From: Raillietiella orientalis
Taxonomy: Eukaryota
Direction of reading: 5' to 3'
Length of the DNA: 64,000 nucleotides
Assembly (NCBI GenBank): GCA_036172245.1
Contig: JAYWIR010000101.1
Location: forward strand, 124,001-188,000
In this document: one piece after another, positions 1-64,000 of the stretch
How positions within the stretch are numbered: position 1 is the stretch's first letter
How the letters are laid out: every line of letters begins with the position of its first letter
Position numbers and translations under genes: made by a program
Notes under the pieces: generated by a model
The model's database searches: none
Told to the model about the DNA's origin: nothing
Seen by the model: only the letters and a program-made list of their open reading frames with translations

Positions 1-519
1 CGGCTTGCAGTTAGCAGCCGAACTTTACGTGATCCTTCGAAAAGAGGAGCAAATCACCTCGGGGCCATGTATCTTTTGTTTTACGTGAGTCTCTTTTTGC
101 GACGGGAAAAGCCAAAAGTAGTAATCAGAGCTACTTGAAGTCCAGTCCGATGTGGGGACGGTGGCCATCTTCAATGTTAGAAGAACGGGTGCTGGGATTC
201 GTGTTTCGATCCTTTTCGTCCTCGTCTGTCTCTGCGAATGGTGTGCCGTGCACACGCAGCGACCAGGGCACGTTCCACCGTGTTCACTGCCTGGCTTTCC
301 TCATCACCTCCACTGGATCTCCCGGTGATCCAGCCTGTGCCTCTGGAGCATTTCTTCGGAGTTGAGAAGAATCATTTCCCTCCGGCTTCTCTCAAGAATC
401 CGTCAATCTCGTCAGCCAGGGGTTCCCAGAGTGCGACAGGAGCTCTGACTCACACTGGCGCTCTTCTGTCAGCAGAGTGAAGAACCATTCCTCTTTCGTC
501 TTGTCTTCTCTAAGGCAGA

Positions 520-830
520 GGATCCATAGGGGGCAGGCGACGTCCACCATCACTGCTTTTCCGCCCACCGTGGAGCACCAGTGGTTCTGGATCTGTCTTG
601 GATTGGAGACCACTTTTCTCTCGTAGTCGGGACAATCGGTTCTCCACGCCTCTCGGTGACAGTGTCCCTGGTCCAGGTGCGTACAGTGGTTGAAGAAGGT
701 GACCTGGTAACTCATTCTCCCACACCACGCACCTCCTGCTCCGTGGGGCCGTCGGCACTCTCTCTGACGGGCGCTTGAATTTACAGCTGTTGCCTCCTTC
801 ATCTGAAAGTGAGCAGACGAGTCCTGAATC
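520..830 (-). mobile_element. Decayed C-terminus of an RLE-type (R2/NeSL/Utopia-like) non-LTR retrotransposon
   Basis: Across frameshifts: RRC..ENELPGHL(L)NHC (CCHC-like), VENRL, then EPLVL..GGKAVMVDVACP (PD..D nuclease-like), in the expected order. Confidence 0.45.
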
Positions 831-999
831 GTCACTGCTGAGCGTGAGGATCCGTCGACCCCGGATGCTGCCCCGTCGCAGTTCGGGGTCTTCGACCCGG
901 ATGCGTTTCGGCGAGGCGAAACCGTCAATTCTTTGCACCCTTGGATAAGACCGGGAGCCGCCAACCCAGGAGTAGGCGTTGCGTTGTAAAACGGAAGTC

Positions 1000-1170
1000 G
1001 GAAGACTCGAAAGTTGTTGTCTTTGAAGATGGTGATGAGCTGTACGCGGCCATGGCGAAGCCAAAGGAGAGTTTGGTGGGGGCCTGCAGCGATTTCAACG
1101 TTCGAAGGAGAGTCGTAGGACACTGGGCTGTAGGGGGGAAAGACGAAGCGAACCACCTGGTTGCCGTGTC
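1000..1170 (+). mobile_element. Possible decayed APE endonuclease fragment (RTE-like LINE)
   Basis: DELYAAM..SDFNVR..VVGHWAVG resembles the GDFN..VG..G.G segment. Confidence 0.3.
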
Positions 1171-1596
1171 CCTCCGAAGTTTTCCCTTGGGATGGCAGGT
1201 GTCATCCGGTAGAGCGAATGATCCGAGTGGCCTTGGGGACGAAATGACCCTTGCCCATTCTCAACCTTTGAACGGGTGACAAGTCCGGCTCGATTGAGCT
1301 CTGAAGCTCGGACTGTCCGCGAGCGTCATCCGGCGCAACCATTTCGGTGGACAGAACAATCACTGGAGGATGAACCAAGAGTCGGGATACGATGCGGTGC
1401 CTGACAGATGCCTTGAAAGGCGTTGGTTGCTATGGTCAGCGGGACGGTGGCAACCGCTGAAGCCGGAAATACAGCTGAGCTATCGACAACGACGCGGACC
1501 ATATATAGGCAACGAATTTTGCGTTTATCGTAGCAATTAGCTGCTGGAAAAAATAACGTAATGTTTCCATTTCGTATTTTATTCAATTTGGGGTTA

Positions 1597-1976
1597 CAGT
1601 GGTACCTCGGTACTCGTCGGTAATTCACTCCGGAGCTCGTGACGAGTGCCGAAACAGACGAGTACCGAACGCGTTCCTTTCCGGGCTTCGTGGTATCATT
1701 TTCACCCATTTCAGGACCCATGATTGACGCTTAAAGCGCACAGAAAGCACAGAAGAAAAGGAACGATTCGGGAGGCACCCTATAAGGGAGTGCTCGACAC
1801 TGTTCTTCAGCCACCGTGGGACGAAAGCGTTCACTCGTTTCATCTGAGTGGGTGGGGTGATGTCGAGTTCCGAGCATGCGCCGAGTGTCGCAACATTTTT
1901 TTCTTTCCTCTCTTCAAAATGCGACGAGTACTGAGTTTGACGAGCTCCGACACCGTCGAATACCGGGGTACCACAG
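1597..1976. mobile_element. pogo/Tigger-like (Tc1/mariner) MITE, 380 bp
   Basis: TIRs CAGTGGTACCTCGGTACTCG / CGAATACCGGGGTACCACAG (17/20), TA on both sides, internal GACGAGTnCCGA subrepeats, no transposase. Confidence 0.85.
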
Positions 1977-2959
1977 TACTTTTTAAATTATCAGCTAAAC
2001 TTTTCGAAAGACTGCCATGGAGATTACTTCATGAAATATTTTTTAACGTATTCAATCCGCAACTCTATAATCTTAGCATGATGAGAAGAATTTGTGTATT
2101 ATTTAACAAAATTTAAATTATTATTTAAACTGGAATGTAACACAGATCCGTCTTTATACTGAAAAGGTGAGTCCAGTCACGAACTCCATAGCGTGGAGCA
2201 ATCATCGAGGGGGAAGCTGACCATCACCGGACCTTCTGCAGAGGGGAGGGGAAAAACGAAGTCAACGAAGTCAGCATACACAGCCAAAGTATTTTGCCGG
2301 CCGATCGCGACAGTGTTGCCATACTCAACGCTCACAGAATATTCAAATAATAGGGCTAGAGTTCAGCAATAACCGGATCCAGATTCCTAATGATGAAAAA
2401 CGGCACGAATGGATAATATAAGTCGGTGAGAATCCCGAACGCCGAAATCCGTAAAGATCATAAAAAATAGATACACGTGTGCACTTAGATGGACGGATGG
2501 GTGGATCTCCCCTACCTTTTCAACTTCTGAGGATTCGCGGATCGATCTACCTAACGGAAGATCATAAGTATTAATAAAACTTACTAATGAGTAATTAATA
2601 AGTAGTTAAGGGGAAGCATGTTACTTCGTTTTTTTTAAAAAAAAAAAAAATCGATGTGGCTGGAAGCGGTCACCGATAGCAAGCAGGGAAACATTTTTCA
2701 ATGATCTCGAAAACTTCAAAATAATTCTCTTAGAATTTGCAAATCTTCGGATTGAAATGACCACACGATAACCCCTGCATCCATCGATGGTTTATCCTCA
2801 ACCGAATGCTTTGCGCATCTCAGGCTATTACGATGCTCAAACTCCCCAAAATCTCCGACGAGACAGGCCTCGGGAAACGAAGTAGGGGATTCCTTCCTCC
2901 CACCTGAGGGTGCTGCGGATGTCCATTGGGGATGGAATTTCCTCGTGACCACTTGGACC

Positions 2960-3434
2960 ATAGGGTGCGGGTCGATTAGCAAGCAGCTTCCAGGATGTGG
3001 TCGGCGATCCGAAGGGCATCCGCTGCACCATCCCTGCCCGAAGCGCTGTGCACGCCGGCGAACCCCCCGCGCACGAGGTGGGCAACGGGGCGAGGCGACC
3101 CCGAAAGCGGGGTCTGACCTCACGCCGCCTCGAGTGCAGGAAATTGCCACGCGGACGGCCTCGAGCGTGTCCGAACGGACAGGAGGTTTTCCACTCTGCG
3201 GTTCTTCTCCTTCGTGGGAAACAGCGGGCACTCGGCGTTCGCGCTGCCATCCCGCAGCAACGTGAGACCCTCCTGACGTCTCCGAGGCAACCGCACTCCC
3301 CACAAATTTCTGGTTCCTTTCCCCACACGAGCACGAGCCCCTTTCTGTTTGAACGGGGGAGGTGCCAAAGTGGAAGGGGGACGAAATCCCCCTTCTACTG
3401 TATAGCCGTATGCAGCCATAGAACTCGAAGACAA
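2960..3434 (-). mobile_element. Highly decayed, scrambled Tx1-like fragments
   Basis: TVEGGFRPPSTL and VWGKEPEICGECGCLGDVRR resemble local ORF1; FRGRLAPLPTSCAG resembles local RT YRVTLAPLPSSCPG. Confidence 0.5.
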
Positions 3435-3810
3435 ACAGAACCGCCTCGAGGGTGGGGAGCGGTGGGATTAGTGGGGGGTCAAAATCCCGAACGATCCGAA
3501 TATCGAATGCAGGCATCTCGAAAGACCAGAAAACATAGACATATGTGCTCATCACACATATATCTATATAGATACTTATTCATACGGAAATACAGATTAA
3601 TGTATATTATAGACATTATAAAACGTACATGTATATGCTTATTATGTATATAAATATACATATATTTATATCTAGATTAGTAGATAAATTTTATTTTAGC
3701 GTGTGTGTTGATTAATATGATCAACATACAGTTCATTGATATAATTAATATGTATTGATGTAGACATTAAAATGAAAAAATAGATATATGTATTTATTAC
3801 ATGATAAAAA

Positions 3811-3926
<116 letters not shown>

Positions 3927-5269
3927 GCAATATATATAATAAATCAATATATATATATAATAAATGCATATTAAATGAATATAAAAATATCAAATCATAG
4001 AAAAATAATGGTAATAACTAAAATGGTGGAAAAAATGAAAAACCAAACAAAAAAATGCAAAGGAGAAATTTGGTATTTCATTTACTTCTATTTGCAACAT
4101 CCAATGAACGAACTTTTTCACCAATTGATGGATTATATTTTCGGAATTTTGATCGTTTCTTAAATGTGTATGCCTTGTAATTCCATATTTATTTATTATT
4201 ATATACAAATGTATGTAATAAGCACAGATATATTATAAATATATAATCTTAATATATATATATATTAATTTATGTTACTAATTGCATCAATAATATTTAC
4301 GTCAATAAAAATGCATGCTAAAATAAACTGTATATTTATCTATGTATCGATATCAATAATAGGCATGTGTATTTATTTTTTATAACCTTCGCAATATACA
4401 TTAATCCATATATAAACACATGCATTAATATATATAATGAAGATATGTATTAACTTTTAAGACCTTTAGGGCTTTTGATTGCTCTGGATTTCGGCGTTCG
4501 GGATTCTGAACCACATACCCCTTGGAGATATGCAGAAGAGTTGACTGAGGACTTTGATTTGGTCGCCAAGCACCTGCGCCTGGAAGGTTTCTTTTTGAAC
4601 GGAACTGTGATTAGAGGAGGCTGGTAACATTGTTAGCCATGAGAAAATGTCGGCACCCAGTGCCATGCGCTTTGAACTCTCCAGCCCTTCGTGTGGGAGG
4701 AGCTTTCCTGTCTGCTCCTGTCATGATCCCGGATGTCCAACTCCAAAACCTTCTTCCATCTGCCACTGAAACTATTTCACCACCGGCACTCGCAGGTCAT
4801 CTCGGAGTCAACTGATCGGGATTCGGGAAGGCCGAAGGGTGTCGGTGACTCGGAAGATAACCCCGTCCCATCTTCCGTGCACCATCCGCACTTGGAACAG
4901 AGGGCGCGGTACTTGGGTACTTGGGATGGTCAGCTCTTCTACTCGACAAAGAGCGGCTGAACTCTGCAGGACAGAAGGCATCGTGCGAAGGAGAAAAAAA
5001 GATCCCGGCTGCAGCGGGTTGGTGTTTGGATACGTGTCTGATGGGACACGGTCGGCCGGGAAGACTTACAGAAGGAACGCTGTATTCCACGATCGCAAAT
5101 GAGGCAAATCGGTCCACCGTGATCAGCCTCCCAAGATGCTACCATGGAGCTGCGATTCTGCTTGCAGGAAGTCAGGTCCACTTTGCGTGTGCGTGCGCGC
5201 GTGTGTTCGAACACACCCACGGAACAACACGAGGTGGACTTCGTTCTCTTCTTCCACCCCGGAGTGGCA

Positions 5270-5962
5270 GGCTTCTCCCCCTGAAGTGGCAAGAGTCGGC
5301 GCTGCTGCTGTTGCACTGGGGTCTACCCTGCAACGCGCGCCGCTTCCACTGGACGCGGGGAAGTGTAAGGCCTGAGTGTGCCAGGTGTGGGGAGCGGGAA
5401 TCGCTCCCCCACCTACTTGTTGACTGTGCTGCCCTCCGACCCCTGTGGGAACGGTTCGGGACGACCCTCGGGCTCCCAATGGGCAGCGCGCCCAGAGACG
5501 TTCTTCGGCCCCTCTTCGTGTGGGACGCCCTGCAGCCCGCCGCAGCCCTCTGCTGCATCCGGGGCATCGTGGCGGCCTGGAGCGACATTCGCGACGAAGG
5601 AGTGGATGCCAACGTGAGGGATGTCATCCCGTATGCGGTCTGCTTCATGCGGAGAGCTGCGAGATGGCCCCATCTGGGAAGCATGAAGATGGACCTGGAG
5701 GGCATCCTGCGAAGGATGGGCCCTCCTCCCAGTGGATTGTGATCCCTTCCCCTCCCTCCAAACTCTTTTTGTTTTTTGTTTTTTTCTTATCTTTATTTTT
5801 CTTTTTGTTTTGATCCCCATCCCCCTCCACTGCCGAGGAGCGTCACGCCGGGCTGCGTCCCGGCGCCCCGGCAGGTCCGGTGTTGTGTGGCCGTTAGTGG
5901 GGCCTAGTACCACGTTATTGTAGAGTTTTTTCAGTAAACGCCCCGGGCGTACCCGGGTGGAA
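5270..5962 (+). mobile_element. Solo 5'-truncated Tx1 lineage B copy (ORF2 C-terminus + 3'UTR)
   Basis: LPLKWQES..CARCGERESLPHLLVDC, stop at 5742, 3'UTR, terminal hairpin; TSD accccggagtggca 5256-5269 / accccggcgttgca 5963-5976. Confidence 0.9.
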
Positions 5963-6958
5963 ACCCCGGCGTTGCATCTCGGTGCGTGCAGCTGCTGCTT
6001 CGATGGACCCTCAAGAGGGCCGAGGCAAACGGCTCAAGACAGGCGTGATTTCCTGTTGCTTTTCCTTCCCATTTCTAGGGAAGAGAGATGAGTTTCTGAA
6101 TGGGGGGTGGCATGAAAGAAGACGAAGGAAAAAAAGAAAACAGTAACAAAATGGTATGTAAACCAACTGATTACCAACAGCCAAAGCATAATTGAAGCCA
6201 AAGTTCCATACATATATTTCCGTCTTATTAGCCATCAACTCACAACTTTCAAGACTCATCCTTTCTGTGGCAAACAAAATGTTCTCCTCAATTTGCAATT
6301 TTCTTCCGTTTTCATATGAGCTTCAACATATCCTCACGTAAGTAACACAAAAATATCTATGAAGACAAAATATACCTTACACCCTTTTAACTAATGAACA
6401 CACAATCGTTTTTTAACTTTTTGTCTCCTGAACGCCCCTGCTATATCATAGGTCATCAATCATTATCAATCTGAACATTCAGGGTGTTCTATTTTTCATT
6501 GCACACTTTTCTAATACTTTCAGGACGTTATTATAAATCTTACATTAAATGTCGTGTGTAAAATTCACTTAACTAGTGGTTTTTTAATATAGAGATAGAT
6601 AAAGTGGGAGAGGGATTGCAAAATAAATTTTGATTATTAATTCACAGTAAATGGAATGTTTTATAATTAAAAATGTAGAAATTGAAAACTATAAGTTGTC
6701 AGTATCAATATCAATGCAACTTCGCACAAGGGATTCGATCTATCCTCATCATTGCTTATTAAATTTTAAAGATAGCATTTGTGTATTACTGCAAAAAGCT
6801 CTGGCTGACCATTTGAAACACGGAACACTTACATCCCATCCCAAAAATGTATATCCCACATAAATCACCAACTGCAACGTGCCTCAAAATTAGAGGGTTT
6901 TCTTTCGACAAAGCCATCATTTTCGAGACCAGTGCTAAATCACAGATCAGCTGGATAA

Positions 6959-7065
6959 AGCTGATGGGTGCATACCCCATTTACGATTCGTCTCTTTCAT
7001 CCCCCTATCATCTTTCCATCAACAGCACTCTTCTTGCCACTGACCTTTCTTAGAACATTAATTGC
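6959..7065 (-). mobile_element. Possible I-group LINE remnant
   Basis: AINVLRKVSGKK..WGMHPSA resembles the post-RT LNIL..L...WG..P motif. Confidence 0.35.
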
Positions 7066-10031
7066 TCCACTGATTCTACCAATAGCTCATTAGTAATACA
7101 TTGACTTGGATTAGAACGCAACTTACTCTCCATATATTCCATTATTTCCTTCCCATCTTCCCTATTTTCCACTCCGCGAATAAAAACTCCTCCTCATCCA
7201 AACAACATCACCGTCACACGCTTTCCCCCCTTCCCCGTCCATTCCATCCGTTATAACGGTGAAACTCGTTCCACTGCTGACTCTTACCCTCCACAACTAC
7301 CAACCATCATTCTTCCAACACGAGTCAAAAACGAGCTCTTCTACTCACCATCTCTCTACAACCGCCAACCGCCACCCCTACTCCAACAGTGAAACGCATA
7401 CTATTTCTCCTATGATAGCACGACCAACTCCCTCCATCCGATTTACCATAGGCCATTCATCAATTTTTCATACAGCATGAGCAACAACCTCAACGAGCAG
7501 CAATGAGCTCGCCCACTACCATATAATTATCATATCGGACTACCTACTCCTTGAATACATTCAGATGCTCATTGCTCCATCGGGAAAGAAGGGTTTCTTC
7601 CATAAAGGTAAATCGGGGAAGCGAGTGGGAGGAGGAAAACCAGAAGGCGTCAGCATTAAGGGAGGCAGATTAGACAAACTGGATCCTGTGGCGAATCTGG
7701 CACCGTGCGGCGACCGTGAGGCGCGTTGGCAACGGCGGCACCTCGGGTGAGGAGCGACAGTTCTGCAGGGCAGACCCGGGGGAAAGGGTTGCGAGAGACG
7801 GGGCGAGATCGTCATCTCATTTCAGGAACACCGAGGTCTTCGAGCTGTGAGCAGGACAGCCCCATGAGCCTCGCGGGGACACGGCCGGAGCCGTTGGAGC
7901 CACCGTCCGCACCTGCTTGGGAAAGCAGAGGGCACCTCGGGGCACAACGGGGACTCTGCTCCGGGCTCTGCGAACGGTCTTCTCTTGAACGTGCGGCGCC
8001 GCGACCAGGCAAGGCGCTGCTCATTCCAGAGATCAGTTGAACGGTTCTTGAACGGTGAGGAGAAGGAGCAGATGACCTGCCAAGGCGAAGCAGCACAGAC
8101 GGTACTGTCAAAACTGAAGGCTCACCGCTGGGATTGGCAGAGAGAGCTGAGGTGGAGGAGCTCTAGTGATACATGGGAATGCTTTTCCCTGTGGAGGAGG
8201 AGGGATGGCCTCATTCCCTGTTGTAGGACCTCAGTGGTCAAGGAAACCGCACGTTGGTTACGCTCTAAACGCTAGTGAAAGTTGTCTGTGTCATCAAGGT
8301 CGCCCCTCTACGATAGTTTGGACTGTCCCTGGATGGCGGAGGTCTCTGGTCAAGAGAATGCAAGGGAAAAGAAGCGGGGAAGAATTTACCAGGAGTGCAG
8401 AGAAACTGCCGGAGGGAAAATGAACATCTCCCTAGAGATTCTCGGAAATAACGTTAACCTACAGGAGGAGTTGAATAAGGTGGACCCGCCGACCATCGCC
8501 TCCATGCTGAGTTTGGAAGCGAAACGGAATGTACGTGGCAACGAGAAAATTACTGAGGGAACGAACGGAGAAGGAGCTACAGGAGAAAAAACAGACAAGC
8601 AAGCAAAAACTCGGCTGCTTCACGATGAAAAATCATCCGAAATTCTACGTGACGAGCGTAAAATCAGCATCAGTCAGCGCGGGGAGTTGCGCGTGCGCCG
8701 TAAAGAGCTGCGAGGAATTCGGCCTGAAATCGTAAATGTCCACCTTTCCGAACTCTTGGGAGTGCTGACGAGGAGCTGGAAAATCGAGAAAGCCCCGTGG
8801 TGTCAAGGCTGCGTTGTCAGGAATCCTCTGGAGAAGCAAGGTCGGTCCCTATGGCACGCAGCTCATCTCAAGGGCAAGTTCGCACGAACAGGCGGACGTT
8901 GCGGATTCCATTTTATGGCCACTCCACAGCGATCGTGAGTCGTGTAAGGGCCGAGAAAGCCCTTACACGAGAAAGCCAAGTCTGACGCTTTCACTATCGT
9001 GGGTCTCCCCCTTTCCCCGCGCACCCTGCCCCCTAGCGAACGGTCCAGAATATCCGATCTGAGAGATTCAACACGCCAGGGGCGCTGCGTCCGAGCCGGC
9101 CAGGGCAGCAACCTCAGCAGCCACACCCAGCGATTCCTTACAGATCCAGAGATCCATTCGAATGAGAGGAAAAATGGGGCCCATTGCGGGGGCATGCGGG
9201 CGATAGGGGTTGCTTCAAAACCCTGAACGATCAACAAACGCGTATATACAATACTGTGTATTGAGGATGGCGAAAATAAACGTGTACCTTCATTATATGT
9301 GTAAGCCCATATGAGTGAATATGAAATAATTATATAAATATCGAGTTACAAACGTACATACTTACCAAACGATCGAAACCTGAAAATAGAATTCCCGAAT
9401 TTCTGTGAAAGTTTCCTTTCTTGAGGTGAAAATTATAGGAAAACGAAATACCAAATCACTTTCTCGTTTATTTATTTTTTTGGCATTATTTTTAATCGTC
9501 ACCATCATGTTTAAGTTTTTATGATTCGATATTTATATATTCATTTAATATATGTATAAATTAATAAGTACTTAAACTTATTATAAACGCATGTATCTTT
9601 TTTTCATCACTTTAAATATATATTTACAAAGCATTAGCACGTATTATTAATTATACACATGATAACATTCATCTCAATGAATGCTGATGACATCCATATT
9701 AATATATTAATTAATATGTCTGATAAAATATATATTTATTTTTTATGATTGTTCGGGATTTCTGCATTCGGGATTTTGAGTTGCAGTGGCTTGCAAAACT
9801 AAGACTGCATTCAGCCCTGCAGCTGAAAACTACTTCCGGTTCGTGTGCAGAAACACCGTTGCCAATCTAAGAACAGAAGCTGCGTGTCTTTGGGCATCGG
9901 AAAGTAGGAGTTGGACCGGCTGGGTGTGGAATCGATCAGGGAAAGAGTGGACAACCAGAAGTTGCCACGACAACGAGGAGTTCGGATGGTCCTGTGCCAA
10001 AGCCATCCTTAACTCAGAAGCTGAGTTTTGT

Positions 10032-10240
10032 CAGGTCTCCTCCCTTCGGGAGGAGCCTCACTTTGGCTGACCGAAACGAGGCGAGAACGTCTCCTTCGTC
10101 TCGGATCAGCCTGGTCAATTAAAGCACCAGGGGGGCTAGCTCTGCCGCGAAGCATTGGAAAAACTCCGCGGGCAGGCCGTCCTCTCCTGGCGCCTTACGC
10201 CTCTTGAGCCTTTTAATACCGGCGAGAATTTCGCCGGTAG
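10032..10240 (-). mobile_element. Tx1 B-like RT N-terminal fragment (left edge of cluster)
   Basis: GEILAGIKRLKRRKAPGEDGLPAEF..SAKVRLLPKGGDL. Confidence 0.85.
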
Positions 10241-12233
10241 TGCGTGGCGTATGCCAGCGGACTGGACGCGCCTGTCAGGAGCGAAAGAAGACCTTTGCGA
10301 ATTTCTGCGAGGCATCACCCTCCGGAATCTCAATTGAAACCTAGTTGCGCAGAAGCGTTTATTTTTTTTGAACAAACCTCTATAAACTGTCTGGACCAGT
10401 AGTCCAGCCACGCCCCAGAAAATTTCAGCCTGCCGGGCTGCCGGTGCGCAGACCGGCGCGGTCCACCTCGGCAGCAGAGGGGAGGGGAATGAAACAAAAG
10501 AAAACAAAAAAATAAAAAAAAAACCGGTGATGGAGCGGGGAGGGATGACTGTCTGCTGGGAGGGTCCGTCCTTCTCTGGAGGATTTCGGCAAGCTGTTGC
10601 TGGATGGTGGATGTCAGATGGGGCCATCGCTTCGCCATCCTCAAAAAGCGGGCGGCGTACACGGTAGCATCCCTGTCGCTGGTTCCTCCCGTCGCTTTGC
10701 TAAATGTCACTACGATCCCGCGTAGGCAGCACAGGGCTGCAAGCGAGGCCGCTGGAGGCAGGGCGTCACGGACGAAGAGTGGGCGCAAAGCGTCTCTGCG
10801 GTTGCCTACGGGGACACCCAGGGCCGCGGCAAAGCGTTCCCACAAGGGACGGAGAGCAACACAATCCACTAACAGGTGAATGAGGTATTCCCTCTCCCCG
10901 CACCTGACACAATTGAGATTGACACCCTCCCGCGTCCAGTGGTGTCGGCGGGCATTGCAAGGAAGGCCCCAATGCAACACCAGGAGTGTTGACTGTTGCC
11001 AATTCATGGAAAGGGTGCGCGAGTCCATGAGCACCGGGGGCCACTCGAGATGTTCCTACGGAACAACCAGTAGCTCGCCCCAGCGCAAGAGTCCGTGTGG
11101 GGAGGTCCTCGGGGACGCAGCGTTGGTCAGCTGGCCCGTTCTTCAATCCCCGATCTTCTTTTCCCTGTTGGCGAAGTTGAAGGTAACCTCCCATTGTGTC
11201 ACGAGGTCGCTGCCCAGATGTTCCCATAGGGTAGGCAGTACCCCAGCAAGGGAGGTTCCTTCTGCCCACGCTCTCCTTCAAGGATCCTCGACGATTTCAC
11301 GGAGAGTATAGTGGGCGTGCGGCCCGAACAGAGCTATTCGATCGTGTTGCGGGCTCTGCTCCTGCGTCATCGCCCACGTGCGAACGGTTTCCTGCAGCCA
11401 GGCAGGACCGTTCGCGGGGCGTACGAGGATCCGCGCCGAGTTGTTCTTCACGAGCTTGGCCGCCCTCCGAAGTTGAAGTCCGCAGTGGCAGATGGGGCTT
11501 CGGAGTGCAAAGGAGGACGAGAGTCCCGCATTGCCGGTGGCCCGCTCGACGAGGAGACGTGCAGGGACGCAACAAAGGGTGCATCAGTTCTTTGCCATAA
11601 AGGCAACTATCCGGAACTGGAGCAGAAGCTCCAGCCTCTCCAGCGTCAGAAGTTTCAGACCACTATCCAGACGAGGAACGCACAAGTCCACAAGACGGAC
11701 TGGGGACTCCCTCTTTTCCAAAGGGCGATCCTCAGGAGGTACTTCTTCCTCTTCTTTAACTCCGCTAAGGGGGGCAAACAAAAAGCAAGGGACGGAAGAG
11801 GGGGGCCGCAAGCGCGTTCCACGCAACGGCTTGTTCCTGCAGGTAGAACCTGCCGTCCTGCAACGGGCCGATCGCTGCCTGAGCCTTCTCAAGGCAGCCA
11901 GAAGACGCTTCCGCAGGGGAATAATCCCCCAACGGCACACTAAGGTACTTGAAGTACCTCAATGTGGATATCCCCAAACGAAACCAGTCCTGCTGTCCTG
12001 CCCATGCCGCTACGATTTTCACCCGGATTTCGCCGGGGCGTTTATTGTAAAATAAACTTTTACAAAGACGTGCGGTGGCTGGACCATTGCTCCAGCCACG
12101 CACGAAGAAACACAGAGCCTGCCGGGTCACCGGTTCGCGGACCGGTACGGTCCACCACGGCAGCAGGGGGAAGGGGGAAAAACAAAAAACAAAACAAAAA
12201 AGAAAAGAAAAGTTGGGAGGGTAAGGGAAGGGA

Positions 12234-14360
12234 TCACAGTTGCTGGTGGGGCCGTTGAATCCTTTGCAGGATGCCGGAAAGCTCCTTCTTTATTCCTGGA
12301 TCCAGGTGGGGCCATCGGGACGCCCTCCTCAGGAACTGGGAGGCTGGCTGGATGGCACCCTGGTCGCGTTGTCCTCCCGTAGCCTTGCTCCAAGCGGTGA
12401 CGATCCCGCGTAGGCAGCACAAAGCTGCTAACGAGGCCGCTGGCCGAAGTGCGTCGGCAACGAAGAGGGCTTTCAGTGCGTCCCTGGGGTTGCCGCAGGG
12501 GATTCCGATGGCCGCGGCAAAGCGAAACCAAAGGGGCCGAAGGGCAACACAATCCACTAGCAGGTGGGGGAGGGACTCCCGTTCCCCACACCTGACGCAA
12601 TTGGGGTCCACCGCTCCCCAGGTCCAGTGGTGTCGGCGGGCGTTGCAGGGGAGTCCCCAGTGCTGCAACAGGAGAGCCGACTCCTGCCATTTTAAGAAGA
12701 GGGCGGAAGTGTTCATGAGCACCGGGGGCCACTTCAGATGTTCAATGGGAACATCGAGCAGCGCGCCCCAGCGCAGAAGTCCATTGGGAGGCGTACTCGG
12801 GGTCGCAGCGTCTGTTAACTGGCCCGTCTTCCACTCTCCTATCTTCTTCTCCTTTCCGGAGATTGTTACTGTAACCACCCACTTCGCCGCAACATCGCTG
12901 TCAAGATCTTCCATCAGGGAGGGCAGCGCAGCAGCGAGGGCGGTTCTTCCTGCCCACGCTCTCTTCTTTGGATCCTCCAGGATCTCGCGGAGCGTGCAAC
13001 TTCTGTAACCCCCAAACAGGAACCTTCGTTCCTGTTGGGAGCGTTGCATGCCGAACTGTCCCCACGTTCGAACGGTTTCCTGCAACCAGGCACTACCGTT
13101 AAACGGGCGACAGGTGAGCAATCCTGGGTTTTTCCGATACAGCGCAGCCACCCTCCGTAGCTGGAGTCCGCATCGCTTGACGCGGCGACGGAGTGCAAGA
13201 AACGACGTCAGTCCCGTCTTGCCGGTGGCTTGCTGGAGAAGGAGACGTGCAGGGACGCACCAACAGGTGCACCACAACTCTGCAACGAGTGCCGACAAGC
13301 GGAACTGGAGCTGAAGCTCCAGCCACTCCAGCGTCAGGAGGCCCAGAACACCATCCCGACGAGGAGCGCACAAGTCCTTGAAGCGGACTCGGGCCCTCCC
13401 GTTGCCCCAAAGGGCGATACGGAGGAGGTCCTTTGTCCGCTTTTTAATCCTCTCTGTGGGGGGGCAAACAAAAAGCAGGGGTCGGAGGAGAGGAGCCGCG
13501 AACGTGTTCCAAACCGCGGCCCATTCAGGCAGGAAAAACCTGCCGCCTCGGAACGGGTTGATCGCCGTCTCTACTTTTTGAAGGCAGCCGGACCACGCTT
13601 CCGCAGGGGAGTAGTCCCCCAACGGCACACCAAGGTACTTGAAGTACCTCACCGTGGGGATCCCCAAACGGACCCAGTCCTGCTGCCCTGCCCACGCCGC
13701 ACCAACTGGCATCACGGACGACTTCGCCATGTTCACCGTAAGTCCGGTTCCCCGATGCAGCAGGTCGAAGAACTCCTCGACCGCCGCAGCCGGGGTGGAC
13801 ATAGGGAGCAGCAGCAGAAGGTCGTCCGCGTATGCTGAAACGGCCGGCGTACCGGCACAGTCGTGCGGCAGGTGCGCCAGAGTTCCCCTGTACGCTCTCA
13901 GTACCAATTCAAAGTAGTTACTGAAGAGCAAGGGGCTCAGGCTGTTTCCCTGCCGGTTCCCACGTCGCACTGGCACGTCTTGCACGGTCTGCCCGCTGAA
14001 AGTAACGTTGATGAGCGCGTCGCGCCAGCAGGAGCGCAGATAGGCCACTAATGAGGCCAAGAAGCCCAAGCGTTCCAGGAGCTCCAAAAGGAGATTCTGG
14101 TCGACGCAATCGAATGCTTTCCGCAAGTCGACTGCGACCGCAAGGGATCCCACCCTCATGCGACCATCTGACCGTTTGCCTGCGCACGCACCGGAATTCC
14201 GGCTGCTCATTGAGTTCGTTTCTTGTTGGAGCTCTAGCCAGGTGGAAGCGTAAAACAGGTTCGCCTCCATGCTTTGCCCGGGAACAGCATTTCTCTCTTT
14301 CGGGGTGATGAGGATGTTGGCAACCCGTCCCAGGCCCTCTGCCCAAACCTTAGCTATCAA
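12234..14360 (-). pseudogene. ORF2 RT + CCHC, 708 aa open but N-terminally truncated
   Basis: DLRKAFD, QGNSLSPLLF, YADD, KYLG, CVRCGERESLPHLLVDC. Confidence 0.9.
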
Positions 14361-14449
14361 CTAGGCGTAAGCATTCACTTTTGTGATTGGATGCTAGCTG
14401 TTCATGCTCCTAAATATCCTCCCTTAGGGAGGAGCCGCACCTTTGCCGA

Positions 14450-14662
14450 GCTCACCAAAGACCCCTGTCCTCTGCCCCCCATCTTTTTATTTTTATTTTT
14501 TTATAGTAGTGTATTTGTGGTCCCCTCCCTTCCGTTCCGGACTTTCAGCATAACGGCCTGCGTGTCAGGGATCCCACCCCCTTCGTCTCCCGTTTTCCCC
14601 TTTGTCCGGGAACTCGTTTCCCGGGTAGTTTTAATAAACGCCCCGGCGCACCCGGGTGACAA
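14450..14662 (+). mobile_element. 3'UTR-only Tx1 insertion (lineage G)
   Basis: T-rich tract, then AATAAACGCCCCGGCGCACCCGGGTGACAA. Confidence 0.75.
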
Positions 14663-15426
14663 ATAGCCGCTTTCCGGAGATCCGTTCGATCTCTTGCGCT
14701 TGTTCTGCAGAGATCACGTGGATTGCCTCCAGCAGCGCAAGGTCGTAGGACTCCAGAAGGGCGGCCATGTCTCGTCTCCTGCCGGAGTCTGTCATGCCAT
14801 TCACGTTCCAAACGGCGACGCACAGACGACGGCGGGAGGAGATTCCCGGCATTACTGCTGGGAAGATTAAGGTGTCGGGGAGCCCGAATCTTGCGAGGCG
14901 GGCGGGATGTCCATGGGGGTTTCGGCCTTCTCAGGCACCTGAGGCACCTGTTCGGCCTCCAGCCCCTCCAGCCCCTCCGTTTCCGCGCGTGGGAGTCTCT
15001 CGGGCGACGGGTCCCGCGAGTTTCCCACTCTTATGGCTCCCTCGCCTGCAGAAGCCATCTCTTCCGCTTCGACGGGGGAGACGAGCTTCCTCAGATTTGT
15101 GGACTTACGTCCAGCCTTCTTGCGGGGTGCCGTGGAAACGGAGGCTGCACTTCCGGCCTCCACCTCGGGGTTGGAAGTGGGGGACTCCTGAGGGGAGGTC
15201 GGACGCCTTACGGCCTTCTTGCTAGCCTTGGAGGCTGCCGGCTGCAAAGAGGCAGCCAGCTCCTTCGCGGCTCGCGCGAAGGCTACGTCATCGATGGTGG
15301 TGTCGATGACGGACGCCGCCGCCGGCTCGCTCCCCTCGCTCCGACAGAGTCAACAGAGGGGTTGTAGTCGGTAGCCGCGAGTTCTTTTTCGCAGCATCGG
15401 GAATACGCTCGAAGACAACGCTGCAC

Positions 15427-15745
15427 GGACGTGTTCTGTGTTGCTCCTCGAGCGTGATTCCTTTCCGTCTTCTTGTGTGTGGTGTGTCCGAGTGCGTCCA
15501 CTGGGATATCAACGGAGCCCCTGCGGCAAAAGATGGATGTGGAGACTGCTACTGGCAGTGGAGACTCTACTTCAGATGTCCAGTCCGGCCCTGATTCTTG
15601 TGTCTCGCCACCGGCGTGAAGCTTCGCCGCCGTCGTCAAGGCGGCGGCAGCCAACGGAGCACCGCCCAACGAAGCGGAGCTGCAGGCATATGCAGCCCAT
15701 GGCTACAAAACTGCGCTCTGCTATCCGGTGAGTGCTGCTATCTCC
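15427..15745 (+). mobile_element. 5' end and ORF1 start of Tx1 lineage F
   Basis: GGACGTGTT leader; SFAAVVKAAA..EAELQAYAAHGYKTAL is homologous to the ORF1 starting at 47360. Confidence 0.75.
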
Positions 15746-15967
15746 GGATCGCCCCCGGATCCCCCTCACCGGTGGTGGTATCAGGCATTGCTGCCTAATT
15801 CTCCACCCTTACCACGCACAACCACCAACGGAAATGAAACTCAGGAGCAGCGAAAAGACACGTCCGCTCGACCCTCAGCAATCTCCAGGATTGGGATCTT
15901 TTTAAGGTCTCGGTCCGCGAGTTTATCGAGGAGTTCCCCTTGCACCGCCTGCCCCGGGGATTTGGGG

Positions 15968-16290
15968 TTGCCACCCGGGTACGCCCAGGGCGTTTATTGA
16001 AAACTCTACAAAAACGTGGTACGAGGCCCCACTAACGGCCGCCCAACACCGGACCTGCTGGGACGCCGGGACGCAGCCCAGAGCGACGCTGCTCGGGTGC
16101 GGAGGGGAGTTTGGGAGAAAACAAAAATAAAAGAAAGAAAAAAAAAAGGAGTTTGGCGGGAGGGGAAGGGACCACTCTCCACTAGGAGGAGGGCCCATCC
16201 TTCGCAGGATGCTCTCTAGGTCCTTCTGCGCTTGTCCCAGATGGGGCCATCTCGCAGCATTTCGCATGAAGCTCACGGCATACGGGATGC
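15968..16290 (-). mobile_element. Tx1 B 3' end inserted at a GFG site
   Basis: IPYAVSFMRNAARWPHLG, B 3'UTR, hairpin abutting host ..RGFG. Confidence 0.88.
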
Positions 16291-16300
16291 CGGCATACGG

Positions 16301-18334
16301 TCTTATCTGCGCTCCTGCTGGCGCAACGCGTACATAAATATTGGTTTCAGCGGCCGGCACGTGTAAGGCGTGCCAGTGCGTCGCGGTATCCGGCAGGGTG
16401 ACAGCCTGAGCCCCTTGCTCTTCAGCATCTACTTCGAGTTGGTGCTGAGGGCATACAGGGTAACTCTGGCAACTCTGCCGAGCTCGTGTGCCAGCACGCC
16501 TGCTATGTCGGCCTATGCAGACGATCTACTGCTGCTGCTTCCCGGGTCCACCCCGGGGAGTGCGTTCGAGGAATTCTTCGAGTTGCTGCTCCGCGGGACG
16601 GGCCTGGAGGTGAACAGGGCGAAGTCGTCTATGATGTACGTCGGCTCGGCGTGGGCTGGACGGTCGGACTGGATCCGCTTGGGGATCCCCACGGGCAGGT
16701 GCTTCAAGTACCTAGGCGTTCCGATGGGGGACTTCTGCGCAGCAGAAGCCTGGTCCGACCGTCTCCAAAAGGCAGAGTTGGCGATCGGTCCGTTCCAAGA
16801 AAGCAAGTTCTACTTGCAGGAACGGGCCGAGGTGTGGAACGCGTTTGCGGCCCCCCTTCTTCGCCCCCTACTTTTTTGTGTGCCCCGTTTCTCATTTTGT
16901 TCAGAAAAGAGCAGCGGGCCTCCTGAGGACAGTCCTTTGGGGCAAAGGGAGGTCCCGTGTGAGGCTCAAAGACTTGTGCGCTCCACGTAAGGACGGAGGA
17001 CTTGGCGTACTTACGCTGGAGCGCATCGAATTACAACTTCGCTTCAGGACTCTCGCCCTCGCGGCAGAATTGTGGGACACGCCTTGGTGCGTTCCAGCAC
17101 GCCTCCTGGCCCAACGAGCCTGCGGATCCGGTGGACTTTTGTCGTTTCCGTCTGCGCGCGTCTGCAGAAGAGCACACTGTGGCTCTATGCTGCGACGCAT
17201 CCCCGTTGCGGTTCTGGAGAACGCCTGGATCTCCTGCCTCCCAGGGAACTACTCTGCCTGGTTGCACGAGTCAGTCTCCACCTGGGAAAAGATCCACGTT
17301 CCGGCGGGCACAAGGAACACTTGCCTGAAAAGGCACGCCCGCTGGACGCTGCAGGAGATCCTGCAGTCCCACGACAAGCTTCTATGGGCCTTGATAACCC
17401 CCCTCGCCCCAGTGCTGCCCTTCCTTGTGAATGCCAGGGACAGTAGCGAGCAGGGGAAATGGACCGTGTCCTGCACCATAGGTGGCAGGACACAATCGAT
17501 AAAAACGTGGACATCTTGGCAGCTAGCTGACGCTGCGACGCCGAGTGTCCCGCCCGACGGAATTCGACGCTGGGGAGAGCTACTCGGACTATCTCCGGAG
17601 GAGATGAAGTGGCCCCCAGCGTCCTGAAACAGTGGATCCCTCCCTCTTAAATGGCAGGAGGTGACGTTGCTTGTAATGCATTGGGGTTTACCCTGTAAAG
17701 CACGCCTGTACCACACCACTCGGGGGGCTGTGCATCCCCAGTGCGACCGGTGTGGGGAAAAGGAGACCTTCCCCCACCTTCTAATTGAGTGCAGTGGCAT
17801 CCGCCCTTTATGGAATCGCCTAACGGCGTTTCTGGACTTGCGCGGATGCGGCCCCAAGGACGTTTTCATGCGCCTCCTCTGTAGTGACGCCTTGTCCCCC
17901 CCCGCTTCTGTAGCAATCCTCTGCTGCATTAGGGATCGTGGCGGCTTGGAACGCCACCAGAAGAAGACGTCAGCCAACTGGCAACGCCTTACGATGGACT
18001 CGCCTATTTGTGCGAGCTTTATGCAAGTGGCGCCACTTAGGCGCACAGAGAACTCAGCTTGTCCGGATCCTGAATAGGATCTAGAGGACCTATCCGGGCG
18101 CACACGATCCCTTCCCTGCCCTCCCATCCCTAAAACATTTATCCCCTCCCGTGTTTAAACTTTTTGTTTGTTTTGTTTTTTCTGTCCCAACCCCCGCGCA
18201 TCGGAAGGACCCCTCCGGCCTAGCGCCGGCAACCAGCAAGCTGTTTTGTCGTGGTGCACCTTCGGGTTCTCCACTGGAAAAATTAATGTATTTTTATTTT
18301 TCGAAATAAATGCCCCGGCTTATCCGGGTGAAAA
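16301..18334 (+). mobile_element. 5'-truncated Tx1 lineage H (RT, CCHC, 3'UTR)
   Basis: GIRQGDSLSPLLF, YADD, KYLG, CDRCGEKETFPHLLIEC, AATAAA-hairpin-AAAA. Confidence 0.88.
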
Positions 18335-21300
18335 CAACCGTCGGTGCAGAAAGAGAGGAGGCGGCGCGTATAACGGACGCGACCTTCGCGCAGGCCGCGG
18401 AAGAACTTTCAGCCATGTTACGGCAGCCTGCCAAGGCCGAGAAGAAGGCCTTGAGACGACCGGCAACGGTGAAAGGCCCGGAAAATTCCGAGTCCGAAAC
18501 CGAAGCCGGTTGTTCTACTTCCGCAGCTGTGCCGAAGAGGAAGGCTGGCAAGAAGACCGGTTGCCCGAAAAGGGTCGCCCCTCCACAGGTGGATGAGGCC
18601 ATGTCTCCGGGCACGGAGGAGGAGGATATGTGCGTGGCGCCACGCGACCCCTCTCCGATCCGTGTCTCCGAAGCCAGCCCGATGGATGTCGCTGTGGAAG
18701 ACGTGCTCCCGTGTGAGCAGCCGACCGTCGTCACGGCCGCCAACGAGCCGCCTCCCGCAAGGGAGGAGGCCGCCTCCACCCCACAATAAACGCACCAATG
18801 CGTGGGCTCGCCTCCTGCCGCCGCTTGCGCATTACTTGGAACGTCAACGGGTTGCGCGACGACGGTAAGATGCGAGACGTAGCCGCCATACTGCGAGAAT
18901 TCGACCTTGTGCTCCTGAAAGAGACGCACGTTCTTAAAGCAGAAGTCCAGGAAATGGAAAGAATCGCGGGAGGGCGGCTACTGTGGAGGAACGGAAACGA
19001 CCGCTCCTGCGGAGTGGCCTTTATGCTGAAGCCAGCCGTCGACAACGCATTGCGCTGCGTGAGGTTCAAAGAGGAAGGTCGAGTTGGGCAGCTTCCGTTC
19101 AAGTGATCCGACTCGATCGACCTCATAGTCACGAACCTGTACGCTTCGGTGTGCAACCACAGGGCCGAGAAACGCACTGCGTTCTTTGAATTACTGCGGC
19201 GAGAGTGGCTGGCTGAAGCAAGCGTACGACGAGTGCACTTCATTGCGGGCGACTTCAATCTCCGCCTGCTGGCAGGTGCGCCGTGCATTCGAGCACGACT
19301 GGTCAACGAGTTTTGCGCAGCCATCAATGCGCGCAACTTGTTGGCCGGTGATGCCTGGAGAGATCGGAACATCGACTACATGTTCCTCGACAACCACCTG
19401 TGCAAGCAAGTGGGAACTCGAGGAACGCTCCCGGCACAGCTGTCCGACCATCCACGGCTCGTGCTTGAGATACAACCACGCGACAAGGGCGCTCCCCGGA
19501 AAACGTGGCGCCGCCCAAGGGACTAATGGCGCCTCGCAGGAGCGGCGGAACATCTGCGCGCCTTCCTGCGAGGATTCCATCTTGAGACGCTCGCGGACTG
19601 CGACGAAATGAAGTGCTCAGTCCGCGAGTTTTGCAATCAGTTTCCCCTGGAACATCTTCCGCGGGGCTTCGACGATGCCACCCGGATACGTCGGGACGTT
19701 TATTAAAAACATTTCGACAGTCAATACAGAACGTGGTACAAGGCCCCACTTACGACTACGCAATACCGGAACTGCCGGGACACCCGGACGCAGCCCGGTG
19801 TTGCTCTCCTCGGCAGTGAAGGGAGATGGGGGAGAAAACAAAAATAAAATAAAAGAGAAAAACAAACTACAAAAAAAAGTTTGGAGGGCCGGGAAGGGAT
19901 CACAGAAAACTGCTGGGAGCGCCCATCCTTTGCAGGAGGCCTTCTAGTTCCATTTTCAGTTTTCCTAGATGGGGCCATCGGGTAGCTCTCTGCAGGAAGC
20001 GAGAAGCATACTCGATGACGTCCCTCACGATGCAGACTTCATCTTCGGCATCACTCCAGGCCGCCACGATACCACGAATTCAGCAAAGTGCTGCCAGGGC
20101 TGCGGCTGGATTGAGGACGTCCCGCATGAAGACAAGACTGTAGACACATCCAACGATGCCACCATCCGGTATCCCAAGGGCCGTTTTAAGACGATTCCAA
20201 AGAATCTGGACAGCAGGGCATTCAACTAAGAGGTGGGGGAGCGACTCTCGCTCCCCACACCTGGCACACGCAGGATTAACTCTACCCCGCGTCCAGTGGA
20301 AGCGGCGCGCGTTGCAGGGTAGACCCCAATTCAGACACAGAAGCGCCGATACTTGCCACTTCAGGGGAAGAATCCTAAATCCAAGTAAAACCGGAGGCCA
20401 CTTCAGGTCATCCAATCGAATGCCGAGCAGCTCGCCCCATCTTCTTAATCCAAGCGGCTGGAGACTAGAGGTCGTTGCATCTGTCAACTCTCCCATGGTC
20501 AAGCAGCTCATCATCTTCTCTCTGCCTGCGATACGGCAGCAGACTTGCCACCTTGGCTTCCGACTTTCGTGAAGCGCTTTCTGGAGGAAGGGAATCGCCG
20601 TAACAAGCGGTGTGCCTTCCGCCCACCTGCAACTCTGTGGAAATTCAAGAATTTCACGGAGAGTTCGGCGGGCGTAAAAGCCGACTCGCAGGCAGTTAAT
20701 CCGGTCTTTGCACCTCTGGTTCTGCTTGGCCCACGTGTCAGCAGTCTCTTTCAGCCAAGCGGAGGACTTGGCGAAGCCACAAACCTTCCAGTCGTTCTCC
20801 TTTGCAAGGGTTGCCGAGCAGAAGACCGCATCTTCGAATCTTCCGGCAACGGTACAGAAGAAACGATGCGAGTCCATCGCACCGGGACACACAGCTGGCC
20901 AGGAGGCAGGCCGAAGTGCACCAAGGGGCGCTCCACATCTTCGCTAAGATGGCGAGGGTTCGCCACCGCAGCCGCTTCTCCACGCGCTCCAGCGTCAGGA
21001 GGCCAAGACCTCCTTCCCAACGCGGAGGGCACAAGTCCTTCAGAGGGACTCGGGGCCTCCCCTTGCCCCAAAGGGCGATACGGAGGAGGTCCTTTGTCCT
21101 CTTCTTCCATTCCACGGTGGGGAAGCAAACAAAAAGAAGAGGCGGAGGATGGGGGCCGCGAAGGCGTTCCAAACCGCGGCCCGTTCCGGCAAGTGAAACT
21201 TGCCTTCCAGGAACGGGCCGATCGCCGTCTCGACTTTTTGGAGGCAGCTGGACTACACTTCCGCAGGGGAGTAGTCCCGCAACGTCACACCAAGGTACTT

Positions 21301-24300
21301 GAAGCACCTTGCCGTGGGGATCCCCAGACGGAACCAGTGCTGCTGCCCTACCCACGCCGCACCTATTGGCACCACCGACGACTTAGCCCTGTTTACCTAC
21401 AGTCCAGTCCCGCGGTTGACCAGATCGAAGAATTCCCTGACCGTCTTTGCCGGGGTGGACATTGGCAACAAGAGCAGAAGATCGTCGGCGTAGGCTGTTA
21501 CGGCGGACGTGCCGGGGCACGAGCTCGGCAAGGGTGCCAAAGTTACCCTGTACGCTCTCAGCACCAACTCAAAGTAGGTGCTGAAGAGCAGGGGGCTGAG
21601 GCTATCTCCCTGCCTTATGCCCCGCCGCACCGGCATGCCATACACCTTGTGACCTCTGAAACAGACGGTAATCATCGCATTCTGTTAGCAAGGGCGCAAA
21701 TAGGAAATCATGGAGAGTGGGAAGCCCATGCGACCCAGGAGCTCCGAGAGTAGTTCCTGGTCTACACAGTCGAACGCATTGTGGAGATGGACTGCGAGCG
21801 CTAGGGCCCCCTTTTCCGATCGAGGGTCCCTTCCAAGCCAGGCTGGCGACCCCAATGTGGTGTTGCCGACTTTTCCTATCCCTTTCTTCTCTCTTCTCTA
21901 CAGGTGCACCCATGTGCTTGTGAAGAAGAGGTTGGCATCCATACTTCGCCCGGGAAAAGCATAAGTCTGCTCCGGGCTAATTACGGATACTGCCACCTAC
22001 CCCAGACGCGAAACCCATAGCCCTGCTATCAACTTGGCGTCCGTATTCACGATCGTGATCGGACGCCAGTTCCTTGAATCCCAGAGGTCTCCCCCTTTCG
22101 GAAGGAGTCTCACTCTGGCTGACCGTTACGAGGCGGGAACATCGCCTTCGTCTCGGATCAGCCTGATCAACTTAAGCAAATGGGATGCAGGTATTTTGCG
22201 AAGCTCTAGGAGAACTCCGCGGGCAAGCAGTCTCCCCCTGTAGCTTTACGCCTCTTGAGCCTTTTGATACCGGCCAGAATTTCGCAGGTGGTAAAATGCT
22301 TGTCGAGGATTTCCATCTCCTCCGCCCCTATTGACGAGGCGCCATCCGGAAGCAAGCGCCGAGAGTCGTCTCGATCTCGGGCTTTCTGGCGTAAAGAGAG
22401 GATTAAAAACACCGCACGAGATGCCGCACCGACGCCGGGGACGAACATTATTGGGCATGGTCGTCCAGGAAGCTGGCCGACCCGGATTGCCAGGCTTGGC
22501 GTTCGGCCCCGGCGCGGCACTCGGCCAGGCGACGGACATTAGGGGTTCTCTCGTAGCTACGAGCCTGTAAATAGGCCCGATGGTTGCCAGCACCCTCGCC
22601 GAATCCGGGGGGCAGACGATCCAGGGGGAACTGCTCACAGAACTCGCGGACCGATTCCTTAAAAAGGTCGCAGTCCTGGAGTTTCCGGAGCGTGACACCT
22701 CTCAGGTATTCGCGAAGGTATTCCTTCGCACCTGAGAGTCGCGTCCAGTCCCCCGGCAGACGCCAATCCCTGGATGGCGGTCCCTTGTCACGAGGCCGCA
22801 TCTCGAAAATTAACCCGGAATGGTCCGACAACGTCGACGCAACCCTCCCCCGTTTGCCGACGCCTGAACACAGGTCAGCGTCGAGGAAGACGTGGTCGAT
22901 GCTGCGGACCATTCCCCTCTCACCCGCGAACAAGTTGCGCGCACGTATGGCGGCGCACAACTCGTTCATCACGTTCACTTGTGTTTCCGGCTCACCTGTT
23001 TGCAGGCGGAGATTGAAATTTATCACCCGCTCACGCCGGGGCATTTATTTATAATAATAAACTAGTCAGAGACAATGTCACCAACCAACAGAAGGACAGA
23101 GAACATAGAAAAATTACCGGCACGCAGGCCTGGTAAACAAACCGCTCGCAGCGTGGGGGGAATGAGGGAAAACAAACAAAAATCAAAACCTGGAGGGAAG
23201 CGTAACGGGTTTTTGGTTAGATTCCGTACTCACGGGGATTCAAACGATGAGCACCTAAAATGTTCCGGAGCCTATGGGGACGCGGGTGTAAAAAGAAAAT
23301 ACAAAATTAGTTTATGGAGGGTAGGGAAATGATCACCGGGTTGGCCGCTGCTGAGCGTGTGTAAACTGGCGGTGTATTGCGGCGAGATTCCTTTTTGTCT
23401 CCTCTGTTAAATGAGGCCATCTAGCGGATGCTCCCATGTAGAAGGATGCTTTGCTGATTGCTTCTTGGTGGTGTCCGTTGATTACCAACGCCTGGCGGAC
23501 GGAAACTATCGCGCGTAAGCAACCGATGGTTGCAATCCTTGCGCTTAGCGACAGCCCGCTCGGAGTGAAGAATCGTCGCAGCAAGTTTCTTGCGGTGTCC
23601 ACTGGATGCATTAGTGCTGTTGCCAGCCTACGCCACAGTCCTTGTAGGACACCACAGTCCAGAAGTAGGTGCGGAATCGACTCCGTCGATCCGCACCGAA
23701 CGCAGTTCGCAGACGCAAGTCCCCCGGAGTCACGATGCCAACGCTCGTTGCACTGAAAACCCCAGTGAACGAAAAGCAGCACGGCTTCTTTTCAAGCAAG
23801 GGGAAGCAGCGAACTGTTAATACACTGTGGAGGTGCCACAAGTTCTTCGGGGGCGACAGCAAGTTCTTCTGCCCACCGGAAGAGTCCCTTTGCAGTAACA
23901 CGAGGAGTGGCGGCGTCCGCCAACTCTTTCGTCTTCCAGGCGCCAAGGAGTTTGGTTTTTCCCGCTATCGTGCAGGAAACCTCCCACCTCGCCGGTTGGT
24001 AACTGTCGTTTCTTGCCCTGAGAGAAGACAGAGCTGCGGCAAGAGGCGTGGCAGCCAGGGTAGAAAACTTCATTTCGTCCTGCAGCACTTCTTCCAAGGA
24101 TCGTGGAAAAAATTGGCGCAGGGGGCGAAGATCTTCAGGGCATAATCCTTGAAACGCCGCCCAGGATTCAATAGACTCCTGCCACTAAGCTCCAAAGTTC
24201 ATTGGGCGGCAGGAGATCCACGAGTGAGCTTCCAGAAGTGCAGTCAACTGCCGTAATGGAAACTCGAAACCCCGCTTCCTGTATTGAATGCCTGCAAAAG

Positions 24301-27300
24301 CGAGAGAAATCCTCCGCTGCCGGCGCATCTCCGCAGGAGAATGCGGGCTGGCACACACAGGGGGGAAGTCCATAGCGGGGCACACAGTGCCAGCAGTCGG
24401 AACTGCAGCTGCAGTCCGATTCGCTCCATTGTCAGGATACCCAAACCAGAATCCCGACGCGGAGCTAAGAAATCTTTAAGGCGGATCCTGGATCTCGCCT
24501 AACCCTAGAGAGCGTTCCTGAGCAGGCGTTTAGCCCGCTGTTTTGCCGCATAGGAGGGGGTCCAAGACAAAAAACAGGGGACGGAGGAGGGGGGCCACAA
24601 AGGTGTTCCAAATAGTCGCCCGTTCCTGCAAGGTAAACTTGCCGTTAAAGAAAGGGCTGTTGGCCAACTCTGCTTTCTGAAGACAGTCCGCCCACGCTTC
24701 GGCTGCGCCCAAAGCGTCCAACGGAACGTCTAGGTACTTAAAGTACGCGCCCGTGGGGATCCCCAGGCGGATCCAGTCGGACTGCCCCTCCCACGAAGTA
24801 CCCACAGGAACGACCGCGCTCTTCTCTCTGTTCACGCTCACGCCCGCTCCCCGACGAATCAGTTCGAAGAAATCCTCGACACTGGACGCCGGGGTGGACA
24901 TGGGGAGCAGAAGAAGCAGGTCATCAGCGTAGGCGGCCACGGCAGGCGTTCCCGGTTAGGAGCTTGGCAAGTGAGACAGCGTCAGCCTGTATGCTCTTAG
25001 CACCAACTCAAAGAAGATGCTTAAGAGCTACGGGCTTAAGCTGACGCCCTATCGGATGCCCCTACGAATGGGAATACCATACACGCGGCAGCCGGTGAAA
25101 GTAATGCAAATTGGCGCGTGGCGCAGGCACGCGCGCAAATACAGCAGGAGTTGCGCCGGGAACCCAAGGCGTTCCATAAGCTTCAAAAGAAGCTTCTGGT
25201 TTACGCAGTCGAACGCCTAGTGGAGATCGACCGCGACCGCTAAGGCACCTGGGGTTCCCTCCTGCAGTCGGCGCCTGTTCTTCTTGCCTGCGGCAGTGAC
25301 TTTCGTAGCAGCCTGGCTTTGCTGCGCCACAACTTCCTGCAGCTGCATCCATGTACGCGCGAAAAGGATGTTCGCCTCCATGGATCGTCCCGGAACCGCG
25401 TAGGTTTGTTCCGGGCTCACCACAGATTCCGCGATACTTCCTAACCGCGCGACCCACAGCTTGAAAAACAACTTGACGTCCGAGTTCACCAACGTGATCG
25501 GACGCCAGTTGTTAAGTTGACGCAAGTCTCCGCCTTTCGGAAGGAGACGCACCTTCGATGAGCTGAAGGAATCCGGGACATTCTCGGATTCACTCATCAG
25601 CGTCGCGAGTTTCAGCATCAAGGGAATGAGCTCCACTGCAAAGCACTGATAAAACTCTGCAGGAAGCCCATCCTCGCCTGGCGCCTTTCGTCTCTCCAGC
25701 CCAGCGATGGCGGACGAAAATTCATCCGCCGTGAAGGGCTCGTCGAGACGTTCGCGTTCCTCCTCGCCGACAACACGAGCATCCTGAGATAGGAGTATCT
25801 CAGAAAGAATATCCTTTGTCGGTAATTCCGCGTACAGAGAGGAGTAGTAGCGTCTCACAATGCGGCGTACTTCGGCTGGGGCCGAACATTCCTGGCCCTT
25901 GTCGTCCAACAGGCATGATGCTCCGGACTGCCAGACCTGTCGCTCGGCCCTTGCCTTGTACTCTGCGAGACGCCCGACATCGGCGCGTCTCGAAAACGTG
26001 TGGGCCTGCAGAAAGTCTCTACTGTTGGCCACACCCTCTCCGAAACCGTGTGGAAGCTGGTGCAAGGGGAATTGGCAGCAGAACTCGCGGACAGATCTTT
26101 TGAGATCGTCCCAGTCCGCAAGTTCTTGAATGGCAAAGCCTCGGAGGTATCCACGTAGATGCTCCGCAGCCTCCGGTTGGCTAAGCCAATCCGCCTGCAT
26201 CCTCCAGTTTTGCAACGGAGGCCCCGTGCCTGGCGGAAGGATCTCAAACTCCAACCTGTGGTGGTCAGAAAGTCGGAAAAAAAAACAAAGGAATCACAAA
26301 AAAAAACAAAAACTCCAAAAAACAATAATAATAATACAAATCAGAACGCGAGCGTTCACAAAAAACCCGCGGTCGGCAAACCGAAAATTTCACCGCACGG
26401 GGCCATAAAGGAATGCCGCGTTACAATCGAACGCGTTCCGTCGATCGAGCCTCGATCGGCGAACGCGACTCCCGGAACCGTTGCGAACGCCGCGGAACCG
26501 CCGCAGGAATCCTGCCACAAACACGCGAGCAGCAGCGACGAGAAAAACTTCGCGAAGGCGGCGGAGAAACTCGCGGCCAACTTAATGCAGCCGCCTAAGG
26601 CTGCAAAGAAGGCCGTAAGACGTCCGCCGGAAGTTAAGGGCCCGGAAACTTCCGGGTCCGAGGCGGAAGCCGGGAACCCTCCCACCGTCGCCCTTCCGAA
26701 GAGGAAGGCGGGCCGGAAGTCGCGCAACCCTATGCGCGTCGCTCCCCCTCAGGCTGAGGAGGAGGAGATGCGCTCGGATAGCGAGGAGGCGATGTCCGCG
26801 AGGTCGCGGGATCCCTTCATCAACAGCATTCGGTCGGTCCTTCCTATCGACCTCAGTCCGGCTGCAGACGTTCCGGTCGTTGCTGAAATGCCACCAACTC
26901 AGATGGATAACGACCAGCCGCCTTCCGAACAGGAGGCGGCAATACACACGCCACCACCATCACTAGTATGATGCGTGGAATCGCCTCTTTCCGGCAGCTG
27001 CGTATAGCCTGTTGGAATGTCAACGGGCTGCGTATCGAAAGCAAGAGGCGTAACGTGGGCAACACCCTGCGACCTTTCGATCTGGCACATCTTTAACAGG
27101 TGCATGCCCTCAGAGCAGAGGACGTTCAGGAAATCGAGAGGCTCACAGGGGGGAGCTACTTTGGCGTGGTGGAGGAGACCACTCCCGCGGAGTGGCCTTC
27201 CTGCTGAAGCCGGCCGTCGCCAATGCGGTGCACAGTGCACAGTTCGACGAGGAATGTCGAGACGGACGACTTGTCCTTAAGTGGTCCGAATAGATCGACC

Positions 27301-30066
27301 TCGTAGTCACGAACCTGTACGGGCCCTGCACCTGCCACAGGCGCGCAGAAGGCATTGCGTTCTTCGAAGCCCTGCGGCGAGACTGGCTGGTCGAAGCAGG
27401 CGTGCGGCGTGCGCATCTGATAGCGGGAGACTTCAACGTCCGCCTGCTGTCGGAAGCGCCCGACATACGAGCACAATTGGTCAACGAGTTGTGTGCAGCT
27501 ATGCACACACGCAACTTGTTGGCCGATGAAGCCGCGGGGAGAAGCATAATCGACCACGTGTTCCTCGATAACCACTTGCGTACGCGGGTGGGGACTCGAG
27601 GAGCAATTGCGTCGGAGCTGTCCGATCACCCTCGGCTAGTGATCAACATTCATCCGCTCGACAGAGGTCCACCCTCCGAAGCGTGGCGCCTGCCGCGGGA
27701 CTGGTTGCGACTCGCAGGAGCGCGCGAACATCAGCGCGCATTGCTGCGTAGTTGCGAATTGTAGACTCTTGCTGACTGGGAAAAAATAAAACGCTCAGTC
27801 CGAGAGTTCTGTGACCAGTTTCCCCTCCATCAACTTCCTCCAGGTTTCGGCGATGCCACCCGGATACGCCGGGACGTTTATTAAAAACATTTCGACGATC
27901 AATACAGAACGTGGTACAAGGCCCCACTGACGGCCACGCAATACCGGAACTGAAGGGACACCGGAACGCAGCCCGGTGTGGCTCTCCTCGGCAGTAGAGA
28001 GGGATGGGGAAGAAAAGAAAAATAAAATAAAAGAGAGAAGCAAACCACAGAACAAAAAATTTCGAAGGCCGGGAAGGGATCACAGAAAACTGCTGGGAGC
28101 GCCCATCCTTTGCAGGATGCCTTCTAGTTCCATTGTCAGTTTTCCTAGATGGGGCCATCGGGTAGCTCTCTGCAGGAAGCGAGAAGCATACCCAATGACG
28201 TCCCTCACGATGCAGACTTCATCTTCGGCATCACTCCAGGCCGCCACGATACCACGAATGCAGCAAAGTGCTGCCAGGGCTGCGGCTGGACTGAGGGCGT
28301 CCCGCACGAAGACAAGACTGAAGACACATCCAACATTGCCACCATCCGGTATCCGGAAGGCCGTTTTCAGACGATCCCAAAGCATCTGGACGGCAAGGCA
28401 TTGAACTAAGAGGTGGGGGAGCGACTCCCGCTCCCCACACCTGGCACACGCAGGATTTACTCTTCCTTGCGTCCAGTGGAAGCGGCGCGCGTTGCAGGGT
28501 AGACCCCAATTCAGCCACAGAAGCGCCGATTCTTGCCACTTCAGGGGAAGAATCCTGGATCCAAGTAGAACCGGGGGCCACTTCAAGTCATCCAATCGAA
28601 TGCCGAGCAGCTCGCCCCATCTTCTTAATCCAAGCGGCTGGAGACTAGGGGTCGTTGCATCTGTCAACTCTCCCATGGTCCAGCTGCTCATCATCTTCTC
28701 TCTGCCTGCGATACGGCAGCAGACTTGCCACCTTGCCTTCTGGCTTTCGTGAAGCGCCCTTTGAAGGAAGGGCATCGCCGTAACAAGGGGTGTGCCTTCC
28801 GCCCACGTGCAACTCGGTGGAAATTCAAGAATTTCACGGAGAGTTCGGCGGGCGTAAAAGCCGACTCGCAGGCAGTTCATCCAGTCTTCGCACCTCTGGT
28901 TCTGCTTGGCCCAGGTGCCAGCAGTCTCTTCCAGCCAAGCGTAGGAGTTGGTAGGGCCACAAACCATCCAGTCGTTCACCTTTGCCAGGGTTGCCATGCG
29001 GCCGAGCAGTAGACCGCATCTTCGAATCTTCCGGCCAGGGCACAGAAGAAACGATGCGAGTCCTTCGCAGCGGGACACACGCCTAGCCTGGTGGCGGGCA
29101 GGAATGCACCAAGGGGTGCTTCACATCTTCGCTGCCATGGCGAGGGTGCGCCATCGCAGCTGGATTTCCACGCGCTCCAGCGTCAGCATGCTGAGACCGC
29201 CGTCCCGACGCGGAGCGCACAAGTCCTTCAAAGGGACGCGGGGCCTCCTCTTGCCCCAAAGAGCTATGCGGAGGAGGTCCAACGTCCGCTTTTTTAATAA
29301 TACGGGGGCGGGGCAAACAAAAAGCAAGGGGCGGAGGATGAGGAGCGCCAAAGCGTTCCAAACCGCGGTCCGTTCCGGCAAGTGAAACTTGCCTTCCAGG
29401 AACGGGCCGATCGCCGTCTCGACTTTTTCGAAGCAGCTGGATCACACTTACGCAGGTGAGAAGTCCCCCAACGGCACACCGAGGTACTTGATGCACCTCA
29501 CCGTGGGGATCCCCAGACGGACCCAGTCCTGCTGCCCTGCCCTCGTCGCTCCAACTGGCAAAACTGACGACCTCGCCCTGTTAACCTGTAATCCGGCCCT
29601 ACGGCTGAGCAGGTCGAAGAAATCTCCGACCGCCTTCGCCGGGATAAACATAGGTAAGAGGAGCAGAAGATCGTCGGCATACGTCGCCACGGCTGGCGTA
29701 CCGGGGCACGCGCACGGCAAGGGAGCCAAAGTCACCCTGTACGCACTCAGCACCAACTCAGTGTAGGTGCTAAAAAGCAGGGGGCTGAGGCTGTCGCCCT
29801 GCCTTATGCCCCGCCGCACCGGCACGCCATACACCTTTTGTCTACTGAAAGTAATTGAGATTATCGCGTTCCGCCAGCAAGAGCGCAGGTAGGTAATCAA
29901 GGAGGGTAGGAAGCCCATGCGACCCGGGAGATCCAAGAGGAGTTCCTGGTCAACACAGTCGAACGCCTTGTGCGCTCTAGAGTGGACGTGTTTTCTCGGT
30001 GCTCCTCGTGCCAGGAAGTCTCCCCCAGTGCAAGCGTCGTGTGGTTCGGTGGTCGATCAGGCAGCG

Positions 30067-31729
30067 ATGCCTGACGCGACCACCAGGGATGGCCAGGGGG
30101 CAGCGGCAACGCCGCCCCCAGAGGCGATGGAGAGCCAGAGGGCGGCGGCAACGTCGCCCCCAGAGGCGATGAGGGTGGGGGCATCCGCCCCCACAGAATC
30201 GGTCCCCGCTGCAGCGCGGGCGTGGAGCGCCGTTGTGTCGGCGCCATCGCCTGCAGCCGCGGCGGAATTGTCGGCCTATGTAGAGGAGGGGTACAATCCC
30301 TCATTGTTCTACAAGGTAGGCAATTTATATTCTTTAGAGATCGCGCGCGCCTTCTCGAAGGGCATGCGCGCTCTCGATGTGAAAGTGGAGGAGCTCAGCG
30401 CTATGACCATCCGCAGCGGGTGTCAGTACGTTAAGGTCATCTGCAAACATGCAGAGCTGGCCCAACGACTGCTTAAAACCCCCGTTGTGATGGGGACGCG
30501 CAGGCTTCTCCCCACTACGGCTGACCGCAGCATGGTGGTACACCTGTTAGGCGTGACCGCGCGAATGCGCAAAGAACAGGTTCGCGCCGCTTTGGAACAG
30601 TTTGCAACGGTCCACTCGCAGTGGACGAAAGTTAGTCCTTTCGAGGACTACGCGGGGCTGCAATACGGCCTCACTGCTGCGCGCGTGACCGTTCGGGAGG
30701 GCTGCACTCTTCCCCACAAACTGGTGGTCGAAGGCGAAACCGTCGACCTCTGGTATGTGGGGAAGCCGAAATACTGTGGCTTCCGCCATACGTCGGGCCA
30801 CCTCAAAAAGAGGTGTCCCAATGTGCAGTGCCAAGTATGCAGCACAATGGGCCACACGAGGGAGGTGTGCCCAAAAGCAGCAGTGCGCGTCGTTTCCAAG
30901 AGAAACCTTGAAAAACGCGCCCGGCTTCTGCAGAAAAGACTGGCGGCGAAAGCTGCCGCGGAGGATGTGCCACCCGCGCCCAAGAGCCACGCCGCACCCG
31001 AGACCCCGGCGACCAACGGCGAAAAAGTTGAGGGAGCCGGCCAGGAGACTGACTGGCAAGTGGCAACTCCCAAAAAACCAAAGAAGGAGAGGAGGATGGA
31101 AAAGAAAATCGCCTACCAACAGAAGAAGAAATGAGCAGGGTAGCGCGATAATTAAAGAGTGCAGCGTTGTTGTCGAACGCGTTCTCGATGTTGCCGAACG
31201 CTGCCGGAAAGAACTCGCCGCTACCGACGACCTCCCTTCTGTTGACACAGTCAACAGCGAGGGGAGCGTGCCGGCGGCGGCGTCCGTCATCGACACCACC
31301 ATCGATGACGTAGCCTTCGCGCGAGCCGCGGAGGAGCTGGCAGCCTCGTTGCAGCCAGAACCCTCCAAGGCTGGCAAGAAGGCCGTAAGGCGTCCGGCCT
31401 CCCCTAAGGAGTCACCCACTTCCGACCCCGAGGTGGAGGCCGGAAGCGCAGCCTCCGTTTCTACGGCACCGGGCAAGAAGGCTGGACGTAAGTACACAAA
31501 GCCAAGGAAGCTCGTACCCCCCGTCGAAGGGGAAGAGATGGCTTCCGCAAGCGAGGGTGCCATGAGCGTGGAAAACTCTCGGGACATGTCGCCCGAGAGA
31601 CTCCCACGCACGGACACGGAGGGGATGGAGGGGGTGGAGGCCGAACAGGTGCCTCAGGTGCCTGAGAAGGCCGAAACCCCCATGGACATCCCGCCCGTCT
31701 CGCAAGAGGAGGGCTCCCCCACACCTTAA
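30067..31729 (+). pseudogene. Lineage A ORF1, frameshifted near 31125
   Basis: ORFs 29917-31134 + 30755-31729; CQVCSTMGHTREVC knuckle. Confidence 0.85.
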
Positions 31730-31743
31730 TCTTCCCAGCAGTA

Positions 31744-34700
31744 ATGCCGGGAATCTCCTCCCGCCGTCGTCTGCGCATCGCCGTTTGCAACGTGAACGGC
31801 ATGACAGACGCCGGCAGGAGACGAGACATGGCCGCCTTTCTGGGGTCCTACGACCTTGCGCTGCTGCGGGAGATCCACGTGATCTCTGCAGAGCAAGCGC
31901 AAGAGATCGAACGGATCTCCGAAAGGCGGCTATGGTACAGGTGTGGGAGAGAGAAAAGTTGCGGTGTCGCCTACGTTCTTCGGCCAGCAGTCGAGGCCGC
32001 GGCTCGGGGCGTGCAATTCGACGATCACGGTCGTGTCGGCCAGCTGACTCTCAGGTGGTCCGACTCGATCGATCTGATCGTCACGAACGTGTACGCACCG
32101 AGCGGCTAGGACCTGATGAACAGGAGGGCGAGGAAAGAGTTTTTCCTTGCCCTCCGGCGAGACTGGCTGACCGAAGCGGGCGTGCGGAATGCCGATCTGG
32201 TTGCAGGCGATTTCAACGTTCGCCTGAAACCAGATGAGCAGAATACCGAGCGTGACCTGGTCAACGATGTGTGCATGGCGGTGCACACTTGTAATCTGTT
32301 GGCCAGTGCACCGGGGATGGAAGACAGAATTGACCACGTGTTTCTTGACGAGCACCTGTGTCCTCGCGTGGGCAGGCGCGGCAAGTTACCGTGCGAGCTG
32401 TCCGACCATCGCCCGCTAGTCCTCGAGATCCATCCGCGCGACAGGGCCCCCCCAGCGTCAGCGTGGCGTCTCCCAGGGTACTGGCTGAAGCTCCCGGACG
32501 CGGCGGAACATCTCCGCACGTTCATACGGAGCTTCAGTCTGCGGACACTCCAGGATTATGACCGCTTCAAGCGGTCAGTCCAGGAGTTCTGCGACCAGTT
32601 CCCTCTGCACCGCCTACCCACGGGTTTTGGGACCGGGGTCGGTAACGAACGAGCCTACCTGCAGGCCCGTAGTTACGTCAGGACCCCCGACATCCGCAGG
32701 CTAGCGTCATACAAAGCAAGAGCCGAGAGGCAAGCCTGGCAGTCCGGATCATCCAGCTTACTGGACGATCAGGGCCAGGAGCACTCGGCACCTGCCCAAA
32801 TCCGCGGCCTGCTGCGGAGTTACTACTCCTCCCTGTATTCCAGGGCACCTCCGGAGAGGAACGTCTCACGACTCCTGCTTCCGGAAGGCGCTCCAGCGAT
32901 CGGGGAAGAGCAGAGAAAGACCCTCGACGAGCCTTTCACGATGGACGAGAACCTCTCGGCCATCGGAAAGCTCAAGAGGCGAAAGGCTCCAGGGGAGGAC
33001 GGCCTGCCCGCGGAGTTTTATCAAACTTTCGCGGCTGAGCTTACCCCCCTGGTACAGCAAATCACCTTGCTGATACGCGAAACAGGTGACGTTCCCGCCT
33101 CGTTTCGTTCGGCAAAGGTGCGGCTCCTCCCTAAGGGAGGAGGTCTGAGGAGCATGAACAACTGGCGTCCCATCACAATAGTGAATGCCGACGCCAAGTT
33201 GGTGGCTAAGGTTTGGGCAGAGCGTCTGGGACGGGTTGCCAACATCTTCATCAGCCCGCAACAGACATATGCTGTTCCCGGGCGAAGCATGGAGGCGAAA
33301 CTTTTCCTCGCTTCCACCTGGCTAGAGCTCCAACATGAAAGGAGCTTGGTGCGCAGCCGGAATTCCGGTGCGTGCGACGGCAAGGGGTTGGATGGTCGGG
33401 TGAGGGAGGGAGTTCTTGCGGTCGCAATCGACTTGCGAAAAGAATTCGATTGCGTCGACCAGAATCTCCTTCTGGAGCTTCTGGAACGCTTGGGCTTCCC
33501 GGCCTCATTAGTGGCCTATCTGCGCTCCTGCTGGCGCGACGCGCTCACCAATGTTACTTTCAGCGGGCAGACCGTGCACGGCGTGCCGGTGCGGCGTGGG
33601 ATCCGGCAGGGAGACAGCCTGAGCCCCTTGCTCTTCAGTACCTACTTTGAGTTGGTACTGAGAGCGTACAGGGGAACTCTATCGCACCTGCCGCACGACT
33701 GTGCCGGTACGCCGGCCGTTTCAGCATACGCGGACGACCTCCTGCTGCTGCTCCCTATGTCCACCGCGGCTGCGGCGGTCGAGGAGTTCGACGACCTGCT
33801 GCATCGGGGAACCGGACTTACGGGAACAGGGCGAAGTCGTCCGTGATGCCAGTTGGTGCGGCGTGGGCAGGGCAGCAGGACTGGGTCCGTTTGGGGATCC
33901 CCAAGGTGAGGTACTTCAAGTACCTTGGTGTGCCGTTGGGGGACTACTCCCCTGCGGAAGCGTGGTCCGGCTGCCTTCAGAAAGTAGAGACGGCGATCGG
34001 CCCGTTTCGAGGCGGCAGGTTTTTCCTGCCTGAACGGGCCGCGGTTTGGAACACGTTTGCGGCTGCTCTCCTCCGCCCCTGCTTTTTGTTTGCCCCCCAC
34101 AGAGAGGATTAAAAAGCGGACAAAGGACCTCCTCCGTATCGCCCTTTGAAGCAACGGAAGGCCCCGATTCCCACTGAAGGACTTGTGCGCTCCGCATCGG
34201 GACGGCGGTCTTGGACCCCTGACGCTGGAGCGACTGGAGAAGCAGCTGCGGTGGCGAACCCTCGCCATCGCAGAGAAGATGTGGTGCACCTCTTGGTGCA
34301 CTCCGGTTCGCCTCGTGGCCAGCCGTGTGTCCCGGTGCGATGGACTCGCGTCTTTTCTTCTCAGCCGTGGCCGGAAGATGCGAAGATGCGGCCTATTGCT
34401 CGGTCGCATGGCAACATTGGCCAAGGAGAACAGCTGGATGGTTTGCTGCCCCGCCAACTTCCCCGCCTGGCTGGAGGAGAATATTGGAACGTGGACAGTG
34501 GTTCACTAGAGAAGCCACGAGACGTGGAATCGTCTCCGATGCAGCCCCTACGCCCGCTGCACGCTGCGGAATCTCCTGGAGAGTCCAGCAAGATGCAAGT
34601 GGGAAGGGACGACCTGCCTAGCTACGGCGCTGCCCTTCCTGAGGAGGCCACTGCACAGCAGCCGGACGCCAAGGTGGCAAGTCTCCTCCTGCATCGAGGG

Positions 34701-35331
34701 ACGCGAAAAGTTGATCAGCGGCTGGACAACAGGAGAACTGGGAGACGCTACGACCCCGAACGTCCAGCCGCGAGGACTAAGAAGATGGGGCGAGCTGCTG
34801 GCCATCCCTATGGATGTGCTGAAGTGGCCCCCGCTTCTTCAGGAATCCAGGATCCTGCCCCTTAAGTGGAAAGAGACGGCGTTGCTGTTGTTTCATTGGG
34901 GTTTACCCTGCAACGCACGCCGCTCTCACTGGACAAGAGGAGTTGTGGATCCTGCGTGTGTCAGGTGCGGAGAGCGGGAATCGCTCTCCCACCTTATTGT
35001 GGACTGTGCTGCCCTTAGTCCCCTTTGGGAACGGTTTAGGACGATCCTCGGTCTCCCAACGGGCAGTTCCCCTAGAGACGTTCTTCGGCCCCTCTTCGTG
35101 AAGGACGCTCTGCAGCCAGCCGCAGCCTTTGGAGCCTTGTGCTGCTTCCGAGGCATCGTGGCGGCATGGAGCGACACCAACAAGGAAGGAGTGGGTCAAC
35201 ACGCGAGGGATGTCATCCCATATGCCCAACGCTTCTTGCATAGAGCTGCTGGATGGCCCCAACTGGGGAATCTACGGATGGACCTCGAGGGCTTCCTTCA
35301 AAGGATGGGCCCTACTCTCAGCGAACAGTGA
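31744..35331 (+). pseudogene. ORF2 APE-RT-CCHC, disrupted
   Basis: NVNG, GDFN, IDHVF, SDH, KAPGEDG, YADD, KYLG, CCHC; several stops and frameshifts. Confidence 0.9.
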
Positions 35332-35563
35332 TCCCTTCCCTGCCCCCCAACCTCATTTGTTTGTTTGCCTTTTTGTTTTTATTTTTGTTTTTCCCCATCC
35401 CCTTTCGCTGCCGGGGAGTGTCACGCCGAGCTGCGTCCCGGCGTCCCGGTAGGTCCCGTGCATAAGGCCGTGAGCGAGGCCTGGTACCGCAATTGTAGAG
35501 TTTTTATAAATGAACGCCTCGGGCGTTTCCGGGTGGCAACGCCGAATCCCCGCTGTGGGGAGC

Positions 35564-35576
35564 GGACGTGCTTTTC
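35564..35576 (+). promoter_or_regulatory. Conserved leader motif GGACGTGYTTT (candidate internal promoter element)
   Basis: Also at 15427(+), 15865(-), 29984(+), 47408(-), 49845(-), 53106(+, TGACGTG). Confidence 0.6.
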
Positions 35577-35781
35577 CTGCGCTCCGCCTGCGTGGCAAAG
35601 CGAGTGTTTTTTCTTCTTGCGTGATTTGTGCGTGCACATCGTCGGTGTCCGATGGCAGCGTTGCCAGAGGACACCGCGATGGAAGTAGGCGTGATGGAGG
35701 CTTGTTCGTCCCCACAGCCTACTGGATTAGGGGCATGCGCCCCCGGAATCGTCCCCGGCGACGCCAAGGTCCTAAAGCGCC

Positions 35782-37527
35782 ATGGTGGCCGCGCCTAGCG
35801 TGGAAGCCATGGCCGAAATGGAAGCCTACAAGAAAGCGGGGTATAAACCCTCGCTAGTCTACAAGGTAGGCAACCTTTTCGATGGGCGAACTGCACGCGC
35901 CTTTACGAAGGCGCTGCAGGACGCCAATATTTTTGAAAAAGATCTCGACGGCCTCTGCGTCCTCAGCGGCGGGCAGCGGGTCGAGGTGGTATGCAAGGAT
36001 ATCACCTTGGCCCGACACCTGATCACCGACCCGCTGATCGTTGATGGTCGTAAGATCTTGCCGATAACGATGGACCGCTCCGTGGTGGTCCATCTCACTG
36101 GGATCTCAAGTCGCATGACGAGGTCAGCGGTTCGAGAACAGCCTCAAAAGCACGGAGAAGTTCACGCGTTGTGGCCGAAGTCCACGATTTTCCAAGGCTA
36201 CAATAGCCTTTTCGGAGGTCAAGCTGCGGCGCGTATCACGGTAAAAGAGGGTGGTGCGCTTCCCCATAAGCTGGAGGTCTGCCAAGAAGCGGTGGACCTC
36301 TGGTACGTGGGAAAACGCCAATTTTGTGGCTACTGCAATGCAGTAGGGCATCTACGAAAAAGGTGCCCGAACATTGTGTGCCACCTATGCGGCGAAAAGG
36401 GTCACGTTCGGCGCGTGTGCCCCAAGCGCCCCACCCCGGTGACCCCTGCCGCCAAAAAGGCGCAGGGAAAACGTGGAAAGCTGGTAGAAAGACCAGCTCG
36501 CGAAAATGGCCGTTCCCAACTGCCAGCCTCCCTTCCTCCCGTACAGACGTCGGAGAAAATAGCTCCCGTGGACGCGGGAATGGAGGAGGGTTGGCAGCTG
36601 GTTCGGGCCAGAAAAGAGAAGAAAAAGAAAGTGATGATAGAAGAAAATTCGGCGAAGAAAACTGCCGGCAACAAGAAAAAAGCCGCGCCGCTTTCAAAAA
36701 AAAAACTCCGCGAATGCTCGGTGGCACTGGAACGCTTAGCCGTTCCTGCCGAGTCCGCCCACGGCAATGTTCGCGGAACAGCTGATGCGGACGCGATGAA
36801 TACTCACGTGGACGAGCCCAATCTACGTGTAGAGGGTAAGACGCGAGACTCGCGCTCCGACAGCCAGGACGCCGCTCTCGATAAAGTCGCGGAGGAGCCC
36901 GCGGCATCGTTCGCCGTCAACGATAACGCCGCGCTCGATAAGGTCGCGGAGCAGCCCGCGGCAACGGTCGCCGCTGGCGAAGACGCGGCCTTCGAGAAAG
37001 CGGCGGAGGAGCTCGCAGCAACGCTCGCCGAGCTCGAAACCCCGTCGCGCAAGGGCGTACGCAGGTCGGCTCCGACGAAGAAGGCCCCCGCAGGTGAGTG
37101 CGACCTGGGGGCCGGAAGCGGATCCTCCTCCTCGGAGGCACCCCCCAGGAAGTCGGGTCGCAAGACCCAGAAACCCAGGAGGCGCCTCCCCTCCACCAGC
37201 GAGGAGGAGAAACCGGAAGGAAGCGGCAGCGTGGGAATCCCGGAGGGGGAATACCCACGCCCGGAAGCCGTCGAGTCGGCCACCCCCTTGGAGGAGGGTG
37301 AGCAAGGGGGTGAAGTCCTCCCTGCAGTCGCGAAACCTCAGCAGCCCGAACCCATGGAAAAAGGCGAACAGGTAGGCGCGTCTCCACCTGCGGGTGATCC
37401 GGCCGACGCGCCGGCACCGATGGAGGAGGAGGAAAAGGTGCCTTCAGTACCTGTCCCCCCTCCCCCTCCACCTAGCGTCCCGCCCCAGCAGGTGGCGGAC
37501 GACGCATCGCCGTTTTCCCTGGACTAA
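35782..37527 (+). CDS. Tx1 ORF1 nucleic-acid-binding protein, 581 aa (homologous start ATG 35652 is out of frame)
   Basis: CGYCNAVGHLRKRC and CHLCGEKGHVRRVC; low-complexity C-terminal half. Confidence 0.8.
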   Translation: MVAAPSVEAMAEMEAYKKAGYKPSLVYKVGNLFDGRTARAFTKALQDANIFEKDLDGLCVLSGGQRVEVVCKDITLARHLITDPLIVDGRKILPITMDRSVVVHLTGISSRMTRSAVREQPQKHGEVHALWPKSTIFQGYNSLFGGQAAARITVKEGGALPHKLEVCQEAVDLWYVGKRQFCGYCNAVGHLRKRCPNIVCHLCGEKGHVRRVCPKRPTPVTPAAKKAQGKRGKLVERPARENGRSQLPASLPPVQTSEKIAPVDAGMEEGWQLVRARKEKKKKVMIEENSAKKTAGNKKKAAPLSKKKLRECSVALERLAVPAESAHGNVRGTADADAMNTHVDEPNLRVEGKTRDSRSDSQDAALDKVAEEPAASFAVNDNAALDKVAEQPAATVAAGEDAAFEKAAEELAATLAELETPSRKGVRRSAPTKKAPAGECDLGAGSGSSSSEAPPRKSGRKTQKPRRRLPSTSEEEKPEGSGSVGIPEGEYPRPEAVESATPLEEGEQGGEVLPAVAKPQQPEPMEKGEQVGASPPAGDPADAPAPMEEEEKVPSVPVPPPPPPSVPPQQVADDASPFSLD

Positions 37528-40500
37528 CACCTGGGCTCGCCAGTCGCCGTCGGATTCGCACGGCCTGTTGGAACGTCAACGGGCTGCGCGACGACGGCAA
37601 CAGGCGAGATACAGCCGACACCCTGCGTGAGCTCGAGCTGGCGCTGCTGCAGGAGATCCACGTGATCACCGCGGCAGACGCCCAGGAAATCGAGACGATC
37701 GCGGGGGTCGGCTGTATTGGCGATGCGGCCTCCGCAACACCTGCGGGGTCGCGTTCTTCGTGAAGCCGGCCATCGACGCTGCCGTAAAGGGCGTGCGGTT
37801 TGATGACGACGGTCGGATCGGTCAGCTGATTCTCAGCTGGTCCGACTCGATCGACCTAATCGTCACAAACGTGTATGGCCCCAGCGGCAAACCGGGTTAC
37901 CGCGACCGCACCAGGCTGCTGGAAACCCTGAAGCGCGACTGGCTGGCGGATACCAATGTGCGAAAGGCTCACCTGATAGCAAGAGATTTCAATCTCCGCC
38001 TGCTAACAGGTGAGCCGGAAACACAAGTAAACGCGATGAACGAGTTGTGCCCCGCCATGCGTGCGCGCAACTTGTTCGCGGGTGAGAAAGGAATGGTCCG
38101 CCGCATCGACCACGTCTTCCTGGACGCTGACCTGTGTTCACGCGTCGGCAAACGGGGGAGGGTTGTGTCGACGTTGTCGGACCATTCCCGGCTAATTTTC
38201 GAGATGCGGCCTCGCGACAAAGGAAAGCCATCCAGGGATTGGCGTCTGCCGGGGGACTGGACGCGACTCTCAGGTGCGAAGGAACACCTTCGCGAATACC
38301 TGAGAGGCGTCACGCTCCGGAATCTCCAGGACTGGGACCTTTTTAAGGAATCGGTCCGCGAGTTCTGTGAGCAGTTCCCCCTGGATCGCCTGCCCCCCGG
38401 ATTCGGCGAGGGTACTCGCAACCATCGGGCCTATTTACAGGCTCGTAGGTACGAGAGAACCCCTAATGTCCGTCGCCTGGCCGAGTACCGCGCCGGGGCC
38501 GAACGCCAAGCCTGGCAATCCGGGTCGGCCAGCTTGCTGGAGGACCAGGGCCGGGAATGTTCGTCCCCGGCGTCGTTACGGCATCTCGTGCGGAGTTTTT
38601 ATTCCACCCTTTACGCCAGGGAGCCCCCGGATCGAAACGCCTCTCGACGCTTGCTTCCGGATGGCACCCCGGCAATAGGGGAGGAGGAGATGGAAAGCCT
38701 CGACGAGCCTTATAACACCGGCGAAATTCTCTCCGGTAACAAAAGGCTCAAGAGGCGTAAAGCTCCAGGGGAAGACGGCTTGCCCGCGGAGTTCTTTCAG
38801 AGCTTCGCGGAAGAGCTGGCACCCCTGCTGCTTAAGTTGATCAGGCTGATCCGAGACGAAGGCGATGTTCCCTCCTCGTTTTGGTCAGCCAGAGTGAGGC
38901 TCCTTCCGAAAGGGGGAGACCTCAGGAATTTAAAGAACTGGCGTCCGATCACGATCGTGAATACGGACGCCAAGTTGATAGCAGGGCTATAAGCTTCGCG
39001 TCTGGGGCAGGTGGCAGAATCCGTAATTAGCCCGGAGCAGACTTATGCTGTTCCCGGGCTAAGTATGGATGCCAACCTCTTCTTCGCAAGCACATGGGTG
39101 CACCTGCAGAGAAGAGAGAAGAAGGGGATAGGGAAAGTCGGCAACCCCACATTGGGGCCGCCAGCCGGGCTGGGAAGGGACCCCCGGGCAGGGAAGGGGG
39201 CCCTAGCGCTCGCAGTCGATCTCCACAAGGCGTTCGACTGTGTAGACCAGGAACTCCTCTTGGAGCTCCTGGGTCGCATGGGCTTCCCACCCTCCCTGAT
39301 TTCCTACCTGCGCTCTTGCTGGCGGAATGCGATGATTACCGTCTGTTTCAGTGGACAGAAGGTGTATGGCGTGCCGGTGCGGCGGGGCATAAGGCAGGGC
39401 GATAGCCTCAGCCCCCTGCTCTTGAGCACCTACTTTGAGTTGGTGCTGAGAGCGTACAGGGTGACTTTGGCCCCCTTGCCGAGCTCGTGCCCCGGCACGC
39501 CCGCCGTAGCAGCGTACGCCGACGATCTTCTGCTGTTGTTGCCAATGTCCACCCCGGCGAAGGCGGTCGGAGACTTCTTCGATCTGCTCAGCCGCGGGAC
39601 CGGACTGCAGGTTAACAGGGCGAAGTCGTCGGTTGTGCCAATAGGTGCGGCGTGGGCAGGGCAGCATGACTGGGTCCGTCTGGGGATCCCCACGGCGAGG
39701 TGCTTCAAGTACCTTGGTGTGCCGCTGGGGGACTACTCCCCTGCGGAAGCTTGGTCCAGCTGCCTCCAAAAAGTCGAGACGGCGATCGGCCCGTTCCTGG
39801 AAGGCAAGTTTCACTTGCCGGAACGGGCCGCGGTTTGGAACGCCTTCGCGGCCCCCATCCTCCGCCCTTTGCTTTTTGTTTGCCCTCCCACCGTGGAATC
39901 CAAGAAGAGGACGAAGGATTTCCTCCGTATTGCCCTTTGGGGCAAGGGGAGGCCCCGAGTCCCACTGAAGGACTTGTGCGCTCCGCGTCGGGACGGCTGT
40001 CTTGGCCTCCTGACGCTGGAGCGCGTGGAGAAGCAGCTGCGGTGGCGAACCCTGGCCATCGCAGCGAAGATGTGGAGCACCCCTTGGTGCATCCGGCCCG
40101 TCTCCTGGCCAGCCGTGTGTCCCGGTGCGATGGACTCGCGTCTTTTCTTCTCAGCCGTGGCCGGAAGATGCGAAGCAGCGGCCTACTGCTCGGGCGCATG
40201 GCAACATTGGCCAAGGAGAACAGCTGGATGCTTTGCTGCCCCGCCAACTCCCCCGCCTGGCTGGAGGAGGATATTGGAACGTGGGTAGTGGTTAACCAGA
40301 GAAGCCACGAGACTTGGAATCGTCTCCGATGCAGCCCCTACGCCCGCTGCACGCTGAGGAATCTCCTGGTGAGTCCAGCAAGATGCACGTGTGCAGAGAC
40401 TACCTGCCTAGCTACGGCGCTGCCCTTCCTGAGGAGGGCACTTCACAGCAGCCGGACGCCGAGGTGGCAAGTCTCCTGCTGCATCGAGGGACGCGAGAAG

Positions 40501-41121
40501 TTGACTAGCGGCTGGACAAGAGGAGAACTGGTCGATGCCACGACCCCGAGCGTCGGGCCGAGAGGATTATTAAGATGGGGCGAGCTGATCGCCATCCCCA
40601 GGGATGAGCTGAAGTGGCCCCCGGTGATGAAAGAATCCAGAATCCTGCCCCTCAAGTGGCAAGAGTCGGCGTTTCTTTTGTTGCACTGGGGTCTACCGTT
40701 CAAGGCGCGCCGCTTCCACTGGACGAGGGGAGCTGTGGATCCTGCGCGTGCCAGGTGCGGGAAGCGGGAGTCTCTCCCCCACCTTATTGTGGATTGTGCT
40801 GCGCTCCGACCCCTTTGGGAACGGTTCGGGACGACCCTCGGGCTCCCTACAGGCAGCACCCCCAGAGACGTTCTTCGGCCCCTCTTCGTGAAGGACGCAC
40901 TGCAGCCCGCCGCAGCCATCGCAGCGTTGTGCAGCGTCCGTGGCATCGTGGCGGCATGGAGCGACGCTAAATACGAAGGCGTGGGTCCACAGTGGCGGGA
41001 TGCCATCCCGTCTGTCCAACGCTTCTGGCGAAGAAATGCCGTATGGATCCAACTGGGGAATATGAAGACTGACCTCGAGGGCTTCGTTCGATGGATGTGC
41101 CCTCCCCACAGCGACCAGTGA
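37527..41121 (+). pseudogene. B ORF2 APE-RT-CCHC, disrupted
   Basis: ORFs 37760-38992, 39011-40288 and 39700-41121 carry all domain motifs. Confidence 0.9.
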
Positions 41122-44100
41122 TCCCTTCCCCGCCCTCCAACTTGATTTTGTTCGTTTCTTTTTCTTTTTCTTTTTGTCTTATCCCCATCTTCCTTCGCTG
41201 TTGGGGAGTGCCACGCCGGGCTGCGTCGCGGTGTCCCGACAGGTCGCGTGTTCACGGCCGTGGTGGGGCCTCGTACCACGCATGTAGAGTTCACAAATAA
41301 ACGCTCCGGGTGTAAACGGGTTACAACTTTAAATCCCCGGCGCAGACGTTGCACAGGGATCTGTTCGCAGAACTCCCGGACCGAGTCCTTAAATAGGTTT
41401 CAATCCGCGAGACTCTGGATGCTGACGCCTCGCAGGAATTCGCGAAGATGTTCTTTCGCTCCTGACAGGCGCGTCCAGTTTCCTGGCATACGCCAATCCC
41501 TGGATGGCGGTCTGTTGTCGCGCGGGCGCATCTCGAAAACTAACCGGGAATGGTCCGACAGCGTCGATCCAAGTGTCCCTCGTTTTCCGACCCGTGTGCA
41601 CAGGTCTTCGTCGAGGAAGACGTGGTCCACGCTGCTGACCATCCCGCTTATTTCTGTCAACAAGTTGCGCGCGCGCATGGCGGCGCACAACTCGTTGATC
41701 GCGTTACCCTGTGCTCCGGGCTTATCTGAGAGCAGACGGACGTTGAAATCCCCTGCTATCAGATGCGCCTTTCGCACGTGCGCGTCCACCAGCCATTCGC
41801 GCTCCAAGGTTTCCAGTAACGCGTTGCGCTGCTGGTATCCCTGTTTACCGCTAGGAGCGTACACATTGGTGACGATGAGGTCGATCGAATCGGACCATCT
41901 GAGAATCAGTTGGGCGATCCGTCCGTCGTTCCCAAAGCGCACGCCCTTCGCGGCCGCGTTAATAGCTGGCTTTAGGAAGAACGCGACCCCACAAGTGTTG
42001 CGGGAGCCGCATCGCCAGTACAACCGCCCTCCCGCGATCGTTTCGATCTCCTTGCCGTCTTTTGCGGTGATCACGTGGATCTCCTGCAAAAGCTCCAGGT
42101 CGAAATCTCGCAAGGTGGCGGCTGTATCTCGTCTGTTTCCGTCGTCGCGCAGCCCGTTAACATTCCAACTGGCCGCGCGGATCCGACAGCGACAGGCGAG
42201 TCCAGGTTTTATTTCTGGGAACCTGGCGGTGGTGCTCCCGCCACCTTTTGGGGCGGGTCGCTGGACGGGGTTGGCGTCTTGCCCACGAACTCCCCATCCT
42301 TCTTTCGTGCCGACGTCTCCGGCTGCCCGTGCGAACGGGGTGTTGTTCGTACCTGTTGGCCCACATCCATTGGTGCGGGTGGTTCAGGTTCGGCGGTTTC
42401 AGAGGGCATTGCTGACCCCTGGTTACCCTCCTCCATTGGAGTCGCCTCCTCGTCGGCTTCCGCACGTGGGTGATGCCCGACTTGGGCTCCCACGCTGCCA
42501 TCCACTGGTTCCTCTACCATTGGATCCCCCTCGCGCGGAGGCGCAATGCACCTTCGGGGTTTCTGGGATTTTCACTCACACCGGCTTTCGGCGAAGGCGT
42601 GAGGAACGACAGGTACTATCTCCAGACCCGTCGTTCCTCCAACAAGCCCGACGTCCGACGCCTGGCGGAGACTAAGGCTGGAGCGGAGAGGTAGGCCTGG
42701 CAATCCGGGTCTGCCTGCTTGCTGGACGAAGAAGGCCAAAAGCACTCATCTTCAGCGCAGGTTTCCCGCATTCTGCGGCATTTCTATTCGTCCCTTTACG
42801 CGCTGAGACCACCAGAGCGCTCCTTTGCGCAGCGCCTGCTGCCAGAGGGTGCTCCCGCGTTGAGGGAGGAAGAAATAAACATCTTCCTCCAAGAGTTCAC
42901 GATGGCGGAGATAATCTCCGTCATCACTAAATTGAGAAAAAACAAAGCACCAGGGGAAGACGGCCTGCCAGCTGAATTCTACCAACACTTCGCGGCAGAG
43001 CTGCCCCCCCTGGTGCTAAAACCATGTATGCTGATAGGTGAACGTGGGGATGTCCCCAACTTGTTCCGGTCAGCTAGAGTACCTCTCCTTCCTAAGGCAG
43101 GAGACTTGCGCAACGTTGGCAACTGGCGACCCATTACTGTAGTGAATGCGGACGCAAAGTTGCTCGCCAAACAGTGGGCTGAGCGCCTGGGACGGGCTGC
43201 GGACTTCGTGGTCAGTCCGGAACAGACATACGCTGTTCCCGGACGAACCATGGAGGCCAACCTGTTCCTCGCCAGCACATTCTGGAAGTTGCAACAACGC
43301 GAGGCGCAGCTACGGCGGGAAAGTCCTGGACTCTCCATTGACAACGGGGAGGAAAGCCGAAAAGAAGATGCGTCGCCTGGAGCCCTTGCGGTCGCAGTCG
43401 ATTTGCGTAAAGCTTTCGACTGCGTCGACCAAGAGCTCCTTTGGGAGCTCCTGAAACGCTTGGGATTTCCGGCCGTCTTTCTGGCTTACCTGCGCTCCTG
43501 CTGGCGGTTCGCGCTCATCAATTTCAATTTCAGCGGCCGGCACGTGTTCGGCGTACCGGTCCGTCGTGGCATCAGGCAGGGTGACAGCCTCAGTCCCCTG
43601 CTCTTCAGCATCTACTTTGAGTTGGTGCTGAGAGCATACAGGGAGACTTTGGCAACCCTGCAGAGCTCGTGTCTCGGCACGCCTGCCGTGTCGGCCTATA
43701 ACGACGATCTTCTGCTCCTGCTTCCCGGGTCCACCACGGAATCGGCGCTCGAGGATTTCTTAGAGTTGCTATACCGTGGGACAGGCCTCCAGGTAAACAG
43801 GACGAAATCGTCGTTGCTTTTCACCGAATCGACGAGGGCCGGACCGTCGGACTGGATCCGCTTGGGGATCCCCACGGGCAGGTACATCAAGTACCTTGGC
43901 GTTCCGTTGGAAGACTTCTGCTCTGCAGAAGCCTGGTCCGACCGTCTACAAAACGTGGAGCTGGCGATCGGCCCGTTCCGAAACGGCTAGTTCCACTTGC
44001 AGGAACGGGTCACGGTATGGAGCGCTTTCGCGGCCCCCTCCTTCGCCCCCTACTTTTTGTCTGCCCTACACCTTACCAAATTAGGACACGGACTAGAAGT

Positions 44101-45549
44101 CTTATACGTAAAGCCCTCTGGGGCAACCGGAGGCCCCGCGTCCGGCTCAAAGACTTGTACGCACCACACAGGGACGGTGGAATGGTCTCCTGACGTTGGA
44201 GCGCATGGAGCGACAGCTATAATTCAGAAAACTTGCCCTTGTGGCAAAGTTTTGGACAGCACCCTGGTCTGCACCAGCAAGACTCCTTGCTCACAGGGCA
44301 ACCGGCTGCTTCGGATTGACTTCAATCCTGGTAGCCAACGAACGCAGCCTGAACCATTGTGGTTATCAGCTGCGGGATTTGGTTGCTCTGATGAGAGACA
44401 ACCCTTGGATCTCCTGCATCCCAGCGGACTGGACTACCTGACTTCAGGAGTCCGTATCCGCATGGGCGAAGATCAATGGCACCAGCGATGAGGACTTCTC
44501 CTGCCTCCGCAGAGGGAGGCACGCTGGTCAGCCACTCCAGGAGATCGTTTCCAACCCACGGAAACTTCTGTGGGCTTCCTCCACCCCCTTTACCCCAGTG
44601 CTGCCCTCCCTCAGGGAAGTACGGGACAGCAACCAACAGGCATCGTGAGAAGTGTCCTGCCTCATCGGAGGCAGGAAGAAATTACTGAAGGCGTGAACGC
44701 CGACGGAACTAGAGGACGCTAGTACCCCGAGTGTCCCGCCGAACGGACTTTTACGCTGGGGAGCGCTACTCGGTATACCTCCGGAGGAGGTGAAGTGGCC
44801 CCCAGCGTCATGGGACAACGGCACCCTTCCTCTGCAGTGGCAGGAGACATCGTTGCTTCTGCTCCACTGGGTACTTCTAAGCAGAGCACGCCTGTCTCGC
44901 TGGACATCGGGGAATGTGGATGGTAGTTGTGCAGAGTGCGGGGAAAGGGAGAATTTCCTCCACTTGATTCTGAAGTGTGTTGCCCTTCACGAAATGTGGG
45001 ACAGACTCTCGTCGATCCTCAACATTCCGGGGGGTAACCCGAAAAATTTATTCAGACGCCTTCTGACGCCATACGGCTTGCCAGCCTCCGGGAGCGTAGC
45101 AGTGCTCTGCCGCATACGCGGTATCCTGGAGAAGTAGACCGCGTCTAGGAGAGGAAGGACCAGCCGGGATGCCATCCACTGGGCAGCGATCTCCTTGGAG
45201 AAAGCGTGCCGTTGGCGCAGAATTCAAAAACATTTACCGGCATTTGTCCGCATCCGAAACCGGATGCAAAGTCCTGCTCACGGCGCACCGTGATCCCCTC
45301 CCTCCCTCCCCCTCCCCAAAAACATTGCCCTCCAGACGTTTTTCTTTTTTTGTTTTGTTTTCTGTTTATTTTCCCCTTCTTGGCGCCGGTGAAGGACTTT
45401 ATCGGCCTCCGGGTCGATAAAGACAAGTGCTACTGAACTTCAAAGAACGTCTCACGTCCGAAAAAGAAAAATTTCAACATAGATTTTATTACAAAATTTT
45501 GTAATGTAAAAATTTTAGTAATAAAAGCCACGGCTTACCCGGGTGAAAA

Positions 45550-47360
45550 ATCCCGTCGGGTTTCGTGGAGACTTCGCGTTGCTTCGCGGCGAGCGTTTCC
45601 TGGCTGCCTACTTTTGGTCGGCGTGCACACGCTTTTGAACGAGTTGTCCTCGTCTTGGTGATCGGAACGGCATCCATTTCAGAGTCAGACCGGCGCATGT
45701 TCGATCGCGTTCCGGCCTTCCGCGAAGTAGTGACAGGTTCTGCTGATTTGACAGCTGTCCTGTTGTCATTTTCCGTCTCCAGAGCATCGCTTTTGGTGAC
45801 GCCTGCTTTCCCGGCGCGCGCGTTTTCAGCGTGCTCACGCGCAGTTGCACGAGGGACCTTTGCTGTAGTCTTCTTTACTTCATTACGGTTCCTCACTTCG
45901 CGTGGCGCCGTAAATGGAGATTGTGCTCCATGGCCATCTTTGAAGCCGTCCGCGTCTTTGGACGGGAGCACTTTCGATGGCTCCGACACGCTCGTCATGG
46001 ACGCTGCTTTCGGAAGGGCTTTTAATCCCTTCGTTGGCATGGCATCCGCGCCAGTCGAGAGCTTGCTCTCCGACTGCGACGGCGTGAGATTTTTCTCCGC
46101 TTTCGCGGGGTTGGATCGCGACGCGGATTTTTTTTTGCCGACTTTCGAAGTCGACACGGCACAACCCTTCTTACCCGATTTGGGCTTCTCAGCCACTGCA
46201 GGAGGTGAAGGAATGGATCTGACGGTACTGGAAGTGTCCTTACCGCCGTTGTCCATTGGCGTCCCCGCCGGTTGCTCGAACTCCGAGAGAGCCGGGCGTG
46301 CTTGGGAAGGACAGCTATTGCGCCTAGGGGGACTTACCATTGCCCCGGTTTCCCCGCACCCTTTCTTTTGCGGCTCCCCTGCCGCGAGAGGGGGTGCGCA
46401 GGGCTTCGCGTGCGAGGTTTCCTGCTGCTTTGGGGCGACATTCCGCCTCGCGTTTTTACCGAATTTCTGCCGTAGGGTCTCCAGGTTTTTCGCAGATTTT
46501 TTCTTTTTATCCGCGCTTTGTTCTTTAAAATAGAGCTCCGCGGCTGCCTTTTTTCGCAAAAGATCCGGGCAATTTTTCAATTGGTGCCCGGATAGTTTGC
46601 AATAACGGCATTTTCCAGAGGGGCATTTATCCAAACAATGCCCCTCCTTCCCGCATTGCTCGCACGTTTTTACTTTGCCCACGAACCACAGGTGAACGAC
46701 CGTGTCTTTCACCTGTAGTTTGGTGGGCAGCAGACGGCGGTCCGGCATTGTAAGCCGGACTCCAGCGACTCCGCTGTGTATGGACGGGAAGTTCTTGAGG
46801 TTGCTACGCACCTTCCACAGCGCATGGACCGTGGCGAATTTCGCCAACGCGTTCCGAATATCAGTATCGGAGATTTCCGACTCGATGTCGAAAATCTCCA
46901 CCACAAATGAGTCGTCCATGGCGGCCGGGATGACCTTCTGGCCACGGATCGACAACGGGGTGCGCAGCAAGCGTTGCACAAGTGCAGCGTCTTTGCAACG
47001 CACGTTGAAATAGCCCATGTCTTTTGCGGGCATAATGGCGAGAAGGTCCTCCTCCCGCACGCCAACACGGGTCAGTTCATCGTTGAACTGATTCCCGTCG
47101 CGCGCAGAAAGAAAACCACTCACCTTATATCGGAGAGCAGGTCTATAGCCTTGGGCTACGTATGCCCGCAACTCCGACTCGTCGAGTGGTTTCCCTTTGA
47201 CGGCTGCTCTGGCAGCAACGTCAGCAAAACTCCTCTCCATTGGCGAGAAAGACGAAGTGGAGGCGGCCGTCGGTTCCGCGATTGCAGATCCGGATGCTGT
47301 TCCTCCAACTTCAGTAGCTTCAAGTTGGGTCGACATCGTCGTCAAAATGTACGACGCCAA
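45550..47360 (-). pseudogene. Lineage E ORF1 (gag-like, two CCHC), truncated by the C insertion
   Basis: ~600 aa open; CEQCGKEGHCLDKC and CRYCKLSGHQLKNC. Confidence 0.85.
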
Positions 47361-48440
47361 GATGAAGCGGATGAAAGCACGGAGACGAGAGCGAAGAAAA
47401 ACACGTCCGCACTCGATTGAAATCTCCCGCTATTAGGTGAGCCTTCCGCACGTGCATGTTCGCCAGCCAGTCGCGCTTCAGGTATTCCAGCAGCCTGGTA
47501 CGGTTGCTGTATCCCTTTTGACCGCTTGGGGCGTACACATTCGTGACGATCAGATCGATCGAGTTGGACCAGCCGAGAGTCAGCTGACTGACCCGACCGT
47601 CGTCATCGAAGCGCACGCTCTTCACGGCAGCGTCGATGGCCGGCTTCACGAAGAACGCTATCCCGCAGGTGTTGCGGAGGCCGCATCGCCAATACAGCCG
47701 ACCCCTCGCGATCGTTCCGATTTCCTGGGTGTCTGCCGCGGTGATCACGTGGATCTCCTGCAGCAGCGCCAGGTCGAGCTCACGCAGGGTGTCGGCTGTA
47801 TCTCGGCTGTTGCCGTCGTCGCGCAGCCCGTTGACGTTCCAACAGGCCGCGCGAATCCGACGGCGACTGGCGATCCCAGGTGTTAGTTTTGTGAAAACGG
47901 CGATGCGGCGTCCGCCACCTGCTAGGGCGGGACGCTAGGTGGAGGCGGAGGGTGGACAGGTACTGAAGGCACCTGTTCCTCCTCCTCTATCGGTGCCGCC
48001 ACTTCGGCCGGATCACCCGCAGGTGGAGTCGCGCCTACCTGTTCGCCTTCCTCCATTGGTTCGGGCGGCTCAGGTTTCGCGACTGCAGGGAGGATTTCAC
48101 CCTCCTGCTCACCCTCCTCCATGGGGGTGGCCGACTTGACGGCTTGCGGGCGTGGGTGTTCCCCCTCCGGGATTCCCACGCTGCCGCTTCTTTCCGGCTT
48201 CTCCTCTTTTCTGGTGGAGGGGAGGCGCCTCCTGGGTTTCTGGGACTTGCGTCTCGACTTCCTATGGGGTGCCTCCGGAGAGGAGGATCCGCTTCCGGCC
48301 CCCAGGTCGCACTCACCTGCGGGGGCCTTCTTCGTCGGAGGCGACCTGCGTGCGCCCTTGCGCCACGGGGTTTCGCGCTCGGCGAGGGTTTCTGCGAGCT
48401 CCTCCGCCGCTTTCTCGAAGGCCGAGTCTTCGCCAGGGGC

Positions 48441-48554
48441 GAACGTTGCCGCGGGCTCCTCCGCGACTTTATCGAGCGCGGCCTCCTGGATGTCGGCGAA
48501 CGTTGCCGCGGGCTCCTCCGCGACTTTATCGAGCGCGGCCTCCTGGATGTCGGC
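48441..48554 (-). repeat. Perfect 2 x 57-bp in-frame tandem repeat in ORF1
   Basis: ADIQEAALDKVAEEPAATF twice. Confidence 0.95.
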
Positions 48555-51500
48555 GAGCGAGTCTCGCGTCTCACTCTCTAACCGAGAATCGGCTCCTCCA
48601 CGCGAGTATTCATCGCGTCCGCATGAGCTGTTGCGCGAACATTGCCGCTGGCGTACTCGACAGGAACGGCTAAGCGTTCCAGCGCCACCGAGCATTCGCA
48701 GAGTTGTTTTTTTGTTGAAAGCGGTGCGGGTTTTTTTTTGTTGCCGGCAGTTTTCTTCTCCGACTTTTCTTCTGGCATTAATTTCTTTTTTTTTTCTTTC
48801 CTGGCCTGAACCAGCTGCCAACCCTCCTCCATTTCCGCTTTCACGGGAGCTCTTTCCTCCGACGTCTGTACGGGAGGAAGTGAGGCTGGCAGTTGGGAAC
48901 GGCCATTTTCGCAAGCTGGTCTTTCTACCAGCTTTCCACGTTTTCCCTGCGCCTTTTTGGCGGCAGGGCGCACCGGGGTGGGGCGCTTGAGGCACACGCG
49001 CCGAACGTGACCCTTTTCGCCGCATAGGTGGCACACAGTGTTCGGGCACCTTTTTCGTAGATGCCCTACTGCATTGCAGTAGCCACAAAATTGGCGTTTT
49101 CCCACGTACCAGAGGTCCACCGCTTCTTGGCAGACCTCCAGCTTATGGGGAAGCGCACCACCCTCTTTTACCGTGATACGCGCCGCAGCTTGACCTCCGA
49201 AAAGGCTATTGTAGCCATGGAAAATCGTGGACTTCGGCCACAACGCGTGAACTTCTCCGTGCTTTTGAGGCTGTTCTCGAACCGCTGACCTCGTCATGCG
49301 ACTTGAGATCCCAGTGAGATGGACCACCACGGAGGGGTCCATCGTTATCGGCAAGATCTTACGACCATCAACGATCAGCGGGTCGGTGATCGGGTGTCGG
49401 GCCAAGGTGATATCATTGCATACCACCTCGACCCGCTGCCCGCCGCTGAGAACGTAGAGGCCGTCGAGATCTTTTTTGAAAATATTGGCGTTCTGCAGCG
49501 CCTTCGTAAAGGCGCGTGCAGTTCGCTCATCGAAAAGGTTGCCTACCTTGAAGACTAGCGAGGGTTTATACACCGCTTTCTTGTAGGCTTCCATCTCGGC
49601 CATGGCTTCTACGCTAGGCGCGGCCACCATGACGCTCCATGACCTCGGCGTCTCCGGGGACGATTCCGGGGCGGATGCCCCTGATCCAGTAGGCTGTGTG
49701 GACGAACAAGCCTCCATCACGCCTACTTCCATCGCGGTGTCCTCTGGCAACGCTGCCATCGGACACCGACGATGTGCACGCACAAATAACTCAGCAAGAA
49801 ACTACTCGCTTTGCCACGCTGGCGGAGCGAAGGAAAAGCACGTCCTCTCTGCACAGCGGGGATTCGGGGACGGATTCAGGAACGAGCGGTCATACCTTCA
49901 GGCCCGCAGTTATTCCAGGCGTCCCGACGTCCGTCGCCTGGCAGAATTCAAGGCTGAGGCGGAGAGGCAGGCCTGGCAGTCAGGCTCGGACTGCTTGCTG
50001 GACCATCAGGGCTAAGAACGCTCCAACCCAGCTCAGGTTTTTCACGGGGGTAAGCCGGGGCTTCTATTACTAAGATTTCGAGATTACAAAATTTTGTAAT
50101 AAAGTCTTTGTTGTTGAAATTTTTTTTTTTTAGGACGTCAGACGTTTAGTAGAGAAGTACAGTAGCACTTGTTTTTACCGATCCGGAGGCCGATAAGGTC
50201 CTTCACTGGCGCCGGGGAGAGAAAAATAAAAAGAAAACAAAACAAAAAAAGAAAAACGTCTAGAAAACAATGTTTTTGGGGAGAAGGAGGGAGGGAGGGG
50301 ATCACCGTGCGACGTGAGCAGGCCTTTGCATCCGGTCACGGGTGCGAACAAGTGCCGGCAAATTTTTTCGAAGTCGCCGCCAACGGCACGCTTTCTACAA
50401 GGAGATCGCTTCCCAGTGGATAACATTCCGGGTGGTCCTTCCTCTCCTAGACGCGGTCCACTTCTCCAGGATACCGCGTATACAGCAGAGCACTGCTACG
50501 CTTTCGGAGGCTGGCAAGCCGTCTGGCGTCAGAAAGCGTCTGAATAAATTTTTCGGGTCACCCCCCGGAATGTTGAGGATCGACGAGAGTCTGTCCCACA
50601 TTTCGTGGAGGGCAACACACTTCAGAATCAAGTGGAGGAAATTCTCCCTTTCCCCGCACTCTGCACAACTAGCATCCACATTCCCCGATGTCCAGCGAGA
50701 CAGGCGTGCTCTGCTTAGAAGTCCCCAGTGGAGCAGATGCAACGATGTCTCCTGCCACTGCAGAGGAAGAGTGCCGTTGTCCCATGACGCTGGGGGCCAC
50801 TTCACCTCCTCCGGAGGTATACCGAGTAGCGCGCCCCAGCGTAAAAGTCCGTTCGGCGGGACACTCGGGGTACTAGCGTCCTCTAGTTCCCTCGGCGTCC
50901 ACGCCTTCAGTAATTTCTTCCTGCCTCCGATGAGGCAGGACACTTCTCACGATGCCTGTTGGTTGCTGTCCCGAACTTCCCTGAGGGAGGGCAGCACTGG
51001 GGTAAAGGGGGTGGAGGAAGCCCACAGAAGTTTCCGTGGGTTGGAAACGATCTCCTGGAGTGGCTGACCAGCGTGCCTCCCTCTGCGGAGGAAGGAGAAG
51101 TCCTCATCGCTGGTGCCATTGATCTTCGCCCATGCGGATACGGACTCCTGAAGCCAGGTAGTCCAGTCCGCTGGGATGCAGGAGATCCAAGGGTTGGCTC
51201 TCTTCAGAGCAACCAAGTCCCGCAGCTGATAATCACAATGGTTCAGGCTGCGTTCGTTGGCTACCAGGATTGAAGTCAATCCGAAGCAGCCGGTTGCCCT
51301 GTGAGCAAGGAGTCTTGCTGGTGCAGACCAGGGTGCTGTCCAAAACTTTGCTACAAGGGCAAGTTTTCAGAATTGGAGCATTCGCTCCATGCGCTCCAAC
51401 GTCAGGAGACCAAGTGCACCGTCCCTGCGTAAAGCGCACAAGTCTTTGAGCCAAACGCGGGTCCTCCGGTTGCCCCAGAGGGCTTTACGTATAAGGCCCC

Positions 51501-53100
51501 TAGTCCGTGTCTTAATTTGGTAAGGTGTAGGGCACACAAAAAGTAGGGGGCGAAGGAGGGGGACCGCAAAAGCGTTCCATACCGTGGCCCGTTCCTGCAA
51601 GTGGAACTAGCCGTTTCGGAACGGGCCGATCGCCAGCTCCACCTTTTGTAGACGGTCGGACCAGGCTTCTGCAGAGCAGAAGTCTTCCAACGGAACGCCA
51701 AGGTACTTGATGTACCTGCCCGTGGGGATCCCCAAGCGGATCCAGTCCGACCGTCCGGCCCTCGTCGAGTCGGTGAAAAGCAACGACGATTTCGTCCTGT
51801 TTACCTGGAGGCCTGTCCCACGGTATAGCAACTCTAAGAAATCCTCGAGCGCCGATTCCGTGGTGGACCCGGGAAGCAGGAGCAGAAGATCGTCGTTATA
51901 GGCCGACACGGCAAGCGTGCCGAGACACGAGCTCTGCAGGGTTGCCAAAGTCTCCCTGTATGCTCTGTACACCAATTCATTGTAGATGCTGAAGAGGAGG
52001 GGGCTGAGGCTGTCAGTCTGTTGGATGCCACGACGAACCGGCACGCCGAACACGTGCCGGCCGCTGAAATTGATATTGATGAACGCGAAGCGTTAGCAGC
52101 AGCGCAGGTAGGCCAGGAAAACAACCGGAAAACTCAAGCGTTCCAGGAGCTCCAGAAGAAGCTCCTGGTCGACGCAGTCGACAGCTTTTGGCCCAAGGTC
52201 TGCTTCAATCCCCCATGGTAATGGGGACACGCAAACTACTTCCTATTACGGCTGACCACAGTATGGAGGTCCACCTTTTAGGAGTTACCGCGCGGATGCG
52301 GAAAGAACAGTTACGCGCCGCGTTGGGAAAAGAAGGCACGGTCCATGCAGTATGGACCAAGCCTAGTCCTTTCGAGAACTATACCACAGTTCAGTGCGGC
52401 TCCACGGCTGCCCGTGTGATCGTTAGGGAGGGCTCTACCCTTCCAAACAAACTGGTGGTCGGCGGAGAAAGCGTCGACCTCTGGTACGTGGGAAGCCCAA
52501 ATACTGTGGCTTCTGGAACACGTCGGGACACCTCAAAAGAAGGTGCCCCAACGTACAGTGCGAAGTATGCGGGACAATGGGCCAAACGAAGGAACTGTCC
52601 ACAATCCGCTGTGCGCGTGGTTTCCGCTAGGAGCATAAAAAAACGCACGCGGCTGCTACAGAAGAAACTGGCGGCGGAGGCTGCCGCTAAGCTGTGCCAC
52701 CCACTCCCGTGGTCCAGGCCTCAGCCGACACCCCGGCAACGAATGCCGAAAAGATTGACAAAAGCGGTCAGGTGTTGGAATGGCAAGAAGTCACGGCGAA
52801 AAAGAAAGAAAAGTCGCAGAAAGAACGACGGATCGAAAAAAAGCTCGCCTACCGAAATAAAAAACAGCAGGTTAGCGAGAATTAAAAAGAATGCAGCCTC
52901 GTCGTGGGACGCGTCCCCGCCGAACGCCGCAAGGTAGAAATCGCTGCTACCGGCGAGCAACCCACTGTTGAAAATGTCAACAGCGTGGGGAGCGAACCGG
53001 CGGAAGCGTCCGTCATCGAGACCATGATCGATGACGCCACCTTCGAGTTTGCGGCGGAGGAGCTGGCTGCATCGTTGCAGCCAGCCCCATCCAAGGCCAG

Positions 53101-56100
53101 TTGGTTGACGTGTTTTTCCTTCACTCCTCAAAGGCTAGTAGGAAAGCGCTTTCTTGTGTGTGGTGTTTAGTGTACATCGTCGGTGTCCAATGGCCAAGAC
53201 GCCAGAGGACACCGCGATGGAGGTGAGAGTGGGGGAGGCTAGTTCGCCTTCACAGCCTACTGGAGCAGGGGCAGCCGCCCCGGAATTATCCCCGGCCACG
53301 CCGAGGACATGGAGCGCCATGGTGGCCGCGCCCAGCGCAGAAGCCATGGCGGAGATGGCCGCATACAAGGCCTCCGGGTACAAGCCATCGCTTGTCTACC
53401 AGGTAGGAAACTTGTTCGACGGCCGGACAGCGCGCGCCTTCAGCAAAGCGTTGAAGGACGCGAATGTCACTGAGAAGGATCTGGACGGCCTCTCCGTCCT
53501 CAGCGGCGGGCAGCGGGTCGAGGTGGTCTGCAAAGATGTCACCTGGGCTCACCGCCTAATCCATGCGCCGCTGAACGTAGACGGCCGAAAGATCCTGCCA
53601 GTATCAATGGATCGCTCCGTGGTGGTCCACATGACTGGCATCACCAGCCGCATGACGCGGTCAGCGGTTGGTGAGGAATTGCGGAAATACGGTGAGGTGC
53701 ACGCACTGTGGCCGAAACCCTCCATTTTCGACGGTTTCGATAGCCTTTTTGGTGAGCAGGCTGCAGCGCGGTCACCGTACGGGAGAATTGTGGGCTTCCC
53801 CACAAACTACAGGTGGCGCAAGAAAACGTCGACCTGTGGTATGTAGGGAAGCCCCGGTATTGCGGGCATTGTGATACCGTGGGACACCTACGTAAAAGGT
53901 GTCCCAATATACAATGCCATTTGTGCGGGGAGCGGGGCCACGTTCGGCGCGTGTGTCCCAAACGCCCCACCCCGGTTCCCCCTGCCGCGAAAACAGCGCA
54001 GGGGAAACGTGCTTCAAAGGTCTCTAGATCTAAAGTAGAAAAGGGCCAGCACAAGCTGCCAACACCTCAACCTCCAGAGCGTAAGCCGGAGGATAAACCT
54101 TCTGAAACGGTGGAAGGCGAAGAGGGATGGCAGCTTGTAGAGGCCAGAAAGCCGAGGAAACTCCCACCCGCGGAGAGCAAAGAGCGCAAGACGGCCGGTA
54201 AGCCGAAGAAACCCGGTCCGCGCTCGAAAACTTTGCGCGAGTGCACGGTGGCACTGGAACGAATCGTCGTTCCCGAGATTGCCACCCGGAGCGTCGATCC
54301 TGCCCTTGCCGTTTCCGCTGCGCCCGAGGCTTGCGACGCCGAACCCTCTGTTTACACAGAGGGTGAGCCGCGCGACATAGCGGCGGTCGAAGCCGCGAAC
54401 GGCGCGTTCGCGCAGGCGGCGGAGGAGCTCGCGGTCACGCTGGCCGAGCGTGAGAACCCGTCGCGCAAGGCCGTGCGAAGGCCGGCTCCGGCGAAGAAGG
54501 CCCCCAAAGGTGAGTTAGACCTGGGGGCCGGAAGCACATCCTCCTTCTCGGATGCACCCCCCAGGAAGTCGGGACGCAAGTCCCATAAGCCCAGGAGGCG
54601 CCTCCCCTCCACCAGCGAGGAGGAGAAGACGGAAGCCGTCGCCAGCGTGGGAAATTCGGAGGAGGAATTCCCACGCTCGGAAGCCGTCGATCCGGCCACC
54701 CCCATGAAGGAGGGTGAACAGGGGGCAGAAGTCCCATCTGCAGGCGCCGACCCTGAACAGCCCGCCCCCATGGAGGAGGGCGAGCAGGTAGGCGCGTCTC
54801 CACCTGCGGGTGATCCGGCCGACGCACCGGCACCGATGGAGGAGGGGGACCAGGTGCCTTCAGCACCTGACCCCCCTCCTACACCTAGCGTCCCGCCCCA
54901 GCAGGTGGCGGACGCCGCACTGCCATCTTCCCAGGAGTAACACCTGGGCTCGCCAGTCGCCGTCGGATTCGCGCGGCCTGTTGGAATGTCAACGGGCTGC
55001 GCGACGACGGTAACAGGCGAGATACAGCCGACACCCTGCGGGAGTTCGACCTGGCCCTGTTGTAGGAGATCCACGTGATCACCGCGGCAGACGTCCAGGA
55101 GATCGAGACGATCGCGGGGGGTCGGCTGTACTGGCAATGCGGCATCCGGAACACCTGCGGGGTCGCGTTCTTCGTGAAGCCGGCCGTCGACGCTGACGTG
55201 AAGGGCGTGCGCTTCGATGAAGACGGTCGGGTCGGTCAGCTGACTCTCGGGTGGTCCGACTCGATCGATCTGATCGTCACGAATGTGTACGCCCCAACCG
55301 GTCAAAAGGGATACAGCAACCGTGCCAGGCTGCTTGAATCCCTGAAGCGCGACTGGCTGGCGAACACGAGCGTGCGGAAGGCTAACCTGATAGTGGGAGA
55401 TTTCAATCTCCGCCTGCTAACAGGGGAGCCGGAAACACAGGTGAACGCGATGAACGAGTTGTGCGCCGCCATGCGTGCGCGCAACTTCTTCGCGGGTGAG
55501 AGGGGAATGGTCCGCAGCATCGACCACGTCTTCCGCGACGGTGACCTGTGTTCACGGGTAGGCAAACGGGGGAGGGATGCGTCAACGTTCTCGGACCATT
55601 ACCGGTTAATTTTCGAGATGCCGCCTCGCGACCGAAGACCGCCATCCAGGGACTGGCGTCTGCTGGGGGACTGGACGCGACTCTCAGGTGCGAAGGAACA
55701 CCTTCGCGAATACCTGAGAGGTGTCACGCTCCGGAATCTCCAAGACTGGGACCTTTTTAAGGAATCGGTCCGGGAATTCTGCGAGCAGTTCCCCCTGGAC
55801 CGCCTGCCCTCCGGATTTGGCGAGGGTCCTCGCAACCATCGGGCCTATTTACAGGCCCGAAGGTACGAGCGAACCCCTAATGTCCGTCGCCTGACCGAGT
55901 ACCGCGCCGGGGCCGAACGCCAAGCCTGGCAATCCGGGTCGGCCAGCTTGCTGGACGACCAGGGCCGGGAATGTTCGTCCCCGGCGTCGGTACGGCATCT
56001 CGTGCGGAGTTATTATTCCTCCCTTTACGCCAGGGCGACCCCGGATCAAGATGCCTCTCGGCTCTTGCTTCCGGATGGTGCCCCGGCAATAGGGGAGGAG

Positions 56101-58744
56101 GAGTCGTTAAGCCTCGATGAGCCTTTAACCACCGGCGAAGTTCTCGCCGGTATCAAAAGGCTCAAGAGGCGGAAAGCTCCAGGGGAAGACGGCTTGCCCG
56201 CGGAGTTCTATCAGAGCTTCGCGGAAGAGCTGGCACCCCTGCTGCTTCAGCTGACAAAGCTGATCCGAGACGAAGGCGATGTTCCCGCCTCGTTTCGGTC
56301 AGCCAGAGGGAGGCTCCTTCCGAAAGGGGGAGACCTTAGGAATTTGAACAACTGGCGTCCGATCACGATTGTGAATAGGGACGCCAAGTTGGTAGCCGGG
56401 CTATGGGCTTCGCGTCTGGAGCAGGTGGCAGAATCCAATATTAGCCCGGAGCAGACATATGCTGTTACCGGGCGAAGTATGGATCCCAACCTCTTCTTCG
56501 CGAGCACGTGGATGCACGCGCAGAGGTGTCAAAAGGAAGGGAAAGAAAAAATCGACAACCCCACTTTGGTGCAGCCAGCAGGGCAGGGAATGGATTCCCG
56601 GGCGGGGAAGGGGGCCTTAGCGCTCGCGGTCGATCTCCATAAGGCGTTCGACTGTGTTGACCAGGGGCTTTTTTTTGAGCTCCTGGGTCGCATGGGCTTC
56701 CCACCCTCCTTGATCAACTACCTGCGCTCCTGCTGACGCCATGCGATAATTTCCGTCTCTTTCAGCAGTCAGAAGGTGCATGGCGTGCCGGTGCGGCGGG
56801 GCAACAGGCAGGGAGATAGCCTGAGTCCCCTGCTCTTCAGCACCTACTTTGAGTTGGTGCTGAGAGCCTACAGGGTGACTTTGGCCTCCTTGCCGAGCTC
56901 GTGTCCCGGCACGCCCGCCTTAGCAGCCTATGCCGACGATCTTCTGCTCCTGTTACCTATGTCCACCCCGGCGAAGGCGGTCGGAGACTTCTTCGATCTG
57001 CTCAGCCGTGGGACCGGACTGCAGGTCAACAGGGCGAAGTCGTCGGTGGTGCCAGTAGGTGCGGCGTGGGCAGGGCAGCAGGACTGGGTCCGTCTGGGGA
57101 TTTTTACGGCGAGGTGCCTCGAGTACCTTGGTGTGCCGTTGGGTGACTACTCCCCTGCGGAAGCGTGGTCCAGCTGTCTTCAAAAAGTTGAGACGGCGAT
57201 CGGCCCGTTCCTGGAAGGCAAGTTTCACTTGCCGGAACGGGCCGCGGTTTGGAACGCCTTCGCGGCCCCCATCCTCCGCCCCTTGCTTTTTGTTTGCCCC
57301 GCCCCCAGAGAATGCCAAAAGAGGACGAAGGACCTCCTCCGCATCGCCCTTTGGGGCAAGGGGAGGCCCCGAGTCCCTCTGCAGGACTTGTGCGCTCCGC
57401 GTCGGGACGGCGGCCTTGGCCTCCTGACGCTGGAGCGGGTGGAAATCCAGCTGCGGTGGCGAACCCTCGCCATCGCAGCGAAGATGTGGAGCACCCCTTG
57501 GTGCGTTCCGGCCCGCCACCTCGCCAGGCGTGTGTCCCGATGCGAAGGACTCGCGTCGTTTCTTCTGTGCGCTGGCCGGAAGATCCGAAGATGCGGCCTT
57601 ATGATCGGACGCATAGCAACCTTGGCGAAAACGAACGGTTGGATGGTTTGTGGCCCCGCCAACTCCTCCGCCTGGTTGGAGGAGTCTGCTGGCACATGGG
57701 CTAAGCTGAACCGGAGGAGTAAAAACAATATGAACTTCCTGTGGATCGGCCCATACGCCAACCGCACCCTGCGGGAAATACTGGAATTTCAATGGAGTCG
57801 CAGGTGGGCATTCATGACCCCCTTTGCTACGGCGATGCCCTACCTGTTGAGGGCGCTTCAGGATCGCCAGAAGCCGAGGTGGCAAGTCACCTGCCAGATC
57901 GCAGGCAGGGAGAAGATGTTAAGCGGCTGGACCACAGGAGAACTGGCGGACGCCACGACCCCGAGCGTCCAGCCGCGTAAACTAATGAGATGGGGCGAGC
58001 TGCACGCCATCCCTACGGATGTGCTGAAGTGGCCCCCTGTATTAAAGGAATCCAGGATCCTGCCCCTTAAGTGGCAAGAGTCGGCGTTGCTTTTGTTGCA
58101 CTGGGGTCTACCCTGCAACGCGCGCCGCTTCCACTGGACAAGTGGAGCTGTGGATCCTGCGTGTGCCAGGTGCGGGGAGCGGGAGTCGCTTCCCCACCTT
58201 ATTGTGGATTGTGCTGCCATCCGACCCCTCTGGGAACGGTTCGGGGCGACCCTAGGGCTCCCTACGGACAGCACCCCTAGAGACGTTCTTCGGCCCCTCT
58301 TCGTGAAGGACGCACTGCAGCCAGACGCAGTCATCGCAGCCTTGTGCTGTGTCCGTGGCATCGTGGCGGCATGGAGCGACGCCAATAACGAAGGAGTGGG
58401 TCCACACGCGAGGGATGTCATCCTATACGCCCAACGCTTTATGCGGAGAGCTGCCTGATGGCCCCAACTGGGGAATATACGGACGGACCTCGAGGGCTTC
58501 CTTCAGCGGATGGGCCCTCCTCACAGCGTTTAGTGATCCCTTCCCTGCCCTCCAACTTCTTTTTGTCTGTTTATTTTTTATTTTTCTTTTTGTTTTATCC
58601 CTATCCCCATTCGCTGCTGAGGAACGCTGCGCTGGGCTGCGTCCCGGCGTCCTGGCAGGTCCAGTGTATATGGCCGTGAGCGGGGCCTTGTACCGCGGAT
58701 GTAGGGTTTTAACAATAAACGCCCCGTGCGTACCCGGGTGTAAA
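53101..58744 (+). mobile_element. Full-length Tx1 B variant (~5.64 kb)
   Basis: Leader, ORF1 53190-54940 (frameshift ~53780), ORF2 54940-58536 with stops; degenerate TSD catccaaggccag / cctccaagtctgg. Confidence 0.9.
58714..58744 (+). terminator. AATAAA plus terminal CCCGG-N5/6-CCGGG hairpin (representative element 3' end)
   Basis: Recurs, variably degraded, at ~15 element 3' ends. Confidence 0.7.
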
Positions 58745-61700
58745 CCTCCAAGTCTGGCAAAAAGGCAGTGAGGCGCCAGGCCTCCACCGAGGAGTCGGTA
58801 ACCTCCGACCCCAAAGCGCAGACCGGAAACCAAGTTTACCTCTTCGCGGCACCCCTCCGGAAGGCTGGAAGGAATTCCAGCAAACCCCGGAAAGCCCCTC
58901 TCTAGGTCGAAGGCGTTGAGATGACTTCCGACTGCGAGGGTGCGGTGAGCGTGGGAGAATTCCGGGAATCGTCACTCGAGAGACCACCACGCACAGACAC
59001 GGAGGAGATGGAGGGGGTTGAAGCTGGAAAGGTACCCAAGGTGCCTGAGGAGGCTGAAACCCTAATGGTCATCTCACTTGCCTCGGAAGAGGCGGGTTCC
59101 CCCACACCGTCATCTTCCCGGCAGTAATGCCGGGAATCTCCTCCCGCCGTCGTCTGCGCATCGCCGTTTGGAACGTAAACGGCATGACAGACGCCGGCAG
59201 GAGACGAGACATGGCCGCCCTTCTGGAGTTCCACGACGTTGTGCTGCTGCATGAGATCCATGTGATCTCTGCAGAACAAGCGCAGGAGATCGAACGCATC
59301 TACGGAGGGCGGCTGTGGTATCGGTGTGGAACATCGAGAAGTTGTGGTGTCGCCTACCTGCTTCGGCCAGCCATCGATGCCGCCGCTTGTGGAGTGCGGT
59401 TCGACGATCACGGTCGTGTCGGCCAGATCACTCTCAGTGGGTCCGACTCGATCGACCTGATCGTTACAAACGTTCACGCCCCGAGCGGAGCGGACCTGAC
59501 GAAAATGAGAGCCAGAAAAGAATTTTTCCTTGCCCTACATCGCGACTGGTTGACCAAGGCAGGCGTGCGGAATGCCCATCTGGTGGCAGACGATTTTAAC
59601 GATCGTCTGAAACTGGATAGGCCGAATCACGAGCGTGTCCTGGTCAACGAGGTGTGCGCGGCGGTGCACACTTGTAATTTGTTGGCCAGTGTCCCAGGGA
59701 TGGAGGACAACATCGATCACGTTTTCTTTGACGAGCATCTGTGCACTCGTGTGGGCAGGCGGTGCAAGTTGCCGTGTGAGTTGTCCGACCATCGACCAAT
59801 CGTGATTGAAATCCATTCGCGCCACAGGGGCTTCCCCTCGTCAGCGTGGCGTTTGCGAGGGGACCGGTTGAAGTCCCCGGAAGCGACGGAAGATCTCCGC
59901 ACGTTTATACGGAGCTTTATGATGCAGACACTCTAGGATTGGGACCGCTTCAAATGGTCGGTCCAGGAGTTCTTCGACCAGTTCCCTCGGCACTGCCTTC
60001 CTTCGGGATTTGAGGACCGGGTACGTAACGGAGGAGCCTATCTGCAGGCTCGCCGTTACGCCAGGACCCCCGACATCCGCAGGCTGGCGGAATACAAAGC
60101 GGGAGCCGAGTGCCAAGCCTGGAAGTCAGGATCGGCCAGCTTGCTGGACGATCAGGGCGAGGAGCATTCGGCACCCGCTCAAATCTGCGGTCTGCTGCGG
60201 CGTTCTTTCTCCTCTCTGTACGCAAGAACGCCTCCCGAGCGGGATTTCTCACGAATCCTGCTTCCGGAAGGCGCTCCTGCGATCGGGAAAGAGGAGGAAA
60301 AGTCCCTCGACGAATCTCTTACGATGGGCGAGATCATCTCGGCCATCGGAAAGCTCAAGAGGCGAAAGGCTCCAGGGGAGGACGGCCTGTCCGCGGAGTT
60401 TTATCAAACTTTCGCGGCTGAGCTAACCCCCCTGGTACATCAACTCACCCTGCTAATACGCGAGACAGGTGACGTTCCCGCCTCGTTTCGTTCGGCAAAG
60501 GTGCGGCTTCTCCCTAAGGGAGGAGATCTGAGGAGCATGAACAACTGGCGTCCCATCACAATAGTGAATGCGGACGCCAAGTTGCTAGCCAAGCTGTGGG
60601 CAGAGCGCCTGTGACGGGTTGCATACGCCTCCATCAGCCCGGAACAGACGTATGCTATTCCGGGGCGAAGCATGGAGGCGAACCTGTTCCACGCTTCCAC
60701 CTGGCTAAAGCGCCAACACGAAAGGGGCTTGATGCGCACCGGAAATTCCGTTGAGCCCGTCAATCGTGCGACGGATGGTCGGAAGGTTGAGGGAGCACTT
60801 GCGGTCGCTGTCGACTTGCGGAAAGCATTTGACAGCGTCGACCAGAATCTCCTGCTGGCGCTTTTGAAACGCTTGAGTTCCCGGCCTCATTATTGGTTTA
60901 TCTGCGCTCCAGCTGGCGCGATTCGCAAATCAATGTAACCTTCCGCGGGCATACTTTTCACGGCGTGCCGGTGTGACGTGGGTTCCGGCAAGGAGACAGC
61001 TTGAGCCCCATGCTCTTCAGTACCTACTTTGAGTTGGTACTGAGAGCGTACAGGGGAACTCTGGCGCACCTGCCGCATGAATGCGCCGGAACGCCTGCGG
61101 TTTCAGCATATGCGGACGACAACCTGCTACTGCTTCCTATGTCCACCCGGGCTTCGGCGGTCGAGAAGTTCTTCGACCTGCTGAATCGAGGAACCGGGCT
61201 TACGGTGAACAGGGCGAAGTCGTCCGTGATGCCAGTTGGTGCGGCGTGGGCAGGGCAGCAGGACTGTATCCTTTTGTGGATCCCCACGGTGAGGTACTTC
61301 AAGTACCTAGGTGTGCCGTTGGGGGACTACTCCCCTGCCGAAGCGTGGTCCGGCTGCCTTCAAAAAGTAGAGACGGCTATCGGCCCGTTCCGAGGCGGCA
61401 GGTTTTTCCTGCCTGAACGGGCCGCGGTTTGGAACATGTTCGCGGCTCCTCTACTCCGTTCAATGCTTTTTGTTTGCATCCCCACAGAGAGGATCCAAAA
61501 GCGGACGAAGGACCTCCTCCGTATCGATCTTTGGGACAATGGGAGGGCCCGAGTCTGCTTGAGGGACTTGTGCGCTCGGCGTCGGGACGGTGATCTCGGC
61601 CTCCTGACATTGGAGCGGCTGCAGCTGCAGCTCCAGTTCCGGATTTTGGCACTTGTGCCGGAGTTGTGGTGCACCTGTTGGTGCGTCCCTGAACGTCTTC

Positions 61701-63057
61701 TCGTTCAGCAAGCCACCGGCAAGGCGGGGCTTACGTCGTTTCTTGCACTCCATCGAAGCCGCATCAACTGCTGTGGGCTTCAGCTACGGAGGGTGGCTGC
61801 GCTGGCAAGGAAAAATCAAGGATGGATCACCTGTTTCCCCACGAACGGTAGTGCCTGGTTGCAGGAAACCTTTCGCACGTGGGGACAGTTCGGTATGCAA
61901 CCCTCCCATCAAGAACGTAGGTTCCTGTTTGGGTGTTACAGAAGTTGCACGCTCAGTGAGATCATGGAGGATCCTAAGAAGAGAGCGTGGTCAGGAAGAT
62001 CAACCTCGCTGCTGCGCTAGACTTCCTAGTGAAACATCAGGACAGCGATGTTGCGGCGAAGTGGGAGGTTACAATAAAAATCTCAGGGAAGGAGAAGAAG
62101 CAGAGAGAGTGGAAGACGGGCCAGCTAACTGATGCTGCGTCCCTGAGTACGCCTCCTAATGGACTTGTGCGCTGGGGAGCGCTGCTGGATTTTCCGATTG
62201 AACATCTGAAGTGGCCCCCGATTCTTATGAACACTTCCATCCTCCCCATAAAATGGCAAGAGTCAGCATTCCTGTTGCAGCACTGGGGACTCCCCTGCAA
62301 CACCCGTCGAAACCACTGGACCTGGGGAGCGGTGGATCCCAATTGTGTAAGGTGCGGGGAACGGGAGTCCCTCCCCCACCTCCTAGTGGATTGTGTTGCC
62401 CTTCGGCCCCTTTGTTTCCGCTTTGCCGCGGCTATCGGTATCCTTTGCGGCAACCCAGGGACGCACTAAAAGCTTTCTTCGTTGCCGACGCCCTGCGTCC
62501 AGCGTCCTCGATAGCAGCCTTGTGCTGCCTTCGTGGGATCGTCGCCGCCTGAAGAACGGCGACGAGAGGAGCTGGGGATCAGGACGCCATCCAGTGCGCC
62601 TCCCAATTCCTGTGGAGGGCGTCGCGATGGCCCCACCTTGATGTTCATAACGAACAAGAGCTTGCCAGCATCCTGAGAGGGATGATGCGGTCTCAGCAGC
62701 ATCAGTGATCCCTTCCTGTTCCCTTCCACCCATTGTTTCTTTTTGTTTAGTTTTTTTGTTTTTCTAGTTTCCCCTGCTGCCTTGGTGGACCGTACCGGTC
62801 TAGAAACCGGTGAATTGGCAGGCTCCGTGGTTTTCAGCTTCTGGCTGGAGCATTGTCACAGCCATTAATAATTTCTTTATAAAGTTTCTTTTTAAAAAAA
62901 CCACCTGGAGAAATCCGGGTGAAAATCGAAAGCTTTACGCAAATCGACTGCAACCGCAAGGGCTCCAGGCGCCGCATCTTCGTCCCGGCTTCCCTCCCCC
63001 CTGTCAATATAGAGTTCAGGACTTTCCCGACGTAGCTGCGCCTCGCGTTTCTGCAAC

Positions 63058-64000
63058 AGCCAGCCTAAGGCTGCAAAGAAGGCCGTCAGACGTCCGGCGG
63101 AAGTTAAAGGCCCGGAAACTTGCGGATCCGAGGCGGAAGCCGGAAACCCTCCCACCGTCGCCCTCCCGAAGAGGAAGGCGGGCCGGAAGTCGCGCAACTC
63201 TATGCGTGTCGCTCTCCATCTGGCTTAGGAGGAGGAGATGCGCTCGGATGGTGAGGAGGCGATGTCCGCGAGTGTCGCGGGATCCCTCCATCGACAGCAT
63301 CCGGTCGGTCCTTCCTATCGACCTCTGTCCGGCTGCAGACGTTCCGGTCGTTGCTGGAACGCCACCAGCGCAGATGTACAACGACCAGCCGCCTCCCGAA
63401 CAGGAGGCGGCATTACACACGCCACCACCATCATTAGTATGATGCGTGGAATCGCCTTTTGCCAGCAGCGGCATATGGCCTGTTGGAATGTCAACGGGCT
63501 GCGTAGCGAATGCAAGAGGTGTAGCGTGGCGGACACCCTGCGACCTTTCGACCTGGCACTTCTCCAAGAGGTGCATGCCCTCAGAGCAGAGGACGTCCAG
63601 GAAATCGAGTGGCTCACAGGAAGGAGGATAGTTTGGCGTGGTAAAGGAGATCACTCCCGCGGAGTGGCCTTCCAGCTGAAGCCGGCCGTTGCCAATAAGG
63701 TGCGCAGTGCACGATTCGACGAGGAAGGTCGACCTTGTCCTCAAGTGGTCCGAATCGATCGACCTCGTAGTCACGAACCTGTACGCGCCCTGCACCAGCC
63801 ACAGGCGCGCAGAAGGCATTGCGTTCTCACGAAGCCCTGCGGCGAGACTGGCTGGTCGAAGCAGGCGTGCGGCGTGCGCATCTGATAGCGGGAGACTTCA
63901 ACGTCCGCTTGCTGTCGGAAGCGCCCGACATACGAGCACAATTGGTCAACGAATTGTGTGCAGCTATGCACACACGCAACTTGTTGGCCGATGAAGCCGC
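63058..64000 (+). mobile_element. Tx1 C ORF1 end + APE, running off the window
   Basis: Close match to 26590-27535. Confidence 0.88.

What the first reader, a model, noticed from the sequence alone, without database searches (positions are those of the whole stretch)
15945..49875. Lineage B repeatedly inserts antisense into one conserved ORF2 site (PxGFG[E/D]) of sister retrotransposons
Seen: five B insertions hit the same codons in the APE-RT linker, in the same register, always antisense, with ~14-15 bp TSDs where both ends survive. Junctions: 15967 (B-like host), 19675/49856 (host D), 27853/42581 (host C), 35540 and 41327 (B host). The two B copies elsewhere keep the core of the primer strand in register (YGGNGN|): ccagacttggagg| at 58745 and cggggt| at 5963, versus ccggattcggcga|. 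Known: Tx1-clade elements are often sequence-specific (Xenopus Tx1L into Tx1D; others into snRNA/tRNA genes or microsatellites), and Chlorella Zepp nests in itself. Inference: the target here is a protein-constrained motif shared by competing lineages, so it is both a safe harbour and a knock-out of rivals. I do not know a described case of this.
Basis: partly seen in the sequence, partly recalled or inferred. Interest (0 to 1): 0.92.

Follow-up and report, generated by a model that had tools for sequence, protein, structure and literature searches.

The report
LINE that homes into LINE ORF2
One lineage of L1-like jumping genes has landed five separate times, backwards and at the same few bases, inside the codons for a short conserved peptide in the ORF2 gene of its own relatives, which gives a concrete mechanism for how such elements pile into nests.

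Summary
Bases 10,000-64,000 are a nest of L1-like LINEs (ORF1 with a zinc knuckle, ORF2 with APE and RT). Seven copies share the B-type 3' end. Five of the seven end, antisense and in one register (GGN TTY GGN | insert), on the L-P-x-G-F-G codons of another copy's ORF2, at 15967, 19674, 27852, 35540 and 41327. None of eight 3' ends of other lineages does.

The events are independent. B1 and B2 are 88.4% alike but their hosts only 71.1%, and identity steps up exactly at the junction (p 1e-28). The 5' ends differ: full length, cut in ORF1, or a 0.3 kb stub. Three inserts carry imperfect duplications of 12-15 nt.

Best reading: sequence-specific target-primed reverse transcription, with no poly(A).

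- Three of five hits are in B-like hosts, so this is kin- and self-targeting, not a knock-out of rivals.
- One insert is an A/B chimera with an A-type endonuclease.
- The "register" at 58745 and 5963 is no better than chance.
- Tx1 membership is untested.

No genome was available for a genome-wide census. Closest known: self-nesting Zepp and target-specific LINEs. I rate it a new variant of a known kind.

The parts
15873..15966 (+). Host F piece: B-like ORF2, about residues 226-256, ending in the G-F-G codons. A second piece of the same host lies at 10245-10333.
   Evidence: tblastn; 77-87% identity to B copies against 55-64% to C and D; coordinates.
15967..16289 (-). Insert g: a 0.3 kb 5'-truncated B-type 3' end, antisense at the G-F-G site of host F.
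   Evidence: (85% to the copy at 5963).
18336..19673 (+). Host D, left half (end of ORF1, ORF2 residues 1 to about 257).
19674..23018 (-). Insert B1, 3' part (ORF2 residues 110-1130 and 3' UTR). Its 3' end is on host D's G-F-(G)-D codons.
47415..49856 (-). Insert B1, 5' part (5' UTR, ORF1, ORF2 residues 1-114); full-length 5' end at 49856.
   Evidence: 92.3% to 35542-37994.
49857..50037 (+). Host D, right piece. It resumes at the R-G-F-G-D codons and is then cut by a C-lineage copy.
26588..27851 (+). Host C, left half, up to the G-F-G codons. The true 5' limit lies somewhere in 26290-26588.
27852..29973 (-). Insert B2, 3' part (ORF2 residues about 533-1130 and 3' UTR).
41328..42580 (-). Insert B2, 5' part (5'-truncated in ORF1; ORF2 residues 1-258). 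It is in turn the host of ins4 and ins3.
42581..45550 (+). Host C, right half. It resumes at the G-F-G-E codons. The 12-nt duplication matches the left copy at 10 of 12 positions.
29974..35540 (+). Insert ins3: a full-length chimera, A-like up to about 34212 and B-like from 34213 to 35540. Its 3' end is followed by a 12-nt copy of the target. About 0.8 kb of host B2 is missing on its 5' side.
35541..35552 (.). 12-nt copy of host B2's target, lying between the 3' end of ins3 and the 5' end of ins4.
35553..41327 (+). Insert ins4: full-length B copy with an open ORF1 (35776-37527) and an ORF2 in three pieces. Its 3' end is on B2's G-F-(K) codons.
53100..58745 (+). B-type copy 'ref', off-site. It is nested in the sense orientation in ORF1 of an A-lineage copy (52188-53099 and 58746-62926), with a duplication of about 12 nt.
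5272..5963 (+). B-type 3' fragment 'a', off-site, in sequence with no detected similarity to the elements. A candidate duplication read by eye is not counted as a result.
23019..26290 (-). Element E, 3' part: the nest layer between B1 and host C. Its 5' part is at 45551-47414.

Best explanation
B-type elements are sequence-specific L1-like LINEs. Their target is a stretch of 12-15 bp of DNA that encodes L-P-x-G-F-G-(E/D), just after the endonuclease domain of ORF2 in their own family.

Inferred mechanism: the element's ribonucleoprotein nicks the coding strand of the host copy right after the third G-F-G codon. The freed 3' OH primes reverse transcription exactly at the last base of the B RNA. 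That RNA ends 26 nt after an AATAAA and a small conserved hairpin, and no poly(A) is copied. A second nick about 12 nt upstream on the other strand gives the short duplication. Because the recognised sequence is asymmetric, every insert is antisense to its host. Any family member that keeps the motif is a target, B copies included, so the elements build nests.

Shown: the positions, the register, the strand, the independence of the events, and the restriction to the B-type 3' module.

Inferred: the nicking enzyme, the order of the nicks, and which part of the ribonucleoprotein reads the target.
For: - 5 of 7 B-type 3' ends lie at the same codons, in the same register and on the opposite strand. 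0 of 8 ends of other lineages do.
- Independence: hosts D and C are 71.1% alike (622/875), while inserts B1 and B2 are 88.4% alike (1865/2110). Fisher p is 1.2e-28. Window identity jumps from 67-75% to 89-96% at the junction.
- The insert 5' ends differ: full length (B1, ins4, ins3), cut in ORF1 (B2), and a 0.3 kb stub (g).
- Host halves resume at the same codons with 12-15 nt duplications.
- The four hosts fall in three lineages.
- Domains are L1-like: APE and RT (borderline scores) and human L1 ORF2p at E 7.6e-33.
- All 3' ends share AATAAA, a 5-bp hairpin with 3 of 5 pairs showing a compensated change, and no A-tail.
- The target motif is nearly confined to this ORF2 site: 6 of its 7 occurrences in the window.
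Against: - The evidence is one 64 kb window. No genome was available and no relatives with DNA context were found.
- The duplications are imperfect: 10/12, 8/12, and a 3-nt gap in D.
- In full-length copies the 11-12 nt before the 5' end are the same in B1 and ins4. They may therefore travel with the RNA rather than being true duplications.
- ins3 has an A-type endonuclease.
- 2 of 7 B-type ends lie elsewhere, at sites unlike the target.
- ins3 and ins4 could be a single event joined by a template jump, which would make four integrations rather than five.
- Five copies with an unbroken motif are not hit.
- No copy in the window has an open ORF2: 'ref' has one in-frame stop, ins4's ORF2 is in three pieces, and the others map as several separate tblastn pieces. 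Activity today is unknown.
Confidence: 0.8

Rival explanations
1. The target is read by RNA-DNA pairing, not by the endonuclease. Copies already sitting in the site give read-through (3') or upstream-started (5') transcripts that carry 11-13 nt of target. These anneal to a nicked or broken target, and that fixes the register. The specificity would then be inherited with the 3' module and the location, not with the APE domain.
For: - ins3 carries an A-type APE but a B-type C-terminal region and 3' UTR, and it still sits at the site.
- The 11-12 nt in front of the 5' ends of B1 and ins4 are the same, and they match each other better than D's two copies match.
- The AATAAA lies 26 nt before the end, so cleavage a few bases into the flank is plausible.
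Against: - The 5'-truncated B2 has a genuine host duplication (10/12) that cannot come from its RNA.
- The chimera can equally be explained by a template switch during reverse transcription, or by mobilisation in trans by B proteins.
- Something must still make the nick at that base.
- No transcript data were obtained (one search listed no RNA run).
Confidence: 0.25
2. The five junctions are DNA-level copies (segmental duplication or gene conversion) of one or two old insertions.
For: D+B1 and C+B2 align colinearly over 3 kb across the junction at 82.9%.
Against: - Identity steps from about 71% (hosts) to about 88% (inserts) exactly at the junction, p 1e-28.
- B1 is full length and B2 is cut in ORF1, yet both are flanked by host duplications.
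- Insert g is closest to the copy at 5963 (85%), not to B1 or B2 (72-73%).
- The hosts fall in three lineages.
Confidence: 0.03
3. There is no sequence specificity. The elements merely prefer, or only survive in, this repeat-rich region, and the coincidence of sites is chance or an assembly artefact.
For: - All lineages here insert into other copies: 9 antisense and 2 sense nestings.
- Non-B lineages use scattered sites.
- The assembly could not be checked, because the contigs of run X1 were short and mostly under 90% alike.
Against: - Five hits within about 3 nt on one strand of an element of about 5.8 kb is of the order of 1e-13 by chance (my own arithmetic).
- The contrast is lineage-specific: 5/7 against 0/8.
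- An artefact would not produce host halves that resume at the same codons with duplications.
Confidence: 0.02
4. The site choice is an adaptation that disables competing lineages as well as providing a safe harbour.
For: - Insertion breaks ORF2 between APE and RT.
- Two of the four hosts (C and D) belong to other lineages.
- The motif is shared by all lineages in the window.
Against: - 3 of 5 hits are in B-like hosts.
- Nothing shows that the hosts were alive when hit.
- A multicopy harmless target suffices as an explanation, as for other target-specific LINEs (introduction of PMC4640811, passages read).
Confidence: 0.15

Closest known systems
Zepp (Chlorella/Coccomyxa) and Zepp-like L1 LINEs of green algae
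   Same: These are L1-type LINEs that pile up in GC-rich clusters of nested elements. [quoted passage not shown] This window likewise shows nesting, 5' truncation and head-to-tail joints.
   Different: In the passages I could read, no defined target base or coding motif is given for Zepp. The primary papers (Higashiyama 1997, Noutoshi 1998, Yamamoto 2003) were not seen: two were asked for and are not held, and the third was not asked for. They may say more. Here the target is one codon-level site, always antisense, and the copies have no poly(A). Kinship to Zepp was not tested, and the organism is unknown.
Target-specific APE-type LINEs (Tx1 and R1 clades: targets in rRNA, snRNA and tRNA genes, microsatellites, telomeric repeats, transposons)
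   Same: They insert base-precisely and in a fixed orientation into a multicopy sequence by target-primed reverse transcription. Transposons are listed among the known targets (introduction of PMC4640811). That Tx1L inserts into the DNA transposon Tx1D is my recollection.
   Different: Here the target is the protein-coding ORF2 of the element's own LINE family, its own lineage included. Six literature searches found no such case. Clade membership is untested.
Nested plant LTR retrotransposons that prefer particular regions of other elements
   Same: The nesting of retrotransposons in one another is non-random (PMC6911290; title and start of abstract only).
   Different: That case involves integrase-based elements and region-level preferences, not a single nick site in a coding motif.
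LINE-1 chimeras formed by template switching
   Same: ins3 (A/B chimera) and the three head-to-tail joints without duplications look like products of RNA template switching (bioRxiv 10.1101/2025.02.02.635956; start of abstract only).
   Different: Here the partners are two LINE lineages, and the chimera keeps the B-type insertion site.

Membership tests
L1 superfamily LINE (APE + RT, two ORFs) | ORF2 with an N-terminal AP-type endonuclease followed by a reverse transcriptase | tested here: met
   Pfam Exo_endo_phos scores 24.2 bits (cut-off 24.5, just under). RVT_1 scores 26.8 and 34.2 bits on the two halves (cut-off 29.6). Human L1 ORF2p is the best solved-structure match at E 7.6e-33, and the L1 endonuclease matches weakly.
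L1 superfamily LINE (APE + RT, two ORFs) | ORF1 with CCHC zinc knuckle(s) | tested here: met
   zf-CCHC scores 23.5 bits against a cut-off of 20.8 in 35776-37527.
Tx1 clade | Placement inside the Tx1 clade in an RT phylogeny with reference elements | not tested
   No reference sequences were to hand. The only hint is an Atlas row, 'Transposon TX1 ... family', at score 0.88 for the 66%-identical relative P0013, which is a lead only.
Target-specific non-LTR retrotransposon | Independent copies at the same base of a repeated target, in one orientation | tested here: met
   5 of 7 B-type ends, all antisense and in the same register. Independence is shown.
Target-specific non-LTR retrotransposon | The large majority of copies genome-wide lie in the target | not testable with these tools
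   No genome is held. The metagenome scans found no relatives. The contigs of run X1 were uninformative.
Target-specific non-LTR retrotransposon | The endonuclease cleaves the target sequence specifically | not testable with these tools
   This needs a biochemical assay. ins3's A-type APE warns that the determinant may lie elsewhere.
Zepp / Zepp-like | Clusters of nested copies and tandem 3' ends | tested here: met
   Six levels of nesting, counting the outermost host, and three head-to-tail joints.
Zepp / Zepp-like | Phylogenetic kinship with Zepp (green-algal L1 clade) | not tested
   No Zepp sequence was available. The nearest database proteins are 21-32% identical and unnamed. The Atlas neighbours of P0013 are commonest in diatoms, which is a lead only.
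Zepp / Zepp-like | Poly(A) tail at the 3' end (recalled, not taken from any call) | tested here: not met
   All 3' ends stop 26 nt after AATAAA with no A-run.

The most novel reading that the evidence does not exclude
A LINE lineage has taken as its homing site the DNA that encodes a conserved peptide of its own family's ORF2. Each new family member creates a new landing pad, and the family builds self-nesting arrays. That would be a base-level mechanism for Zepp-like, possibly centromere-forming, LINE clusters. The specificity is carried by the 3' module (the C-terminal part of ORF2 plus the 3' UTR, or target-derived RNA ends) rather than by the endonuclease domain, as the A/B chimera at the site suggests.
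Probability: 0.3. Interest if true: 0.8.

Novelty: new variant of a known kind. Interest (0 to 1): 0.62.

Why it matters
Target-specific LINEs are known for rRNA, snRNA and tRNA genes, microsatellites, telomeres and one DNA transposon. Self-nesting LINE clusters (Zepp) are known, but in what I could read they have no defined target.

Here the two ideas meet. The target is a codon-level site in the family's own ORF2. That would explain nest formation by simple sequence recognition. It gives a 12-15 bp site that can be tested in a nicking assay. The natural A/B chimera also offers a way to ask which part of an APE-type LINE reads the target.

If the nests mark centromeres, as in green algae, it would link centromere building to an endonuclease specificity.

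Tried and rejected
- Whole genome: none is held, so no genome-wide census was possible.
- Earlier findings of this scan: nothing by place, sequence or words.
- Metagenome scans with ORF2 and with P0013: no close relative with DNA context. One search found none. In one search the seven loci matched at 22-35% identity, or at 61% over only 28 residues.
- Protein searches: the best long hits are 21-32% identical and unnamed. One hit is 66% identical, P0013, from a 2.9 kb contig.
- Atlas: it did not accept the window protein. With P0013 it gave only general reverse-transcriptase clusters.
- Sequencing runs: one DNA run (X1) holds 0.15 of the words, and no RNA holder is listed.
- Laying X1 contigs on 26900-29900 at 80% likeness: 165 short contigs, of which 109 were under 90% alike, and none of the eight pieces listed (of 169) reaches the junction at 27852. 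This gives no verdict on the junction or on other copies.
- Extended similarity of the 5963 and 58745 flanks to the G-F-G hosts: not above shuffled controls.
- 'Near-target' reading of the 58745 site: 7/12, matched or beaten by 5.3% of window 12-mers.
- The idea that h (16290-18335) continues host F: rejected, because h groups with lineage C while F is B-like.
- The idea that 'ref' is merely tandem to the A copy: rejected, because it is nested in that copy's ORF1.
- Papers by Higashiyama 1997 and Yamamoto 2003 are not held. Whether they name a Zepp target site stays open.
- The left 10 kb gave no recognisable genes for placing the organism.
Full report
WHAT THE WINDOW IS

From about 10,000 to 64,000 the window has 55-64% G+C and is filled with copies of one family of non-LTR retrotransposons on both strands. 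A nearly open ORF2 lies at 55066-58458, with one in-frame stop. It carries an AP-type endonuclease and a reverse transcriptase. Pfam scores sit at or just under the cut-offs, and its best solved-structure match is human L1 ORF2p at E 7.6e-33. ORF1 (35776-37527) has a CCHC knuckle.

The nearest database proteins are only 21-32% identical, apart from one 66% fragment. No genome, no earlier notes and no related DNA could be obtained. Everything below therefore rests on this one window.

MAP

I used that ORF2 (with X at its stop) and the ORF1 as tblastn queries, together with the self-BLAST. The nest reads as follows:
- Host D(+) is 18336-19673 and 49857-50037. It holds B1(-), 19674-23018 and 47415-49856.
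- B1 holds E(-), 23019-~26290 and 45551-47414. E is in the sense orientation at the G-D-F-N codons, with an 8-bp duplication.
- E holds host C(+), up to 27851 and then 42581-45550.
- C holds B2(-), 27852-29973 and 41328-42580.
- B2 holds ins3(+), 29974-35540, then a 12-nt target copy at 35541-35552, then ins4(+), 35553-41327.
- Further left, a B-like host F(+), 10245-10333 and 15873-15966, holds the stub g(-), 15967-16289.

Trees of the RT region and the APE region give four lineages:
- B: ins4, ref, B1, B2 and the 3' part of ins3, with 100/100 support.
- A: A1, A2, c and the 5' part of ins3.
- C, in the RT tree grouping with h (91/95) and in the APE tree with D as a weakly supported neighbour (81/76).
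- E.

THE OBSERVATION

The 3' region 5268-5968 has six other copies at 75-83% identity, so there are seven B-type 3' ends. Five of them (15967, 19674, 27852, 35540, 41327) abut ORF2 residues 256-259 of another copy on the opposite strand.

On the host's coding strand each junction reads G-G-N T-T-Y G-G-N, followed directly by the reverse complement of the insert's last bases. Two hosts differ in the last codon: D reads GAC, and the left copy in B2 reads AAA.

Duplications:
- B2 in C: 12 nt, 10 of 12 alike.
- ins4 in B2: 12 nt, 8 of 12 alike.
- B1 in D: 12 against 15 nt, with a 3-nt gap.

In the two full-length copies, B1 and ins4, the 11-12 nt in front of the 5' end are the same. These bases may therefore be carried by the RNA rather than duplicated at each event.

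MORE THAN CHANCE, AND LINEAGE-SPECIFIC

The motif GGNTTYGGNGA occurs 7 times against 1.83 expected, and 6 of the 7 are this ORF2 site. The eight 3' ends of other lineages (c, A1, A2, h, C, C2, E, and a small fragment k found) lie elsewhere:
- c at residue 226.
- C2 at residue 311.
- k at about residue 21.
- C at the end of ORF1.
- E at residue 110.
- A1, A2 and h joined head-to-tail to another copy.

That is 5 of 7 against 0 of 8, one-sided Fisher p 0.007 by my own arithmetic. Five hits within about 3 nt and on one strand of a 5.8 kb element would be of the order of 1e-13 by chance, again by my own arithmetic.

INDEPENDENCE

D+B1 and C+B2 align colinearly across the junction at 82.9%, which could suggest a duplicated block. 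But the host parts are 71.1% alike (622/875) and the insert parts 88.4% (1865/2110), Fisher p 1.2e-28. In 150-nt windows identity is 67-75% up to the junction and 89-96% right after it. The right-hand host pieces are 71.7% alike.

Other points against a shared origin:
- B1 is full length and B2 is cut in ORF1, yet both are flanked by the host's site.
- g is closest to the copy at 5963 (85%), not to B1 or B2 (72-73%).
- ins3 and ins4 sit one after the other in B2. This is most simply two successive hits on the same site. A single event with a template jump cannot be excluded, and would make four integrations instead of five.

CORRECTIONS TO THE INTERPRETATION

1. The hosts are not mainly rivals. 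B2 is a B copy and was hit twice. Host F is 77-87% like B copies against 55-64% like C and D. Three of five hits are thus on the element's own lineage.

2. ins3 is a chimera. Against A1 and A2 it is 78-97% identical up to about 34212 (from about 31640, where both are well aligned) and 51-71% after that. Against ins4 and ref the pattern is the reverse. Its APE groups with lineage A at 99/100. So the site goes with the B-type 3' module, meaning the last ~350 residues of ORF2 plus the 3' UTR. Three readings fit this:
   - B proteins acted in trans on a B-type 3' end.
   - A template switch from B RNA to A RNA occurred during reverse transcription.
   - The specificity determinant lies outside the APE domain.

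3. The peptide is conserved among all lineages of the window, but the nearest outside relatives do not have it.

4. The two off-site B copies give no support for a shared register.
   - 'ref' is nested in the sense orientation in ORF1 of an A copy, with a duplication of about 12 nt. Its site matches a true target at 7/12, which 5.3% of window 12-mers equal or beat.
   - The site at 5963 matches at 4/12.
   - Longer flanks do not exceed shuffled controls.

HOW IT MOST LIKELY WORKS

The mechanism is inferred. A nick is made in the host's coding strand after the G-F-G codons. The nicked strand primes on the exact 3' end of the B RNA. The second nick falls about 12 nt upstream.

All family 3' ends carry AATAAA, then a 5-bp hairpin in which 3 of 5 pairs keep pairing through changes on both sides, then a C-C-G-G-G-T-G block. 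They end 26 nt after the AATAAA with no poly(A). B-type ends differ from the others in their last six bases. This is the layout of 'stringent' LINEs, which recognise their own 3' tail (general knowledge, not tested here).

WHAT IS KNOWN

Zepp and Zepp-like L1 elements form nested clusters. A review-type passage says that they target existing copies and form tandem arrays of 3' ends (PMC8226300, passages; PMC3446292, passages; PMC9940879 and PMC11005252, passages). I saw no defined target base there, and two of the primary Zepp papers that I asked for are not held.

Target-specific LINEs are reviewed in the introduction of PMC4640811 (passages), with transposons among the listed targets. Six searches found no LINE that homes on a coding motif of its own family's ORF2. 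The nearest idea is a region-level nesting preference of plant LTR elements (PMC6911290, abstract start only).

VERDICT

The 'rival knock-out' story is not supported. I rate it a new variant of a known kind: a target-specific, self-nesting LINE. Its weight is limited by resting on one window of an unidentified genome.

Noticed in passing
29974-35540 (breakpoint about 34212): ins3 is a recombinant. It is A-lineage from the 5' end through the APE and most of the RT, and B-lineage for the last 1.3 kb. It sits at the B-type target.
   Followed up: yes
12015/12016, 18335/18336, 62926/62927: Three head-to-tail joints: A1 to c, h to D, and A2 to C3. In each, one copy's exact 3' end abuts a 5'-truncated copy in the same orientation, with no duplication between them. 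They look like template jumps or Zepp-like tandem arrays.
   Followed up: partly
10334-15872 within host F (10245-10333 and 15873-15966): The pair A1 plus c lies antisense in host F at about ORF2 residue 226. It is bounded as one unit by a duplication of about 14 nt (12 of 14 alike), as if it was inserted in a single event.
   Followed up: partly
23011-23018 and 47415-47422: Element E is inserted in the sense orientation at the G-D-F-N codons (the catalytic motif of the endonuclease) of B1, with an 8-bp duplication.
   Followed up: partly
14449-14663 (+): A 0.2 kb 3' fragment of a further lineage (k) replaces about 1.2 kb (about ORF2 residues 21-414) of the A1 copy, antisense to it. It was found only by the tail-motif scan.
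   Followed up: partly
whole nest, 10,000-64,000: Across all lineages, nested inserts are antisense to their host in 9 cases and sense in 2. Four of them (ins3, C, k, perhaps g) lack 0.5-1.2 kb of host on the insert's 5' side. Beside ins3 and beside g the following ORF2 sequence starts again at nearly the same place (about residues 533 and 548).
   Followed up: no
1010-1659 (+): There is a weak match to eukaryotic large-subunit rRNA (63.5 bits, model positions 675-1449) in the low-GC flank of the nest. It may be a decayed rDNA piece.
   Followed up: no
50038-52188 (-) and 42581-45550 (+): The two C-lineage copies are 93% alike. One of them (C2) is inserted antisense in host D at about ORF2 residue 311, only 180 nt after the B1 insertion.
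   Followed up: partly
10020-10247 (-): A B-like ORF2 piece (residues 353-428, 81% to ref) lies head-to-head with the left end of host F at the edge of the nest. It is unexplained.
   Followed up: no
last 40 nt of every element, e.g. 58706-58745: All lineages end with AATAAA, a short hairpin with compensated changes, and a C-C-G-G-G-T-G block, with no poly(A). The last six bases separate B-type ends from the others.
   Followed up: partly

Follow-up and report, generated by a model that had tools for sequence, protein, structure and literature searches.

A Six-Layer Nest of LINE Copies with Recurrent Insertion Sites in Raillietiella orientalis

The nested LTR-retrotransposons of maize intergenic DNA have no fixed target site and carry regular 5-bp duplications. 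The target of R1 and R2 is a multicopy gene of the host and not another LINE, and we know of no nests built by either element. The 3′ ends of Zepp and ZeppL carry poly(A). The accessible portions of two reports on green algae (Blanc 2012, PMC3446292; Craig 2021, PMC8226300) describe Zepp and ZeppL as LINEs that insert in their own copies and produce GC-rich, LINE-only nested clusters, with one family per genome and mostly tandem 3′ ends; a fixed codon target is not named in those portions. In the available text of the R1Bm endonuclease paper (PMC1919474), R1 is sequence-specific and its site is set by the APE-type endonuclease. Excerpts of Kojima 2015 (PMC4494074) list, for the target-specific Tx1 group, Tx1 in the Tx1D transposon, Tx1-Mar in Mariner-N4_AMi, and Tx1-8_Crp and Tx1-4_AMi with LTR retrotransposons as targets. 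The same excerpts describe insertions in tandem with a target copy sandwiched between them, as well as 5′ extensions derived from the flank of a master copy, and use >20% of flanks as the criterion for target specificity. In the literature searched, the targets of target-specific LINEs were RNA genes, microsatellites, DNA transposons, and LTR elements; coding motifs of sibling LINEs were not among them. The target-specific Tx1-group LINEs and the Zepp clusters would be the closest known systems to the locus described here.

The window is the whole 64,000-nucleotide stretch of DNA that was analyzed. It was mapped by tblastn with the near-intact copy at 53105-58740 as the reference, and the boundaries of the pieces were placed by motif. 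Twelve complementary pieces of seven LINE copies make up positions 18335-50038. The pieces, and the copy X50 that lies just outside of the nest, are as follows.

18335-19671, + strand: D_L, 5′-truncated outermost LINE with the end of ORF1 and ORF2 aa 1-256; begins directly after the 3′ tail of copy X16 (at 18334) and breaks within the second Gly codon of G-F-G
19672-23019, − strand: B2_L, 3′ portion of the B copy in layer 2, covering ORF2 from aa 1130 to aa 110; 3′ tail at 19673-19685
23020-26272, − strand: E_L, 3′ portion of the E copy in layer 3, covering ORF2 from aa 1130 to aa 175; 3′ tail at 23020-23030, break at the S-D-H codons
26273-27853, + strand: C_L, 5′-truncated layer-4 C copy with a Lys-codon-rich part of ORF1 and ORF2 aa 1-256; ends in G-F-G with TTTCGGCGA at 27845-27853
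27854-29969, − strand: B5_L, 3′ portion of the B copy in layer 5, covering ORF2 from aa 1130 to aa 525; tail overlaps 27851-27863, end at the H|K-A-F-D codons
29970-35541, + strand: U, full-length A/B mosaic with the 3′ tail GGCAACG
35542-41327, + strand: V, full-length B-type copy with a 16-nt leader (35542-35557) that it shares with B2; its 3′ tail runs to 41327 and adjoins the antisense G-F-G of B5
41328-42572, − strand: B5_R, 5′ portion of the B copy in layer 5, covering ORF2 from aa 258 to aa 1 and ORF1 aa 393-275
42573-45549, + strand: C_R, 3′ part of the layer-4 C copy, ORF2 aa 247-1129; starts with 13 nt followed by the TTTCGGCGA repeat at 42586-42594, and its 3′ tail GTGAAAA ends at 45549
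45550-47414, − strand: E_R, 5′ portion of the E copy in layer 3, with the 5′ end and ORF1; this frame is open for 621 codons, includes two CCHC knuckles, and is cut before the stop
47415-49866, − strand: B2_R, 5′ portion of the B copy in layer 2, covering ORF2 from aa 114 to aa 1, ORF1, and the 5′ end; leader at 49852-49866
49867-50038, + strand: D_R, where D continues with ORF2 aa 250-311 up to a second break at 50038/50039
50039-52188, − strand: X50, C-type copy antisense in D at aa 311, outside of the nest

The order of the nest is D(+) > B2(−) > E(−) > C(+) > B5(−) > U(+),V(+). Each of the five split copies (D, B2, E, C, and B5) is present as complementary halves on both sides of its insert, and each host segment was found once in the map, with left and right pieces as complementary parts and without duplicates. 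Twelve ordered, complementary, and correctly oriented pieces are beyond what chance yields, and the 31.7-kb stretch is a true six-deep Russian-doll LINE stack. This confirms the original prediction of a six-layer nest of ~31.7 kb. Every named piece was found and the outer coordinates are off by at most one base; the proposed order, D > B > E > C > B > (A/B chimera + B), is borne out by the tblastn map and the boundary motifs, which also agree with the GFG and GDFN insertion sites that had been claimed. The end of the nest had been placed at 50039. This position is a piece boundary, but D is not finished there, because X50 interrupts it; D_R itself is short (172 nt) and gives thin support at the nest edge. 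X50 is the first layer of a second stack that extends to the end of the window.

Pfam searches identified an ORF1 with a CCHC knuckle and an ORF2 with Exo_endo_phos, RVT_1, and zf-RVT domains; the first two of these domains were found on several copies, and the zf-RVT match is weak. The copies belong to at least five families (A, B, C, D, and E) that are 25-50% apart in ORF2, and most insertions cross families. Family E is divergent, at 47-70% to all other copies. One common motif is present in all 14 of the 3′ ends in the window and the tails differ; a poly(A) run appears in 0 of the 14. The locus is like the Zepp and ZeppL clusters, as the available parts of PMC3446292 and PMC8226300 present them, in that LINE copies entered existing copies and built a GC-rich, LINE-only nested cluster. 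It differs from Zepp in the number of families, in its full-length copies, in the absence of poly(A), and in the surrounding DNA, which looks animal-like. In protein searches one relative appeared at 65-66%; the other matches were at ≤42% identity, with the higher values limited to short stretches. The closest named relatives reach 30% identity at most, and the distant matches are from fish, amphibian, coelacanth, and plant. The Atlas comparison returned generic endonuclease/RT LINE clusters only. A scan of metagenomes for the 16-nt B-type tail gave 119 loci, and these are chance matches because the LINE 3′ motif is upstream in 0 of the 119.

The insertion of E is marked by an exact 9-bp duplication, GATTGAAAT on the + strand, in the G-D-F-N codons; the left copy (23011-23019) ends B2_L and the right copy is at 47415-47423, where a perfect 9-bp TSD had been predicted. 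When E and its contents were excised in silico, as had been proposed as a check, the rejoined B2 was collinear with its intact relative V, at 87.9% identity over 5,738 columns, and the sole extra was the 9-bp duplication. The insertion of B5 has an exact 9-bp repeat, TTTCGGCGA, on both flanks, preceded by 13 unexplained nt. At the other layers the target duplication is 0-1 nt for B2 and none for C, and the duplications of U and V are not scorable because the host segment between U and V is missing. Clear, checkable duplications are thus limited to two layers.

A region made entirely of repeats could have been assembled from wrongly joined contigs into a false nest, and only 15% of the sampled words are present in the Logan contigs of the public run X1. 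Such a misassembly is very improbable. The window has no N, the copies differ by at least 4%, and a false join would not give 12 pieces in mirror order or an exact 9-bp duplication 24 kb apart. Among the 8 matches listed of 291, no X1 contig spans a junction with 31 letters on each side. Since these contigs are 90-99% alike to the window, they come from other copies or from a relative, and X1 tests neither the assembly nor the targeting; among the matches listed, one starts at 23002 and another ends at 26272.

Phylogenetic discordance of the rejoined halves was not seen; the halves agree in family. Both halves of B2 are 88-95% alike to V and R, both halves of B5 are the outlier of the B group, and in the concordance comparison D_L is at 71% to C_L and D_R at 72.8% to C_R. 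This concordance covers the split copies that have relatives in the window; E has none. Where insertion is site-specific, fitting host flanks are expected even from different hosts, and complementarity together with a duplication in conserved codons is therefore weaker evidence here than usual. For site-specific elements in general, matching flanks and duplications poorly prove that two halves belong together.

At four of the 14 3′ junctions (X15b in X15, B2 in D, B5 in C, and V in B5), the insert adjoins one and the same nucleotide of the antisense G-F-G in its LINE host. At a fifth, the 3′ end of U adjoins the G-F-G-like leader of V. The 3′ end of X58 adjoins antisense K-A-F-D with a 6-bp duplication, AGCTTT, and the 5′ ends of X52 and U adjoin the same K-A-F-D host nucleotide as X58. 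The A-type tail ends in TCGA beside a host TCGA; R1 and R2 are similar in that they are sequence-specific LINEs whose last bases match the target. Independent copies at the same target nucleotide are what characterizes a target-specific APE-type LINE. The seven B-like 3′ ends in this one window are distributed as four at the G-F-G of a LINE host, one at the G-F-G-like leader, and two elsewhere. These two are X5k, a 3′ fragment of B-like type located in non-LINE DNA, and R, located within the ORF1 of an A-type copy. All of these targeting counts are small and come from one window.

The positions of X5k and R, and the fact that E, C, and X50 each have one, different site in the window, would fit a pile-up of untargeted LINEs in a tolerant, gene-free haven where shared positions arise by coincidence or by a preference for DNA shape. 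This explanation is improbable. Five of the 14 3′ junctions are at one nucleotide of a ~5.7-kb element, for which simple arithmetic gives ~1e-10 if insertion were uniform; these five GFG junctions have the same orientation every time, with hosts from four different families, and three A-type junctions share one K-A-F-D position. The repeated use of one GFG nucleotide and of KAFD points to target-specific insertion. Such insertion seems to be the real cause of the nest, a point missed by the first reading.

The recurrence of one junction could also reflect a single ancestral event, if a host-plus-insert composite had been segmentally duplicated to give both the D/B2 and the C/B5 junctions. A blastn alignment is indeed collinear across the two junctions (18999-21783 vs 27177-29972, 84.6%). 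The two sides of the junction have diverged unequally, however: the hosts D_L and C_L are 72.5% identical (913/1260) and the inserts B2_L and B5_L 88.3% (1853/2098), with a chi-square p = 3e-31, which indicates independent hits and not a copied composite. In addition, B2 is full length, B5 is 5′-truncated by ~1620 nt, and the hosts are of different families. The duplicated composite was rejected on the unequal divergence and is the least probable of the explanations considered.

The 5′ leader of V and B2 (15-16 nt) was considered as a host duplication and rejected. It has the same sequence in two different hosts and R lacks it; it therefore travels with the element. The locus is like the Tx1 group, as described in the excerpts of Kojima 2015 (PMC4494074), in having APE-type LINEs at a fixed place inside another transposon, and there the target sandwich resembles the U/V junction and the 5′ extension resembles the 16-nt leader. 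The likeness is one of insertion behavior and does not place the RT in a clade. The locus differs from the Tx1 group in its targets, which are coding motifs conserved among sibling LINEs, and in that several related families each use a site of their own.

The nest was probably produced by target-primed reverse transcription of related APE-type LINEs without poly(A), of which at least two families would each choose a fixed site in the ORF2 of sibling LINEs. Each family carries the conserved 3′ motif followed by a short family-specific tail. B-type copies would insert in antisense orientation at ORF2 aa ~250, between the second and third bases of the second Gly codon in the conserved G-F-G triplet. 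A-type copies, also antisense, would use the K-A-F-D codons of the reverse transcriptase. The only E copy lies in the G-D-F-N codons of the endonuclease and is in the sense direction. It is slightly favored that these LINEs form a guild of at least five sibling families whose endonucleases and 3′ tails home, family by family, to different conserved codon motifs in the ORF2 of the others: G-D-F-N in the endonuclease, G-F-G in the linker, and K-A-F-D in the reverse transcriptase. If so, each insertion would kill a rival copy and supply fresh targets, LINE-only islands would self-assemble, and such nests would record the order of family activity. This would explain how gene-free LINE islands build themselves, would amount to competition between mobile elements, and would supply several natural endonucleases with distinct short targets. 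The catalytic codons of sibling LINEs would be an apparently new class of landing site.

In the proposed history, D would have been followed by B2, inserted into D at GFG, and by E, inserted into B2 at GDFN. C would then have entered E with the loss of ~0.6-0.9 kb of E, and B5 would have entered C at GFG. E and B5 are each collinear except for one internal deletion. The original prediction that C has no TSD and is accompanied by a host deletion agrees with the absence of ORF2 aa 1-174 and of the end of ORF1 from E. The two halves of C are at 91.7% to X63 (C_L) and 94-96% to X50 (C_R). They may come from two C copies, since of the initial 13 nt of C_R, which precede the perfect 9-bp repeat, only 7 match the end of C_L.

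Layers 4 and 5 could accordingly be read as hybrids of two C copies, each of which carried a separate B insert at GFG. A single homologous deletion would have joined them and would also have taken the missing part of E; this history would add insertions and leave the depth at six. Besides the missing duplication of C and the lost part of E, this reading draws on the two G-F-G flanks of B5, which differ at 6 of 13 positions beside the perfect 9-bp repeat, and on the same kind of deletion being the best reading of U. Both halves of B5 are nevertheless at equal relative depth in the B group, and no segment has a surviving second copy as a witness. Target deletions and filler bases are known to occur in L1 integration. 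Such a partial rearrangement is possible but rather unlikely, and successive insertion of C and B5 is the preferred reading.

The A/B chimera of the original prediction is a real mosaic, but it is less likely to be a single inserted unit. Up to ~34200 U is of the A type, at 94-99% to X12, and from ~34250 it is of the V type, at 91-96%; the switch point is in a stretch where the A and B families are 83-89% alike. At its 5′ end U has a true A-type junction and at its 3′ end a true B-type junction, and in B5 these two sites are ~810 nt apart. U is more likely a deletion scar between two layer-6 inserts, A-type at KAFD and B-type at GFG. V would have inserted into B5 at GFG, a second B-type copy would have inserted at the target rebuilt at the 5′ junction of V, and an A-type copy would also have entered B5 at KAFD. 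Subsequently, homologous deletion between this A-type copy and the second B-type copy, which have the same direction, would have produced U and removed B5 aa 259-525. Deletion scars of this kind can mimic chimeric elements.

The nest provides a clean relative time-line for five LINE families at one locus. As in the maize stacks, which consist of LTR elements, the Russian-doll order gives relative ages, with inner copies younger than outer ones. Overlapping activity of the lineages had been proposed from the presence of B at layers 2, 5, and 6. For the broad B group this follows from the nest order, but not beyond that group, for B2, B5, and V are 77-95% alike and have different 3′ modules. ORF2 disruptions per kb are 3.2 for D, 4.7 for B2, 2.8 for E, 3.3 for C, 1.6 for B5, 1.8 for U, and 0.9 for V. 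They fall with depth (rho −0.76, p 0.049, n=7), as predicted for divergence against depth, and the inner elements are younger than the outer ones. A different age for E_L and E_R was considered, with the open ORF1 of E_R set against 8 in-frame stops in E_L, and rejected; the difference is not significant because the transition-to-stop opportunities are 28 in E_R and 100 in E_L. The 117 private substitutions of B2 in layer 2 are spread evenly over the codon positions (48, 29, and 40), which corresponds to neutral decay. The 68 private substitutions of V in layer 6 (21, 11, and 36) are biased to third positions, without neutral decay.

The near-intact B-like copy at 53105-58740 (R), which has an ORF2 of 1,130 codons with one in-frame stop and with codons 1-556 open, was used as the reference for mapping the nest. 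Twelve pieces were located between 18335 and 50038 using tblastn, and their boundaries were set by motif positions. The pairs D_L/D_R, B2_L/B2_R, E_L/E_R, C_L/C_R, and B5_L/B5_R, the left and right pieces of five split LINE copies, surround two full-length copies, U and V. The strands of the twelve pieces read + - - + - + + - + - - +. Each host segment is found once, and the two sides are thus complementary parts rather than an inverted duplication. This map matches the layering of the original prediction, D(+) > B2(-) > E(-) > C(+) > B5(-) > U(+),V(+), with outer coordinates off by at most one base. The predicted end at 50039 is not the full extent of the nest, because D is interrupted again at 50038/50039, at its amino acid 311, by X50(-). 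The remainder of D must lie beyond the window, and the nest is longer than 31.7 kb.

The junctions were inspected layer by layer. D_L ends within the second Gly codon of L-P-R-G-F-G, D_R continues in frame with D-G-F-R-N, and the duplication for B2 in D is 0-1 nt. E lies in the endonuclease G-D-F-N codons of B2 and is bounded by the exact 9-bp target site duplication that had been predicted, GATTGAAAT, at 23011-23019 and 47415-47423. After in silico excision of E and its contents, the rejoined B2 is collinear with V (87.9% identity, 5,738 columns) and R (81.6% identity, 5,551 columns), and the duplication is the only extra sequence. E_L is broken at the S-D-H codons (amino acid 175), and E_R contains the 5′ end and an ORF1 with 621 open codons that is interrupted ahead of its stop. 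Amino acids 1-174 of the E ORF2 were found nowhere in the window, which bears out the proposal that C sits in a host deletion with no duplication. At the B5-in-C junction, C_L ends at the same G-F-G position as D_L, and C_R starts with 13 nt at 42573-42585, followed by a perfect repeat of the last 9 nt of C_L (TTTCGGCGA). A 5′ truncation has removed ~1,620 nt of B5, and a further ~810 nt are absent from the interval that runs from G-F-G to H|K-A-F-D. A contig of 3,755 letters from a public read run (X1, Logan contigs, 90-99% like the window and so from other copies or a relative) matches E_L at 25202-26272. The match stops exactly at 26272, the break in E, and the contig extends for 2,684 letters further; it is a candidate for an E copy with no interruption.

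The long reading frames consist of an ORF1 with a CCHC knuckle and an ORF2 with Exo_endo_phos, RVT_1, and weak zf-RVT domains. A GGACGTG...TTTTC box is common to the 5′ ends. Poly(A) was found at none of the 14 3′ ends in the window. All 14 have one motif in common, in which an AATAAA box precedes a short GC hairpin and CCGGGTG; the motif is followed by a short tail that differs by family. The AATAAA box is positioned 25-35 nt before the element end, as in the motif at 58682-58745, and poly(A) is still absent. The defined tail seems to be the start of reverse transcription. The tails are as follows.

3′ tails of the LINE copies
B2 and B5: GGCATCG
U and X15b (a LINE copy left of the nest): GGCAAC(G)
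V: TTACAAC
R: GTAAAC
C-type: AAAA
A-type: AAAATCGA
E: GATAA

The insertion points recur. Four of the 14 3′ junctions (X15b/X15, B2/D, B5/C, and V/B5) adjoin the antisense G-F-G of the LINE host after the same nucleotide, and the 3′ end of U adjoins a 16-nt G-F-G-like leader at the 5′ end of V. An identical leader of 15-16 nt is present at the 5′ ends of V (35542-35557) and B2 (49852-49866), which lie in different hosts; R lacks it. The antisense strand of this leader codes for R-G-F-G. The leader is probably carried along by the element, a remnant of the target flank of a master copy, and it restores a target at every new 5′ junction. Extensions at the 5′ end derived from a master-copy flank are described in Kojima 2015 (PMC4494074), as are Tx1-group LINEs whose targets are other transposons and whose tandem insertions enclose a copy of the target. 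A-type copies are found at K-A-F-D. The tail of X58 adjoins this motif, where 6 bp (AGCTTT) are duplicated, and X52 and U have their 5′ ends at the same host nucleotide. Two B-like 3′ ends are located away from G-F-G, those of X5k in non-LINE DNA and of R in an ORF1, so that the site preference is strong with exceptions, or else varies with the tail. Directly after the C-type tails of X16 and C, at 18335-18344 and 45550-45559, three bases precede the 7-mer CCGTCGG, which is sense in the ORF1 of D versus antisense in the ORF1 of E and is missing at the third C-type end, X50. CCGTCGG may be a short sequence target of the C-type family. In the full-text literature searched, which takes in few subscription journals, nothing describes a set of LINE families that each home to their own codon motif in sibling LINEs.

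With fixed-site choice, flanks from different hosts would also fit together at a junction, and family concordance of the halves and the lack of spare segments therefore outweigh the fit of the junctions. Identity matrices for five ORF2 windows gave no phylogenetic discordance between rejoined halves. B2 shows 88-95% identity to V and R in both its halves. Within the B group the outlier is B5, again for both halves, which are at about equal relative depth after scaling by between-family distance. D_L and C_L are 71% identical and D_R and C_R 72.8%, while C_L is 91.7% identical to X63 and C_R 94-96% identical to X50, two other copies in the window. E is 47-70% identical to all other copies, a divergence at which the families of E_L and E_R are not comparable. 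A single blastn alignment spans both the D/B2 and C/B5 junctions, as could be the case for copies of one composite. The hosts in this alignment, however, are 72.5% alike (913/1,260) versus 88.3% (1,853/2,098) for the inserts (p = 3e-31), and B2 is full length whereas B5 is truncated. The insertions of B2 into D and of B5 into C are independent events in hosts of two families.

U was confirmed as an A/B mosaic. It is 94-99% identical to the A-type copy X12 up to ~34200 and 91-96% identical to V from ~34250, and the switch point falls in a reverse transcriptase stretch where family likeness is 83-89%. A deletion scar is a likelier origin for this chimera than insertion as one unit: at its 5′ end U has a true A-type K-A-F-D junction and at its 3′ end a true B-type G-F-G junction, and one insertion would not have its ends on the sites of two different families. 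In B5, ~810 nt separate the two junctions, precisely the piece of the host that is absent. The simplest history is a homologous deletion between an A-type and a B-type insert. An A-type copy would have inserted into B5 at K-A-F-D and a B-type copy, in the same direction, at the target rebuilt at the 5′ junction of V; deletion between the two would then have left U. A like deletion between two C copies could account both for the lack of a duplication at C and for the unusual 13 nt at the start of C_R; this is less likely than not.

The expected relation of divergence to depth was recovered. Stops and frameshifts in ORF2 amount to 3.2 (D), 4.7 (B2), 2.8 (E), 3.3 (C), 1.6 (B5), 1.8 (U), and 0.9 (V) per kb and fall with depth (rho -0.76, p 0.049, n = 7). 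In 2,202 ungapped columns of family B, the private substitutions number 117 for B2, spread evenly over the codon positions (48, 29, 40; p 0.10 against even), and 68 for V, with a third-position bias (21, 11, 36; p 0.0009). The layer-2 copy has thus been in neutral decay longer than the layer-6 copy. The in-frame ORF2 stops of D, B2, E, C, B5, U, and V are mostly at Trp or Gln codons (TGG to TGA, TAG, or TAA; CAG to TAG), which suggests transitions and a C-to-T/G-to-A bias of decay. TGG to TAA double changes are among them.

A second stack in D, beginning with X50(-), occupies 50039-64000.

Second stack in D
52189-53104 (X52) and 58742-62930 (X58): A-type copy, antisense at the K-A-V-D of X50 (the K-A-F-D site), 6-bp duplication AGCTTT
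53105-58740: R, near-intact, same direction as its A-type host, splits the host ORF1
62931: X50 resumes, cut by X63(+) from ~63056

The same pattern is seen left of the nest, at 12013-16300.

Copies left of the nest
X15(+), amino acids 208-256: lies between X14(-), whose 5′ end is at ~15869, and X15b(-), whose 3′ end is at G-F-G
14450-14663, +: 3′ fragment of ~210 nt, antisense at amino acid 22 of X14
X12(-) and X10b(-): head to tail

Beyond ~10 kb, the window has a GC content of 57-64% and is composed of non-LTR retrotransposons. Positions 1-10400 have a lower GC content (42-54%), with TA/CA microsatellites near 3745-4017, and are the edge of the LINE island. Small LINE scraps are present at 10020-10334, and a solitary B-like 3′ fragment of 700 nt lies in non-LINE DNA at 5254-5968.
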